NCBI GenBank assembly: GCA_038087875.1
Contig: CM075988.1
Span: 11,658,001 to 11,718,000 of the forward strand
Origin: Malacoraja senta
Lineage: Eukaryota
Length of the DNA: 60,000 nt
Direction: 5' to 3'
The position numbers and the translations under genes were made by a program. Under the pieces are notes generated by a model, which did not search any database, was not told the DNA's origin, and saw only the letters and a program-made list of their open reading frames with translations. Positions 1-60,000 of this stretch are shown one piece after another (the stretch's first letter is position 1; each line of letters opens with the position of its first letter).

Positions 1-345
1 ATTGAACGAGACTAAGCATTTTTATCCATCCTTACAATGAGAAGAATGAAAAAGAGGTATAACTTTGCTTTCGAAACCAGATAATATCTACAGTGCATCA
101 GTTTACTGCAACATCAGGGCACTCTTCCTGCAGTGGGACAGTGCATTTATCTTGTGTTTAAACAGTGATAATTGATTGCCCTGTTGTTTCAACAACCTCA
201 GTTTCCAGTTGAATGTATTTTATTTATTTCTCACACAGCTCTATCCCTATTCAACTTCCAAGGAATGTTGCTCAGATATACAGTAGTTGGAAATTCTGTG
301 TCATAATAACCATTTGTTTTGAAATTAATATTGATGGTAGTTTGC

Positions 346-621
346 TTTAGAGAAACGGGCCCTTCGGCCCACCAAGTCCACGCCGACCGGCGATCCACAC
401 ACATTAACACTATCCTACGCACACGAGGGACAATTTACACTTATAACAAGCCAATTTACCGACAAACCTGTACGTCTTTGGAGTGTAGGAGGAAATCAAA
501 GATCTCGGAGAAAACTCACGGGGAGAAATTACAAACTCCGTACAGATGGGATCGGATCCGGGTCTCCAACACTGCAAGCGCTATAAGGTAGCAACTCTAC
601 CGCTGCGCCACCATGCCGCCC
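346..621 (-). mobile_element. tRNA-derived V-SINE (HE1-like)
   Basis: Minus strand: head GGCGGCATGGTGGCGCAGCGGTAGAG (A box), B-box-like GGATCCGATCC, V-domain-like TTTCCTCCTACACTCCAAAGACGT, CR1-like tail GGGCCGAAGGGCCCGTTTCTCTAAA. Confidence 0.85.
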
Positions 622-635
622 GGTACAATAACAAC

Positions 636-752
636 AGTGGCACAGTAGTAGAGCTGCTGCCTTATAGCACCAGAGACCCGGGTTCGATCCTAACTATGGG
701 GTGCTGTCTGTGTGGAGTATGTACCATGCTGTATCTCTAAACTAAACTAAAC
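636..752 (+). mobile_element. Internally deleted V-SINE (head joined to tail)
   Basis: GTGGCACAGTAGTAGAGCTGCTGCC and B box GGTTCGATCC, then directly the tail ATGCTGTATCTCT(AAACT)n. Confidence 0.8.
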
Positions 753-1459
753 AACAGTTCTCCCAGTAAATGTAGTTTGGTTAGTGAAAGGCTTGGCTAT
801 AGCTTGAAGGCAGCAGGCAGTGGGAATGTCTCTTAGGTATAACACGTACGGGAGTTATAATCCAGAAGACAGACTTTAGCATCTGAGACCAAACTATTTT
901 TTCTCATTATCCTGAATGCATCATGTAATTTAAACATTTTTCTTAATATTAAGTTGTGCGCATGGCGAAGTACAAGAAAACACACCCGTAAAAAGCATTG
1001 TGTGTTGTGTGTGGTGCTTCATTCTTGTACATACTGTGAAGGGAATTCAGCAGTGAACATACAAGAGATATTTGAATTACATTTTGTGGAACCTGTGCAG
1101 TCACAGAGCTGAAATTTAAGATATAAATAGACCTGGCAACTTGCATGCATGCAACATGGATAAATAATTAAAATGCTTAGCATCCCATGTTGCATCTTCC
1201 TAGTGTGCCTTTGCAAATTATCTCCCACGTCTTGCCAATTCAATATTTATTGAAGGCTTTGGCCTGTCCCACAGGAGCAAATAAAAAAACAATTAAATAA
1301 CTACTCCCCCAGTTTTCCATCTGATGCAAATGTTCCACAAAAGAGATCTCCTTTAAAAAAGAGGCCATTTGCAGCCAACGTGGTTTTTTAAAATCAAATC
1401 TATTTATTCTTTTTAGGGGGATTCTGGTCATCACTACCTCAACTAGAATTTACTAACCA

Positions 1460-1960
1460 TCTATAATTGCCCTTGTCTGGTGGTAAACCAGTTTCTTGAA
1501 TGACAACAGTCCTTTTTGTGAAAGTAGTCTGAAATGCTTCCGGGAAGGAACTTCCAGCGTTTGAACCCACCAACAATAAAGGAATGATTTTATATTTCCA
1601 AGCCCCAGGATTGCGTCTGTCTGGGAGTGGAACCTGTGGGTGGTGGTGTTTACATTAGTTTAGTTTAGAGATACAGCACAGAAGCAGGCTCTTCGGCCCA
1701 ACGAGTACACGTTGACAAGCAATGCCTGCACACTTGCACATACACACTAAATACAATTTACAATTTTCACCAAAGCCAATTAACCTACAAACCTGTGCAT
1801 CTTTGCAATGTGGGAGGAAACTGGAGCAACTGGGGAAAACCCACATGGTCACAGGGAGAACGTACAAACACCATACAGGCAGCACCCATGGTCAGATCTG
1901 ATGACAAGCTGCCCTTTCCCTGCTTGGTAATTGTATTTGCAGCTTTGCTAGGGATAGCTT
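1460..1960 (-). mobile_element. Old CR1-type 3' fragment, split by a SINE
   Basis: Decayed 3'-end motifs (GGAACTTCCAG...TATATTTCCAAG...GGTGGTGGTGTT, resuming GCTGCCCTT) shared with the relic at 39210-39500. Confidence 0.5.
1655..1897 (-). mobile_element. V-SINE, head missing
   Basis: (TTTAG)n tail and TGTGGGAGGAAACTGGAGC...GGTCACAGGGAGAACGTACAAAC V-domain on + strand. Confidence 0.85.
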
Positions 1961-1994
1961 TAGTAACTGTAGTACTTGTTGAAGATGGTAAACT

Positions 1995-2170
1995 TGATGG
2001 GAGGGATGGAGAGAGGGGGAAGGGTTACTTGAAGTTGGAGAGGTCAATATTCATACTGCTGGGTTGTAAGCTGCCCAAGTTAAATCTGAGGTGCTGTTCT
2101 TCCAATTTGCATTGGGCCTCAATCTGACAGTGCAGGAGGCCCTGGACAGAAAGGTCATTGTGGGGAAGGG
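1995..2170 (-). mobile_element. Penelope-like element, GIY-YIG endonuclease C-terminal fragment
   Basis: Minus strand reads DLSVQGLLHCQIEAQCKLEEQHLRFNLGSLQPSSMNIDLSNFK*, homologous to the end of ORF 8063-8599. Confidence 0.85.
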
Positions 2171-3007
2171 GTGGGGGGGTGGGGGGGGGGGGGGGGTCTA
2201 CATGTCTCGACTACATGTTTAGCAGCATCAATCCACAGCACAATTTACAATGGACTGTGCAAACTGTGTTGTAGCTGCCTGGATACCTTTCAAAATGTCC
2301 TTTTCAACTATGTACAATATGTGAATATTAAGCTGCCTTTGCTCCCTTGACTTTACGGGATATCTGGTAAGCCTGCGGAACTATTTGTCAGTCACGCACT
2401 ACCTGCTGCAGGGATGTTTAAGGCTGTGATAAATTTAACAGAGCCTCAGAGGGAATTGTTTCTTCAAAGAGCATTAGCCACAAACTGATTTGCTTTTCAC
2501 ATTATTGTTAATTTGATTAATATCGAGAGTCAGGTCTCATGACAAATGGGATTTCTTCAGTGTGGCACGTTGGCTTCGAGTTCAAGGTGACAATAAGAAA
2601 GAAGCTTATTTAAAAAGATTTGACTGACCTTAAAATTAGAGCAGAGAGCGAAAATATTAATCTCTTTTTCAGACAAAGCGGAGGGGGAAACCTGGAATGT
2701 TTCCCCCAAAAGACTGAGGGCTGGATTAATTTTTAAGATCGAGTTTATTCGATTTTTAGATAGATACTAGCATCAAAATACATGAAGCAAGGTAGGGTTA
2801 ATGAAGAGAACGCATGGGTAACCACAGACTATTTGAATGCTCAAGAGATTTAAGGAGCTAAATGGTTGATTCCTGTTAAATTTCACAGCAGAGATAAACA
2901 TGGAAATCCAGGCTAACACTTCAGAACATTAACAAGAGGCTTTAAATGTTGGAAGTGTTACCATGTAGATTAACCATTGGACCAGGTGGTTATGTTATGC
3001 CATAGTC

Positions 3008-3310
3008 AGGAGCATCACGGTGGTGTAGCGGTATAGTTGCTGCCTTACTACTGCAGAGACCCAGGTTTGATCCTGACTATGGGTGCTATCTGCACAGAGA
3101 CTGATCACTGTCTCTGGTCACTATTCTTCCAGTGACATCCTGTTTTTTTTCCAGGAGCTCTAGTTCCCTCCCACAAGTTTGTAGGTTAATTGGCTTGGTA
3201 AAAATTGTAAATGGTCCCTGTTAGTGAACGGGGTGATCGCTGGTCGGCGGCGACTCATTGGGCCGAAGGGCCTGTTTCTACACTGTTTCTCTAAACTAAA
3301 TTAAACTAAA
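3008..3310 (+). mobile_element. V-SINE
   Basis: A box GGTGGTGTAGCGG, B box GGTTTGATCC, tail GGGCCGAAGGGCCTGTTTC...(AAACT)n. Confidence 0.85.
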
Positions 3311-4009
3311 AGTATGATTTCAAGGAGCAAGGGTCAATATTGGTCAATACCTATGCATCAAAATTTCTAAAATATTAGTGTGATGGTTTAAAAAAAAATT
3401 GTTTGAAGGAGCCTGCAGCGTACAATTTGGTTGCCTATATTGCATCCGTACCTATGGCCCAAAAGTATTTTGTTGCTCGTACAATGTTTTTCCATATTCT
3501 GAAAAATACATCGAAAGCACTATGTGAAGTCTAGGCTTTATTTTATTTTTGTATTACTGTATAATCACTTGGCTTCCAAAGTGCTCTCTGATAGGAAAGT
3601 TTGAAAGAAGGTAGTCATTAACTCCAGAATTTTAGGTCAACACTGGGAAAGCAAAATGTGTATTCCCTGTCAGAATAGGTAGGCTGTTGAAGGCTGATAT
3701 GTTCAAATGCCACAAAAATGGTTAGTGTGGAAAATGAACATCAGATGGGTATAGTGAATGGAACTTGTCTAAGGGGGGTTACAGGCAAAGGTTACACCGC
3801 AAGGAAGTGCTATGGAAGTCCTATCTCTTCATCGTAAAGTTAGGAATGCAATAGTTTATTTTCAAAGCCTCTGTATTTTAATGATTTGACCAAATTATTG
3901 CTTTTGCCCTTTCTGTTACAGTAAAACAAATCATTGTACCAGTTTAGAAAACGTCAGAGGGCTCAGTTTGCCTTACTTGCTCATTTATTAACAGACAGTT
4001 TGAGCCAGA

Positions 4010-5058
4010 GAGTCAGACATCTTCGATAAAGGCTGTTTGGCCCAAGTCGTCCATGCCAACCAAGATGACACATCTAAGTTAGGCCTATTTCCAGCATTGG
4101 GCCCATTTCCTTTTAAGCTGTTATCCATGCACCTGTCTAAATGTCTTTTAAATAATTGTTATTGGACCTGGCTCAACTACTTCCTGTGGCAGCTCGTTCT
4201 ACATAGCAATCACTACTTGTGTGAAGAAAAATTCCCCCTCAGGTTTGTACTAAATCTTTCTCCCCTCACTTTAAACCGATGCCATCCAGTTCTTGATTCC
4301 CCTAACCTGGAAAGAATACTATGTGTATTTACCTTATCTGTGACCCTCATGATTGTATACACCTCTCTTACATCACCCCTCAGCCTCCTGTGCTCCAAGG
4401 AATAAAGTCCTAGCCTGTCCAATGTCTCCCTAAATCTCAGGCCATCAAGTCCTGGTAACATTCCCATAAATCTTATAGAAACATAGAAAATAGGTGCAGG
4501 AGTAGGCCATTCGGCCCTTCAAGCCAGCACCGCCATTCATTGTGATCATGGCTGATCGTCCCCAATCAATAACCCGTGCCTGCTTCTCCCCATATCCCTT
4601 GATTCCAATAGAAAATTATCTGGATTTATCTTATCTGGATTAAACTCCATTAGCCATTCCTTTGCCTACTTGCCCGACTGATCAAGATCCTGGTGTAATT
4701 TTGATAGCCATCATCATTATCTACAATACCACTCACTTTAGTGTCATCTGAAAACTTACTCATCGTGTCTTGTACACTCTCATTTAAATCATTGATACAA
4801 ACCACAAACAGCAATGGGCCCAGCACCGATCCCTGGGGCACACCACTAGGCACGTGTCTCAAGTCTGAGAAATACCCTTCTACCATCACTTTCTGTTTCC
4901 TACCATTAAGCCAAATCTGTACCCAGCTCTCGCTGTAGCCCATGCGACCTAGTTGTCTGGAGCGGCCTACCATGTGGATCCTTATCAAATGCCTTGCTGA
5001 AGTCCATGTAGACTTCTTCTGCACCCCTTTCCCCATCACCCTTCTTAGCTGCTTCAAA
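4010..5058 (-). mobile_element. CR1 LINE fragments (RT core and 3' end) with a younger CR1 tail at about 4475-4608
   Basis: ORFs give SGVPQGSVLGPLLF...KFSDDTK and LDRLGLYSLEHRRLRGD; the tail TAGAAACATAGAAAATAGGTGCAGGAGTAGGCC lies in the middle. Confidence 0.9.
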
Positions 5059-5689
5059 AAAAAAATCTATGAAATTGATGAGTTCTGTAAGGTTTGAAAA
5101 TTAAATCTGTTGAGGATTGGGGAATCAGAAAAAATACTGGTGTGTTATTACTTTGAAAACATTTGTCATTTGTCAAATTTCTATCCAAACTAAAAACTGT
5201 ACAAGTTTGCCTCAAGCCAAGTTAAATATTTGTGATTGCTTATTCCATTTTTGTGTAAAAACAAACATTAGCAAGACAGTAACTGGAATGGACAGGTGGA
5301 GAACAAGGGCTCAGTGCTAATATGAAGCCATTACAATTTGATTCGCTCTCCTGGTCACTGTACATTTGTTCTTTGTTCCTCTTAGGATCCTATATTCCTG
5401 GATAAGTTGGCTTCCAGAATCTCTTGTTAACTCTGGGGTTGTACGTACAAATTGCTTCTGTGTCTGAGTCTTTCCCTGCATCAAACCACATATCAGCCAT
5501 ACTTAATATTAAATATCTAATAATATACTTAAATTATTAAATTTCCATGTCACTTGGTGAGGGAAATAGCTGGTCACAATTTAAAAAGATGATGGAAGAA
5601 ATAACAGTATCCACCACAATGATGTGCAGATGCATACCTCAACTACTTAAGTTAAGTAATTACTTTGAAAACCACATGTTCAACAGTTG

Positions 5690-5814
5690 AAGAAGGGTCT
5701 CGACCCAAAACGTCACCTATTCCTTCGCACCATAGATGCTGCCTCACCCGCTGAGTTTCTCCAGCATTTTTGTCTACCTTCGATTTTTCCAGCATCTGCA
5801 GTTCTTTCTTAAAC
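5690..5814 (+). mobile_element. Short Penelope-derived element (pLTR/hammerhead type)
   Basis: Matches the 3' end of Penelope 7854-7950; TSD TGTTCAACAGTTG at 5677-5689, right copy split by a CR1. Confidence 0.8.
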
Positions 5815-5822
5815 TGTTCAAC

Positions 5823-6734
5823 TGCGGATGACACTAAGCTGGGGGGCAGTGTTGGCTGTGAGGAGGATGCTAGGAGACTGCAAGGTGACTTGGATAGGCT
5901 GGGTGAGTGGGCAAATGTTTGGCAGATGCAGTATAATGTGGATAAATGTGAGGTTATCCACTTTGGTGGCAAAAACAGGAAAGCAGACTATTATCTAAAT
6001 GGTGGCCGATTAGGAAAAGGGGAGATGCAGCGAGACCTGGGTGTCATGGTACACCAGTCATTGAAAGTAGGCATGCAGGTGCAGCAGGCAGTGAAGAAAG
6101 GGAATGGTGTGTTAGCTTTCATAGCAAAAGGATTTGAGTATAGGAGCAGGGAGGTTCTACTGCAGTTGTACAGGGTCTTGGTGAGACCACACCTGGAGTA
6201 TTGCATACAGTTTTAGTCTCCAAATCTGAGGAAGGACATTATAGCCATAGAGGGAGTGCAGAGAAGGTTCACCAGACTGATTCCTGGGATGTCAGGACTT
6301 TCATATGAAGAAAGACTGGATAGACTTGGCTTATACTCGCTAGAATTTAGGAGATTGAGAGGGGATCTTATAGAAATGTACAAAATTCTTATGGGGTTGG
6401 ACAGGCTAGATGCAGGAAGATTGTTCCCGATGTTGGGGAAGTCCAGGACAAGGGGGTCACAGCTTAAGGATAAGGGGGAAATCCTTTAAGACCGAGATGA
6501 GAAAAAACTTTTTCACACAGAGTGGTGAATCTCTGGAACTCTCTGCCACAGAGGGTAGTTGAGGCCAGTTCATTGGCTATATTTAAGAGGGAGTTAGATG
6601 TGGCCCTTGTGGCTAAAGGGATCAGAGGGTATGGAGAGAAGGCAGGTACAGGATACTGAGTTGGATGATCAGCCATGATGATATTGAATGGCCGAATGGC
6701 CTACTCCTGCACCTATTTTCTATGTATCTATGTA
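5823..6734 (+). mobile_element. 5'-truncated CR1 LINE
   Basis: Starts at the ADDTKLGG motif; RT C-terminus LVRPHLEYC and LGLYSLEFRRLRGD; CTATGT-type tail; TSD TCAAC at 5818-5822 and 6735-6739. Confidence 0.95.
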
Positions 6735-7914
6735 TCAACAGTTGGAACTCAGTTGGAACCAAGAAGGCAACTTTTCTGAAAAAATTGGTGTGAACCAGCA
6801 TCTGCAGTTCCTTCCTACACGTCATCTGAAAACTTGTTGGATTCAGTTCACTTTAGAGCGAGGGTGAGACTTTGACCTATAATTACTGATGTTCTAAAAT
6901 AATTCCTGCTGCATGTTTTTGTTTCCATATCAGTCACAGATTTTGATACCACTTATCTGCAAGAGTTCCTTCTTTTAATTCCCAATATCAGAGGAGCACA
7001 ACTTACTGCACTTATTTGACATTTTCATTGCACACACCATCCATTTTGCCACACTCTCAGTGAGAGTGCCAATTAGTGTTGAATTATGGGGTAGTTTGTA
7101 CGCTGGGCTCATGCCCCTAGGAGCTGGCAACATTCCTAGATCTGGAAACACTGTTATTCATTTGAAATCCTATTAAATCCATTTCATGGCAAGATAATGA
7201 CAAGACCTATTGATTTAATTTATTGTGCTGTACAGATAAGAAACTGCTGGAATAGCCGCCTTCACCAGAGAGTGGAATGAGTGAGGAATATGTGATTGTT
7301 TCTTCGATTATTGTTACTATAAATGTGGCCAGATATGTTGATAGCACACATATTAAGTTTTGCCTGATTTAGGCATTTTATCAGTTCAGCAAGGCATATT
7401 ATTTGTAGCGCAAGCCAAGATAACCAGAAATGAACAGTGATGTTGAAAATGGGAGCCGGGATAAGATTAATTGTTTAAGTGTGAATCCATATCAGCACAA
7501 CTGCAGTGAGATGAATAATTTTATTCTGCATTAGGAGTTCTATGATTTTGTGCTCTATCAGATTCAGCCCAGTACGTGCAGTTATTAAGAGATTAATAAT
7601 GGAATATAACGAGTGCAAATTACAATAAGTTTCAAGTAGTGGATCAGAAAAAAAGGAAGTATATAACTGAAGAAACTTGATAATATTAAGAGTTTCCTTT
7701 TTATATGTGTTCTTGGAAAATAGGTACAGCTGTTATCTGAATGGTGTCAAGTAGGGAAAAGAGGAAGTACAATGAGATATGGGTGTCCTTGTTCAACAGT
7801 CACTGAAAGAAAGCATGCAGGTACAGCAGGCAGTGAAGAAAGCTAATGGCATGGTACACAAAAATGCTGGAGAAACTCAGCGGGTGCAGCAGCATCTATG
7901 GAGCGAAGGAAATA

Positions 7915-7948
7915 GGTAACGTTTCGGGCCGAAACCCTTCTTCAGACT
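7915..7948 (-). ncRNA. Minimal hammerhead ribozyme motif in Penelope pLTR
   Basis: Minus RNA: GU-CUGAAGA-A-GGGU(UUCG)GCCC-GAAAC-GUU-AC; core, stem II and loopless palindromic stem III are visible. Confidence 0.7.
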
Positions 7949-8062
7949 GATAGGGGGTGGGGAGAAGAAAGGAAAAAAGGAAAAAGGCGGAGGAGGAGCC
8001 CGAGGGCTGGGGGAGGGGAGGAGACAACCAGAGGGCTGATGAAGGGGAGGGGACAGCAAGGG

Positions 8063-8599
8063 CTAGCAGAATTGGGAGAATTCAATGTTCAAACCCCCAG
8101 GATGTAGACTGCCCAAGCGGAATATGAGGTGCATTTCCTCCAATTTACGGTGTTGCTCGCTGTGGCCATGGAGGAGACCCAGGACAGAGAGGTCAGATAC
8201 GGAATGGGAGGGGGAGTTGAAGTGCTGAGCCACCGGGAGTTCAGGTTGGTTATTGCGGACCGACCGGAGGTGTTCGGCGAAACGATCGCCAAGCCTCCGC
8301 TTGGTCTCACCGATGTAGATCAGCTGGCATCTAGAGCAGCGAATGCAATAGATGAGGTTGGAGGAGATGCAGGTGAACCTCTGTCGCACCTGGAACGACT
8401 GCTTGGGTCCTTGAATGGAGTGGAGGGGGGAGGTGAAGGGACAAGTGTTGCATCTCTTGCGGTTGCAAGGGAAAGTACCAGGGGAGGGGGTGGTATGGGA
8501 GGGAAGGGAAGAATTGACAAGGGAGTTACGGAGGGAGCGGTCTTTGCGGAAGGCAGACATGGGGGGGAGATGGGAAGATGTGGCGAGTGGTGGGGTCAC
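8063..8599 (-). CDS. Penelope-like GIY-YIG endonuclease, partial (RT absent)
   Basis: PCNRKRCNTC linker, NLIYCIRCSRCQLIYIGETKRRLGDRFAEH, VAQHFN, RKLEE..IFRLGSLHPGGLN; no internal stops. Confidence 0.9.
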   Translation of the reverse strand: MTPPLATSSHLPPMSAFRKDRSLRNSLVNSSLPSHTTPSPGTFPCNRKRCNTCPFTSPLHSIQGPKQSFQVRQRFTCISSNLIYCIRCSRCQLIYIGETKRRLGDRFAEHLRSVRNNQPELPVAQHFNSPSHSVSDLSVLGLLHGHSEQHRKLEEMHLIFRLGSLHPGGLNIEFSQFC

Positions 8600-8852
8600 G
8601 TTGGAGGTGGCGAAACTGACGGAGGTGTTTTGCCAAAGCTAATGGCATGTTGGCCTTCATAACAAGAGTAGTTGAGAATAGGAGCAAATAACTCCTTCAC
8701 CAGTTGTACAGGGCCCTAGAGAGCCCACACCTGGAGTATATTGGGCAGTTTTGGTCTCCAAGTTTGAGGAAGGACATCCTTACTATTGAGGGAGTGCAGC
8801 ATTGGTTCACAAGGTTAATTCCCGGGATGGCGAGTCTGTCATATGTTGATAG

Positions 8853-8970
8853 CAGGCACGGAAATCATTATCAAAACATGGAGCGGACCGGGGGACAGGG
8901 GGGACACAATTTCTTGGCGGCCGCGCACACACACGCACATGCACACGCACATGCACATGCACACGCACGC

Positions 8971-9008
<38 letters not shown>

Positions 9009-9810
9009 CTTCGGAGACTTCAGCTGTGGGACCTATGCACGGTAATTAGGGTGCCGGCAGTTGCTGAAAAAATCGCGTAAGGCCCACGGCCAGCGCTAAA
9101 TGTAGCTCAACTCTGCCTGTCTCGCCGGGTTAACCTACAGCCCTGCCTGGACTGACGGGCTTCTCCGCGCTGGCTGTAAACCTGGGCCATCATTGGCAGG
9201 CAGAGTTGACAGGCAGAGTTGAGATGGGTTTAGTTCTCCTTCTCTGCGCTGGGTGTGGGCACCGCTTCCATCTGACTCCTGACATCTCTGGCCACCCCCG
9301 GGCATTGGGGAGGGTGGGGGCACTCGGGTAGGGACGGGGTGGTCCAGTGGCGGTGCGGCAGCGATTCCGGTGTCGGAGACCCAGGATCGATTCTGGCTGC
9401 AGATGAGGCGCAGGTCTGTCTCCATGGCTGCCGAGAGTTTTTCGCTTGACCTGGGCATGCAAATCAAGTTCTGCTCTGATCTTTGCCTCATGGACATCTC
9501 CCTCCTCCAATCACTGCGCTCTATCCTCAGTCCCACCCCCCCTCCTTCCACCACTGACCGACACTTCCCTCCTCCAATCATCGCGCTGAATTATCATGGT
9601 CCCGCCCCCATTGCCTGCTAACTGACGTCTATCTCGCCCAATCGGCGCCCTCGATCATCAGTCCCACCCCCACTGTCTCGCGGAAAGCGGAGATTTCACC
9701 GGGTTTTAAAATCCGGATTATAAAAAATGGGGGGATCGTCCCCCACCTCTCAAAACGGGGGGGGGGGGGGGGACGTGTTCCCCCTGACCCCTCCGGTATT
9801 TCCGCCCCTG
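8853..9810. mobile_element. Non-autonomous hAT DNA transposon (958 bp)
   Basis: TIRs CAGGCACGGAAAT / rc CAGGGGCGGAAAT; exact 8-bp TSD GTTGATAG at 8845-8852 and 9811-9818; GC-rich interior. Confidence 0.9.
8925..9005. repeat. Compound (CA)n/(CACG)n microsatellite inside the hAT element
   Basis: Direct reading. Confidence 0.95.
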
Positions 9811-10254
9811 GTTGATAGAATGGAGCGACTGGGCTTGTATACACTGGAATTTAGAAGGATGAGAGGGAATCTTATTGAAACATATAAGATTATTAAGGGA
9901 TTGGACAGGCTAGAGGCAGGAAACATGTTCCCAATGTTGGGGAAGTGCAGAACCAGGAGCCACACTTTAAGAATAAGGGGTAGGCCATTTAGAATGGAGA
10001 TGAGGAAAATCTTTTTCACGCAGAGAGTTGTTAATCTGTGGAATTCTCTGCCTCAGAAGGCAGTGGAGGCCAATTCTCCGAATGCTTTCAAGAGAGAGTA
10101 AGACAGAGCTCTTAAAGATTGCAGAGTCAAAGGTTATGGGGAGAAGTCAGGAATGGGGTAGTGATTGTAGATGATCTGCCATGATCACAGTGAATGGTGG
10201 TGCTGGCTCGCAGGGCCGAATGGTCTATTCCTGCACCTATTGTATATTGTCTAT

Positions 10255-10425
10255 TGTTACTCCAGCATGTTGTGTATTTTTTTTTGTATACCAGCAATTG
10301 CAGTCTGAAGAAGGGTTCCAATCCAAAACGTCACCTATCCATGTTTGTCCAGGGTTGCAGTCTGACTTGCTGAGTTACTCCAGAACTTTGTCTTTTTGGG
10401 GGGTAAATCAGCATCTGCATTTCTT
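10255..10425 (+). mobile_element. Penelope-derived short element, partial tandem
   Basis: A 3'-end fragment is followed by CAGTCTGAAGAAGGG...AAAACGTCACCTATCC...GAGTTACTCCAG. Confidence 0.75.
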
Positions 10426-10584
10426 TATTTCTGCTGTTGTTCTTGTCTACAGACAACGCTATTTATTGCAGTTTTTGCTACTCTTTCGTAATTGTTCCCA
10501 AGAAGATGTGATTTCATGCCCTTCTGCGCTGCATATTTAATGCCCTTCACTACAGTATGTCATGGAAAGTCTACTGTTATCTGG

Positions 10585-10750
10585 ACATACAGGTTTGTAG
10601 TCTAATTGGCTTGGTAAAATTGTAAATGGTCCTTATTATGTATAGGATGGTGTGAGTGTGCGAGGATCGCTGGTCGGTGTGGACTCAATGGGCCGAAGGG
10701 CCTGTTTCCTCTCTGTATCTCTGAACTAAACTAAATTAAACTAAACTAAA
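10585..10750 (+). mobile_element. V-SINE 3' half
   Basis: GGCCGAAGGGCCTGTTTCC...(AAACT)n tail. Confidence 0.85.
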
Positions 10751-11964
10751 TGTTCTTGGATGCAAAGGCACAATAAACACTTTGAGCAGGCACATCTTCT
10801 TGAGAACAATTACGAAAGAGGAGCAAAAACTGAATTTGCAGACAAAGCTCACATCCCGCATTTAAATAAAAAAGTAGTTTCTTGATGTTTGTGTCTGGCA
10901 GCGTGACGTTTTAGCACCCAAACCTGCGATACAAAATTCTAATACCACACTTAGACATTTAAAAAATAACACATCTTTTTGGTTTTCACACATTATGTTT
11001 GGTGTTTAAGTACAATTTCTTATTTAGCTCAACTGTAATTTTAGGGCAAAATGATTAAATGCAGACGCTGGCATGTTAAACTGGTTTGTCGGTAATCTGC
11101 ATGTGCAAATCGATTTTCTAGTATAATTTCACCTGTCATCTGCAATACCAGAGCAGCACTTTGCAACTGCTTGGTGGAATCTGAAGGAACATTTGATGCA
11201 ACATTAAACGCCACACAGTTTTTAATCTTTTCACAGCAGATCAGGACATTAAATGATACCGCCTCATTCTAGCATTTTCCACAAAAAGGAAAACATGAAC
11301 TGCAGTCTTCAAATATTCAATTGCTATTAATGTTTTAAGAGCTTCAGTGCTTAATTTTTTAAATGGAGGAGGAGATTGTTCATCAGTTCATCACTTCAGT
11401 AGTTCTCTACCCTCTGTTGTGGGTGATCAAAGAAACTGCTGAGCTTTGTTGAGTCCCTTGATATTTCTTTTAATTGATGCAATAAGAGAGATCCACCTCT
11501 ACCATGCCAAGGAATTAAATGGAGGCAGGAGCATTGAAAAGGGGGAAGTCAAGTGAAGGACATGACCACAGGTAGAATTCTTCAACTCGCTTATTGTCTA
11601 CAACCCTTTGCAGTACAGAAGGCAAAGGTCCTACTACTATTTTATTATAATTTCAGATGCTCGACGTAAACTGTTCTCCTTTTTCCACTTTTATGAAATG
11701 TCACTGCCCTACCTTGATCAGAGCGCAACTTACTGGATCCTGGAAAATACTCCCCAGGATCTTTAGTCCTGACTGGATTCTATTGGCACTTCGGTATTGA
11801 GACATAGTTTTAAAACGGTGAAATTGAACAATTTGTTTCAGTTTCTATGCAATCACGTAATCTGAATTGTATTGCAATAATTTAGTTCAGTACGTTAATT
11901 TATTAACTCAGAAAATGCTGATTATTATTATAATAGCCAGTACATTATGCAAATATATACATCA

Positions 11965-12530
11965 CTGGACCAAGTGCAGACCTGTTAAGTCTGCTCCCAC
12001 AACGGTGTGCGTTGGGGAGCTGATGAAGCTGTTTTTGAAATGAGGCCCTCCCCCTGACATCACGGGAAGGTGGTGGAGTATTCTGTTCCACTGTACCGTT
12101 GGTGGGGAGGGGGGCATTGTGACATCACTGGAAGCTGGTTTTAAAAGGTGATTTTGCTTTTTTTGAAACTTTAATCATGAATAACCCATGGGGGTTGGGG
12201 GTGAGGGGTGTGAATAACCCGTGGGGGGGGGCGGAGGGTGTGGCACTCGGCAGCTTGAGAGCCCATTGTGATTGTTGCATTGTGACATCATCAGTGGAAA
12301 GTCCTGGAAAAAGTCTGTGTGTGAGAACCGTTCTTTGCCTTTTTTAAAAACTTGAATCATCAATAACTTGTAAAAATATAGGATGAAATCTTAAGTGAAT
12401 CTGATTACTGGGTGGAGGGGAAAAATGTGAGTCAGAATATGTAAAAATGTAAGCGCTAGTGTGCAGAGTTTTGACGAAGGGAGTAAAACACATGGAAACA
12501 GGCACACACATGCACGCACACATACATATG
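11965..12530 (-). mobile_element. Probable non-autonomous Helitron-like element
   Basis: Minus 3' end: hairpin GCAGAC-7nt-GTCTGC (11976-11994) a few nt from a degenerate CTAG (CCAG) terminus; CA-microsatellite near the other end; no TSD seen. Confidence 0.45.
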
Positions 12531-12800
12531 TCTCTTGTCCAGAGTGGGGCAATTGAGGGGCAGAAGGCATAGGTTTAAAGTGAAGGGGAAAAGATTTTAT
12601 AGGAATCTGAGGGGGACATTTTTCACACAAAGGGTGTATGGAACAAGCTGTCAGAGGAGGTAGTAGAGGCAGGGACTATCCCAACATTTAAGAAACAGTT
12701 ATGAAACATGGATAGGACAGGTTTGGAGAGATATGGACCAAACGTGGGAAGGTGGGACGAGTATAGCTGGACATGTTGTCCAGTGTGGGCAAGTTAAACT
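12530..12800 (+). mobile_element. CR1 3' fragment
   Basis: GGCATAGGTTTAAAGTG...TTTTCACACAAAGGGTG...GGGCAAGTT; same family as 39590-40593. Confidence 0.85.
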
Positions 12801-13853
12801 CACTAAACATTTGCTTAAAGGAAAGGAAAACAAGAACAAAAGGAAGCAGAGTAGAAACCAACTTAATTTTGAGATGAAATAACTCATAATCAATTAATAG
12901 CTATATTTGTAATATTGAAAGAATTGATAATTTGGAAATAAAATTAGATATTTGAAGGAATCATAATGAAAATAATAGTATTAGTAGCAAACTATGTATT
13001 CTATGTGCGTATGAGGAAAGCACTGTATTTGGTAGAAGATTCAAATTGAGTAAATATTTTTTAGGGTTAGCAATTTAAATGAGCATGCCCATTATTTCCT
13101 TTTTGTTGACAGCTCAAAGCACCACTCGGGACAAATAACAGCTTGGGAAAGCACATAAAAATAGGAGATCACGCACAATAACTTTACAGTGCTTAAACAG
13201 ATCTGATCAATACTAGAAACATAACAAATCATAGCTTATCTTCAACCTTAGCACCACCTTCTTGCACTAACCCCATATCTCTTGATTTCTCTACTAGCGA
13301 AACATTCTTCATTCAATCTTCACAAGCTTGTTCCAAAGATTCACGCTCTCTTGGTGAATTTTATTTTGGCCATTTCAGTCTTTTCTGTCCCTGACTATTA
13401 AAAAAAAAAAAAAAAGTTTACCTTCCTATTATTTTGCCAACAAAATGAATGGCACCTTTTTAGCATCATGATCCATCTGAGTTTATTCATTGAAGTAACC
13501 TGTCTATATGACTTAATTAGATAGGAAAAGCATAGAGCACTGCAGGCCTATTTATTTTGAGACCATTATCCCACTTTATAGAATTTCGACAGAGAAAATG
13601 TTATCCCTGCCTCTATCTAGTGAAGTCTGTCAAGAATTGTCTATGTTTCAATATTACCTTATTCTTTTAAATTCTGGAGAATATGGACCCAGTTTACTTC
13701 ATCTCTCCTCAAAGAACAATCCCACAGCCAGGGGACTTAATCTAGAAAATCTCCATTACATTCCCACTTTTGCAAATATCCTTCGCTTGGCAGGGAGCTC
13801 AAACACTAAATTCCAGGCGTGGGTCTAATCAGGGCCTGTATAGCTACAGCAAG

Positions 13854-14820
13854 TCAAGTCAAGTCACATTTATTTATATAGCACATTTAAAAAACAACTC
13901 TCGTTGGCCAAAGTGCTTTACATTTGTTATAAGAATAATATAAACAAACAAACTACATACATTTATACATATAGCCCTCGCTCAGAGGACGTCAAGAAAC
14001 GCTTGGGAGTATAGATACGTTTTTAGTCTTGACTTAAAGGAGTCGATGGAGGGGGCAGTTCTGATGGGAAGGGGGATGGTGTTCCACAGTCTAGGAGCTG
14101 CAACCGCAAAGGCGCGTTCGCCCCTGAGCTTATGCCTAGACCGCGGGTTATTCAGCAGCCCCAAGTCGACCGATCTGAGGGGCCTGGAGGTGGAGTGGTG
14201 GGTGAGAAGACTTTTAATGTAGGTGGGGGCAAGCCCATTGAGGACTTTGTAGACATAGAGGAGGATCTTGAAATGTATACGGAACCGCACAGGGAGCCAG
14301 TGGAGAGAGGCGAGGATCGGGGTGATGTGGTCCCTTTTTCGGGTGCCCGTCAGGAGTCTCGCTGCGGCGTTTTGGACCAGTTGCAGGCGGGACAGGGAAG
14401 ATTGGCTGATGCCAGTGTAAAGGGAGTTGCAGTAATCTAGGCGGGAGGAGATGAATGTGTGGATGATCTTTTCGAGGTCATGAAAGTGGAGGAATTGTTT
14501 TATTTTAGCTATCGTCCGAAGCTGAAAGAAGCTAGCTTTTACCATGGCATTGACTTGTTTGTCAAATTTCAGTGCTGAGTCAAATATCACGCCAAGGTTT
14601 TTGACGTGAGGTTTGAGTAGTGGGGTAAGGCTTCCAAGGCTGCCTGCTATCATTTTGTTTGAGTCCGAGGGGCCGAGAAGGAAGACCTCAGACTTACTCT
14701 CGTTTAGTTGGAGGAAGTTCTGGGCCATCCAACACTTTATATCCTCGAGGCAGTGGGTAAGGTTAAGCAGATTTGATTGGTTTTGGGGCTTCAGGGGGAG
14801 ATAGAGTTGTGTATCGTCTG
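13854..14820 (-). mobile_element. Young 5'-truncated L2-clade LINE
   Basis: L2-type tail TGTAAAGCACTTTGG...TGCTATATAAATAAA(TTGAC)n; TSD AGCAAG at 13848-13853 and 14821-14826. Confidence 0.9.
13982..14818 (-). CDS. L2 ORF2 C-terminal portion (from the RT DDTQLY motif), uninterrupted
   Basis: DDTQLY, WMAQNFLQLNESK, VKNLGVIFDS, SRLDYCNSL, LQLVQNAAAR, HITPILASLHWLPV; the ORF-track N-terminus lies in flanking DNA. Confidence 0.9.
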   Translation of the reverse strand, partial: DDTQLYLPLKPQNQSNLLNLTHCLEDIKCWMAQNFLQLNESKSEVFLLGPSDSNKMIAGSLGSLTPLLKPHVKNLGVIFDSALKFDKQVNAMVKASFFQLRTIAKIKQFLHFHDLEKIIHTFISSRLDYCNSLYTGISQSSLSRLQLVQNAAARLLTGTRKRDHITPILASLHWLPVRFRIHFKILLYVYKVLNGLAPTYIKSLLTHHSTSRPLRSVDLGLLNNPRSRHKLRGERAFAVAAPRLWNTIPLPIRTAPSIDSFKSRLKTYLYSQAFLDVL

Positions 14821-15164
14821 AGCAAGACATCTGTGCACCTTTTAAACCACTGTTTTTGCAATAAAGATCAACAAACTGTTTGCCATCTGATTGCTTGCTA
14901 CCCCCTGCACATAACTTGAACCATGAACACAGCCACACAAGTCTCTGGGCTCTTTTCAATCCCTTACCATTTAAAACAAATATACCACCTTTATATTTGT
15001 TTCAAAGTAGATGACATTTGGGCAGTTTATATTAATTTTCTCTGCTTTCTATTATATAATATTGTCCATTTTTCTTTTGAAATCTCAATACATCTTCTTC
15101 ACAACTCACACTGGCCAAACTTTCTCTCATCAGCAAATGTAGATCTATTACATTTGGTCAGTCA

Positions 15165-15660
15165 GAGTACTCAGTTAAACTTCTATGGGTGCACAGAAGA
15201 GAGCATATTGACTGGTTGCATCACGGCCTGGTTTGACAACTTGAACGCCCAGGAGCGGAGAAGACTGCAACAAATGGTGAACACTGCGCAGTCCATCATT
15301 GGTACTGACCTCCCCACCATCAAAGGGATTTACAGGAGTCATTGGTTCAAAACCCAGCCAGCAGCATCAGAGACCCACACCACCCTGGCTACACTCCCAT
15401 TTCACTCCTTCCCATTTCACATTGGGAGAATGATTTAGGAGTCTGAAAACCACAACCACCAGGTTCAAAAATAGCTTCTTCCCAACAACAATCAGACTCT
15501 TGAATGTCACACAACACTAACCTCAACTAGCAACTGTCTTTGTTTGCACTAAGGATGATGGCATTTTTTTGGACTGGCATTGTAGTTATGATTTTATTGA
15601 ATTTTCTTTGGTTTATGATATTATCTGTGTACGCTGTGTTTATAGGCCTGTTCACACAAT
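15165..15660 (+). mobile_element. Decayed Rex1/Babar 3' fragment
   Basis: NFYGCTEESILTGCITAWFDNL...RRLQQMVNTAQSIIG, homologous to 20709-21209. Confidence 0.85.
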
Positions 15661-17165
15661 GCCACTATTTTTGCATTATATGGGTTGTCTTAAAGAACCC
15701 AATGGTGGAGGTCAGCTACACACAAACTTTGCCTGATCCAGAACCCATTCAGTAAAGCCCAACAACAATGTGGTGAGTTGGAGAAAGGTGGGCATTCCAA
15801 TGGACCTGCATCATGAGAACACCTTGGCCAAGACAGCAAATTGCACGGCAATGGGCTTTATCCTCAGAATCTCTTGCAAAGCCCCCCGTTCCTTGAGCAT
15901 TTAGACTTTCATTGAAGTATGATGGCCAAGTCTCCGCACAATGTTTCGACATACCCAATCAGTCATTTATAAAGATTTAGGCTGATCTCTTTCAATTTAT
16001 GTTATGTACCTCATTTCATAATCTCAAGCAACCTTTCATGGGGAAGGTTTATAAGTGGTTTCCTTGCAGGACATAATTCATTCAAAAGAAACAGTAGGGA
16101 AATAAATCACTTCTTTCTACGAAGAGCCACAAGACATCAATGGAAACAAATTTCTGAAACTGGATACCATGTCCAGCTTCTTCTTTATAAATCATTTAGC
16201 AAGCAAGAATGAATCTCTGGGCATGATTTTTTAAATTTGTTTTATTTTGTGTGTTATGACTCGCAGGCTTGCTGATGATGTATGGTCAGTGGGAGATTCT
16301 CATTAACTTGGTGAGTTATCAGTGGTGCAATGTATCTATTCCCAGTCTAGTGTTTAGCACAATTCCCTGGCATTGTGCTTCATATTCCATCGATTCCTTG
16401 CTTTTCCTCAAGAACCACATGAAGCTGCAGCTGGACAATAAGTATGAATAACCGCAGCAAAGTGTTCCCATTAATCCACAATAATTGATATCTTAGATAT
16501 GTTTGAAATAAGCAAGTTACTGTGGCCAGATAAAACACAAACTGTAGGAAAATGAATCAATACATTGTGACTCTTGTGAACTCTTCTCCCAACAACTGAT
16601 TCTATGATACTTTATGTACTTGTATCTCAGGGTAAATGGGTATGTTCTGTTAAATGAAATTTCATGGTGAACACAGTCAAATAGTGCTTCTGAGCTAAGG
16701 CTTTACATTTGCCCTGACAATGCCCTTCAAGTTAGCCCAGCCCTTTTGATCAAAGAGATAAATACTTGGGTCTGAATCACTCTGAAGTCTATGAGGCAAT
16801 TAATCACTTAAACTTAGTTAGACAGAACGGATTAATTTAATGCGATAGAAAATGTAATAATATTTCATCTGGGCAAGATTGACACCAACCAGGTTGGAAA
16901 AAAGTAAGTAATTGAGGAGGGATCAGAGAACAATTCAGGACATATTGAAAGTTTTTTGAGGAGATTAAACAGAGGAATTCATCATGAGTGAAGATTTGGT
17001 CACAAAGGCTTGAAATTAATATGCAAGTCTCCACTGGTAAACTGGAACGGAGAGCTTGAAATGAGATAAAGGATGGAAGAATATTGCTCTAATAGTTGGA
17101 GTGAAACATAGGATCAAGATTTTAATATATTGAATCCAGAAATAACAAAATGGAGATAAAATGAG

Positions 17166-17399
17166 GTCATAAGGTCATAAGGAATAGTAGTAGAATTAGG
17201 CCATTCGGCCCGTCAAGTTTACTCCGCCATTTAATCATGGCTGTTCTATCTCTCCTAACCCCTTTCTCCTGCCTTCTCCCTATAACTTCCGACACCTTTA
17301 CTAATCAAGAATCTATCTCTCTGCTTTAAAAATATCCACTGTCTTGGCCTCCATGGCCTTCAGTGGCAAATAATTCCACAGATTCACCTCCCTCTGACT
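17166..17399 (-). mobile_element. CR1 3' tail fragment
   Basis: CATAAGGTCATAAGG tail, GGCCATTCGGCCC, TTCCACAGATTCACC; possible TSD AAATGA. Confidence 0.85.
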
Positions 17400-18104
17400 A
17401 AATGAAAAGCGTGTGTGACATTTTGAAGATGAAAACTTGAGGTAAAGGCCTTTGATTAGTTGTTCTCCAGTGATTGAAGCTGGAAAGCCAGTAAGCATAT
17501 GATACTTAAGGATGAAGGCAATGGTTAGGCAGTGGCAGAGAGATCTAAGGACATAATAGGCTCCGTTCTGGAATACTGCCATGTCAGCAACTTCAAATTA
17601 ACTTTAAATTATTTTACCACAATCAAAGTAAAATCGTACAAGCTGCTAACTTAATTAATCCTTCTATGCCAAATCATCCAATAGGTTGGGCAATAAGGTT
17701 AGTGTTCTTTATTAATTATAAGCACAAAGAAGCTAACCATAATCTGCCATGCAATAAGTAGCTATAGACTGGTTACCTAGCAACCTGTATAGCAAGTAGT
17801 TAATAGGCAATTAACAAATTTTGTAACAAAGACTTTAAAGGTAATTCGGTCTAATTCCTATTCAACTGAATTGCTCATTATCAAATTATGCCGGTGATTA
17901 GTATTTGAGACTATAGTTGGTTGTCTATTGATGACTTATTTATCTCTTAAGTGTTAGTCTTTAGTCAGAGTCCTCTGAACTGGGATTATTTTTCCAAGGC
18001 TCTCTGCCCTGGTAAGTTGCTCTTAAAAATCAGTATTTCTGCCAACCTGATCTTCATCTATCTAAATGCCTCCTTGTTTATCTTAGTCAACTGATATCTG
18101 AATG

Positions 18105-18300
18105 ATGAAATAATGCAGAGATTACTGGAAATACTCTGCCAGTTCGGCAGCATCTGTGGAGGTTCTGTTTGGGCCATTGCTCTTTCATCAAAACATTGGT
18201 TCAGTTCTCACTCTCTCTACAAATGGTCTCTGGCTTTATTGGCATATCCTGTATTTTCTACTTTTAATATTTTAATTTGGCAGCATCTGCAGCTTTTGGC
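18105..18300. mobile_element. Old palindromic Penelope-derived element
   Basis: CTGGAAATACTC..GGCAGCATCTGTGG on the left and CAGCATCTGCAG on the right; heavily decayed. Confidence 0.5.
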
Positions 18301-20506
18301 TATTGTTTAAGTGCGTACATTAAGTGTCCAGTGAATCTTTATGTTAATGTTGAAATGTAATATGTTTCTAACTTAGTGCTTTATGCAAGATGTATGATGG
18401 TTGTTTGGAGTTTCAGATACATTCTTCCAGGATGTCCAATGCACATATATTGTATATTAAAATGAAAGAAATGTGCTTTTTTTTTTCTGATGGTACCAAA
18501 GGTTCAGAGCAATGTTTGATGGATGTCATATATAATTTTAAGACAATGATAGGCAGCATTCATTTTATTCATACATGGAAAGTGGTGCTGCTGGCATTGG
18601 CAACGTTCTTTTGTCACAACAGCACCGAAGGGTCAATAATTGTTGGTCAAGTTAGGTGAGTTGGAGATTCTGGTATTATTTCATAATATAAGAACCATCT
18701 CGACCTCCCATTGATGTTGAAATGTGTTCATTAATTTTCCAGTATGTTTTAGAAGTCGGAGATCCTTTAAACTTGAAAGAAAAATAGTTTCTTAAAACAG
18801 TCCAAGCAAAGAATCATCACATTATATTAGAACTGGAAGTGGGTTGGTGCAAGGAGGTCCACGATATGATTAGCTTCAGGATTGTCTCGTGTAGATAACT
18901 GGCATAGTGTGTTGGGGAAGGGTAAATATAAAGTGTGGAGGAGTGAGTGTGTTGTTGCAGAAGTGTATATGATATTATGTTTATCCTTTACCAAGTGCAG
19001 CATGTGACAAGACTTTCTGTGTATGTTGCTATCATTGTTTTGTAAAATGACAATAATGGTAGAGATGACATTTTCCTGTATTTGAGTAAGGTATGGCAAG
19101 GATGTTGTCCCCAATTTATATAGCTTTTTGATTTTAAGTGTCTTTGTTCATTTGACTCATCGGCTATCTATCACTATCTTGGAGAGAGACAATAAGATAG
19201 GATACTGTGCACGTCATTGTAATGAGAACTGTACTGATTGTAAGATAAGAGCAATAGGAAAACATTTGACCCTCTCAACCTCCAACACAAAACTCCGAAC
19301 ATCAATTGAGTGAAGAAATTGCTCTTCATTTTACTCCTGAATGATCCAACCTTTATTTTCGAAATGACTCCTTAGCCAGAGGAAGGATTCTTCCAGCATA
19401 TGCATTGCCAAGCCCTCCGAGTCAACGCTCATTATTTAAAATTCTCAACAAACAGAGCACAAGCCTCCTCAGTTTGTCTATTGATGTCAGGCTTGATATC
19501 TCCCGAGCCAGTTTGGTGAATCAATGGTTTGTATATCATTGTTTGTGACAAAAAGACTAAATTGTGCACGAAATTCCAGTTGTGGCCTTGTCAATACTCA
19601 TCCAGTTGTCATACAACAGTTATGTTGCTTGCATTCAATCCTCTTAGAACATAACTTAGAATCTAGAGCAGTACAGCACAAGAACGGGCCCTTCAGCCCA
19701 CAATGTCTGTTACAATAGACAATGGGTGCGGGAGTAGGCCATTCGGCTCTCTGAGCCAGCATTCAATGTGACCATGGCTGATCATCCACAATCAGTACCC
19801 CCATTCCTGCCTTCTCTCCATATCCCTTGACTCTGCTATCTTTAAGAGCTCTGTCTAGCTCTCTCTTGAAAGCATCCAGAGAACCAAACTCCACTGCCCT
19901 CTGAGGCAGAGAATTCCACAGACTTACAATTCTCTGTGTGAAAAGGTTTTTCCTCATCTCCGTTCTAAATGGCTTACACCTTATTCTTAAACTGTGGCCC
20001 CTGGTTCCAGACTCCCCCAACATCGAGAACATGTTTCCTGCCTCTAACGTGTCCACACCCTTAATAATCTTATATGCTTCAATAAGATTCCCTCTCTTCC
20101 TTCTAAATTCCAGTGTATACAAGCCCAGCCGCTCCATTCTATCAACGTATGACAGTCCTGCCTCCTGGGAATTAACCTGGTGAACCTACACTGCGCTCCC
20201 TCAATAGCAAGAATGTCCTTCCTCAAATTGGGAGACCAAAACTGCACACAATACTCCAGATGTGGTCTCACTAGGGCTCTGTACAACTGCAGAAGGACCT
20301 CTTTGCTCCTGTACTCAACTCCTCTAGTTATGAAGGCCAACATGCCATTTGCTTTCTTCACTGCCTGCTGTACCTGCATGCTCACTTTCATTGACTGATC
20401 AACAAGGACCCATATCCTGTTGTACTTCCCCTTTTCCCAACTTGACTCCATTTAGATAATAATCTGCCTTCCTGTTTTTGCCACCAACGTGGATAACCTC
20501 ACATTT

Positions 20507-22192
20507 CAAGTCAAGTCAAGTCAAGTGAGTTTATTGTCATGTGTCCCTGATAGGACAATGAAATTCTTGATTTGCTTCAGTACAACAGAACATAGTAGGC
20601 ATTGACTACAAAACAGATCAGTGTGTCCATATACCATTCTATAAATATATACACACATGAATCAATATACTGATAAGGTGCCAATAACAGTTAATTGGCT
20701 AATAAAGTTCAGTGTTTTGTCCGAGCCAGGTTTAATAGCCTGATGGCTGTGGGGAAGTAGCTATTCCTGAACCTGGTCGTTGCAGTCTTCAGGCTCCTGT
20801 ACCTTCTACCTGAAGGTAGTAGGGAGATGAGTGTGTGGCCAGGATGGTGTGGGTCCTTGATGATACTGCCAGCCTTTTTGAGGCAGCGACTGTGATAGAT
20901 CCCCTCGATGGAAGGGAGGTCAGAGCCGATGATGGACTGGGCAGTGTTTACTACTTTTTGTAGTCTTTTCCTCTCCAGGGCGCTCAAGTTGCCGAACCAA
21001 GCCACGATGCAACCGGTCAGCATGCTCTCTACTGTGCACCTGTAGAAGTTAGAGAGAGTCCTCCTTGACAAACCGACTCTCCGTAATCTTCTCAGGAAGT
21101 AGAGGCGCTGATGTGCTTTTTTAATAATGGCATCAGTGTTCTCGGACCAGGAAAGATCTTCAGAGATGTGCAAGCCCAGGAATTTGAAGCTCTTGACCCT
21201 TTCAACCACCGACTGTGGGTCCCCATCCTACTCCTTCCAAAGTCCACAATCAGTTCCTTGGTTTTGCTGGTGTTGAGGGCCAGGTTATTGTGCTGGCACC
21301 ATATGGGCAGTTGCTCGATCTCTCTTCTATACTCTGACTCATCCCCATCAGTGATACGTCCCACAACAGTGGTGTCGTTAGCGAACTTGATGATGGAGTT
21401 CGCACTATGTGTGGCTACGCAGTCATGAGTATAGAGTGAGTACAGCAGGGGGCTGAGCACGCAGCCTTGAGGTGCTCCTGTGCTGATTGTTATCGAGGCT
21501 GACACATTTCCACCAATACGAACAGACTGTGGTCTGAGATTGAGGAAGTCGAGGATCCAATTGCAGAGGGATGCGCAGAGACCCAGTTCTGCGAGTTTGG
21601 TAACCAGCTTGGAGGGGATGATTGTGTTAAATGCCGAGCTGTAATCGATGAATAACAGCCTGACATATGTGTTTTTGTTGTCCAAGTGGTCCAGAGCGGA
21701 GTGGAGGGCCAGCGAGATCGCATCCACCGTTGATCTGTTGTGGCGGTAAGCGAACTGCAGTGGGTCCAGGTTTTTGTTGAGGTAGGAGTTGATCTGCGCC
21801 ATGATCAACCTCTCAAAGCACTTCATCACCACAGGCGTTAGTGCCACAGGTCGATAGTCATTGAGGCACGTCACCTTACTCTTCTTGGGCACCGGTATAA
21901 TTGATGCCCTTTTGAAGCAGGTGGGAACCTCAGGCCTCAGAAGTGAGAGGTTGAAAATGTCCATAAAAACTCCAGCCAGTTGGTCCGCACAGGTTTTTAG
22001 AACACGACCAGGTATACCATCAGGTCCAGGCACTTTTCGAGGGTTCACCCCTCTGAAGGATTTCCTGACGTCGGCCTCTGTGACTGAGACTGAAATACCA
22101 TCACAGCGAATGGGGGCTCGGGAAGGCACATCGGTGTTCTCCCTATCAAAGCGTGCGTAAAACGCATTGAGCTCATCAGGGAGTGATGAGTA
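20507..22192 (-). mobile_element. Young 5'-truncated Rex1/Babar LINE
   Basis: (TTGAC)n tail; inserted into CR1 CACATTT|ATCCAC with apparent TSD ATTT. Confidence 0.9.
20709..22190 (-). pseudogene. Rex1/Babar reverse transcriptase, frameshifted
   Basis: GPDGIPGRVLK, LNDYRPVALT, DPLQFAYR, LFIDYSSAFNTI, TGAPQGCVLSP; catalytic FADD reads FAND; frameshift near 21210 before VERVKSFKFLG. Confidence 0.9.
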
Positions 22193-22769
22193 ATTTATCC
22201 ACATTATACTGCTTCTGCCCCCTCCCCCAACCTGTCCAAGTCACCCTGCATCCTCATAGCATCCTCTTCACAGTTCACACTGCCACCCAGCTTTGTGTCA
22301 TCTGCAAATTTGCTAATGTTACTTTTAAATTTGAAGCCAAGACATCTCCTATCTACTTGTGCATAATCCATATTCTTCCATTCCCTGAATATCCATATGC
22401 CTATCCATATGCCTCTATTGTATCTGCCTCAATCACCAATCCCGGCAGCATGTTCCAGGCACTCACCCAGCATCTGTGTGCATTAAAAAAAATAGTTGTC
22501 TCACAAATCTCCTTAAACTTTGCCCCTTTCACCTTAGTATTTGATTGTTCCACCATGGGGAATAAGGTTCTGACACTCTATGCTATCTATGCCTGTCATC
22601 ATTTTATTTACTTCAATCGGGTTTCCCCACCACCAGCTTTCCAGAGAAAACAATCCAACAATCAGTCCGACCTCTCCCGATTTCAATAAAAGTATTTGCC
22701 TTCCTAAGTACTTGCTATACCTGCAAGTTAGTTAGCTGTGTACAATGACATCCAGCCTCCGCCATTGAA

Positions 22770-22970
22770 ACATATTTTTTTCAATCTGTACTTTCCCTGT
22801 TACTGTGTTGCTATAACGCTGTTACACTTCTTTCTGCACTCTGGTCATTTTCTCTTAGCATACCTGTTGTACTTGTGTCTGGCATGGTTGTAATTATTTG
22901 ATATGCTTTAACTGGATAGCATGCAACAACGTTTTTCACTGCATCTCGGTGCATGTGGCAATATAAACCA
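22770..22970 (+). mobile_element. Rex1-type 3' UTR repeat (other copies at about 35015-35240 +, 58310-58460 -, 27120-27180 -)
   Basis: Shared TGGATAGCATGCAA..TTTTCACTG..CTCGGT.CA.GTG.CAAT ending. Confidence 0.55.
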
Positions 22971-25669
22971 AGGCTAATAAAGTGGCCATCCTATTTTACC
23001 ACATTTTTCTTTCATTTTTTGTTATTTTATCTAGATGAAAAGGCAAGGGCATGGCAGATGATGCTTCATTAACTACGAAGTCACATTATATCCTAATTAC
23101 TGGAACCCACTCAGTGATGACAGTTGGAGAATGGCAATCTCTTCATTTTGTGGCTAAACAGCTCACAATGTCTCTCCCTCTGTAATGCACGCCGGTTCTA
23201 TTTGTTCGAAGCTGGTTTTGTTGGCTAAGGACTAAATATGGTGGTTTTTACGTATGAATGGTTCCTTTTGTTTTGACACTTGGCCTTTGAAGACCATTAT
23301 GCTGGCACTGATATGTGTTAATGCATGTTTCACATGAGCTCCTTAAAGGCCAACATTCCTTAATTGCTGTTTTTACAGTGGAAGCACTAGGGGTTTGGCT
23401 ATTAAGAACATATAATTGCAGTTATTTTTAATTATTGATTTCCAGCAGAATAATACACCTGTGAAGCTGCCGTCGTTGTATCTCACATTGCGGATGGACT
23501 AAGTATAATGTTGACTGGAGCTGCAGATTTTAATTTTCATTCAGGCAGACTTAATGGGCTGCTGTACAAATTGTCAGGCATTCCACTTGATATTAGTTAG
23601 AAGAGGAAAGTGATGAAAGGGTGCTTTACTGACCATTCGTACTGTTTGAGCTTCACATTATCAAGTTGGATCGAGCCCCCTTCAAAATTAATCAAATGCA
23701 TGGCAAACCTTTTCAGGTTCAGGATGGCAATATAGCCTTGTGCTTGGGGAATTCTTTTGAAAAGGTTGGACTGTGATCAAAATTCACTTCCAACATTACA
23801 GCAAATTTCCAATCTACTGCGAATCCTTCAGTAAAATGGGCCCCTACAGATTAATGCAGATGTGCATTATATCTCGAGAATGACTATCTCAAGGAAGAGG
23901 AATAGCTTCATTAATTGTTCCAATCTCTTGTGGAAAAGAATGATTAGTGAATTTGAGGAAGCCGACTATATTATTACTGATGAGGTTATTCTTATCATTG
24001 CCGTAATGGATAGGGAAGACAGATTGCATCTCAAACCATCATTAACTCCTGTTCACTTTTGCCTGTTAAATGCCACTGCAATGATTGTCATCAATTTTAA
24101 AGGCATCATTTGGAAGATTAATTGACAAAGGTCCCCATGAAGCTTATCTATTTAATCTTAGCACATTTTTACTCCTTAAAAATTCAAGGTTAAAGTCTTT
24201 GAACAGTGTGTTGAGGGCAGCTAAGGATGTGTAAATACTGATTTTTTTACCCCTCCCCACTACTGCATATATGAATATCGATTGTTTTCCACTTGAGTGG
24301 AATGTGCCTCTGCTTATTTTTGGGTCACGTGCCACCACTCTGAAAATTCCACCAGGCACTTCCAGTGATGAATTGTGTCTGTGGCAGTCATGCATTTCTT
24401 GAATCGAATGATAATCCATGCAATGTGACCCCAGGGATATTCCTTCAGCTGCCTTCAACATGCATCTGTTCTGAGACACGATCAGACGAACAGGTCTTTA
24501 ATAGCACTGATGGTGTGCAGCTATTCAATTTAAAGGTCCCCCCCCCCCCCCCCAAGCAGGTCCCAGACTAGCACTGGGATGTCAACTGGTGTGTGCTTCC
24601 TCCAAATCCATTGTTACCTGCACTCCCTCATATCATTACTCATAACCCAGTTCACAAGCTTTGGCTATCAACCATCCCTACTAGTATAGTGGTCTCTCAA
24701 TCCCATTCTCCAATCCTGTTAATCTCTCAAACCCTAGAGTTATGTCACTCCTCAGACTTCAATCCACAATACCCTTCATCACCTAATCCTTGCTGCATGA
24801 ACCCCTCCCCAGGCCCAAAGGAATTGTCCTAATTATTTGTCCTGGGCTTGTTAAACAATTTTATTGAACCCAATGTCCAGATTCAGTTATCTAATCACTA
24901 AGCACCAAGTTTTTTCCCCAAATACCCTGGCTTTACTGCCAGATAACGTGCTGTGTTTTTTTCTTGTTAAACTTGGCAATTACACAGCGCATAAAATAAA
25001 CAATACTATTCCGTTATCCCTGATGTCTTCAGCTCTCATTCTCTGTGCCTAAGGGAGTGCGACTCCTTGAGAGTGTTGGTGAACCTCGAGGACTATGTTC
25101 TTTATAAAAGTAACAACAACAGCAGAAGTGTTTAAGTTTAGCAAAATAATAGTGAAAGGTTTGAACCCAAGTAAGTTTTCTAAACTCAAATGAACTGATT
25201 TGTAGCGGTTTCTGCCACGTCTGATTTACCATTTTTAGTTTGCATTTTGTCACATGGGCATCAACCATGAGTAAAGTTGAGTTTATTTTACGTGTGATCT
25301 TTCTCTAAAAATGGCATAAAAATTTCCGATCAATACAACAGTCCTATTAATGTTCCACATCATAGTTTTGTACTTGAATAACATCAGAGGGCCACCAGCT
25401 TGAAAACAGGCCATCTGCAATCTACAGTGTTAAGAGTCACAAAAATATTTCTTATTCTCTCTCGGTTGATATTTCTCTTTCATTTTCTTCCTCTTCTGGA
25501 ATTACAGGGCCTACATCTGCTTCTATTGTCTGTTGTTTACGTTTTTTTAGGTTTAGAGATACAGCACGGAAACGGGTCCTTCGACCCACCAAGTCCACAC
25601 TGACCAGCAATCCCCGCAAATTTACACTGTCCAACACACACGAGGGACAATTTTTACATTTACCAAGCC

Positions 25670-25809
25670 TTCTTCTTCTTGCGTATGGCATGCACAGCCT
25701 AAAGTTGTAGGACAACTTATTCTATTTGATCTTATTTGATTATTCACGCCGGGTTGATTACATTTGTCGAAACAGGGTGGACCATGTGAAGGTTGCAATC
25801 TTCCACCCC
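25670..25809 (-). mobile_element. 140-bp non-autonomous retroposon with a 5' HDV-like ribozyme and (GAA)n tail
   Basis: TSD ATTTACCAAGCC at 25658-25669 and 25810-25821; 3' end GCCATACGCAAGAAGAAGAA; no Pol III boxes. Confidence 0.85.
25756..25809 (-). ncRNA. Minimal HDV-like self-cleaving ribozyme (54 nt)
   Basis: P1 GGGGUGG/CCACCCU with G1.U wobble; J1/2 AA; P2 GAUUGCA/UGUAAUC; P3 ACC/GGU; L3 UUCACAU; P1.1 G; mini-P4 U(UUCG)A; J4/2 C-AAA. Confidence 0.8.
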
Positions 25810-27309
25810 ATTTACCAAGCCAATTTACCGACATACCTGTATGTCTTTAGAGTGTGGGAGGAAACCGAAGATCTCGGAGAAAACCCACGCAGGTCACAGG
25901 GAGAACGTACAAACTCCGCACAGACTGCTCCCGCAGTCGGGATGTAACCCGGGTCTCCAGCACTGCAAGCGCTGCAAGGCAGCAACTCTAACGCTGCGCC
26001 ACTGCGTCCCCACATGTTCTTGTGCTCTGAAGCAAATTGCACTCTTCCTTGCATTGTCGTGCACATACTGGTGGTCCTCACTGGTGACTCCATGCCACGT
26101 GCAGTGGAGGTCTAGTTAAATAGTGAAAAAATAAAGTCAATGCTTTGCTGAACTTGTGTATGCATGTACTTTTGACGGTAATGACTGGCCTGCAGCCAGA
26201 TACAGATGGAGTGGCTTTTTTTTAATCTTGCCTGGTCATGCTGATATTATTTATAGCATCCCATTACTGCCCAAAGGAGCCCACTAACGACTGAGGCCTG
26301 GCTCATTTGTATGATTCTGTGTCACTCCGTGTGGTTTCTTTACCAGTAACCCATCAGGGAAACTAATTGTTACATTAAAATAGATGGGAGTAATTGCCGA
26401 AGCTCAAGTGTTGGGGAAATTGTTCGGCCGGCAGAGGTTTCTCTGCTGGTTATCAATGCAGACTTTATGAATTGATAGATAATGTGAAGCTGCAATAGGT
26501 CATGTGTTTCTGACAAGGGAATGAAATGTTGGCTCAAGCACCTGAAATACATTTATTACATTACAGTGGCTGCCATAAATGTGACTACATCTAGCCACCC
26601 TATAAATTGAAGTTACTTCCTCCCTGTGGTCTGTCAACATCAAAATTCATGAACAGTATAGTTTATGCTCAGAGAAGCTATAATCTAAGAACATAAAGGC
26701 AAGGGAAAATAGGAAATGAATAGGATGTGCATCAGATTTCCCTTAGAATTTTGTATTTTAGCTACTTCAGTTACATTAAGTATTAGCTGCAATATCTGTA
26801 ACCACTTTCAAGACTTCCAGTGAAGTCTTTGGACTTTCTTCTTCAAGTGATACACTTCAGAGCTATAACTACTTGGAAATTACTATGTTCGTACCCACTC
26901 GATTCCACCCACACCCAGGACACAATAAAATGTTCTACATGGTTGTGAACAGGAGAACAGCATGGTCCTGGGGAAGTGGCGGGGTGCAGGAGGGGAGGGG
27001 AGGGGAGGGGGTGGGGGCGGCAGAATTGGAAGCGGTGAAGAGGAGATCAGTGTTCCACACTGAAATATGCAAGACCAGAAATCCATGCATATGTTTCTTG
27101 CCATAAAAACCTGCCCGTGTAGTTCAGTTCAATTTAATTTAGTTTATTGTAATGTGTAGTGAGGTACAGTGAAAAGCCTTATTTCATGTCATTTCCGGGG
27201 CAAAGCCAGTCTGGAGATTTTCAGGGAAGATTATATCTGGCTGATTCAAAGAATGTCAATTGTTGAGATCCACAAATGAACAAAGTTCTTGTGGAACTTG
27301 ACTAAAGGC

Positions 27310-27480
27310 AAAACAATTGTGTGGAATATGCAGTATGTCAGGCAGCATCCACAGAAAGAAAAAATAAATAAATATTTCAGGCTGAAAACATCTGACCTGA
27401 AACATTGGCTTTGTTCCTCTTTCCACAGAGGCTGCCTGATCTGCCAAGAGCCTTCAGCATTTTCTGGTTTTTTTCCTGGA
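27310..27480. mobile_element. Old palindromic Penelope-derived element
   Basis: TCAGGCAGCATCCACAG...TTTCAGG | CCTGAAAC...GGCTGCCTGA inverted arms. Confidence 0.6.
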
Positions 27481-30400
27481 TTTAAATCTTTTTATTTTCA
27501 TGGAGTTTCTCACACTTCACCCATGTAATTTAAAGTTCTGATTTGGTTCCTGCCAGACACTAAGTAATTGACTCGGAGCCAGTTCAGCCAGGTCCCCTTT
27601 AAATTTGCTTTTCTTCCATGTGGCCATCCTAAACCAACCACTCCCTATCCTTCCACACATAGTACCATCATGTCCTTCAATCAATCATCTGACCTTTCCA
27701 TTCATACAACTATCAGTCCCCATTACACCAACCCTGGTCCATTGATAACACATTTATTCACCCACTCATCCCTTCCAGATGCTGATCGCCCAGAATTGGC
27801 TCCCCTTCATCGCCACACACCAATCACTGGATGGGCCACCCATTGATTACCTGACATGTCTCGTCCAACCCTGAGCCCATTAACGTTCCATCCAACAGGT
27901 ACCGCTGCCGGCACTGAATCCCACTGGTGATCGACGAACATTACCCGACTATTGCCCTAACCTCACCATCCCACCACTCTTCCAATTTAGATCCAGCACT
28001 CTCGCCTCTATCCCATCAGATCTGTGACAGAACTTGCGTGTTTTCCTTTGAGGTGTGGCATTTGCAAACCTTTCCTGTTTTGAAGTTTAATTGCTCTAGG
28101 TGCATCGGCTTCAAGCGTTCCTGAATTTCTCTTCTCATGACCCAAATTGGCACTCGGACCCAATTATCGCACTATTGGAGCTCCCAAGGTAAAGCACATT
28201 CAAACCTTTTTTGGGGCGAGGGGAATTCACCTGACAAATAAATGAAGAATGCATTGATAGGTAAATTGATGTCCATTTATTGCAACTCCTTTCATTGTGG
28301 CTTTTATATTACACAAATTCCAAATTGTTTCTATCCCATTGTCAAGTTTTGTTTGTCATCACTTATAAAATGAAGCAAAAATCTTTTCTGCACATATGTA
28401 TCTTCTTCATTCTGTGCCAAGCTGAGAATGTTCCAAATAAGCTCTGTCATCACAATCTTGGCAAGCTTGTTGTAGCTGTCAGAGCAAAATGTGACTGACT
28501 CATTTTACAGAGTAATGGTGCCCAGCATTTGATGATTGCAGTCAAATGAACACAACAAAACTAATCATAGCTGGTCTCCGAATCTTAACTCCCAGCAAGA
28601 GCAAACTAAATTTTCCCTTCCTGTCATAAATCATTCCAACATTTCGGAAGCAAAGCAGAGATGATTCTTCCATTTGCCACACACTTTGTAATATGCAACC
28701 AACATATTTACTACTGGCAGTGCATAAGATACAGTGCTGTTCTGCAACGTTTCAAAAAGCATGTTTATTTACCAAGGAAGTTGCTTCAAATTGTAGTTAA
28801 TTCGAAGTAAAAGATTACAAAATGATTGATGATAAATGGTTCCGTGGTCCATTGAATCCCAGTCGTAAAGTTTTCTATTTGAAGAAAAGGAAACTTGTTT
28901 TCTTGCATGTTTAATGTTCGGAAATTCGTGTAAGAGAATATGCTCAGTTGACCAGTTTGATAAATAGCAAGTAACAGGCTCGTTACTGGGATTGTTGGCA
29001 ATGTGGTAGCACTGATGTTAAATGGTGCAGTCCAAACAAAATTGCTTCTCTATGGAAATTGTGTGATTTAATTGCTGTGGATGGTGGTACTGTGAAGGTC
29101 CTGGCAGATGTAAAACATTAGTTGAATTGATCATGCAGTTTTATTCAGGAATTGTTGTATAGTATAGCAGATATTATTTATCAATGCACCTAGAACAAAT
29201 ACATGGTGATTTATGAAAAGATCAATCTGTCTGATTGGAGTGTCGTGTTTCTATATATTTTATTGAGCCATTCCTTATTGTTTAAGACACTAATATGAAG
29301 GATTAGTAGCCATGTCGAGCAGGAGAGCTGAGAAACTCGGCTATAAAAAACAGAGGTACAGATGTCCAGTGGGATATATAAACATGTATTTGCACACATC
29401 CAAGCTTTACCAAATGCAAAATCCATAAATCTCATGGATTTTATTTGCTTCACCTAATAGAGCTAAAAAAAGAACAGTGAAAGATAGACACACTTTCACT
29501 GAAATATTTGGACTGGATGCCAATGCATTCTTCCTTAGCCTATCCTAATTGCAAACTAATTGAAGCAGGATGATGAAGCATGTACAGGCAGATCTGATTA
29601 ATGGCACTTATTTAAAGAAGCTGATGACATTATTGCTTCAAATAATGCAAAGGAAAATTACATCAGCTAATTATCGATTGCAGAATTACATTTAGCTGGA
29701 GTCTAAGTAGTCAACGCTATTTATTAAACAGAAAAATTGGTTTCACTTAAAGGGGCTTTGTTTCGTTCCAAAGTCAGATGACTTTGTCACACCATTGTGG
29801 TTATATCACTGCCTTTGCTAAATCTTTGGAGCAAAGTGTTTCTCAAAAGTATCGTGCTCTTCCCCAAACCTGGAAACAACCTTCCTTGTTCCATTAGCTC
29901 TGCCTCACTCCCCTGTATGTCAGCAGCCAAACAAGAAAGCAGTGCTTGTGAATGTAGTTACAACATTTAGTTTGTGTTTGTTTGAACAATGACATTAACC
30001 ATGATGGGCCTGCTGTTCCCAGCAATGTAAACATTGAATGCTTTGTTGATGAATATATCTTTTAGTTGAATTTTGCCAAATAATTCAGTTACTGATGGGT
30101 ATCTGTTCAAGGGGCACATAGCAACCACTATCTTGTCTTCAGAATGGTCACATTCCCCATCACATTGTAATGCAAATAATTAATGTCATCTTTTACAAAA
30201 GCATTGTTGAGTGCATAACATTAAAGAAATTAAAATGCCCCCTTCCAAATGGTGGTGTAATAAAAGCAAGCGAACCATTGAAATCAATTGAAACTCCTTT
30301 GGATGTCACTGTAATATTACTGGGTTAGTGGGACAATGCAGTTTTGTGGAACAGTATCCCTGGGGAGTGACACCAGGCATGTTTTGAATTGTAAGTACCT

Positions 30401-30764
30401 GGACAAGAAGGCACATCATAATGTTTCAGAATGAATGTAATAAATTTAAAGTGGAGACCCTTCAGAGGAACTTCCTGGCATTCTTGGCATGTCCAATGTT
30501 CCAGGAGCAGGCTCATAAATAATGAGTAACAAGCACATACTAAGTGGTTTAATGGAATGATAATAAAATGAAGCTTCTAACTTCCTTGGATTTTGTGGTC
30601 GGTGATGAATCAACAGCCTTCATCACTGACCACAAAGAAAGATGCCCGAAAAACAATATCCGCGGTGTGGACATTCCTGTTACCAACTCGATTACAGTCA
30701 GTTATCGATTTAAGGAAGGCCTGGCAAAACTATGGTGTCATCTAACTGGTTATGCAGCCCACTA

Positions 30765-31075
30765 GGTTAGTTCTGAGATGCAGCATAGGAACGGGACCGA
30801 CAGCCTAACGAGTCCACACTGACCATCGATCAGCCGTTTTCACCAGTACTATGTTAACCCACTATCATATCTACTCCCTACGCACAAGGGGCAATTTTAG
30901 AGAGGTCAATTAACCTTTAAACCGGCAAGTTTTTGGGGTGTAGGGGGAAACTGGAGCATCTAACGGAAACCTACGCGGTCCCAGGGAAAGAAACGTGCAA
31001 ACTCCACGGGTATAGAACCCAATGTCAGGATCGAACCTGGGACTCTGGCACCTTGCGGCTGTGCCACTGTGCTGC
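30765..31075 (-). mobile_element. V-SINE (decayed)
   Basis: GGGCAATTTTAGAGAGGTCAATTAACC, V-domain and B-box complement GGATCGAACC. Confidence 0.8.
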
Positions 31076-31659
31076 CTCTACTTTGAAGAGTTCTTGCCAA
31101 TGGCAAGCCACTAACGTCAAGAGTTTAAAAAATATAACTTTTAACATGATTTAATATTTTGCAGACCATGAAATATGAATGAAAGATACTTTGAAAATAA
31201 TTGAAATTGTTGAAATAGGATAAAAACATTAAAAATGATATTACATTTTAAAGCATCTGAGGCAATTCCAGACCATATATTTATCAAGTACATTGGCTGT
31301 ACCAAAGAATATGCGAAGCAGCAATTATCAATTGGTGCACCATTGAAAATTCACTTGCACCTCATGCGATAAAGCATAGCATTTTCCAGGTACATTTCAG
31401 AGGGATTGAGATGTGAAAATAACCTGATGTTCTCATCAATGCACTAATTTCCCATGGTGAAGATGGAGAAGACTGCAACGGAACAGAGCCAATGTAGGCT
31501 TGGGGGATGAGTGCTGGAGAAATGAGCCAGTACACAAATCCACATTGTTGACAGCTTTGCCCATAATCATGACTGTAAAATCCCTGGCAACACTGCTGTA
31601 TTTGGCACCAACTTGCTGCAGTCCTGCATTCTATGCCCTTAAATCCTTTCCATTTCAGC

Positions 31660-31975
31660 ACAGTGACACAACTGGTGGAGTCACTGCCTCACACTGCCTG
31701 ATATCCAGTTCGATGGTGACTTCTGGTGCTGTCTGTGTGAAGTTTGCATGTTCTCCCTGTGACCATGTGGGTGTACTCCAGGTGGTCCAGATTCCTCCCA
31801 CTTCCCAAAGACGTATGGGATTGTAAATTATTCAGCCTCTGTAAATTGCCCCTAGTGTGTAGGAAGTGAATGTGAAAGTGGGATGACATAGAACTGGTGT
31901 GAATGGCTGATCGATGGTTGGCGTGGACCCAATGGACCAAAGGGGATGTTTCCATGCTGTATCTTTCAAACACTA
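31660..31975 (+). mobile_element. V-SINE
   Basis: GTCTGTGTGAAGTTTGCATGTTCTCCCTGTGACC V-domain; tail TTTCCATGCTGTATCT. Confidence 0.85.
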
Positions 31976-34900
31976 AGGCAAACTCTGTGAAATGGAGGTG
32001 ATATCATAGATCCAAAATAACAAAATCATGTAGGTGTACCAAACATGGGGAACTAAATTGCCATGGGAAACCAAAAAATATATCATGCTGGAACTGTAAC
32101 ACAAAAATAAAATGCAAATAGTGCAGGCAGCATGCGTGTAGCGACAAATCGTTTACACATCAGGTTAATGACCTGTTATCAGAAGCAGGTTTGTGGACTC
32201 AGAGACAACAAAGAGACCCTTTGGCCCATTTTATTCATGCTGACCATCAAACATCCACTTTTGCACATCCTAGTCAAAAAATATCTTAATTCTTCCCCAC
32301 CTCCACGAACTCGCCCCAGATTCTACCGCTCATTTACACGTTGGGGCAATTTATAATGGGAAATTAATCCAACATTGTTTTTGATTCTACCATCAATATT
32401 ATACACTTTTGAGGATGAACAAATACTATTGTCTCTCTACCGATCAGCTATTATGCCATAATTTATGTTATTTTCCATTTTGCCAGGAGGTCATTTGGCC
32501 CACTGAGTCCATCCTGGCTCTATTAGCTCACTATCCCTGAACAGCACCTCATTTATTCTCAATGCTTCTCTGATGACGATCTGAAATTCTGCCAGGCACC
32601 AACAAGACCAGAACTATAACTCGACTCCATAGGTTTGTTCAGATATGAAGCAATCTTTAAAAATTTGCCAGACAGCTATTTTGAAGATAATGGGATAATA
32701 ACTTGCTTCAGGCATTGAAACAAAATGGTTGGCATCCGACTTGAATGCAATGGAACTGAAGAATAAATTCTGTGCATTGCAGATACAATAGGTGCAGGAG
32801 TTGGCCATTTGGCCCTTCGATACCTGATCTAATAATAAGCATTTCGTACAACTAATGGAAATGCACTATTCTGCTGCTTTCTCTCAAAAGACTCAATTAA
32901 CATTTTTTTTTTCCTTTAAGGTGTTGCAATGAAATTTCAAACAAAATAAATTATGAACAAAATCAGATAAATCTCAGCAGGTTAGACAGAACCTGTGGAA
33001 AGAGAATTTAAGTTAATATTTCAGGTTGAGGATACTTTGTCCAGCATTTTCTGTTTTGGACTTTCTAACATCTGTAATTTTCTGGATTTTCCAAATATTC
33101 CCGGACTGTTATCCATTCCCAATATATTTTCTTCCAGTTCTTTCTAATGCAATTTATGTTTTTATAATCCATGACTGCATCTTCACAACCCATATCCTCC
33201 ACCTCTGAAATTATATTCCAACCATTGGTGGGGTTTTTTAAGTGGCTTGCATTGTTTTTGATTCCTTCGCTAATCACCTTCATTTCTTTCCCTCTGATTC
33301 TTGTCCATTACGCACAACTTTTGTGATTTAAACACTTTATCCATGCCATCTCAACAATAGGTTTAAATACCAAGGCAAATGGCTCTGGTTTCTCCAGTCC
33401 ATCCACTAAATCTCTCCATCTTTGGAATTCTAGTAAATCACTTCTGCGCACTTGATCTTTCCTTCATGCCCATTGCCCAAGACTGGGCATAATGCTCTCC
33501 TTTGTAGCTGAACGATGTACTAAGATCTGTCATGACATGCTCTTTTATACTCAATGACTTCATTGATAAAGCCCAGATTTCTGAAGCCTATTTCAACTTG
33601 TAGGACACTGCTAATGGTTCAATCACATGTATGCCTTCACCTCTCCAGCTACCCATCTCAAATTGTGCCTTTTGGTTTACATTTCCTTTCATTGTTCTTA
33701 TAAAATTTAACATTGCATTTTCCCTATAAAATGTAATCTGTCACTTGCACACATTCTACTACCAGGTCTTGTCCTCTTGAAGTTTGTTGAAGCTCATTAT
33801 ACTTCAGCATTAGACATTGACACTTCAACTTTCCAATTTTTAATGAGAATAAGACACTCTGATCATGTAAAGGTGATGGCCATACATTATTTTGAGAAGG
33901 CTTCCCACAGGGTGGCCTCTAACTTTCCCATTGTCTTCAGCTTGAAAACTTTTTGCTCTGTATCTTGCTTGCAGTCTGAACTAAAAAATGGCATGGTAAA
34001 GACACTGGATGGCCTGTGATTAACATGAAGAATGAATCAGATGTCTTGTGTCTTTTACCTATGTTATTGAAGGATTGCGAAGGGGGAAAAAAGTGGGAGA
34101 AAATATGTGAATTAAAATTCAGAGGAATAGGAAGAAAATGGGAAAAGATAGAGAAATAACTGTTGTTATTTAAATAAAGGAGCAATATAAATGAAGCAAT
34201 GTAACTCCGTGGTTTACACAGTAACCTTTGTGGACTGGAAAGGTTGAGTGACAGAGCAGCAACATACATCTCTTAATTATAAAGGTGCTTATGGTTTTAA
34301 TTACCAATCCTAACGTTGGTGTTTAATTGGCCATGGATGGAGCTATTTCAGAACACTCATGGGGACGTTGAGCCTGAACTGTTGCTTTAGAGTGAAAAAA
34401 AATGGCAGAGCAACTCTCTGAGCAAATTTGCGGTGGTTCATAATTCACAGGGAGTATAATTCTTGTCAATTAGAATTTATAAATTAAGAATCGTGAGCAT
34501 CTGAAAACTCACCTTTATTTTGTCATCAAGCATTAATCATTGATGTTTATATCAGCCGAGTGTTTCAACAGAATTGTTGTCTCCTATGTCTTCAAATGAC
34601 ACAAAGAGGCCATTCAGCACATCAAGTCCCTGCTAGCTTTCACAGATGCAAGCTCTTTTGTCCCATTCCCTCTTTCCTTATTTCCTCGTTCCTCTGCATC
34701 AAGGGATATTCTCCCCTTAACATGCTAATCAACATCCCCTTGCCTTATTTGTCACTAAGCTACACTCAGTAATTTACAATAGCAAATTAATTTGCCACAA
34801 AACAGTAAGCCCTGCAGTTTGCTATAAGTGTGAGCAGATAATGAGGTAAGGGATTCAGACAATTTGAGATTGAAAGGAACAATGGAACCAAAAGTCTTAA

Positions 34901-35391
34901 AGAATGACATTTGAGGATCAGGAAAGAGATGAAGAAAATGTGGAGATATGCGAATAGAAATATGAAGAGTGGCAATGTTTTACTGACTGTCCATCAGTCT
35001 TCTGATTGGTCCTTCCATACAGCCCCGATTCTCCGATCTACCTCTTTGTGGAGATTGGACTTTGTCTTTGGAACTGCGGCACTACAATGCTGTGAAGTAT
35101 ATTCCGGATACTGTATCTTTCTCTTCATTTTGCCCATTGTATTTGAGTTTGGCTTGATTGTATTTATGTATAGTATTAGCTACACATACATGTATTAGCT
35201 TGATTGGATAGCATGCAAAACATAGCTTTTCACTGCACCGCAATACACATTCATTCATCATCGTTGAAAACATTAGCGACACAGTGGTGCTGGTTTCCAA
35301 CGGGATCGGTGACAGAAGCACCACACTTCTCTGTCCCCCAGTTCTTGCAGTCTTCTGCCGCTGGAAGTCTAGGATTTTGGTATGTGCGCTT

Positions 35392-35640
35392 TATCATCAT
35401 TCCTTAAATGTTATGAACAACAGTGATCGCAACTTCTACTGAAGTGTGGATGGCCATTGGCTCACTAGAAGCTCATCGTCCCTTTGACAAGTCTTGTTTT
35501 TGGTCCTGCTTGGGGTCCACAGCCCCCTCCTCACCTGCAAACCAGGTGGGGGATACCGTTTAGTCGCCGACTATCCGACCATGGAGCAGGTAGCATGGGA
35601 TTACATGGTACCCGTGGCGGGGGGAAATCCACCGACCTGA
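35392..35640 (-). mobile_element. Unclassified CpG-rich, structured short repeat
   Basis: GC-rich island in AT-rich context with several stems on the minus strand and an ATGATGAT-like end; no TSD seen. Confidence 0.35.
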
Positions 35641-37193
35641 CCATCACCTGATACACAAGATGATAATAAACCTGATACATGATATGATAATAAGTTTTTT
35701 ATTGCCGTCTCAGTTAATAATGCAATGAATATTAATTTAGCCCTAAGTGGACATGAAGGAATACAGCATAAATTCCTGTGCCCTCCTTCCCAAGTGCATA
35801 GAACATCAAAGCAGGGCAGTACTTGATGCCGTAACAGAACGATACTTCTCTGCTTTGGCCTGTACAGACGCAAACCTTCTATTTGTTTATGCATTGGGTC
35901 CAAATATGCCAAGCACGTTTGTGCTATGAAACCACAAGGAGGATGATGTTATGTATTACATACAACATGCCCCATGTTCGGTAATTGAAAATGAAATTGA
36001 TTATCTGAGACCTAATAAACTGCAAAGGATTTTGACCAATATATTTATTATAGGTGCCATCTGAAGACAAAGAACCTATTATAACTTTCCTGGAATCAGT
36101 TGAATTATAACAGAGGCTGTGATTAAAATGTGCACTGAAAATTTAATATATAGTGGTGCAGATTAAAAACAAAACATATACTGTCACCCTTGTCGCTGCT
36201 CCTCTATTTAATGTCTTATAAAAACTTTTTAAAAAATCAACACATAGTGGGCAAGCATTCATATTCTCTTGTAATTTTCTGTTAACTGTTTTCTTTATTA
36301 ATCTTCAAACTGTGCGCACTGCTGGCCATCATTGCTGGAATTATCAGGGTGGAGCTGTTGATCTGACCTGCTTGCAAGATTTCTATGGAACACAAAGTTG
36401 CATTGGCAAGGTCAACAAAGCTCTCACAACTAAGTATGTGTACTGATGTTAATACATTTTTGTTAACATTATAGGGTTCAACAAAGAATCACAGTTAACT
36501 TGTATGCCACACACACCGTTGAAAGAATAAATCTAAATAATAAATATGCATAAATCAACAGTAAAACACATCCAAAAGGAACAATTTATATTCTGCAATT
36601 GTGGGGAATATTTCATGAATGATGTTTCCCATTTGTGTGCAACTTTAATTATAAAGTCAACAAAAAATATTTCCGATGGTCAAAATATTTCTTGCAGCTG
36701 AATTTTTTAAATATAAAACAACAGAATTGAAATGTTATTCAAGGATATATGTGGGCACTTTGTTTTAAACCTGGCTGTGGTGTCCTATCAGAAGCTAATC
36801 CAGCACTCTTGCTGACAAAAGGAAAATATTTATGCAAGGTTTAGCAGTGGGGAATGAACAATTAATGTTGACATCCGTTAAAAAATTCTTATTAAGTGGA
36901 AGGAATGATGGTGGCAGAGCACAATGAATTGATAGGAACGCAGCAGGAATGGTGGCATCTATGGAGGGAAATGGCCAGGTAACATTTCAGGTCAAGACTC
37001 TTGTTCAGACTGATGTGAGTAGGAGGGAGAAAGTTGGAAAAGCGAGGTCAAGGTGGGACCAAGCCTGGTGAGTAATAGATGGATACAGGTGCGGGGGCCC
37101 TCTGCTTTCATGTGCACAAGTGGACAGAGGGTGGGATCTTTCTCCCTTAAGCCAGTGTAAATGCTGGGATTAAACCAGGCAACTTCACTGTAG

Positions 37194-37461
37194 TAGAAAC
37201 AAAGAACTGCAGATGCCGGGACCAAAGATAGAAGACAAGTGCTGGAGTAACTCAACAGGTCAGGCAGCAACTCTGGAGAAAAAGGATTGGTGACAATTTG
37301 CTTTCAGGTCTGATGAAGGGCCGAACCTGAAAAGTCATCCTTTTTCTCCAGAGATGCTGCCTGATCTATTGAGTCATCCTTCTCTACAGAGAGGATGCCT
37401 CACCCGCTGAGTTCCTCCAGAATTGTTGTCTACATATTGAGTTACTCCAGCACTTTGTGTC
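37194..37461. mobile_element. Palindromic Penelope-derived element
   Basis: Inverted arms; TSD CAACTTCACTGTAG (37180-37193) / CAACTTCGCAGTAG (37462-37475); CTGATGA-AGG..CCT-GAAA core at 37310. Confidence 0.8.
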
Positions 37462-37821
37462 CAACTTCGCAGTAGTTCCTGGTTTCAAAGACCTCGTAGT
37501 GTTTATGCCAGAATCAACCATCTAACACAAATTCATTTCAATAACATTAATCATTCCTTATGGAAGAATCTATATGTAGTATTCTGCCCTCATGATACAT
37601 TCCATTGAATGAATGAATGAATATGCAAGACCATTTTTATCAGGGATCTTGTACTTGATCTTCAGCACATCTTCTCATCTTGAATTCCAAATTGTTACTG
37701 CTGAGTATCCCTTCAAGAAATGGGCAGGACATTCTCCAATGGCAAATATAAAAGCCACACATTGATTTCCTTGCTACATTCACTCCAATGCCCACTTTTT
37801 TTACCAAACTGTTAAGCCACA

Positions 37822-38049
37822 GTAGGTAGACACAAAATGCTAGAGCAGGTCAGGTGGTATATCTGGAGAAAAATAATAGGTGGCGTTTTGGGTCGGAACC
37901 CTTCAGTCTGAAGAAGAGTTCCAACCAACCCCAAATATCACCTATTCTTATCTCCAGAGATACATACTGCCTGACCCGCTGAGTTACTCCAGCATTTTGT
38001 GTCCGTCTATGTATAAACCAGTATCTGCAGTTCCTTCCTACTCATTTTA
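37822..38049. mobile_element. Palindromic Penelope-derived element
   Basis: Arms inverted about CTTCAGTCTGAAG; TSD TTAAGCCACA at 37812-37821 and 38050-38059. Confidence 0.85.
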
Positions 38050-39589
38050 TTAAGCCACACTTTTCTCTCCTAAGACTCAAAGACCAGATAATCATAAGCA
38101 CGATTTAGCTATTAACTCAGCCTCTTGTCATTACTGAAATAGTCTTCCACCCAGCTCTGTACAGATGACAACATCTTCCCTTCTGCTGCCTAGGTAGGGC
38201 TCGCATGAGGATCCACATGACAACATGATCTTCCTCTAGCTCCCTAGACTGCCTCCAAACCTCAGCAGGTTTAGACTGGTCCAAGCACAACAGTCTCCAT
38301 TCACACAAATAGGCCAGGAGGCTCCCATGAAAAAAGTAAATAATTGTGTTTTTATTTTATTTTTATTTGGGCTAGTTTAAATTATTTTAATGAATTGTTG
38401 GTGCCTGTTTTGGATTTGTAAATTAAAAACTAAATTTAAATTGTACCAAGATTTTCTTTTATTGTTTTTACATGCTTGAGAATATCAAAATTGTTCATAA
38501 GCATTCAAATATCTCCGCAAATGACACGGGTGACTTGAAATAGTACAAATGTGGAATTATTTGGCTGAACTAATCGTATTTAATTCTGAACCGTGAGCCA
38601 AGAGGCAAGGCCTTACCAGCTGGCAAAACCATTCTGAGTGTGGTTGGCTGCATGTCCTGAGTTAACTTCTGTGCAGTTCTGGATCACACTGGAGGTGCAA
38701 GCAGCTGAGTTCCCCTTACAAAACCCAGACAGGAAAGAACAATGTGAAACAGGAATAAGTGGGGATCGATTTTCTTATCAAAGGTCCTGCCCCAGCTGAT
38801 TTGGCTTTGCTATCACCCCTCACAATGCCCAACCCATTCCACTCCTTGTCCCTCTCCACCCAGTCACCATATTCCTACAGCTTTTGCTGAAAGAAAATTA
38901 ATACGAGATAACCTTGACCATCAGCATGAGTAACATTGGAAAGTCTAATTTTTCCCTTCAATTAGTGCCTGTAGATTGGCAGAGACACTGAATTAAAGTA
39001 AGGATTAGGCTTGCATCTCTTTCTATTTCTTAATTTGCAGGATTCACTTTTTTAAGAGACTAACAGGCCACCTTTCATTGTCATATACAGAATGTAAATG
39101 GAAAGATCTCAGAATAAACTGGATGATCATTCTTCTCTCTCTGCTTTTTCCATTTTCTTTCTTGGAGTAAAAACGTTTTAATTCATTTTGTTAAGAATGA
39201 GTCTGGCCATGATGTATTGCTTATGTTTAAATACCTTTGAAGTGGTGGTGCTGAGCCTCGATCTTGAACACCCATAGTCCTTCTGGTGAATGTTGAGAAA
39301 GAATGGTGATGCGTTTCCATGTCAGCATGGTGTGTGCCTTGGAATGGGACACGCATACAGTGATGTTCCCACACAATATTGCTATTCTTCTTGCAACTGT
39401 AGATTGTGGGTTTGGAGATGCTGGCAGAGCAGCCTATGGCAGTAACTGTACTGATATGTAAGACAGTGCTGTTGTGGTGCTTCAATGGTGAAGGAACTGA
39501 ATGTTTGGGCTTTGGAATGATATGGCTTGAAACATAACTAACATACCATTCTTGAGGATATATCGGGTTTTAGCAGGTTTTATCATTGA

Positions 39590-40593
39590 GATGGAAGGAA
39601 GCAGAGGGTGATGGTGGAAGGTTGCGTCTCTGACTGGAGGCCTGTGACTAGTGGCATGCCTCAGGGTTCGGTGCTGGGCCCGTTACTGTTTGTCATCTAC
39701 ATCAATGATTTGGATGAGAACATACAGGGCAAGATTAACAAGTTTGCTGATGATACAAAAGTGAGTGGTTTTGCAGACAGTGAAGATGGTTGTGAAAGGT
39801 TGCAGCAGGATCTGGATTGATTGGCCAGGTGGGCGGAGGAATGGTTGATGGAATTTAATACAGAGAAGAGTGAGGTGTTGCATTTTGGGATGTCGAACAA
39901 GGGCAGGACCGACACGGTAGTGTTGTAGAGCAGAGGGATCTAGGAGTACAGGTGCATGGTTCCTTGAGTCGAGTCACAGGTGGTCAAAAACGTTTTTAGC
40001 ACTTTGGCCTTCATCAGTCAGAGTATTGAGTATAGAAGTTGGGAGGTCATGTTGCAGTTTTACAGGACGTTAGTGAGACCGCATCTAGAATATTGTGTTC
40101 AGTTCTGGGTACTATGTTGTTAGAAAGATATTGTCAAGCTTGAAAGGGTTCAGATAAGATTTATGTGGATGTTGCCAGGAATAGAGGGTGTGAGCTATAG
40201 GGAGAGGTTGAGTAGGCTGGGTCTCTATTCCTTGGAGCACAGGAGGATGAGGGGAGATCTTATAGAGGTGTACAAAATCATGCGAGGAATAGAACGGGTA
40301 AATGCACAGTCTCGTTCCCAGAGTAGAGGAATCGAGGACATAGGTTCAAGGTAAAGGGGAAAAGATTTAATAGGAATCTTAGGGGTAACTTTTTCACACA
40401 AAGGGTGGTGGGTGGATGGAACGAGCTGCCATAGGAGGTAGTTGAGGCTGGGATTATCCATTGGATCATTTAAGAAACAGTTAGACAGATACATGGATAG
40501 GACAGGTTTGGAGGGATATGGATCAAGCGCAGGCAAGTGCGACTAGTGTGGGCAAGTTGGGCTGAAGGGCCTGTTTCCACACTGACTCTATGA
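39590..40593 (+). mobile_element. 5'-truncated CR1 LINE (partner-type tail of the V-SINEs)
   Basis: SGMPQGSVLGPLLFVIYINDLD..KFADDTK; 3' end GGGCTGAAGGGCCTGTTTCCACACTG matches the SINE tails. Confidence 0.95.
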
Positions 40594-41551
40594 CAGCTTC
40601 AAACAAAATGAATTATAACATGAAATTTCTCCCAGTTGTCTACGTATCACACAAAAGGCCTCTTCTCACATTTTGTGTCTGAATTCACACATCTGAGAGT
40701 GAAATGAATAATTGATCCCTTTTCATTACATTTCCTTTTGCTATTTGCTTCAACTGCTTCTTGTGTTAGTGCTTCACATTCTCACCACTCTTTGGAGAAA
40801 TACATTTCTTCTCAATTCCCTTGTATATTAGTGTCCATCTTGTGTTAATGACCCCTGGTTTTTCCTGGGAGAGCATATCTTTTCCGTTGATCAAAATCGG
40901 TGGGTTCAGAAGGATGAAAAGGAAGTAAAACCACTTGGGTTACTTTATCACATGTACAATAGCGGAATATAGTTGACAAACTCAAAATTGCAAACCCATT
41001 GCTTGATCTTTCAAAAGGAAACAGACAGTACTTCCATTTGAACTTGCACACATTCTCTGTGAACTCGCCACATACAAACTTCAAATTTCTTGAGATTGGG
41101 TTGAATTATTAATGATTTGATTCCACATGCCATGAACAATTATGTCAACTATTTGATAAAAGTTCTTCATAGAGCATGGTTGCACAAGAATTGCAATCCA
41201 TTAAAAAAAATAAGAAAAACAAGAAAAATGTATTAAGCTTTGAGATGCTTTGTTTCAACAGAAAAAAGTGACTGTTCAAAACTAAGCGGTGGGTCATCAA
41301 GGTTGGCTGTTTTTAATGCTCTCTGTAGGTCACAGAGAAATTGCACTTCACTGGAGGTGACACAGTAATGTTTGACCACAAAGATTGTGATGTTAAATTG
41401 TCTTTAATCCCATACCTGTTGTATTATTGATCATCAATCTTCAATCATCATTCATCTTGCCTTTTGCTCATGTTCCACCTCTTCACTCAGTTCCAACCAT
41501 TAATATTCATTAAATTAAGGCACCTTGCAACATATTTAGGTGTAATCTGTT

Positions 41552-42697
41552 CATAGAAACATAGAAACATGGAAAAATAAGTGCAGGAGTAGGCCATTCA
41601 GACCTTAGAGCCAGCACCGCCATTAAATATGATCATGGCTAATCATCTAAAATCAGTACCCTGTTCCTACATTTTTCCTATATCCCTTGATTCCTTTAGT
41701 CCTAAGAGCTAAATATAACTCTCTCTTGAAAACATCCAATGAATTGGCCTCCACTGCCTTCTATGGCAGAGAATTCCACAGATTCACAATTCTCTAGGTA
41801 AAGAAGTTTCTCCTCATCTCAGTTCTAAAGGGCCTACCCCTTATTCTTAAACTGTGACCACTGGTTCTGGACTCCCCCAACATTGGGAACATTTTTCCTG
41901 CATCTAAATTCCAGTGAATACAAGCCCAGTCGACCCATTGTTTCATCATACGTCAGTCCCGCCATCCCGGGAATTAACCTTGTGAACCTACGCTGCACTC
42001 CCTCAATAGCAATAATGTCCTTCCTCAAATTAGGAGACCAATTGCACACAATGCTCCAGGTGCGGTCTCACCAGGGCCCTGTACAACTGCAGTAGGACCT
42101 CCTTGCTCCTAAACTTAAATTGTCTCGCAATGAAGGCCAATATGACATTATCTTTCTTCACTGCCTGCTGTACCTGCATGCTTACTTTCAGTGACTGATG
42201 TGCAAAGACACCATTGCACCTCCCCTTTTCGTTATCTGATACCATTCAGATAATCATTTGCCTTCCTGTTCTTGCCACCAAAGTAGATAACCTCACATTA
42301 TCCACATACTGCATCTGCCATGCATCTGCCCACTCATCCAACCTATTCAAGTCACCCTGCAGCCTCAAAGCATCCTCATCACAGCGCACACTGCCACCCA
42401 GCTTTGTGTCATCCGCAAACTTGGAGATGTCACATTTAATTCCCTCATCTAAATCATTAATATATACATATTGTAAATAACTGGGGTCCCAGCACCGAGC
42501 CTTGCTGCACCCCACTAGTCATTGACTGTCATTCTGAAAAGGACCAGTTAATTCCTACTCTTTGCTTCCTGTGTGCCAACCAGTACTCTATCGATGCCAA
42601 TACCTACCCCAATACCATGTGCTCTAATTTTGCACACTAATCTCTTTCAAAGGCTATTTCACCACGTCCACTGGCTCTCCCTTATCCATTCTACTTG
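41552..42697 (-). mobile_element. 5'-truncated CR1 LINE
   Basis: YINDLDEGIKCDISKFADDTKLGG and LYRALVRPHLE; (CATAGAAA)n tail. Confidence 0.95.
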
Positions 42698-44029
42698 GAT
42701 GTTCTTTCACCATTTTGAGCAGCATGTGCCCCCCCCATAACTCAGCAGTGAAGTCTTTTCAATGACTAATGGTCATGACTTTCCTGGTATCATTCCATCC
42801 AGGTTGGAGTTGTGGATATATGTAGCCTATTCAACATTTTTCAATACTGATCAGAGTAAGGGTAATTTCTACTTTGATGTTCTCCCTTGTCAGTGAGCAG
42901 ATGGTGGGATGAGTGCATGATTTAGTAAGTATTACAGATTTCTCGTGATGCTGGCGCCAGCGACTTGCACAAGCATTGCAATTCAACAACACGTGCCAAT
43001 TAGATATCGTATAACGGGAAGACAATCCACACCTTCGTTCTCAAGCTAATGCGAGACGGTGGAAATGAATCATAGAATCACATGTATCATAGACTGGGAT
43101 CTTGGCTCTGCGTATTCTGAGATTCTACACAAATCAAGAGGCAAGCCAAATGGCTCATGATTCCAGCATTCAATTAATGCATGTAAGACGAATGTGCATG
43201 GAATGCCACTTGCAAACTGGTAATACCACTGGTCATCCTTCAACTGACCTTGGCAAAATCTGAGCCATTCTCAGCCATAAATGTGACTTCTGTTTCACCC
43301 CTCCTTCCTTGTTCTGGAACCGCTGAGCTAGTTCTTGACCATCTGCAAGGTAAAATAGCAGGGTTATGGTGACAAGAGTTGAATGCGATTGTGAAATTAG
43401 TTTCACGTTCACACCATCAGATGAGATTGTGATGAAGAGTAAGTGGGATATGAATAGGAAGCAGTGATCGAAGCACACCATCTCTTTAACTGTTGATCAA
43501 CAATGCCATCTTGGTTGCCCCAATGCTGAACAACACTCCCTCCTCTAATTGTCAAAGTAATATGTACATTTATTTCCATCACCAATTACATTCTATTCTG
43601 TGTGGCTGTAGTCCACTTGAGTGCATTGAATGCCATGCCTTTAATATTTGAATAGCTTTAAAATATCCAAACTACCAAAATGTGTATTTAAGATTTGAAT
43701 GTGGAAAGGGAGAACCCAGATGAGCGTATCAATCATATCCCTAATCTAACTGATTGGCCTAATTGGAAGATGAATGACGTTAAATTGAGCTCTGAATGGG
43801 ATGATGGTCATTTATCTGCACTTGTCCATGTTTGCCATGTCAATGAACCTCTTGCTGCTCCACATCCAGATCCCTGAGGCTTGACATCTACGATTGAGGA
43901 ATGTAGCTTTCACCTCTCATTGCCTATTGAACAAATATCTAAAGAGTCTCCTTGTATTCTCCTCCTTCTCTGCTAAATTCTCCAGTGTGGCATCTGGAAA
44001 GAGTGCAGTTCATTCCCTGCATTGTAGCT

Positions 44030-44700
44030 ATGCATTTCATGGCACACACAACCCTTTCTGGTCGCCCACCACACCCATAATGGACCACCCTTTAAGAGAT
44101 CCTGCCGAGCTTTAACCTGAACACGTGCTAGACACGTATGTAGGCCATCAGTTGGTGTGAAAAGTTAAGGAACTTATGGCTTGCACTGGCTAGAGGCTAA
44201 AATCATAATCTTTGGGTTCTTGTATAATAATAATAATAATGAATTTTATTTACGGGCGCCTTATACCGAGGTCTCAAGGACACCTTACAGAGATTTATAG
44301 GAAACATATAATCAGAATTAAAAAAAAATAAGTTATAAAGACCAATACACAAATCAGGGACAGAATTCCTTCCAAAAACACAAAAAAGAAAATCAGAAAC
44401 ACAATTTGAGGAGAGAGCAGCGGCAGCGAAACCGCGCCAGCCTCCACTCTCCCCTCCGACCGCCATCTTGAACACAGACTAACAAATACAATTACAAACA
44501 ATTACATACAAAAATCATCCCCCCACAATGATTTCCACTGTGGGGGAAGGCACAATGTCCAGTCCCCAGCCCCAGTTCAACCCAAAAAGTCAGGCCACCT
44601 GTTTGTCTCACACTAGTTCAGGTTAAAGCCTGCCAGGGTGGTCCATTATGGCTGTGGTAGGTGACCAGAAGGGGTTATGCATGCTATGACCAAAATGCGT
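44030..44700. mobile_element. Old fold-back MITE with about 110-bp inverted arms
   Basis: 44030-44146 (CCACACCCATAATGGACCACCCT, GCTTTAACCTGAAC) is the reverse complement of 44592-44700. Confidence 0.75.
44224..44590 (-). mobile_element. L2-tailed short retroelement inside the MITE
   Basis: Tail TGTAAGGTGTCCTTGAG...AAGGCGCCCGTAAATAAAAT(TAT)n; internal AAGATGGCGG in a CpG-rich segment. Confidence 0.65.
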
Positions 44701-46454
44701 GGACTTAGGTAATTATAACCCATTCAGCTCCTGTCTTCGGGGGGGGGGGGGCTTTGGCAATTGCTATCAACTAAAAAGCACAGACCCAGTTGACAATGGA
44801 ATGACGTATTAAATTGGGAGCAAGCAAGTGTACTTCCACTGAGTCCTGGGACATGCTGAATGATACGTTCCCCAACCTCAACTTTTCACCATGGAGAGAT
44901 ACTAAAGAGTACCTCCTTATGGAGTGGGCAATGGTAGAAATGGAGCTGTTATCACCAGTCTGATAGCACTGCATTTCAAAAGAAGACGAGCAGCCTGATT
45001 TTTTTTTTATTCTTAGAGGTTGAGTGTAGTATACGAACCGTAAACTGAAACCGCACACATAATTAACAAAACTGTAAGAATAATAAATATGCTGGATTGA
45101 TTTTGCATTAGTTTCAATTTGAAGGTGCATTTTTTTTTAATTATACAAAAAATATATAGCTTTTATGAATTTCATCTGAGTTACTCTGGAGTATCAACCA
45201 TGTAGGATCATTAAGAAACGTGCAGTGACTAGACTGTAATTTTACGTATGTAAGTCTGTCACTGGATTTTATGCACTCTCTTGGATTCCTATTTTGTTCA
45301 TTGTAGTCTTCATTTCCCCCCTCCTCCCCATCTCTGCCATTCTCCAAGTTAAAAGATCATATCTTGGAGAAATGGTGTCTACAGTGGGTTTCAATTTCAT
45401 TCATTTATGGAATGTAAATGCAATTAATTTCCTGTTGTAGATTGGTTTTCTCTTGAACACTTTCAGGAATACACATGTGCCTGCTCTTGCTGAGTTGTGA
45501 TTCTATTTGTGGTTAAATACACTTCAATGCTTGAACTCTTCTGCTGAATGGCTCCTTGGGTGTGAATTGTTAGACAGGGAGAGGAGATAAATAAAAACAA
45601 ATTGAAAATTGCAACGATTGTCTTTAGCAGTCACCAATGTCACATGAAGACAGTTCCATTGCTGCCATTTACAACAAAGACATGACTCTAATACTTTGTG
45701 GAGTTTGTCTCAGTTATTATTTGTTTCTTTTTAACTGATCTAGAAAAAAAAAACAATGATCGCAGAGGGAAACGAGCACAGTCAATATCAATAGGGAATT
45801 TAAACAAGCATTACAGTAAACGTGTGGGCACTGTGCCAAGCTTGTAATAAAATAATGTTGGAGTGTAAGCAGAGGACAGGCAGTGAATTCTCGTAACAAG
45901 TAATCCATTAGAAAATTATCCCACTGTTCACATTTGCTTTGACATTCATCAGTCCCTTCCATGAGGGGCTATGATAGTGGAATGCTGCATATCGAATGTT
46001 TGATTGTGTGAATGCAAATGCTCATGCGTGTGTTAATATGGTCAACTCTTATCTACTTCCTCAGTTCAAGGGCAATAGAAATGGACAATGAATGCTTGCA
46101 GCATCAGTGACATTCCTCATTCTCTGAAATAATAAATAAACTAACACAGGCATCTTATCAAATTATTTGCATAACTTCCATAATCTAAATAAGGTATGTG
46201 AAAATGTGGGATGGAAAAGGTGCATGGATAGGAACGTTTGAAGGTTCTGGATCAAATGCAGGCCAATGGGACTAGTGTAGACGGGTATCTTAGTTGGCAT
46301 GGACAAGTTGGCCCAGAGTAATTTTTTGTATGACTATATAATAATTTTCTCTGTGCAATATGACTGGAGGAGCTTTGAAAAGAAAACCCAGAAATTACTG
46401 ATTGCTATTATCATCTTGGTACTAAACACGAGTGCCACATAGTATGTGAAAATA

Positions 46455-46862
46455 ATTATAAATGCAGATGCTGGAAATCTAAACCAATAATAGAAAATGC
46501 TGGAAACACTCCACAAATCAGATCACATCTGTTGGAAGGGTGATGTAGAAATGAGGAAATGCAGATGCTGGTTTGTAAAATAAGACTATGTGCTGGAATC
46601 GCTGCAGTTTCACATTTCACACCTATTCAATCTTATTGTCCCACACCTTCTGTCTTTTCATCTTCACTGGTCAACCATCTGCCTGTCAAAAAAAAACCTT
46701 CCCCATCCATGTTGGCCTATTGCTTGCCAGGCTTTGTCATGCCCCTTCCTCCCTTTTATCTTTCTTCTCTCCTCCCCTGCCTTGACAATCAGTCTGAAGA
46801 ATTGTCCCAACCCGAAACCTCACCTATCCATGTTCTCCAGAGATGCTGCCTGACCCGCTGAG
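46455..46862. mobile_element. Penelope-derived elements; the last copy is split by the hAT and resumes at 49532-49560
   Basis: CAGTCTGAAGAA..CCCGAAACCTCACC...GACCCGCTGAG | ATACTCCAGCACTTCGTGTC. Confidence 0.8.
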
Positions 46863-47092
46863 CAGGGCCGGCCTTAAGCCGATTGGACCGATTTCTCCCA
46901 ATTGGGCCCCGCGCCCAAGGGGGGCCCTGCATTAATTTTCCGTATTTCATACGGAAATACAAATTTGCTTTGTTAAATAAAGATTTTTAAAAAAACATTC
47001 GCCATACGGATTTTTTTACAAAACAAACATGGATAACAACCGCTGGGGCCCAATTGGGAGAAATCGATCCAATCGGCTTAAGGCCGGCCCTG
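46863..47092. repeat. 230-bp MITE-like unit with near-perfect 48-bp inverted repeats
   Basis: CAGGGCCGGCCTTAAGCCGATTGGACCGATTTCTCCCAATTGGGCCCC mirrored at 47045-47092 with one mismatch. Confidence 0.95.
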
Positions 47093-47326
47093 CCCGAGTG
47101 AGTGAGTGAGAGACAGGGAGACTCCATTTGCCAACGTCAGCAGCTGCATGTCGATCTCTTGAGTGAATGTGGCATGTGTGTTGGCTGGTCATTGCTGCAC
47201 CAGTAATATACACAGGAAAGTTAGACATTGTGTGTGGCAAGGTGCTGCACGGCCATCAGACACAAACGATTTGTTAACTACTACTGTTAGCACTTATTAA
47301 CAGCTAGTAGTTAACAAGTAGTTATA

Positions 47327-47499
47327 CAATGTGTCATCAATGCATCGATCCACATTCCTCAGTAAATTTAATTGTGTATTGAACAAGTATTAATGACGCT
47401 GCGTTCCTTTGAATACAATTCACGTGGCGTCATTAATACTTGATCAAAACACAATTACATTTACTGAGGAATGTAGATCGATGCATTGATGACACATTG
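47327..47499. repeat. 173-bp fold-back palindrome (plus a small hairpin at 47271-47317)
   Basis: CAATGTGTCATCAATGCATCGATC...GATCGATGCATTGATGACACATTG; arms of about 75 bp. Confidence 0.95.
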
Positions 47500-47734
47500 A
47501 GAATTTCTTAAAACTCACCATCACGATTGAGGGCTTCTTCTTGGCGAGCTCCTTCATCTGCAGCAGGTTTGTCATTCAATTTACCTACCGACCCACGTTG
47601 TGTCTCTCGGTCTTTCGCTCTCTCCTTCCCTCTCTCTCTCTCCCGCTCCCCATCTCATCTCTCTCTAACTCTCTCACTCCCTCTCTCTCACCCTGTTGCC
47701 TCGGCATTCCCGGAACCATTTACGTTTTGCGGAA

Positions 47735-47940
47735 GACAAAAATGCGGGAGAAACTCAGCGGGTGAGGCAGCATATATGGAGCCAAGGAAATAGGCAACGT
47801 TTCGGGTCGAAACCCATCTTCAGACCCGGCCCAAAACGTTGGCTATTTCCTTCGCTCCATAGATGCTGCCTCACCCGCTGAGTTTCTCCAGCATTTTTTG
47901 TCTACCTTCGATTTTCCAACATCTGCAGTTCCTTCTTAGA
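47735..47940. mobile_element. Palindromic Penelope-derived element (related copies at 48350-48450 and 48660-48950)
   Basis: Inverted arms GGAGAAACTCAGCGGGTGAGGCAGCAT / ATGCTGCCTCACCCGCTGAGTTTCTCC. Confidence 0.85.
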
Positions 47941-49176
47941 CGTTTTGCAGTGACGGCTGCATCTGCGGTTCCTTTCTTTTGGGGGGGAGGGGGGAGATAG
48001 TCCTGTCCCGTGGCGGCACCTGATAAGTGATATAATGTTTAAGAAGGAACTGCAGATGCAGGGTGCTGGTGGAAGGAGAGTGGTGCATTTGACAGCTGCC
48101 GTACATGTTCAAACAATGGGCTGCCATAGTGGGCTTGCCTTGGCATACATTTCTTGTATTTGTTATGTTATTAGAAATATTAGCACTAGACCCAAAAAGA
48201 AATAATAAAAACATCTCCAGTTGTCTTGTCTCTCTATGATACACGGAACCATGTTCGTATGTGGTGCAGTGCAATACTGGAGATTTTAAAGTTAGTTAAA
48301 ATATGTCACCTGCCCTGTTTCAGCTTTTTTGACCGAGGTCAATATTAATAACTCTCACGAGGCTGAAAGCTGCCATAGCCAGGCGTTGTCCATTCCTTCT
48401 CTCTGGGGATGCTGCCTGTCCCATTGAGTTACTCCAGCTTTTTGTGTCTATCTGTAGCCTAGCATTATTCGGCCTAGTGACCCTTGGACCCTTCCTTGCA
48501 TGTTGTTTCCATGTTTATAATAAATGTTTTCGGTGAACATTACCGCTGTTGGACACTCTGCCTTAGACGTGGTGCGTTGTGTATTACTGGCACTGCTAGT
48601 TACTTCGTCAAACGGTCACTGGAAACTACGTTTAGAAATGCTCGTGAAAATAATGATATGTTCCCTCTGCGGGTGCTGCCTTGCCCGCTGAGTTCCTCCA
48701 GCACTCCATGTTTTTTGTTTGGCTCTGAAGTTGACCCCCTGTGTCTACCTTTAACTCCCTGTCTGCGGTGGCTCAGCGGGACGGGCAGGGGCTCTAGGGA
48801 GAGGGTTGCGTTTCTGGTCGAAACCCTTCTTCAGACAATCACAAGTACTCTCACCGACGAGAGTTCAGTTCAGTCTGAAGAAGGGTCTTCTCTCCAGAGT
48901 CGCTGCGCAGTATGTCCTGCTGAGCTACTCCAGCTTTTGTCTATCTTCAATTTCAGAGTTAGATAAAAGTTCTCATGGGGGGCTTATAGCGTCAACACCC
49001 CCCCCCCCCACCCCACCCCCTTCCTTCCCAACCTCAGCCTCACGGACCTTAGCGTACCCCCAGTTCCTAAAACCCATTTCCATCACTGATCTGGCATATA
49101 AATTCATGACAGTGAGATCTAAAAATCATGTTATATTCTTGTGTGAATGGGATTAGTTTGTTATTTGGATACTTAG

Positions 49177-49419
49177 GCTATTTTTAAAAATTATCCTTTT
49201 CTTAAGAAATGGAATCTACAGGACATTCTTAATGGGAAAGTAGTGGGCAGAAAGGCATGTCATGTGTGGTTTGAAGAGCAAAAACTTGTAGTTTACAATG
49301 CCAAAAAGTTGAGGAAAAACAAGGTGTACAGAGTTGCTTATTGGTTACAATCTGAGGAGTATGATGATGCTACTGATTATGGTATGCCAATGAACCAGAT
49401 TTTTTTTAAATCCGACTGA
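49177..49419 (+). pseudogene. 80-codon open frame near the hAT right end; possible terminal exon of the element's gene
   Basis: AIFKNYPFLKKWNLQDILNGKVVGRKACHVWFEEQKLVVYNAKKLRKNKVYRVAYWLQSEEYDDATDYGMPMNQIFFKSD*, preceded by T-rich ...TACTTAG. Confidence 0.4.
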
Positions 49420-50109
49420 CTGTCATATTACTCACGACACGTGCCTGAATATGACTCATTTATAATTATATATTTATATTTCTATGAAAATTGTTCCCAA
49501 TAGGGCCCCGCACCTCCTAAGGCAGGCCCTGCTGCTGAGATACTCCAGCACTTCGTGTCCTCTTCTGTTGGAAGGGAGATGGATGGAAATCCTGTTGGAA
49601 TGGCATTGGTATGGCATTACTGGATGAGAAATGGCAGTGAGTCGAACAAGTGAAAAAAAAAAATTAACAGGAAAGTTGAAAATAAAAAATTGCAAATGCT
49701 GGAAATACAAGATGCACCTTCTTACAGCCACAGGCTGTCTTGCTCAATTTTGAGTGTCACTTTGGTCTGGTTGTTATTTTAGCAGAAGCACTAACTCTTT
49801 AAAAATAAACAGTTCGAAGGTTCGATCAACTGATGGGCCATGGAATACTCCATGAACACAAGTGGACTAATTGCTAGATATTCTATTCATAATAGGCCAG
49901 TCAAAGCTTTCACTCAAAATTTGAAGGTCAAGTGTTTTTAGTTCATATTTCAAGTGCAATTTATGCTAAGAGTATTTTTTAATTAGACAGAATTTTAAAC
50001 CTCTGTTACAAAATTAGTGGAGGGATACTGGTAGGATCGACATGGATAGTCAATATTCAAATAGTGGCCACATTTGGTGGACTTGTAACAAAATAACTGA
50101 AGCCATTTA

Positions 50110-50580
50110 CAGTTTAATTTAGTTCAGCGATACAAGTGGAAACGGGCCCGACAGCCCACCAATCCACGCCGACCAATGATCACCCATACACTAGTTGTAT
50201 CCGACACTGTGGGGACAATTTTGCAGAAGCCAATTAACCTATAAAAACCTGCACGTCTTTGGAGTGTGGGAGGAAACCAGAGCACTTTATGAAAACCCAC
50301 ACAGTCACGGAGAGAATGTACAACCTCCAAACGTTTAGTTTAGGGGTCGGGCATGGAAACAGGCCCAGCATTCCTCGCCATTCATTGGCTACTTGTTCAC
50401 ACTAGTTTTAAGTTATCCCACTTTCCCTACACATCATGCTTAAGTTGCAGAGGCCAATTAACCTACTGACCTGCATGTCTTTGGGATGTGGGAGGAAACC
50501 GGATCACCTGGAGGAAACCCACGCAGTCTGACGGTCTCTGGCATTGTGAGGCAATGGCTCTACCAGCTGCGTTAGGGTGC
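50110..50580 (-). mobile_element. Two tandem V-SINEs
   Basis: Two tails (50110 and 50335) and two GTGGGAGGAAACC V-domains. Confidence 0.85.
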
Positions 50581-53500
50581 CATCCATGTTCTCGTATATG
50601 TTCTCTCAGTGATCTCTGGAGTGGCATCTTAAATCAAACTTTTATCAGGCTTGCTGCCAGCCATTCAGGCATTCTGTGCACAAACATGATGTTCCAAAAC
50701 AAAGTTACACAGCATTTGTCATGCAAAGCAGAATAAGCTGACCTTGATCTTTCTAAGTTCACATTCAGCAGCAAATTATAAAACATTTCCTCGGAAACTC
50801 TAATTGTCTGTTCTTATTTGAATGGAGGAGGATTTGATCACTTTGGCTTGGGGTCAGATAGCCTGGCAAGTAGTAACGGCATTGTTCTGAAGTTAATGTT
50901 GGAACGCACTTTGAATCTCTCGTGATTTCCCTTTGCTCTCCTCATGGTATTTTAGTAAAGTGGTGCAAATAAAAGAGGGGAATGAATTGCATCTGTTTGA
51001 CAATTCCATGTTAAACGTTCATGCTTTTGAACATTTAGTTTGCTTTTGGAACGCAAGTAATTTCATTTTTTAATTTCTCTCAAAATAAATCGACTGAAAT
51101 GCTCTTGGAGTTTTTGCAGGCGGTCTGTTTCATTGAACCAAGACTGAGTTGAAATAAGAAAAATGATCCTGTTCAGAAAACTGGAGAATTGTTATGCAGT
51201 GAATGACTAATTCATTCCTCATTGTTTTGACAATGGCGGAAACGTTACATCGATCATATCAAGGAGAAGGGAAGAGTTATTGCTTTGCCAGAGATGAAGC
51301 ACAACAAATTCATATCTCAATTATCTTACTCTGGGGTCCAATGTGCTAGCATGGAGGTATTAAACAAAGCAGTTTTAATACTGTCAGGCAAAATACAAAT
51401 AATGCAGTATATAATCTAATGAAGTATCTGTGCAGGGACTATAATAGTAAATCACTAATTATTGCATTTTTAAGAAAGTTGAAATATAAATTATTAAAAA
51501 TATTCCAAGAGTCTACTCTTTTTTTTATTTGGACTGATCGAAACCAGAGTAGCTCAGCACAGGCTGACTTATAGGTGCCCCAACGTTCCATATTCAGAAT
51601 TTGATTTATAATAAGGACCCATTAATAAATCATTCTCTTAAATTAAAATTCAGCTAAGTCCATAGGGGGTTTGGAATACTCCAAAGTGGATTTATAGACA
51701 CACGGTGAGCATTTGCTCATAATTTCAGTTGCTGAACATTAATCATTATGCATGTAATGGGAGTTCTGATATACCTCCATTTTCTCAATGTGCATTGTTC
51801 AACACACAAAGCCAGAATGTGAAACCTAATTACACCAGTGAACATTGGAGAGACAGGATTAATATCACCTTGATGTGTGCAGCTGACCACTGTGAAGCAG
51901 TTATTATGATGAAGTGATTACTTTGGAAATCAAAATAATATCAAGAAATTGACAATTTTGCAGAGATCAGATTTTCAAGCTGGAAGACCTTCAGTTTTCT
52001 AAAATATAGATATGTAGATAGATCATTTTTTTAAACAAAGTTAATAATGTGTGGAGTTGTGAGGGAAACCGTCAATGAAAGGTTCACAAAATATTCATCT
52101 GAGAAACCATTTCAGTGCATGTGTGTGTGTATATGTATGTGTATATTTTTTGACTTTCTTCAGTATATATATTTTATATGTACTGAAGAAAGCAAAAATC
52201 ATTAAAAACGGCACATTGTACACAGATTGTTTCCATCTTCCTTTATGTTTTCCTACCACTAAATTAAATCAGCGGAGCAATTAGTAATGACAAAAGAAGA
52301 TATAAAGGGCTGGAGTAACTGAGCGGGCCAGGCAACACATCTGGAGAACATGGATGGGAAAGGTTTTGGGACGGGACCGTCGGTAAACCATCATCTGCTG
52401 TTCCTTGTTTCTACATTTCAGCAATCAATATTGTTTATTTTTAATGACATTCTGCAGCATGTTCAGATGGATCTTAAAAATGAGTTAACAGCCATATATT
52501 TATACACGGACAAATTGGGAAAGTGAAATAGCAAGGTATTGATAAACTCGTTAATGGGAGGCATGAGCTGTGGGTGGGTTAATGTGCAACAACAGGTCAG
52601 TATCCATTGCATCGTTTAACAGGTGAATCACTGGCTAGATGTGAAGTGAGATTAATATCACTAACTGGAACTCAGTCAGTTGGCAGGCTCATGTTGGTGT
52701 TTTGTGACTGAGGCCGTTCCCTCCTTGTAGGATTTTCGAAAGGCCATTCTGCAGCTGAATCAAATATTATTGACATTAAAACTGAATCTGCTTCACTAAA
52801 TTGGGTCCGACAGATAAACCAATGTTTAAATGAAGAGTGGTGTATTATCACGTGAAATAAGAATACTGTCATTTTGCACTCAGATTGTTAGCAAAGTGGA
52901 GCTGGAGCTAAAAGGTGTAGGGAGGAACTGTAGATGCTGGTTTACACCAAAGGTAGACACAAAATGCTTGAGTAACTCAGTGGGTTAGATAGCATCTCTG
53001 GAGAAAAGGAATAGGTGACGTTTCAGTTCGATATGGGTCATCAGTCACCTAAAATGTAATGGCACATGCATGTCATAGTTACTATGAATTTTTACCATAA
53101 ATTAAGCAGTCGTTAAGTTGTCGTAAAGCACATGATTCTTGAACAAGGTTGAGGTTAATTCAACGCAACCTGAAACTAAGTTCAAAAGAAAACTAAGTTT
53201 GGACAGGAAAAGTATGATTCAGAGTGGAAAGATAACTGAACAATGAGCTCGAGAGATGTATTGAGAAGTAGGTGGATTCTTCACAATGCCCTAGAGCATT
53301 TTTTCCATTTCCACCAACACCCATTACACGCTCACCTAGTCCATAAGGAATATTTACTCCTGAATTCCATTTGCATTAAACTGAGACCATCCAACTTCAC
53401 TTCCTGGTATGGTAAAAGATTCCCACATCCCTGATGTTTGCCTTCCCTTTCAATGCTGCCAGCTCACCATCCCTGTAAACTTCACCCTGTCCAACTCTCC

Positions 53501-53709
53501 AACCCTATATTTAATGATAGTCTGACTAAAAATGCATAATTTGTAAGAGGTCTCTCTCCGTAAAGGCTGCCTGACCAGGATATTACCAGGATTTCCCATT
53601 TTGTAGTTGCATGTTCAAGTTGTTGGCATTGGTTCAATGTGAGGCTTTCTGGAAAATAACAAGAATGATATAGTTTGATTGATTAAAGAAAGGTAATTCA
53701 AAAGTTCTG

Positions 53710-53920
53710 GAGTTACTCGATGGGCCAGGCAGCATCTCTGCAGAACATGGATAGGTGACATTTTTGATTAGACTCAGACGTTTTGGGTTTGGGGATTCTT
53801 CAGACCCTTCAGTTGGTCTTTCATCACCAATCTATGTTCTCCAGAGATGCTGTCTGAACTGCTGAGTCACTCCAGTACTGCTTTTTTTGTGAACCAGCAT
53901 CTGTAGTTCCTTGTTTCTAA
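53710..53920. mobile_element. Palindromic Penelope-derived element (others at 52290-52420, 52915-53050, 56380-56550, 57870-57980)
   Basis: TSD TAATTCAAAAGTTCTG (53694-53709) / TAACTCAAAAGTTCTG (53921-53936). Confidence 0.8.
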
Positions 53921-54941
53921 TAACTCAAAAGTTCTGATTTCAAGATAGCTGGTTTACGCTTGCCTGATAGCACAAACTCTGATGCCCTTTGCACCAACAA
54001 ACAGATTCGTCATTAATTTTGTTGGTGTTAAATTGGATTTCTTTCCTTAATGAGCATGTTCCTTCCACATGTGGATGATATCGATTTGGTATTCAATAAC
54101 AAACTTGCAGTGCCTCAATGAAGCGAACAGACAATTCACAGGTCTGCTGTTAAATATTAAGACAAGTTATAATGGTGCACTTTACCAACAATAGGAAAGA
54201 CTTGTCACATCTCCGAAAGACTGATAATGATAATTTTCAATAAAAACAGGCAAGGAATATTTAGCAAAAGAAAAGAATAAGACTCTGCCTGACGTTAATC
54301 CTTCTCTGAAATGGCCTGGAAAACAAATCACACAAGTTATTTTGTTTCCAAAGAGATTTGTAGTTGCAGTGAAGCATTATGTTAGGTATAAAATTAGAAT
54401 AACATTAATACTAATAACACCAGTACTCACAAGAGTAATCCATACAGTGACTAATATCTGCATAATATTGCCTTCAATAACTCTGGTGGACCGTTAATAT
54501 ATAATGAGCTTTTCTTCTGTTCCCTGTGGGTTTCTCCAAGTGTTGGTTTAAGGCGGCCAGTAATGAATTACAAATGTATCTTTATCTTATGCAGTATTTG
54601 TAGTGGAGCCATTAAATCGTTTAATGGATCGTCAATCAGGACAGAATTGGCAGAATGTGAAATTTGTGTTCGTATTTATTGCTAACTAAACTTGCAGCAT
54701 TGATTGTGAAATATTGAAAACATGCCTGAATGTGTATTAACTTGAACTTGGATATCTTTGCACCATGTTAAATAAATGTATGCATTAAACAATTGGTGAT
54801 TCCAAAGCATTTGGGTGTGTCTAGCTTTCAGCTTCTCTGTTTGAGCTGCTCTCTTCAATTCCCTTTGGCATCGTGCAAATGCATAATTTGAACCAGGATG
54901 TGATGAACAAAGTAATGCCCCCCTCTCAGCAGCAGGGGCAG

Positions 54942-55212
54942 CTTAGTTTAGTTTATAGACACATCATAGAAACAGGCCCTTCAGCCCACTGAGTCCGCAA
55001 CGACCAACAATCCCCGTATACTAACACTATCTTGCACTAGGGGCAATTTACAATCTTTACTAAAGCCCAATTAAACTACAAACCTGTATGCCTTTGGAGT
55101 GTGGGAGGAAACCAGAGCTCATGGGGAGACCATACCAACTCCTTAGAGATAACACCCATAGTCAGGTTCAAACACTCTGGTGCTGTAAGGCAGCAACTCT
55201 ACTGCTGTGCCC
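54942..55212 (-). mobile_element. V-SINE
   Basis: (TTTAG)n tail, V-domain and head complement AAGGCAGCAACTCTAC. Confidence 0.85.
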
Positions 55213-55690
55213 CTATCTCTTTACACTAATTTAACCCAATTGCGATCTGAGTTATGCCAACAAAATTAGCCCATTAAATGGCCGCTCACAGATGCTGTGC
55301 CTTCCGATTCATTGGGTCATTTTATTTGCATTAATTCTACCTTGTTTTTGTACTCTGGAAATCAGCACAAAATTGTGGTTGTAAATGTCTCAGTAAATTG
55401 GAGAATGCTAAAATGGGCATCGGAGTGGAATTGTACAGTGGGATTGTAATTTTGTCCATTGCATGAGAAAGTCATGAATAATAAAATTATAATGATCCTT
55501 TTGTCTTCTATTTGCTCATTAGCTATTTTTGCAGTAATTGATTTCTTTGAAAAATACTTTAGAATGTAGACTTCATATCTATTCAGCTCCAGTGTAAATA
55601 TACCCCAATTGAAGATGTAAGTTGAGCAATGTTTTGATGAGGTGATCGTATTGTTGGTCACAGAGCCAATGAAACCTTAAATGTTTGAAT

Positions 55691-56056
55691 ATAAAAGGAC
55701 TGGACAAGCTAGATGCAGGAAATTTTTTCCCAATGTTGGGCGAGTCCAGAACCAGGGGCCACAGTCTTAGAATAAAGGGGCGGTCATTTAAGACTGAGGT
55801 GAGAAAAAATGTTTTCACCCAGAGAGTTGTGAATTTATGGAATTCCCTGCCACAGAGGGCAGTGGAGGCCAAGTCACTGGATGGATTTAAGAGAGAGTTA
55901 GATAGAGCTCTAGGGGCTAGTGGAGTCAAGGGATATGGGGAGAAGGCAGGCATGGGTTATTGATAGGGGACGATCAGCCATGATCACAATGAATGGCAGT
56001 GCTGGCTCAAAGGGCCGAATGGCCTCCTCCTGCACCTATTTGCTATGTTTCTATGT
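55691..56056 (+). mobile_element. Young CR1 3' fragment
   Basis: IKGLDKLDAG...FTQRVVNLWNSLP; CTATGTTT tail. Confidence 0.95.
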
Positions 56057-56774
56057 AATATTTTAAAACTTAAATGGTGGAAAAGATTGAAATGTAGTTG
56101 AGATCTTACAAACATTAGGATTCCGATCAACGGTTTCAACCACTGCTTAGAGTTTTCATGGTAGAATGTGTTTTATGATTATCGATTTTCCATGGAACTA
56201 AAAATTCTCACTTTGACTAAGCAACCAGTCTAATGAACTAAATGGGGGAATTGATAGCTGACATTATTTAGCTTCAGCATAGAAATCGGCAGCAGAGTTG
56301 CAGGCAACTTCATTTATGTTGTCTATGCCAGATGACAAACAGTTTTTCAAAGATACTTAATCACCCATTTATCAATAACCCTAACCCTCCCCCATCTTTA
56401 TCAATGTATCATTTGCCAGGATTTGTGCAGCCCCCACCTATTTGCCAGCTTTCTCCCCCTACTGCATTCAATCTGAAATAAGTTCTGTCCATTCCCTCCA
56501 GGGATGCTGCCTGACCCGCTAGGCTTCTCCAGCACTTTGTGTTTTGGTTCAGATAGACGTGATTCCCAGTTACTCCCTAGTTGTGCCAAAGATGTTTGCC
56601 GTTAGGTAATGTTTGCCTCTCATGTAATTCCAAATAACTGTCACTCCTTAATCATTTTTATTGATGCTTATTAATAATTCTAAATTTAAGCCGCCTTTTA
56701 TGAAATGGGCCCTTTTTCTATATCATCCTATGCAAGTCTCTCCTTATGTTTTGTTCTTCAATTAGCCTGGGTAT

Positions 56775-57580
56775 TGAAGAATTGGAGCTCCGGACTCAGT
56801 TGTTCACAATCTACATCAATGATTTGGACAAAAGTAATATTTCCAAGCTTGATGTTTGGAAATATTGAAGCTTAAAGGTCAGGTGAAAGTGAAGGTTATG
56901 GGACGATGCAGAGAAGCTTCAGAGGGATATGGAAAACCAAGCACATGGGGGATGAAAAATAATGGGGAGAAAACAATGTAAGAACAATAGAACTACTTCG
57001 GTTGAACAATAGAAAGTGGCAGACTTTATTTTAAACAGTGAGAGGACGAATGATCATGGTGTTCATAAGTATCTACTGTCCTTGTACATGAATCACTGAA
57101 AGTTAATGTGCAGGCAGCATTTAGGAAGACAAATAGTACTTTGAGTCCTGAAAAGTGCTATATAAATAAAATGTATTATTATTATTATTATTATGTTAAC
57201 CTTTAGCGCAAAAGGATAAGATTACAATGATAGATACATCTTGTTTCAGTGATGTACCAGTCATAGTGTTGTGAATACTTCAGAAGAAAGGACGCACTTA
57301 CGATAGACAATGTCTGATGGAGGTTCACCATATTGATTCCTGAGTTGGTGGGTATTTGTATCGTGACAGATAGCTGGCAAACAAAGTCTGCATTCACTTG
57401 AGCTGAGAAGAATGAGAAGGGCACAAAAAGCCAGAAGAAGGGTCACCCATTCCTTTTCTCGAGAGATGCTGCCTGTCCCGCTGAGTTACTCCAGCTTTTT
57501 GTGTCTATCTTTGGTTTAAACCAGCATCTGCAGTTCCTTCTTACACAAAGAATGAGAAGGATCTTGCTGAAACACACAAC
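56775..57580 (+). mobile_element. Decayed CR1 holding an L2 tail (about 57139-57193) and a Penelope-derived insert (57421-57547)
   Basis: TTCACAATCTACATCAATGATTTGGAC; L2 tail GTGCTATATAAATAAAATG(TAT)n; insert TSD AAGAATGAGAAGG at 57408-57420 and 57548-57560. Confidence 0.75.
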
Positions 57581-59359
57581 ATGACCTGCTCTGCTGTCAC
57601 CACACCATTCATGCATTGTAAACCATTAAATTGGCAATGCATCTGTCTAAAATATAATTTTCAATTATTACCTTGTGAATACAAAAATAATTGTAGTCTT
57701 GGATCTGTACATTTGTGATTTTGCTCCAAAATTGTGTTGTCAAGAATATCATAAATGTTCATTGATTCAACTCTGCAGCATTCTCATTAGCTGAATCATA
57801 TTTCAAAGCACATTTGACTACACAGTGACAAAAATACCAATAACATGCGAGGCCAACGTGACTAAGACTAATAGTAGAAACAAGGAACTGAAGTAGGGAC
57901 CTGACCCGACATGTCACCTATTAATTTTCTTCAAGGATGGTGCCTGAATTGTTGAGTTACTCCAGCACTTTGTGTCTTTGAGTAAGATTAATGTTGGTTG
58001 GATAATAATCTCTACCTGATCTCAGTTTCATGCGATGGTGAGAAACTTTTTGTTGGTTTTCTTAAACATAACTTTTTTTTAAAAATCTGAACACCGTCCA
58101 GTGGAGTGAGCGCAAGAAGCTATAACTCTACATCAAGGTGAGATACGTATGCTTTGTAGAAGATTTCTATGGTGGGGGTGGTGTGGGAAGAAGGGAATTG
58201 GGGATTTGGGCCCTGGACCTGGTGTGTTTAACCAGGGCGTTGGTGGAGAGGTTTGGTGATGTAGAGGGGGTTGAAGATGTGATTGTGAGATGGGGTATGT
58301 TGAGGTTCACGATTGTCACGTTTACCGAGGGACAGGGAAAAGAATTGTTTGCATGCAATCCAATCAGATCAGATAATACTACACATAAATAGAATTAAGT
58401 CTAACTCAAGTACAAGGGGAAGGTACAGAATATAATTCTCTGTATTGCAGCACACCGATTCAATCGACACAGCCCAGTGTTCGTAATGGGGTTGAGATGA
58501 ATTGGACAGTACTGCAGCTTATAGAGATAGAGATGGTGCAGATAGGTTGAAGGTGGTGAAGGCCCAAAGTGAAGTACAATAGGTAGAATGGAGGGGAGGA
58601 TACAGAAGAGGGGGTCAGTATTCACATTAAACAAAAGCTCACTTGTACTGGGTTCCTATCACTAGACACCACAGGATGGAACTTCCTCAGGCTTCCTTTG
58701 AATGGCCTCTCATACATGATGGTGTGCCACTGTGGGAGTAGCTCATGGCATACAAAGGATGAGTTTGTCAGTGCATTTCAGGAGAGACATCCAGCTGTGC
58801 TTTGCATGCCTTTGGGCACTTACCCAGGTATCTCTGTTTTAATGAGCTGTGAAGACAGAGTATCAGAAAATATATATTGTTATCCATATTCAGCAATCAA
58901 TATTCTGATGTGATTCTACTGCAGAGTGCAAGTCGTGTCTTTAAGTGGAGCCAACCACTCACCATATTGGACCTCTGTTGCACTTTGCAGCAGAAAAACA
59001 GAGATGGTAGCAGTAGTCATGTAAATGAGCAGCTTGGACAACATTGGCAGGCTGCCTGCTTTGGAAGTTGATTAATTGCTCTTCACAATCTCCATGACTC
59101 GTTTTGATTGGGGTGTTACGAGATAAGGAGGGAGTGACTAAACCCTCAAGAGTTTGTTCAGGGTGTTGATCAAATTAAGTCCTCCAAGAAACTCCCGAAA
59201 GGATATCAAGAGAATGAAAACTCATGGAAACCAAGAGAAAGTGGCAGGTCGGATTAAAAATTGTCTCGAGGGAAAAATGCAAATAGTCATGTTCAACAGG
59301 AACTTAACTTACTGGAAGAATGTGTGCAAAGGGATTTAGCAGGGGCTAGTACTGGACTT

Positions 59360-59800
59360 AAAAAAGAAATGCTGGAGTAACTCAGTGGGTCAGGGAGCAT
59401 CTTTGGAGAGCATGGATGGATGGATGGATGCGTTTTGGGTCAGTATCACCTATTGGCTATGACACATTATCCTGGCCCTCTTTTCCTCTAGCTTTCTTTT
59501 CCACCCCAACAATCAATCTGAAGAAGGGTCCCGACTCGAAATGTCACCTATCCGTGTCCTCCAGAGATGCTGTCTGAGCTGAGTTATTCCAGTACTTTGT
59601 CTTTTTTTTTGTAAACAACCATCTGCTGTTCCTTGTTTCTTCACTACCAGACTATTTGTTTTGATCATTCAGTCTGAAGAAGGGTCCCAACTCGAAGAGT
59701 CGCCTATCCATTGGACTCCACGGTGCTGCTTGACCCGCTGAGTTACTCCAGCATGTTGGCTCCTTTTGTGTAAACCACCATCTGCAGCTCCTTGTTTCTA
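59360..59800 (+). mobile_element. Two adjacent Penelope-derived hammerhead-type elements within a CR1 relic
   Basis: CTGAAGAAGGGTCCC cores at 59518 and 59674. Confidence 0.8.
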
Positions 59801-60000
59801 CTATCTGTTATTATGTTGCTAATTTACCGTGAGCTTATCCCGGACAATTATCTGCTCATTCTTGAGCTGTGTCTAGCCGTATCTCGGAGCTACAATAATT
59901 ATTTAACAGGGTCGTTGCCTTGAATCTTTTTCCAGAATGAATGGCTCCATATTTCAGTTCTGGACTACATTAGTCAGGCGGTTGATCAGAGTATATGGGG

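Follow-up and report, generated by a model that had tools for sequence, protein, structure and literature searches.

The 60,000-nucleotide stretch of Malacoraja senta DNA analysed here (GCA_038087875.1 CM075988.1:11658001-11718000; hereafter the window) raised the question of what its many short hammerhead-bearing repeats are and how they were inserted, an earlier note having described them as a retrozyme-like non-autonomous family of more than 15 dispersed copies, at roughly one per 3-4 kb, mobilised by a Neptune-type Penelope. An nhmmer profile search of the window gave 40 matches at E<1 and 35 at E<1e-3, and the reversed window, searched as a control with the same profile, gave 0. Hand grouping collapsed the 35 matches to about 22 insertions, because 12 insertions had two opposed arms and one copy was split by a later transposon; the claim of more than 15 copies was thus borne out, and the density came to about one insertion per 2.7 kb, rather higher than estimated. 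The repeats were confirmed as stub-sized insertions derived from the pLTR, the 3' end with the hammerhead, of a Neptune-type Penelope, most of them decayed. The family as such was ordinary, dispersed minimal hammerheads from truncated Penelope having already been published; its odd feature was that many stubs began at nearly one point just before the hammerhead.

The ORF-bearing copy (7854..8634, minus strand) was a 781-bp 5'-truncated EN+ Penelope-like element (PLE) composed of linker, GIY-YIG endonuclease, 3' UTR, and pLTR to the short 3' end; its identity as a Penelope was upheld, but it was no intact element and lacked the RT, for which no protein match was found in the window. It was located inside a CR1-like LINE. 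Its ORF remnant (8063..8624, minus) contained a CX4CxxC linker, GIY-YIG (Pfam E=1.7e-4; at 22.2 bits marginally below the curated cut-off of 22.6), and CCHH-type residues, and the protein was 60-66% identical to shark and ray proteins and 44% identical to P0008, whose RT and GIY-YIG both scored above cut-off. The linker read CNRKRCNTC (CX2-5CxxC type), with C50 and C55 invariant across 10 aligned sequences (alignment A1), and this linker type is a mark of Neptune/Nematis (PMC8557442). Endonuclease and linker together support a parent that was probably an EN+ PLE of Neptune/Nematis type; the GIY-YIG, the CX4CxxC linker, and the inverted one-tail anatomy with TSD (see below) all agreed with the Neptune-type origin proposed earlier. 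A second Penelope subfamily was represented by a C-terminal endonuclease fragment (2020..2180, minus) that was 70% identical to the 7854 copy, with no pLTR detected. The endonuclease search of viral contigs gave 5 candidates and 0 confirmed relatives.

The seven motif positions listed earlier (7945-, 10305, 37310, 46794, 47823-, 59518, and 59674) were all present. The ORF-bearing copy harbored a minimal type I hammerhead with an intact core (7918..7945, minus), composed of CUGAAGA, a bulged A, a 4-bp stem II, and GAAAC-GU-U, with cleavage predicted between 7918 and 7917. Stem I measured 2 bp in the 7945 copy and a single bp in the 59518 copy, and full core, stem II, and self-pairing stem III were found together in only 3 of 18 audited sites (7945-, 47823-, and 59518+, the last intact apart from C15.2 to U), so that "about a dozen recognisable" motifs was a fair count of motifs and not of intact cores, and the cautions about a very short stem I and widespread mutation proved apt. 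In the hammerhead search suggested as a check, a strict descriptor found 47823- and 59518+, with 0 matches in 20 shuffles (7945- was missed because of greedy matching and was judged by eye), and an Rfam search gave 2 unrelated matches at E<=1, far under gathering scores, and no hammerhead family. Contigs from metagenomes, viruses, and genomes contained 0 matches to a degenerate core pattern. The conservation of CUGANGA/GAAA relative to flanks, on which the ribozyme claim had been staked, was found at non-CpG sites (0.944, 170/180, in the core versus 0.804, 1883/2341, in the flanks; permutation p=0.0005, and p=0.0135 against the best-conserved downstream blocks, alignment-edge bias being only partly removed); A13 was retained in 21/21 copies and G12 in 12/20, the losses of G12 being due to CpG decay. 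Compensatory changes were present in stem I (G-C versus C-G) and stem II (U-A versus C-G), amounting to about two events between two lineages in hand-picked rows (9 from the window and 8 of 29 plus-strand relatives), and the hammerhead geometry of invertebrate relatives matched that of the window copies. Monomer folds gave no common structure, and the hammerhead was never the MFE. Judged by geometry and compensatory change, the predicted hammerhead is genuine at the element level, being minimal, with loopless stem III and the extra base after A9 that had been claimed.

Head-to-head inversion was found in 12 of the about 22 insertions, with the tail at one end only clear in 7, ambiguous in 2, and not judgeable in 3. 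The young inverted insertion 47731..47939 (TSD 47722/47940) had a minus arm that began 2 nt before the core (47823, intact) and ran to the short end, and a plus arm reaching from stem II as far as the tail. Insertion 37195..37461 (TSD 37180/37462) contained a tailed minus arm, a plus arm from the core (37310), and two more partial repeats; 37822..38049 (TSD 37812/38050) had a minus arm with the short end and a plus arm with the tail, both starting at a TCAG-T-CTGA palindrome; and the complex insertion 53703..53920 (TSD 53694/53921) consisted of two minus pieces, one of which covered the core between -2 and the cut site, together with a tailed plus arm. A minus arm of about 11 nt (short end) faced a tailed plus arm with stem II deleted in 57421..57547 (TSD 57408/57548), and a tail-only minus arm was joined through CTG microhomology to a plus arm from C3 in 57873..57980 (weak TSD 57859/57979). 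UTR-bearing plus copies were included in 59352..59642 (core 59518) and in 46461..46862, where two tailed minus pieces accompanied a copy (46749-46862, core 46794, stem II broken) whose 3' remainder, displaced by a DNA transposon, resumed at 49532..49567 (plus). The others were 48770..48950 (arms from just before the core, 48834- and 48875+, both hammerheads broken), 52288..52413 (a minus arm covering stem II through the short end, opposite a tail-only plus arm), the old 27331..27486 (weak minus arm, plus arm from about 6 nt before the core), and the old, weak 32972..33079. A possible host exon, to which searches gave no name, lay near 25455-25640.

Copies without an opposed arm comprised a tailed copy of the young subfamily that began within the core and had lost G12 (5690..5814, plus), a tailed minus copy with scrambled stem II and a non-significant TSD (52915..53046), a separate tailed plus copy (59665..59800) located 156 nt after the 59518 core and having its own core (59674) broken at A15.1, and a partial tandem (10256..10433, plus) in which a tailed 3' piece was followed, across CAGT microhomology, by a unit from just before the core (10305, G12 lost). 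Profile matches also included a tail-only remnant (6785..6818, plus), a copy without the 5' core (48373..48461, plus), and a copy of the downstream part only (48661..48718, plus). Two further copies carried upstream UTR: an older-subfamily copy with pyrimidine-rich UTR, G8 mutated, and an approximate upstream limit (36934..37130, minus) and one with its hammerhead deleted (56432..56556, plus).

A TSD score of at least 8 was obtained for 8 of 22 hand-bounded clusters versus 9 of 300 random intervals, the p-values being optimistic because the cluster boundaries were set by hand. The five TSDs named previously were all real: 5677 (5677-5689, with its right copy split by CR1 into 5815-5822 and 6740-6744; 8 bp exact, 13 bp after removal of the CR1), 37180 (13/15), 37812 (10), 53694 (15/16), and 57408 (13). 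Three more were found at 47722 (9), at 57859 (12/14, the weakest), and around the long copy (7839-7853/8635-8649, 15 bp). That the repeats "moved as short units" held for insertion of short TSD-flanked cDNA but not for a separate short template element, since a TSD shows only that the inserted cDNA was short, and the 781-bp truncated copy also has one.

The copies shared 49-91% pairwise identity and fell into several subfamilies. Young stubs were 89-91% identical to the ORF-bearing copy at 7854 and joined it in one clade (100/99), forming no clade of their own, and the UTR-bearing 46749 copy was 88% identical to stub arm 53823; 12 of 23 inner branches of the tree were open, and the older subfamilies were not separated. 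Since no ORF within the window was linked to these older subfamilies, their masters could be non-autonomous. In contig set X1, summed contig depth, which is no copy number, was several-fold higher over the pLTR than over UTR and ORF.

The 5' boundary hotspot of the family was mapped to 7946..7949 (minus; G at 7947, A at 7948) within near-palindromic TCAGTCTGA, which by consensus is Inr-like and also acceptor-like, closing a pyrimidine tract with CAG. Of the 35 matches, 13 began between 8 nt before the core and 1 nt into it (model columns 43-53), a pile-up inflated by the tendency of local alignments to end at the last conserved block, and the remaining 5' ends numbered 0 at columns 17-42, 5 further upstream, and 17 further downstream. 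Upstream pyrimidine content was 27-67% in stubs and 77-97% in UTR-bearing copies. Among the loose ends listed, those best supported, the peak lay at 7947 for two contig sets, X1 (149 contigs) and X2 (217), and for X19 (37) at 7948; X22 had no peak at either position. Only 2 of 21 inverted arms of the invertebrate relatives, whose loci were chosen by endonuclease and are hence biased to long templates, began between -10 and +4, and the TCAGT motif was absent from these relatives; the stop before the core is therefore no general PLE trait. RT pausing at the ribozyme is unlikely to have caused the stop, which lies past the structure rather than at its 3' foot. Pol III boxes were also sought by eye, and stem II was B-box-like, but no A box was present at a usable distance, and a Pol III promoter was discounted.

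The 3' ends of the invertebrate relatives peaked at +90-99 and +145-150, inverted pairs in which both ends could be seen had exactly one tail in 11 of 11 cases (out of 17 loci showing both strands), and long endonuclease-bearing relatives displayed the same pattern. The inverted, one-tail anatomy is the ordinary published Penelope pattern, similar insertions being described in PMC3846280, PMC8557442, and the available portion of PMC11167929.

The explanation we rather favor is that the stubs arose by target-primed insertion through the RT/GIY-YIG protein of Neptune-type Penelope elements, in several successive subfamilies, without need for cleavage or RNA circles. The protein would nick both strands 9-16 bp apart, a spacing displayed by the TSDs, and reverse transcription would begin within the RNA at either of two fixed sites, about 90 and 130 nt after C3; the two 3' ends were observed, and internal initiation, known for the Anolis Poseidon element PAc, is presumed here. 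If both nicks primed, two cDNAs from the different sites could be joined by few-base microhomology into a one-tailed head-to-head inversion. Many cDNAs end 2-3 nt before the core, most likely at the 5' end of uncleaved RNA, and there is a somewhat less than even chance that this end is run-off at an RNA start, either the element transcript start in the 5' pLTR or that of a short stub transcript. The hammerhead would stay functional in master elements and be a passenger in stubs, which would decay neutrally. A bolder extension, which we regard as doubtful, is that the Penelope transcript itself starts 2-3 nt before the core, the ribozyme DNA doubling as start site or promoter, and that stubs are run-off, "strong-stop"-like cDNAs serving as re-mobilisable Pol II units (95-135 nt).

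The sharp boundary would also be explained if the 95-135-nt unit were a complete SINE-like transcription unit, with an Inr-like TCAGT start and internal promoter, that propagates as linear uncleaved RNA via the Penelope protein in trans. Consistent with this, 30 of 35 matches lacked upstream sequence and the window held only 2 ORF fragments, the promoter of D. virilis Penelope is internal and TATA-less, and A. vaga pLTRs with an Inr-like TCACT are sufficient in trans (PMC3846280). Yet the stubs formed no clade of their own, their inverted arms differed between loci (16 insertions decomposed), each main subfamily had members reaching into the UTR, and the promoter proposed for stubs is read from sequence; we consider such a family unlikely. 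It is about as improbable that target-primed products owe their boundary to a splice acceptor (pyrimidine tract plus CAG before TCTGA) or to annealing or cutting at the TCAG-T-CTGA palindrome: in D. virilis, the 5' side of helix I is where the intron ends, the arms of 37822 join at the palindrome, and palindromes are common at PLE inverted junctions (PMC3846280), but among the matches listed the loose-end flanks at 7947/7948 were long, heterogeneous, and AT-rich (agreement 0.32-0.37), without a shared upstream exon, in 37310, 47823, and 57888 only one arm stopped at -2 to +1, its partner starting elsewhere, and the relatives lack the AG.

The label retrozyme-like was not sustained, given the absence of tandem arrays, the uncleaved cores, the ordinary inverted anatomy, and the clade shared by young stubs and the ORF copy. 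A non-LTR retrozyme, in which tandem units are transcribed, self-cleaved as dimers, circularised, and reinserted, would fit the genuine dimer-type hammerhead, the partial tandems at 10256, 37333, and 59518/59674, and two contig joints of unstated kind at the cleavage site (7916 to 7857 in X1, 7916 to 7861 in X2), and the available text of a 2026 preprint reports retrozymes in one chondrichthyan genome and derives retrozymes from pLTRs (10.64898/2026.07.22.740005). Against this, the window had no tandem array in which two or more neighbouring units each contained a complete ribozyme, the sole near-tandem pair was 82% identical with its second core broken, and in 16 insertions decomposed no arm started at the cut (+28; nearest +26), the arms retaining an uncleaved core; moreover, the dimer fold of the 7945 piece scored -6.5 versus an MFE of -29.8 kcal/mol in a model that ignores tertiary contacts, and published retrozyme hammerheads are canonical, in 220-350-nt tandem units (PMC7229834). 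This origin is very improbable, and even less credible is that the stubs are solo pLTRs, produced when the two pLTRs of a full-length element recombined: such solos, described in A. vaga, would keep a TSD, but those of A. vaga have none (PMC3846280), and recombination does not give rise to opposed arms 11-130 nt long that are joined through microhomology, which makes it unlikely above all for the 12 inverted insertions.

On the bolder extension above, the genome would preserve two-strand priming in a very large fossil record that has two fixed RT starts and a single fixed RNA 5' end, and in it the ribozyme would move uncleaved, reduced to a 2-bp stem I. The stubs bear on an open question, the way in which inverted one-tailed insertions arise in PLEs and the possible involvement of the ribozyme, and they argue for uncleaved RNA as the in vivo template, in agreement with the single in vitro study. 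From the one-tail rule and the sharp 5' stop, exact predictions follow as to where the RNA and the RT start, and short TSD-flanked hammerhead units should not be counted as retrozymes. Among the papers listed by searches of open-access text, none described this stub family, nothing related concerned a hammerhead ribozyme in cartilaginous fish, Penelope and strong-stop never occurred together, and twin priming of truncated, inverted Penelope copies led only to a human review.

Compared with known systems, the window family shares with non-LTR retrozymes (Cervera 2020, PMC7229834; Li 2026, 10.64898/2026.07.22.740005) the type I hammerhead, pLTR ancestry, long TSDs, and many dispersed monomers, but retrozymes are defined, in the available parts of these sources, by tandem units with complete ribozymes plus circular RNA, whereas the window is known from DNA and has no such units. 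Metazoan PLE pLTR hammerheads, including those of fish Neptune, Poseidon, and Xena (Cervera and De la Pena 2014, PMC4209133, in the accessible portion), have the same loopless palindromic stem III, extra base between 9 and 10.1, and G10.1-C11.1; there, thousands of dispersed single motifs are ascribed to truncated PLEs and a D. virilis variant has a 2-bp helix I, while the window differs in its 4-bp stem II and 1-2-bp stem I, and cartilaginous fishes are not named in that portion. Canonical EN+ PLE insertions (Arkhipova 2013, PMC3846280; Craig 2021, PMC8557442) display the same TSDs of about 9-16 bp, inverted 5'-truncated head-to-head copy, 30-40-bp tail at one end, microhomology joins, and partial tandems, but arms in the window are usually <135 nt, many of them stopping just before the ribozyme. 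PAc of Anolis (Frangieh 2024, PMC11167929) is of Poseidon type, not Neptune, and in the accessible portion of its report is without a 5' run-off boundary; there, insertion was unaffected by ribozyme mutants and unprocessed RNA was the main substrate, and PAc resembles what is proposed for the window stubs in its uncleaved RNA template, its two internal RT starts downstream of the hammerhead, and its extension of both target strands.

The short copies in the window were real, abundant stubs of the 3' end (pLTR) of a Neptune-type Penelope-like element (PLE), carrying a minimal hammerhead and belonging to a kind already known; they were made by ordinary Penelope insertion and were mostly dead as ribozymes, and their interest lay mostly in a sharp 5' boundary. 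An iterated profile of the family gave 35 matches at E<1e-3 in the window and 0 in the reversed window, which were grouped by hand into about 22 insertions. A direct repeat of score at least 8 flanked 8 of the 22 clusters (the same score arose in 9 of 300 random intervals), and these 8 included all five TSDs named in the earlier note; the TSD at 5677 measured 13 bp once a CR1 that later landed in the right copy was accounted for. The copy at 46749-46862 resumed at 49532, past a 2.7-kb DNA transposon. This 2.67-kb transposon-like insertion (46863-49531; terminal inverted repeats matching at 14/16; 8-bp TSD, 7/8), of a size typical of hAT elements, split one stub and carried four more inside. 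The site hit by the 37195 insertion (37172-37484) was an inverted repeat of 12 bp surrounding the TSD, and the right half of this repeat resembled the element's tail. Pairwise identity among copies was 49-91%; young stubs and the ORF-bearing copy formed one clade (support 100/99), the arms of 37822 paired together in the tree, as did those of 48770, and four older copies had an upstream UTR in common that aligned weakly with the UTR of 7854. The copies were thus not a single short family but several subfamilies containing both long and short members.

The ORF-bearing element at 7854-8634 contained no RT and was surrounded by a perfect 15-bp TSD, and it was therefore itself a truncated insertion that had moved with a TSD. 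Its target was a LINE that is CR1-like by sequence likeness. CR1-like fragments lay at 5823-6734, 7700-7853, 8650-8850, and 9813-10260; one had landed, with a 5-bp duplication, within the TSD of the 5690 stub, and another was the host of the 7854 Penelope, which together gave a relative order of activity. The ORF at 8063-8614(-) found its best protein matches in Rhincodon, Mobula, Stegostoma, Chiloscyllium, and Hypanus (53-66% identity; 26 matches among 501 candidates), which makes a cartilaginous fish the most likely host. It encoded a GIY-YIG domain preceded by CNRKRCNTC, i.e., the CX2-5CxxC linker that passages of PMC8557442 give as a mark of Neptune and Nematis PLEs. The C-terminus of a predicted Stegostoma protein (P0003), LMKGLRPKRQ, read like translation through the same hammerhead, and this likeness suggests that P0003 may be a mis-annotated Penelope with this hammerhead in sharks.

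Three further features were recognized: (i) a probable host-gene exon at 25455-25640(-), charged, with a KKRK stretch and no Pfam or PDB match, which, if real, would place the stubs in introns; (ii) a 1.5-kb LINE fragment at 20709-22240(-) carrying an RT domain (RVT_1 in Pfam, E=3e-28), with an ALKBH8_N-like domain at its C-terminus; and (iii) a 339-aa open frame at 13982-15001(-), without a Pfam match, which resembles the C-terminal region of L2-like LINEs.

All hammerhead motifs named in the earlier note existed, although the core was intact at just 3 of the 18 sites audited (7945-, 47823-, and 59518+). The same note would have counted a core no more conserved than its flanks as a refutation, and the core passed this check: at non-CpG positions, the consensus was matched in 170/180 core cells versus 1883/2341 cells elsewhere (permutation p=0.0005; 0.0135 versus the best-conserved downstream blocks). 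Catalytic G12 sits in a CpG and was kept in only 12/20. A conserved core with loss of G12 is as expected if selection acts on master elements while copies decay. An independent check used 80 metagenome loci with a related endonuclease (invertebrate relatives; ~50% identity, with a single sample supplying nearly all of them): a hammerhead descriptor gave 40 matches versus 0 in 5 shuffles, and 39 of the 40 were one motif, spaced as in the window, ~105 nt past the stop codon. Between the window and metagenome lineages, compensatory changes replaced G-C by C-G at pair 2 of stem I and U-A by C-G at pair 4 of stem II, which makes two events from 17 hand-picked rows. Stem I was 3 bp in most relatives versus 1-2 bp in the window, and the predicted dimer fold was far above the MFE; cleavage by the window hammerhead would therefore probably need protein help, as parts of PMC11167929 report for the ribozyme of PAc, the Poseidon PLE of Anolis. 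N1.1 (window 7917) was G rather than A in most depth of all four contig runs, and a U-G pair is therefore likely to close stem I in the young master. Position 17 was U in both young intact cores. One metagenome locus, L046(-), had a hammerhead of another type, in which stem I is 6 bp long.

The 5' ends were not scattered: 13/35 profile matches started at model columns 43-53 (core position C3 being 53), 0/35 at columns 17-42, 5/35 further upstream, and 17/35 downstream; the nominal p was below 1e-12 under the downstream truncation rate, a value inflated by alignment-edge effects and overlapping arms. Overlap-free decomposition placed the start of an arm between -8 and +1 around the core in 10/16 insertions, and the DNA upstream of these arms differed from the pyrimidine-rich UTR. 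Among the rows listed for contigs of other runs, loose ends stood at 7947 (X1, 149; X2, 217) and 7948 (X19, 37), and X22 had none at either position; the flanks of these loose ends were long, heterogeneous, and AT-rich, and the ends themselves were separate from a purine-rich set at 7950-7951 that marks the UTRs of other subfamilies. The invertebrate relatives did not show this stop, only 2/21 inverted arms starting between -10 and +4. The boundary is most simply read as the 5' end of an RNA at the Inr-like TCAGT, where reverse transcription would run off to yield cDNAs ending just before the core; a boundary set by a splice acceptor or by a local palindrome is a live alternative. An internal TATA-less promoter is described for D. 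virilis Penelope in passages of PMC2377424, and no description of a 5' stop before the hammerhead was found in the portions of open-access papers searched.

The retrozyme-like family proposed in the earlier note was not supported. Tandem Repeats Finder returned 7 rows for the window, none an array of the stub unit and only one stub-related (a 38-bp duplication at 37333); no arm began at the cleavage site (+28) in the 16 decomposed insertions, the nearest being +26; and the near-tandem 59518/59674 had arisen by separate insertions that are 82% identical, the core of the second being broken. Two contig joints that coincide with the cut site, each a single record and of unstated kind, weakly hint that there may be a minor cleaved class.

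Two 3' ends recurred: a short one ~90 nt past C3 and a long one ~130 nt past C3, adding a 35-40-nt tail. Twelve insertions (two weak) were head-to-head inversions with 3' ends pointing outward; a tail at one end only was clear in 7/12, 37195 and 59352 had a possible tail remnant at the second end, and 3/12 were not judgeable. Both 3' ends recurred in the invertebrate relatives (at +90-99 and +145-150), with exactly one tail in 11/11 inverted pairs with both ends visible. The relative's short end and tail resembled those of the window not only in spacing but also in sequence, a likeness that points to conserved RT start signals. The inverted, one-tailed anatomy matched the PLE pattern published in parts of PMC8557442 and PMC3846280. 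It fits the in vitro finding, described in PMC11167929, that a PLE protein uses two internal sites of its RNA to extend both strands of the target; sections of PMC3846280 offer self-priming on an antisense template as the alternative, and the window anatomy was compatible with both models.

What the first reader, a model, noticed from the sequence alone, without database searches (positions are those of the whole stretch)
25670..25809. Ribozyme-headed 140-bp retroposon with a complete minimal HDV-like fold at its exact 5' end
Seen: an insertion into a V-SINE, bounded by a 12-bp TSD (ATTTACCAAGCC). Its minus-strand RNA starts GGGGUGG-AA-GAUUGCA-ACC-UUCACAU-GGU-CCACCCU-G-UUUCGA-C-AAA-UGUAAUC. 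Every HDV-like element pairs: a 7-bp P1 with the G1.U cleavage-site wobble, a 7-bp P2, a 3-bp P3 with a 7-nt L3, a single-pair P1.1, P4 reduced to a UUCG hairpin, and the catalytic C in J4/2. G1 abuts the TSD, as expected if self-cleavage creates the transposing RNA's 5' end. The remainder is an AAGTTGT/ACAACTT hairpin and a CCATACGC(AAG)n tail, with no Pol III A/B boxes. Established: HDV-like ribozymes process the 5' ends of R2, RTE and L1Tc/Ingi elements and their short derivatives. Inference: this is a SINE-like family made by read-through transcription plus ribozyme cleavage and mobilised by an Ingi/Vingi- or RTE-type LINE. L3 CAU and J4/2 CAAA are probably CpG-decayed CGU and CGAA.
Basis: partly seen in the sequence, partly recalled or inferred. 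Interest (0 to 1): 0.9.

Follow-up and report, generated by a model that had tools for sequence, protein, structure and literature searches.

The report
Ribozyme-headed short retroposon family
This 140-base insertion is one worn copy of a very abundant short mobile element whose first 54 bases fold like a stripped-down self-cleaving ribozyme, and the same genome holds a coding LINE that starts with a full version close to the mammalian CPEB3 ribozyme.

Summary
Observation confirmed and interpretation largely supported. Window 25670-25809 (minus strand) is a 140-bp insertion with a 12-bp target-site duplication. It belongs to a family with 2,775 exact genomic matches to its 3' 27-mer.

Homology begins at G1 of the proposed fold in 30 of 30 fetched copies, and likewise in contigs of four other coded organisms.

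Related heads in the same genome support the fold:
- a second short family with at least 1,104 candidates;
- a 3.1-kb LINE encoding endonuclease and reverse transcriptase;
- older families.

All start with the same unpaired core, while P1, P2 and P3 differ by compensatory changes: 14 of 25 pairs change on both sides and 97% of cells pair.

The LINE head has a full P4 and scores 60-64 bits on Rfam's mammalian CPEB3 ribozyme model, whose cut-off is 35. The two short families lack P4.

Not shown: cleavage itself, transcription, and which LINE moves this family. The window copy carries a G-to-A change in L3 and is probably dead.

Verdict: a new variant of a known kind, of high interest.

The parts
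25658..25669 (.). Target-site duplication, copy at the element's 3' (tail) side
   Evidence: ATTTACCAAGCC is read directly and is identical to 25810-25821.
25810..25821 (.). Target-site duplication, copy abutting G1 of the element
   Evidence: Read. Family-wide, duplications of 10-15 bp were found in 51 of 68 copies, using a finder that allows one mismatch.
25670..25809 (-). Whole 140-bp non-autonomous retroposon copy (family 1)
   Evidence: Full-length copies are 94-95% identical to it. Column conservation jumps from about 30% to over 90% exactly at nt 1.
25756..25809 (-). 54-nt P4-less HDV-like (CPEB3-type) ribozyme head. P1 25803-25809 pairs with 25774-25780. J1/2 is 25801-25802. P2 25794-25800 pairs with 25756-25762. 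P3 25791-25793 pairs with 25781-25783. L3 is 25784-25790. The G for P1.1 is 25773. The linker that replaces P4 is 25767-25772. J4/2 is 25763-25766, with the putative catalytic C at 25766.
   Evidence: Pair counts are, shuffles and the window scan. Model R1, built without this family, gives its top window hit at 25751-25809 (17.8 bits, E 0.019).
25785..25785 (-). L3 nt 25 is A in this copy and G in the family: a decayed CpG at the conserved L3 guanine
   Evidence: G in 45 of 70 copies, A in 19. T>C on the + strand in 88-92% of contig depth in 4 runs.
25681..25755 (-). Non-coding body, including the AAGTTGT/ACAACTT hairpin at 25702-25718
   Evidence: conserved across copies; the 7-bp hairpin is predicted, but the region's z-score is -0.24.
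25670..25680 (-). (AAG)n tail, 11 nt here and variable in length among copies
   Evidence: tails of 4 to 26 nt before the duplication.

Best explanation
The insertion is a dead copy of a high-copy, non-coding, LINE-dependent retroposon. Its first 54 nt are a minimal, P4-less member of the HDV-like ribozyme fold, of the CPEB3 sequence type.

Proposed mechanism, with the status of each step:
1. A source copy is transcribed as part of a longer RNA (inferred).
2. The head folds into the nested double pseudoknot and cuts itself immediately 5' of G1 (inferred from the fold and the 5' ends).
3. This makes an RNA that starts at G1 (shown indirectly: copies start there).
4. A LINE of the ribozyme-headed, (AAG)n-tailed lineage present in this genome reverse-transcribes it from the tail at a staggered chromosomal nick (inferred).
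5. The result is 10-15-bp target duplications, variable tails and occasional 5' truncation (shown).

The head descends from the LINE head by loss of P4. It has since evolved by compensatory changes (shown by comparison).

The window copy has lost the L3 guanine and is probably inactive (inferred).
For: Family and ends:
- The 3' 27-mer has 2,775 exact matches, against 0 for the reversed control.
- The exact 54-nt head of copy L005 occurs 186 times, control 0.
- 30 of 30 copies start at nt 1 next to a duplication.
- Of 30 loci found with the 3' half alone, 26 reach nt 1-3, 3 are 5'-truncated and 1 has an internal deletion.
- In 4 of 4 runs of other coded organisms, loose ends with random sequence sit at 25809/25810 and at 25669-25672.

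Fold:
- Across family 1, family 2, the LINE and family 4, 97.2% of 181 cells pair.
- 14 of 25 pairs change on both sides.
- 0 of 500 shuffles reach this on 4 of 5 measures. The fifth measure, further pair types, was reached by 120 of 500.
- Slid controls pair 34-46% of cells, with 0-2 covarying pairs (likewise).
- The unpaired core is invariant: L3 letters, C44 and the AA of J4/2.

Homology:
- LINE heads score 59.7-63.8 bits on RF00622, whose cut-off is 35.
- Family-2 heads score 27-30 bits (E 4e-5 to 4e-4), and one family-2-type copy scores 40.4 bits.
- A model built without family 1 finds 8 of 8 better-kept family-1 heads at exactly nt 1-54. They score 16.4-23.8 bits and are the only hits with E<=1 in 25 kb.

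LINE:
- 3,107 bp from G1 to the (AAG)3 tail, with an 11-bp duplication.
- RVT_1 at E 1.6e-33.
- Endonuclease halves at E 4.4e-5 and 0.011.
- Of 14 matches that reach nt 219-220 of its 5' end, 8 start at nt 1.

P4-less HDV-like ribozymes are reported active in vitro (PMC10879173, passages read).
Against: - Family 1 itself matches no Rfam family at E<=10, neither the window copy nor 6 loci with intact CpGs.
- The R1 hit on the window copy (17.8 bits, E 0.019) is barely above an unrelated hit at 42450-42514 (16.9 bits, E 0.03).
- Covariation rests on only four to six lineages of one genome, and the structure was drawn from these same sequences.
- P1.1 never varies, so it is untested.
- No cleavage assay and no RNA 5'-end data exist.
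- The LINE found shares no significant sequence with the family-1 body or 3' region, so the driver is not identified.
- No LINE with family 1's own helix letters was seen among the 100 listed of 163 pattern hits.
- The 3' region of family 1 folds no better than shuffles.
Confidence: 0.78

Rival explanations
1. The head is a ribozyme relic. It descends from the LINE ribozyme, but the P4-less form no longer cleaves. The exact 5' end at G1 is set by transcription initiation from an internal promoter in the head, as the Pr77 element of L1Tc is both promoter and ribozyme. The fold is then kept for another role, such as RNA stability or recognition by the LINE protein.
For: - Family 1 matches no Rfam ribozyme model.
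- P4 is absent.
- A dual promoter/ribozyme head is documented for L1Tc/NARTc (PMC3383444, abstract seen; PMC4035085, passages).
- No RNA data were obtainable.
Against: - Family 1's P1, P2 and P3 letters differ from every other head, yet all pair. This means selection on the RNA fold continued after P4 was lost.
- All core letters needed for catalysis are kept in the consensus, and 186 copies carry it exactly.
- P4-less HDV-like ribozymes cleave in vitro (PMC10879173).
- No tRNA-like Pol III head was found.
Confidence: 0.12
2. The family is moved by an unrelated LINE that recognises its own 3' hairpin and tail. On this reading the ribozyme-headed LINE found here is only the evolutionary donor of the head, not the driver.
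For: - Blast finds no significant match between family 1 and the LINE outside the head; the best is 15 nt at the tail, E 8.1.
- Head-only chimeras (L119-L121) show that the head can be joined to foreign sequence.
Against: - Family 1, family 2, the LINE and the short family-4 derivative L117 all end in a CG-containing few bases followed by (AAG)n.
- Their duplications have like size: 10-15, 10-14 and 11 bp.
- No other (AAG)n-tailed element type turned up in about 330 kb of sampled genome.
Confidence: 0.08
3. The fold is a chance resemblance in the ordinary head of a SINE.
For: Two earlier follow-ups in other genomes found similar ribozyme claims to be chance (e1-7683200 and e1-7595922).
Against: - 0 of 200,000 shuffles reproduce helices plus core.
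- There is a single such site in 120,000 scanned positions.
- Covariation across families.
- Relatives score above the Rfam cut-off.
Confidence: 0.02

Closest known systems
L1Tc/ingi LINEs with their short derivatives NARTc, RIME and SIDER in trypanosomatids (PMC4035085, passages read; PMC3383444, abstract)
   Same: An HDV-like ribozyme occupies the first nucleotides of both a LINE and its short non-coding derivatives. Cleavage just upstream defines the RNA 5' end, and the short forms outnumber the LINE.
   Different: - Those elements are in protists and carry a 77-nt head that is also a promoter.
- The short forms are plain internal deletions that share sequence with the LINE.
- Here the host is an animal genome of 1.94 Gb.
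- The head is of CPEB3 sequence type and has lost P4 in the short families.
- The short families share little beyond head and tail with the LINE that was found.
R2 SIDEs: internally deleted R2 elements that keep the 5' ribozyme (PMC3414825, abstract seen)
   Same: Non-autonomous elements that keep the LINE's 5' HDV-like ribozyme and the 3' end needed for reverse transcription.
   Different: R2 and its SIDEs insert site-specifically in 28S rDNA and are co-transcribed with rRNA. The elements here are dispersed, with 10-15-bp duplications at varied sites.
HDV-like ribozymes at the 5' end of RTE-clade LINEs. Ruminski et al. 2011 was not held; it is known here only through citing passages in PMC3774820 and PMC7761336.
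   Same: A promoter-less, single-ORF, roughly 3-kb LINE whose RNA 5' end coincides with a ribozyme cleavage site.
   Different: I could not read which species and sequences that paper covers. Clade membership of the LINE here rests on architecture only. That RTE elements are about 3.2 kb with very short 3' UTRs ending in short repeats is recalled, not taken from a call.
Mammalian CPEB3 ribozyme, Rfam RF00622
   Same: - LINE heads score 59.7-64.2 bits against a cut-off of 35.
- In the printed alignment, 47 of 67 model positions are identical, including an 18-nt run through P3/L3, and 10 further positions pair differently (my count).
- Family-5 heads also carry the model's P4 letters.
   Different: - CPEB3 is described as a single intronic copy conserved in mammals (PMC10919898, PMC13635239, passages).
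- Here the motif heads multi-copy retroposons.
- The window's own family scores nothing on this model.
Minimal (P4-less) HDV-like ribozymes, including theta ribozymes of gut phages (PMC10879173, passages)
   Same: A nested double pseudoknot without the P4 domain, about 50-55 nt long.
   Different: Those were reported as about 99% confined to bacteriophages, next to tRNA genes. Here the setting is the 5' end of an animal retroposon, and the origin by P4 loss from a full-length LINE ribozyme is visible in the same genome.

Membership tests
HDV-like self-cleaving ribozymes (nested double pseudoknot) | P1 helix starting at the cleavage site, with a G1.U wobble | tested here: met
   helix 1 is 100% paired. 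G.U occurs at the first pair in 6 of 6 rows with letters, and 3 of 7 pairs change on both sides.
HDV-like self-cleaving ribozymes (nested double pseudoknot) | P2 pseudoknot between the segment after J1/2 and the 3' end | tested here: met
   98.4% of cells pair and 6 of 7 pairs change on both sides.
HDV-like self-cleaving ribozymes (nested double pseudoknot) | 3-bp P3 closing a 7-nt L3 with the conserved U...C.G letters | tested here: met
   - P3 is 100% paired, and 2 of 3 pairs covary.
- L3 letters are invariant across families in intact copies.
- The window copy itself fails at the L3 guanine, which is A at 25785.
- That these letters are the conserved ones is partly recalled and partly from the RF00622 consensus printed.
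HDV-like self-cleaving ribozymes (nested double pseudoknot) | Catalytic C followed by N-A-A in J4/2 | tested here: met
   C44, A46 and A47 are invariant columns. Nt 45 varies among G, A, U and C between families.
HDV-like self-cleaving ribozymes (nested double pseudoknot) | P1.1 between L3 and the base(s) after P1 | tested here: inconclusive
   One C-G pair can be drawn (nt 22 with nt 37). It never varies, so the comparison says nothing about it.
HDV-like self-cleaving ribozymes (nested double pseudoknot) | P4 helix | tested here: not met
   - P4 is absent in family 1 and family 2 (a 24-25-column gap).
- It is present in the LINE (8 bp), in family 4 and in the older heads.
- P4 is dispensable in known minimal members (PMC10879173).
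HDV-like self-cleaving ribozymes (nested double pseudoknot) | Mg2+- and C-dependent self-cleavage 5' of G1 | not testable with these tools
   This needs in vitro transcription or mapping of RNA 5'-OH ends.
Rfam RF00622 CPEB3 ribozyme | Score at or above the gathering cut-off (35 bits) | tested here: not met
   - For the finding's own family there is no hit at E<=10.
- The feature is met by relatives: the LINE at 59.7-64.2 bits, family 4 up to 59.7 and older heads at 43-51.
- In all, 39 matches lie over the cut-off among 59 scored candidates, and the model rings in 0 of 14 control genomes.
Heads related to the LINE ribozyme of this genome (own model R1, built without family 1) | Significant match to a covariance model of LINE, family 2, 4, 5 and 6 heads | tested here: met
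   - 8 of 8 better-kept copies match at exactly nt 1-54, with 16.4-23.8 bits and E 2.8e-4 to 0.017.
- the window copy scores 17.8 bits, E 0.019, and is the top hit of the window, but weak.
- E-values from this model are rough.
Classical SINE (Pol III-transcribed, tRNA/7SL/5S-derived head) | Small-RNA-derived head with an internal Pol III promoter | tested here: not met
   ARAGORN finds no tRNA-like gene in 25300-26200. The head is homologous to a LINE 5' ribozyme instead. A/B boxes were not searched with a dedicated matrix.
Short internally deleted LINE derivative (SIDE type, like NARTc or R2 SIDE) | Both ends shared in sequence with an autonomous LINE | tested here: inconclusive
   - The 5' head is shared in architecture and core.
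- At the 3' end only the tail and a few bases are shared with the one LINE found.
- Family 4's short derivative L117 is a plain deletion form.
RTE-clade LINE (for the autonomous relative) | About 3-kb element with a single ORF (N-terminal AP-endonuclease plus RT), no ORF1, and a very short 3' UTR ending in a short tandem repeat | tested here: met
   - 3,107 bp, endonuclease and RVT_1 matches, about 25-nt 3' UTR and an (AAG)3 tail.
- The list of defining features is recalled.
- Phylogenetic placement of the RT was not tested.
- The published RTE insertion signature (T at TSD position 1 and a T run near -10; PMC6007223) is only loosely echoed: T at -1 in 38 of 51 and at -11 in 28 of 51.

The most novel reading that the evidence does not exclude
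The mammalian CPEB3 intronic ribozyme is not a mammalian invention. It is an exapted 5' head of this LINE lineage. CPEB3-type ribozymes are retrotransposon processing signals that are still in use in a living animal genome. There they head a young LINE, several extinct families, and thousands of copies of short elements that run on a naturally P4-less 52-54-nt version.
Probability: 0.45. Interest if true: 0.9.

Novelty: new variant of a known kind. Interest (0 to 1): 0.78.

Why it matters
Ribozyme-headed LINEs and their short derivatives are known. This case adds three things.

1. A high-copy animal retroposon appears to run on a natural P4-less HDV-like ribozyme. That form was reported almost only from phages (PMC10879173).
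2. One genome holds the full series, from a P4-bearing LINE head to the minimal heads, with compensatory changes between them. This gives a natural map of what the fold tolerates.
3. The LINE heads meet Rfam's curated cut-off for the 'mammalian' CPEB3 ribozyme. The papers I read say nothing on where the CPEB3 ribozyme came from. A retrotransposon ancestry would make that origin directly testable.

My searches found no paper describing CPEB3-type ribozymes at LINE or SINE 5' ends. Key papers (Webb 2009, Ruminski 2011) were not held, so prior description cannot be excluded.

Tried and rejected
- **Rfam on the finding.** Nothing at E<=10 on 25400-26100 or on 6 loci with intact copies (16 unrelated weak hits). 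The whole window at gathering score gave 0 hits.
- **RNA evidence.** No RNA holder was listed among 23 runs. The single read-laying run was therefore spent on contigs of 4 other coded organisms, and contigs cannot show RNA ends.
- **LINE partner, search by halves.** The 3' half and 5' half searched alone returned only copies of the short family.
- **LINE partner, conserved core with A/T after L3.** 161 hits; all 100 listed are mutated family-1 or family-2 copies.
- **Earlier findings.** No look-alike by sequence and no notes on this genome.
- **ESM Atlas on the RT.** Only generic RVT_1 clusters, with no clade or host information.
- **Family 4.** I first read it as lacking the P1 5' strand. I dropped this after L123 and L122 showed the strand. 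Three of the five copies read are truncated or decayed at the very 5' end.
- **ATG and open frame in the family-2 copy L032.** Rejected as a coding signal: the family consensus has ACG there.
- **Within-family covariation.** Not informative. Copies differ mainly at CpG sites, plus A/G at nt 8.
- **Papers not held.** PMC3308841 and PMC3159031.
- **Not done.** Host taxon and the 'V-SINE' label were not tested. No supplementary files were opened.

Full report
**The observation**

Window 25670-25809, read on the minus strand, is a 140-bp insertion. It is flanked by ATTTACCAAGCC at 25658-25669 and 25810-25821.
- P1 is nt 1-7 with 30-36 and begins with G1.U.
- P2 is nt 10-16 with 48-54.
- P3 is nt 17-19 with 27-29, around a 7-nt L3.
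- A C (nt 44, window 25766) followed by three A's precedes the P2 3' strand.

The window holds no second copy.

I wrote a simple descriptor: P1 of 6-7 bp anchored at nt 1, J1/2 of 0-3 nt, P2 of 6-8 bp, P3 of 3 bp, L3 of 6-8 nt. It fits 13 of 200,000 shuffles of a 70-nt head. It fits 0 of 200,000 when G1.U and C-N-A-A are also required. Over both strands of the window, helices alone fit at 102 start positions, many of them in a simple repeat. With the core letters required, the only hit is 25809(-).

**A real and very large family with a fixed 5' end**

The window's own assembly has 1.94 Gb. A search there gave 2,509 first-look candidates. All 40 scored were 94-100% identical over at least 137 of 140 nt.

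An exact 27-mer from the 3' end (one Y) occurs 1,414 + 1,361 = 2,775 times, against 0 + 0 for the reversed control.

In 30 of 30 fetched loci, homology starts at nt 1 next to a target duplication. Of these, 25 read GGGG and 5 have a changed first or second base. Two pairs of loci are segmental duplicates.

Of 30 loci found with the 3' half alone:
- 26 reach nt 1-3;
- 3 are 5'-truncated, at nt 26, 34 and 37;
- 1 has an internal deletion.

In an alignment of 70 unique copies, column conservation jumps from about 30% to over 90% exactly at nt 1.

Duplications of 10-15 bp were found in 51 of 68 copies; my finder allows one mismatch, and 17 copies gave none. Tails before the duplication run from 4 to 26 nt.

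Contigs of four runs from other coded organisms gave 7,567-13,962 pieces each. In all four, loose ends with random continuation pile up at 25809/25810 and at 25669-25672. These contigs show DNA copies only, not RNA.

**The consensus restores the catalytic core**

Variable sites are mostly CpGs, plus A/G at nt 8.
- Nt 25, the L3 guanine, is G in 45 of 70 copies and A in 19. In the four runs, 88-92% of contig depth reads G.
- Nt 32 is G in 43 of 70, giving U5.G in P1 where the window copy has U5-A.
- Nt 50 is C in 63 of 70, giving G-C where the window copy has G.U.
- Nt 45 is a G/A/U mixture.

For J4/2 it holds in the sense that CGAA is one of the source states. The exact 54-nt head of copy L005 occurs 186 times in the genome, control 0.

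The window copy has lost the L3 guanine. That base forms the trans G.U pair described as critical in HDV ribozyme folding (PMC3386971, abstract start seen). I therefore infer that the window copy is inactive.

**Relatives in the same genome**

*Family 2.* A scan of the roughly 330 kb in hand for other (AAG)n-tailed ends turned up a second short family of 166-168 bp (L032:2462-2627).
- It has 1,104 first-look candidates; 40 of 40 scored were 91-100% identical.
- Of 21 copies read, 19 start GGGGTCAA and 2 have a changed first base.
- 17 of 21 have 10-14-bp duplications.
- Its head reads P1 GGGGUC/GGCCCU, P2 GGAAAGA/UCUUUCC and P3 GCG/CGC. It has the same J1/2 (AA), the same L3 and the same P4-less linker with one letter changed.

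*The LINE and family 4.* A pattern search required the conserved L3 and P1 3' letters but not the P4-less linker. It gave 163 hits against 64 for the reversed control and showed recurrent strings. These led to a LINE (L111-L114) and to an older family 4 (L115-L117, L122, L123).

The LINE copy L111+L118:
- is 3,107 bp from G1 to an (AAG)3 tail, with an 11-bp duplication;
- has pieces of one reading frame, broken by two frame changes;
- matches Exo_endo_phos (E 4.4e-5) and Exo_endo_phos_2 (E 0.011), and RVT_1 (E 1.6e-33);
- has a 3' UTR of about 25 nt.

Its head is a complete HDV-like fold with an 8-bp P4.

Its 5' 220 nt have only 20 candidates in the genome, 97-100% identical. Of 14 matches that reach nt 219-220, 8 start at nt 1, 3 start at nt 3-9 and 3 at nt 40-58.

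**Covariation**

I aligned one to three representatives each of family 1, family 2, the LINE and family 4: 9 rows in all, including the window copy. On the drawn P1/P2/P3/P4 structure:

| Measure | Observed | Slid controls |
|---|---|---|
| Cells paired (of 181) | 97.2% | 34-46% |
| Pairs changed on both sides (of 25) | 14 | 0-2 |

- By helix, pairs changed on both sides are P1 3 of 7, P2 6 of 7, P3 2 of 3 and P4 3 of 8.
- 0 of 500 shuffles reach the observed value for percent paired, covarying pairs, covarying cells or the covariation score.
- For 'further pair types', 120 of 500 shuffles do reach it.
- An 8-row version gave the same picture.
- Unpaired core columns are invariant.

Caveats: the lineages are few, they come from one genome, and the structure was drawn from these sequences. 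P1.1 never varies.

**Link to known families**

LINE heads score 59.7-63.8 bits on Rfam RF00622, 'Mammalian CPEB3 ribozyme', whose cut-off is 35 (E down to 4e-16). On the same model, family 4 scores 28-51 bits and family-2 heads 27-30 bits (E 4e-5 to 4e-4). No other Rfam ribozyme family matched.

Searching the whole genome with RF00622 gave 51 matches at E<=0.001. Of these, 39 were over the cut-off, among only 59 scored candidates. The model rings in 0 of 14 control genomes.

The new places include two older groups of heads (families 5 and 6, L124-L133). Family 5 also carries the P4 letters of the Rfam consensus.

Family 1 itself gets no Rfam hit. To test its membership independently, I built a covariance model from 11 heads of the other families only, with P1, P3 and P4 modelled.
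- In the 60-kb window its best hit is 25751-25809(-), at 17.8 bits and E 0.019. This is only just above an unrelated hit of 16.9 bits.
- In 25 kb around 8 better-kept copies, the only hits with E<=1 are the 8 heads, at exactly nt 1-54, with 16.4-23.8 bits.

**How it most likely works**

*Shown:* the family, its fixed 5' end at G1, duplications, variable (AAG)n tails, occasional 5' truncation, homology of the head to a LINE 5' ribozyme, and conservation of the fold through compensatory change.

*Inferred:*
1. A source copy is transcribed within a longer RNA.
2. The head cleaves 5' of G1.
3. The LINE protein primes reverse transcription on the (AAG)n tail at a staggered nick.

P4-less HDV-like ribozymes are active in vitro (PMC10879173, passages), so loss of P4 does not argue against activity.

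*Not settled:* the driver. The LINE found shares with family 1 only the head's architecture and the last bases plus the tail. Family 1's 3' region is not unusually structured (z -0.24), whereas family 2's is (z -3.64).

Insertion sites show T just before the duplication in 38 of 51 family-1 copies and T at -11 in 28 of 51. This only loosely recalls the published RTE signature (PMC6007223, sections read).

**Comparison and novelty**

Ribozyme-headed LINEs are known: R2, R4/Dong, L1Tc and RTE (passage in PMC3774820). So are their short derivatives: NARTc, RIME and SIDER (PMC4035085) and R2 SIDEs (PMC3414825, abstract only). The mechanism is therefore of a known kind.

What differs here:
- the animal host;
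- the very high copy number of short families;
- the natural P4-less head, a form reported as about 99% confined to phages (PMC10879173);
- the CPEB3-type sequence of the heads.

The papers I could read describe the CPEB3 ribozyme as conserved in mammals and do not discuss where it came from (PMC10919898, PMC8256844, PMC13635239; passages). Seven literature searches found no report of CPEB3-type ribozymes on LINE or SINE 5' ends. Webb 2009 and Ruminski 2011 were not held, so I cannot exclude that related vertebrate elements were described there.

Two earlier follow-ups in other genomes had rejected similar ribozyme claims as chance. Here the same controls come out the other way.

**Verdict**

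This is a new variant of a known kind, of high interest, chiefly because of the minimal natural ribozyme and the CPEB3 link.

Noticed in passing
L032:2462-2627 (-); copies L091-L110: A second short retroposon family of 166-168 bp. It has at least 1,104 candidates, its own P4-less ribozyme head (different P1, P2 and P3 letters, same core), a strongly structured 3' region (z -3.64) and an (AAG)n tail.
   Followed up: yes
L111:82 through L118:2558 (G000 contig C1): A 3,107-bp LINE copy with a full HDV-like head scoring about 60 bits on the CPEB3 model. It has endonuclease and RT matches, two frame changes, a 3' UTR of about 25 nt, an (AAG)3 tail and an 11-bp duplication. Only about 20 5' ends exist in the genome, 97-100% identical to each other.
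   Followed up: yes
L124-L133: Older, decayed heads of two further groups. Family 5 has the P4 letters of the Rfam CPEB3 consensus and L3 UUCUCGU. Family 6 has its own P2 and P4 letters. Most of these heads are followed by ACCAC. One (L125) looks like a roughly 260-bp element with an A-rich tail.
   Followed up: partly
L119:41-140, L120:39-140, L121 (-) 300-402: Three loci carry the LINE head plus about 25 nt and then run into unrelated sequence, all breaking near the same point just before the LINE's start codon. They may be head-capture chimeras, which would show how new short families arise.
   Followed up: partly
G000 contig C8:937520-937815 (not fetched): Several tandem matches to nt 2-33 of the LINE head, spaced about 26 nt apart, beside a partial LINE 5' end.
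   Followed up: no
L115-L117, L122, L123: Family 4 is an old low-copy relative (11 candidates). It has a long P4 and CUAA in J4/2. L117 is a short internally deleted derivative with an (AAG)n tail. Three of five copies are truncated or decayed within the first 10 nt.
   Followed up: partly
L044:746-870 (-); window 25733: A subfamily of family 1 with a different central segment. It is seen as a 78%-identical old copy, and as a shared loose-end consensus (agreement 0.66-0.73) in three of the four laid runs (X3, X6, X7).
   Followed up: partly
window 25731 (run X9): In one coded organism, 104 contigs stop matching behind 25731 with random continuation. This may mark a shorter or 5'-truncated form common in that organism.
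   Followed up: no
This probably just reflects that repeat's abundance.
   Followed up: no
flanks of 51 family-1 and 17 family-2 copies: The insertion-site bias differs between the families. Family 1 has T just before the duplication in 38 of 51 and T at -11 in 28 of 51. Family 2 has C just before it in 10 of 17, and its duplication starts with A in 12 of 17.
   Followed up: partly
window 42450-42514 (-): The second-best hit of my own head model (16.9 bits, E 0.03). It has no core letters in common and is probably noise.
   Followed up: no
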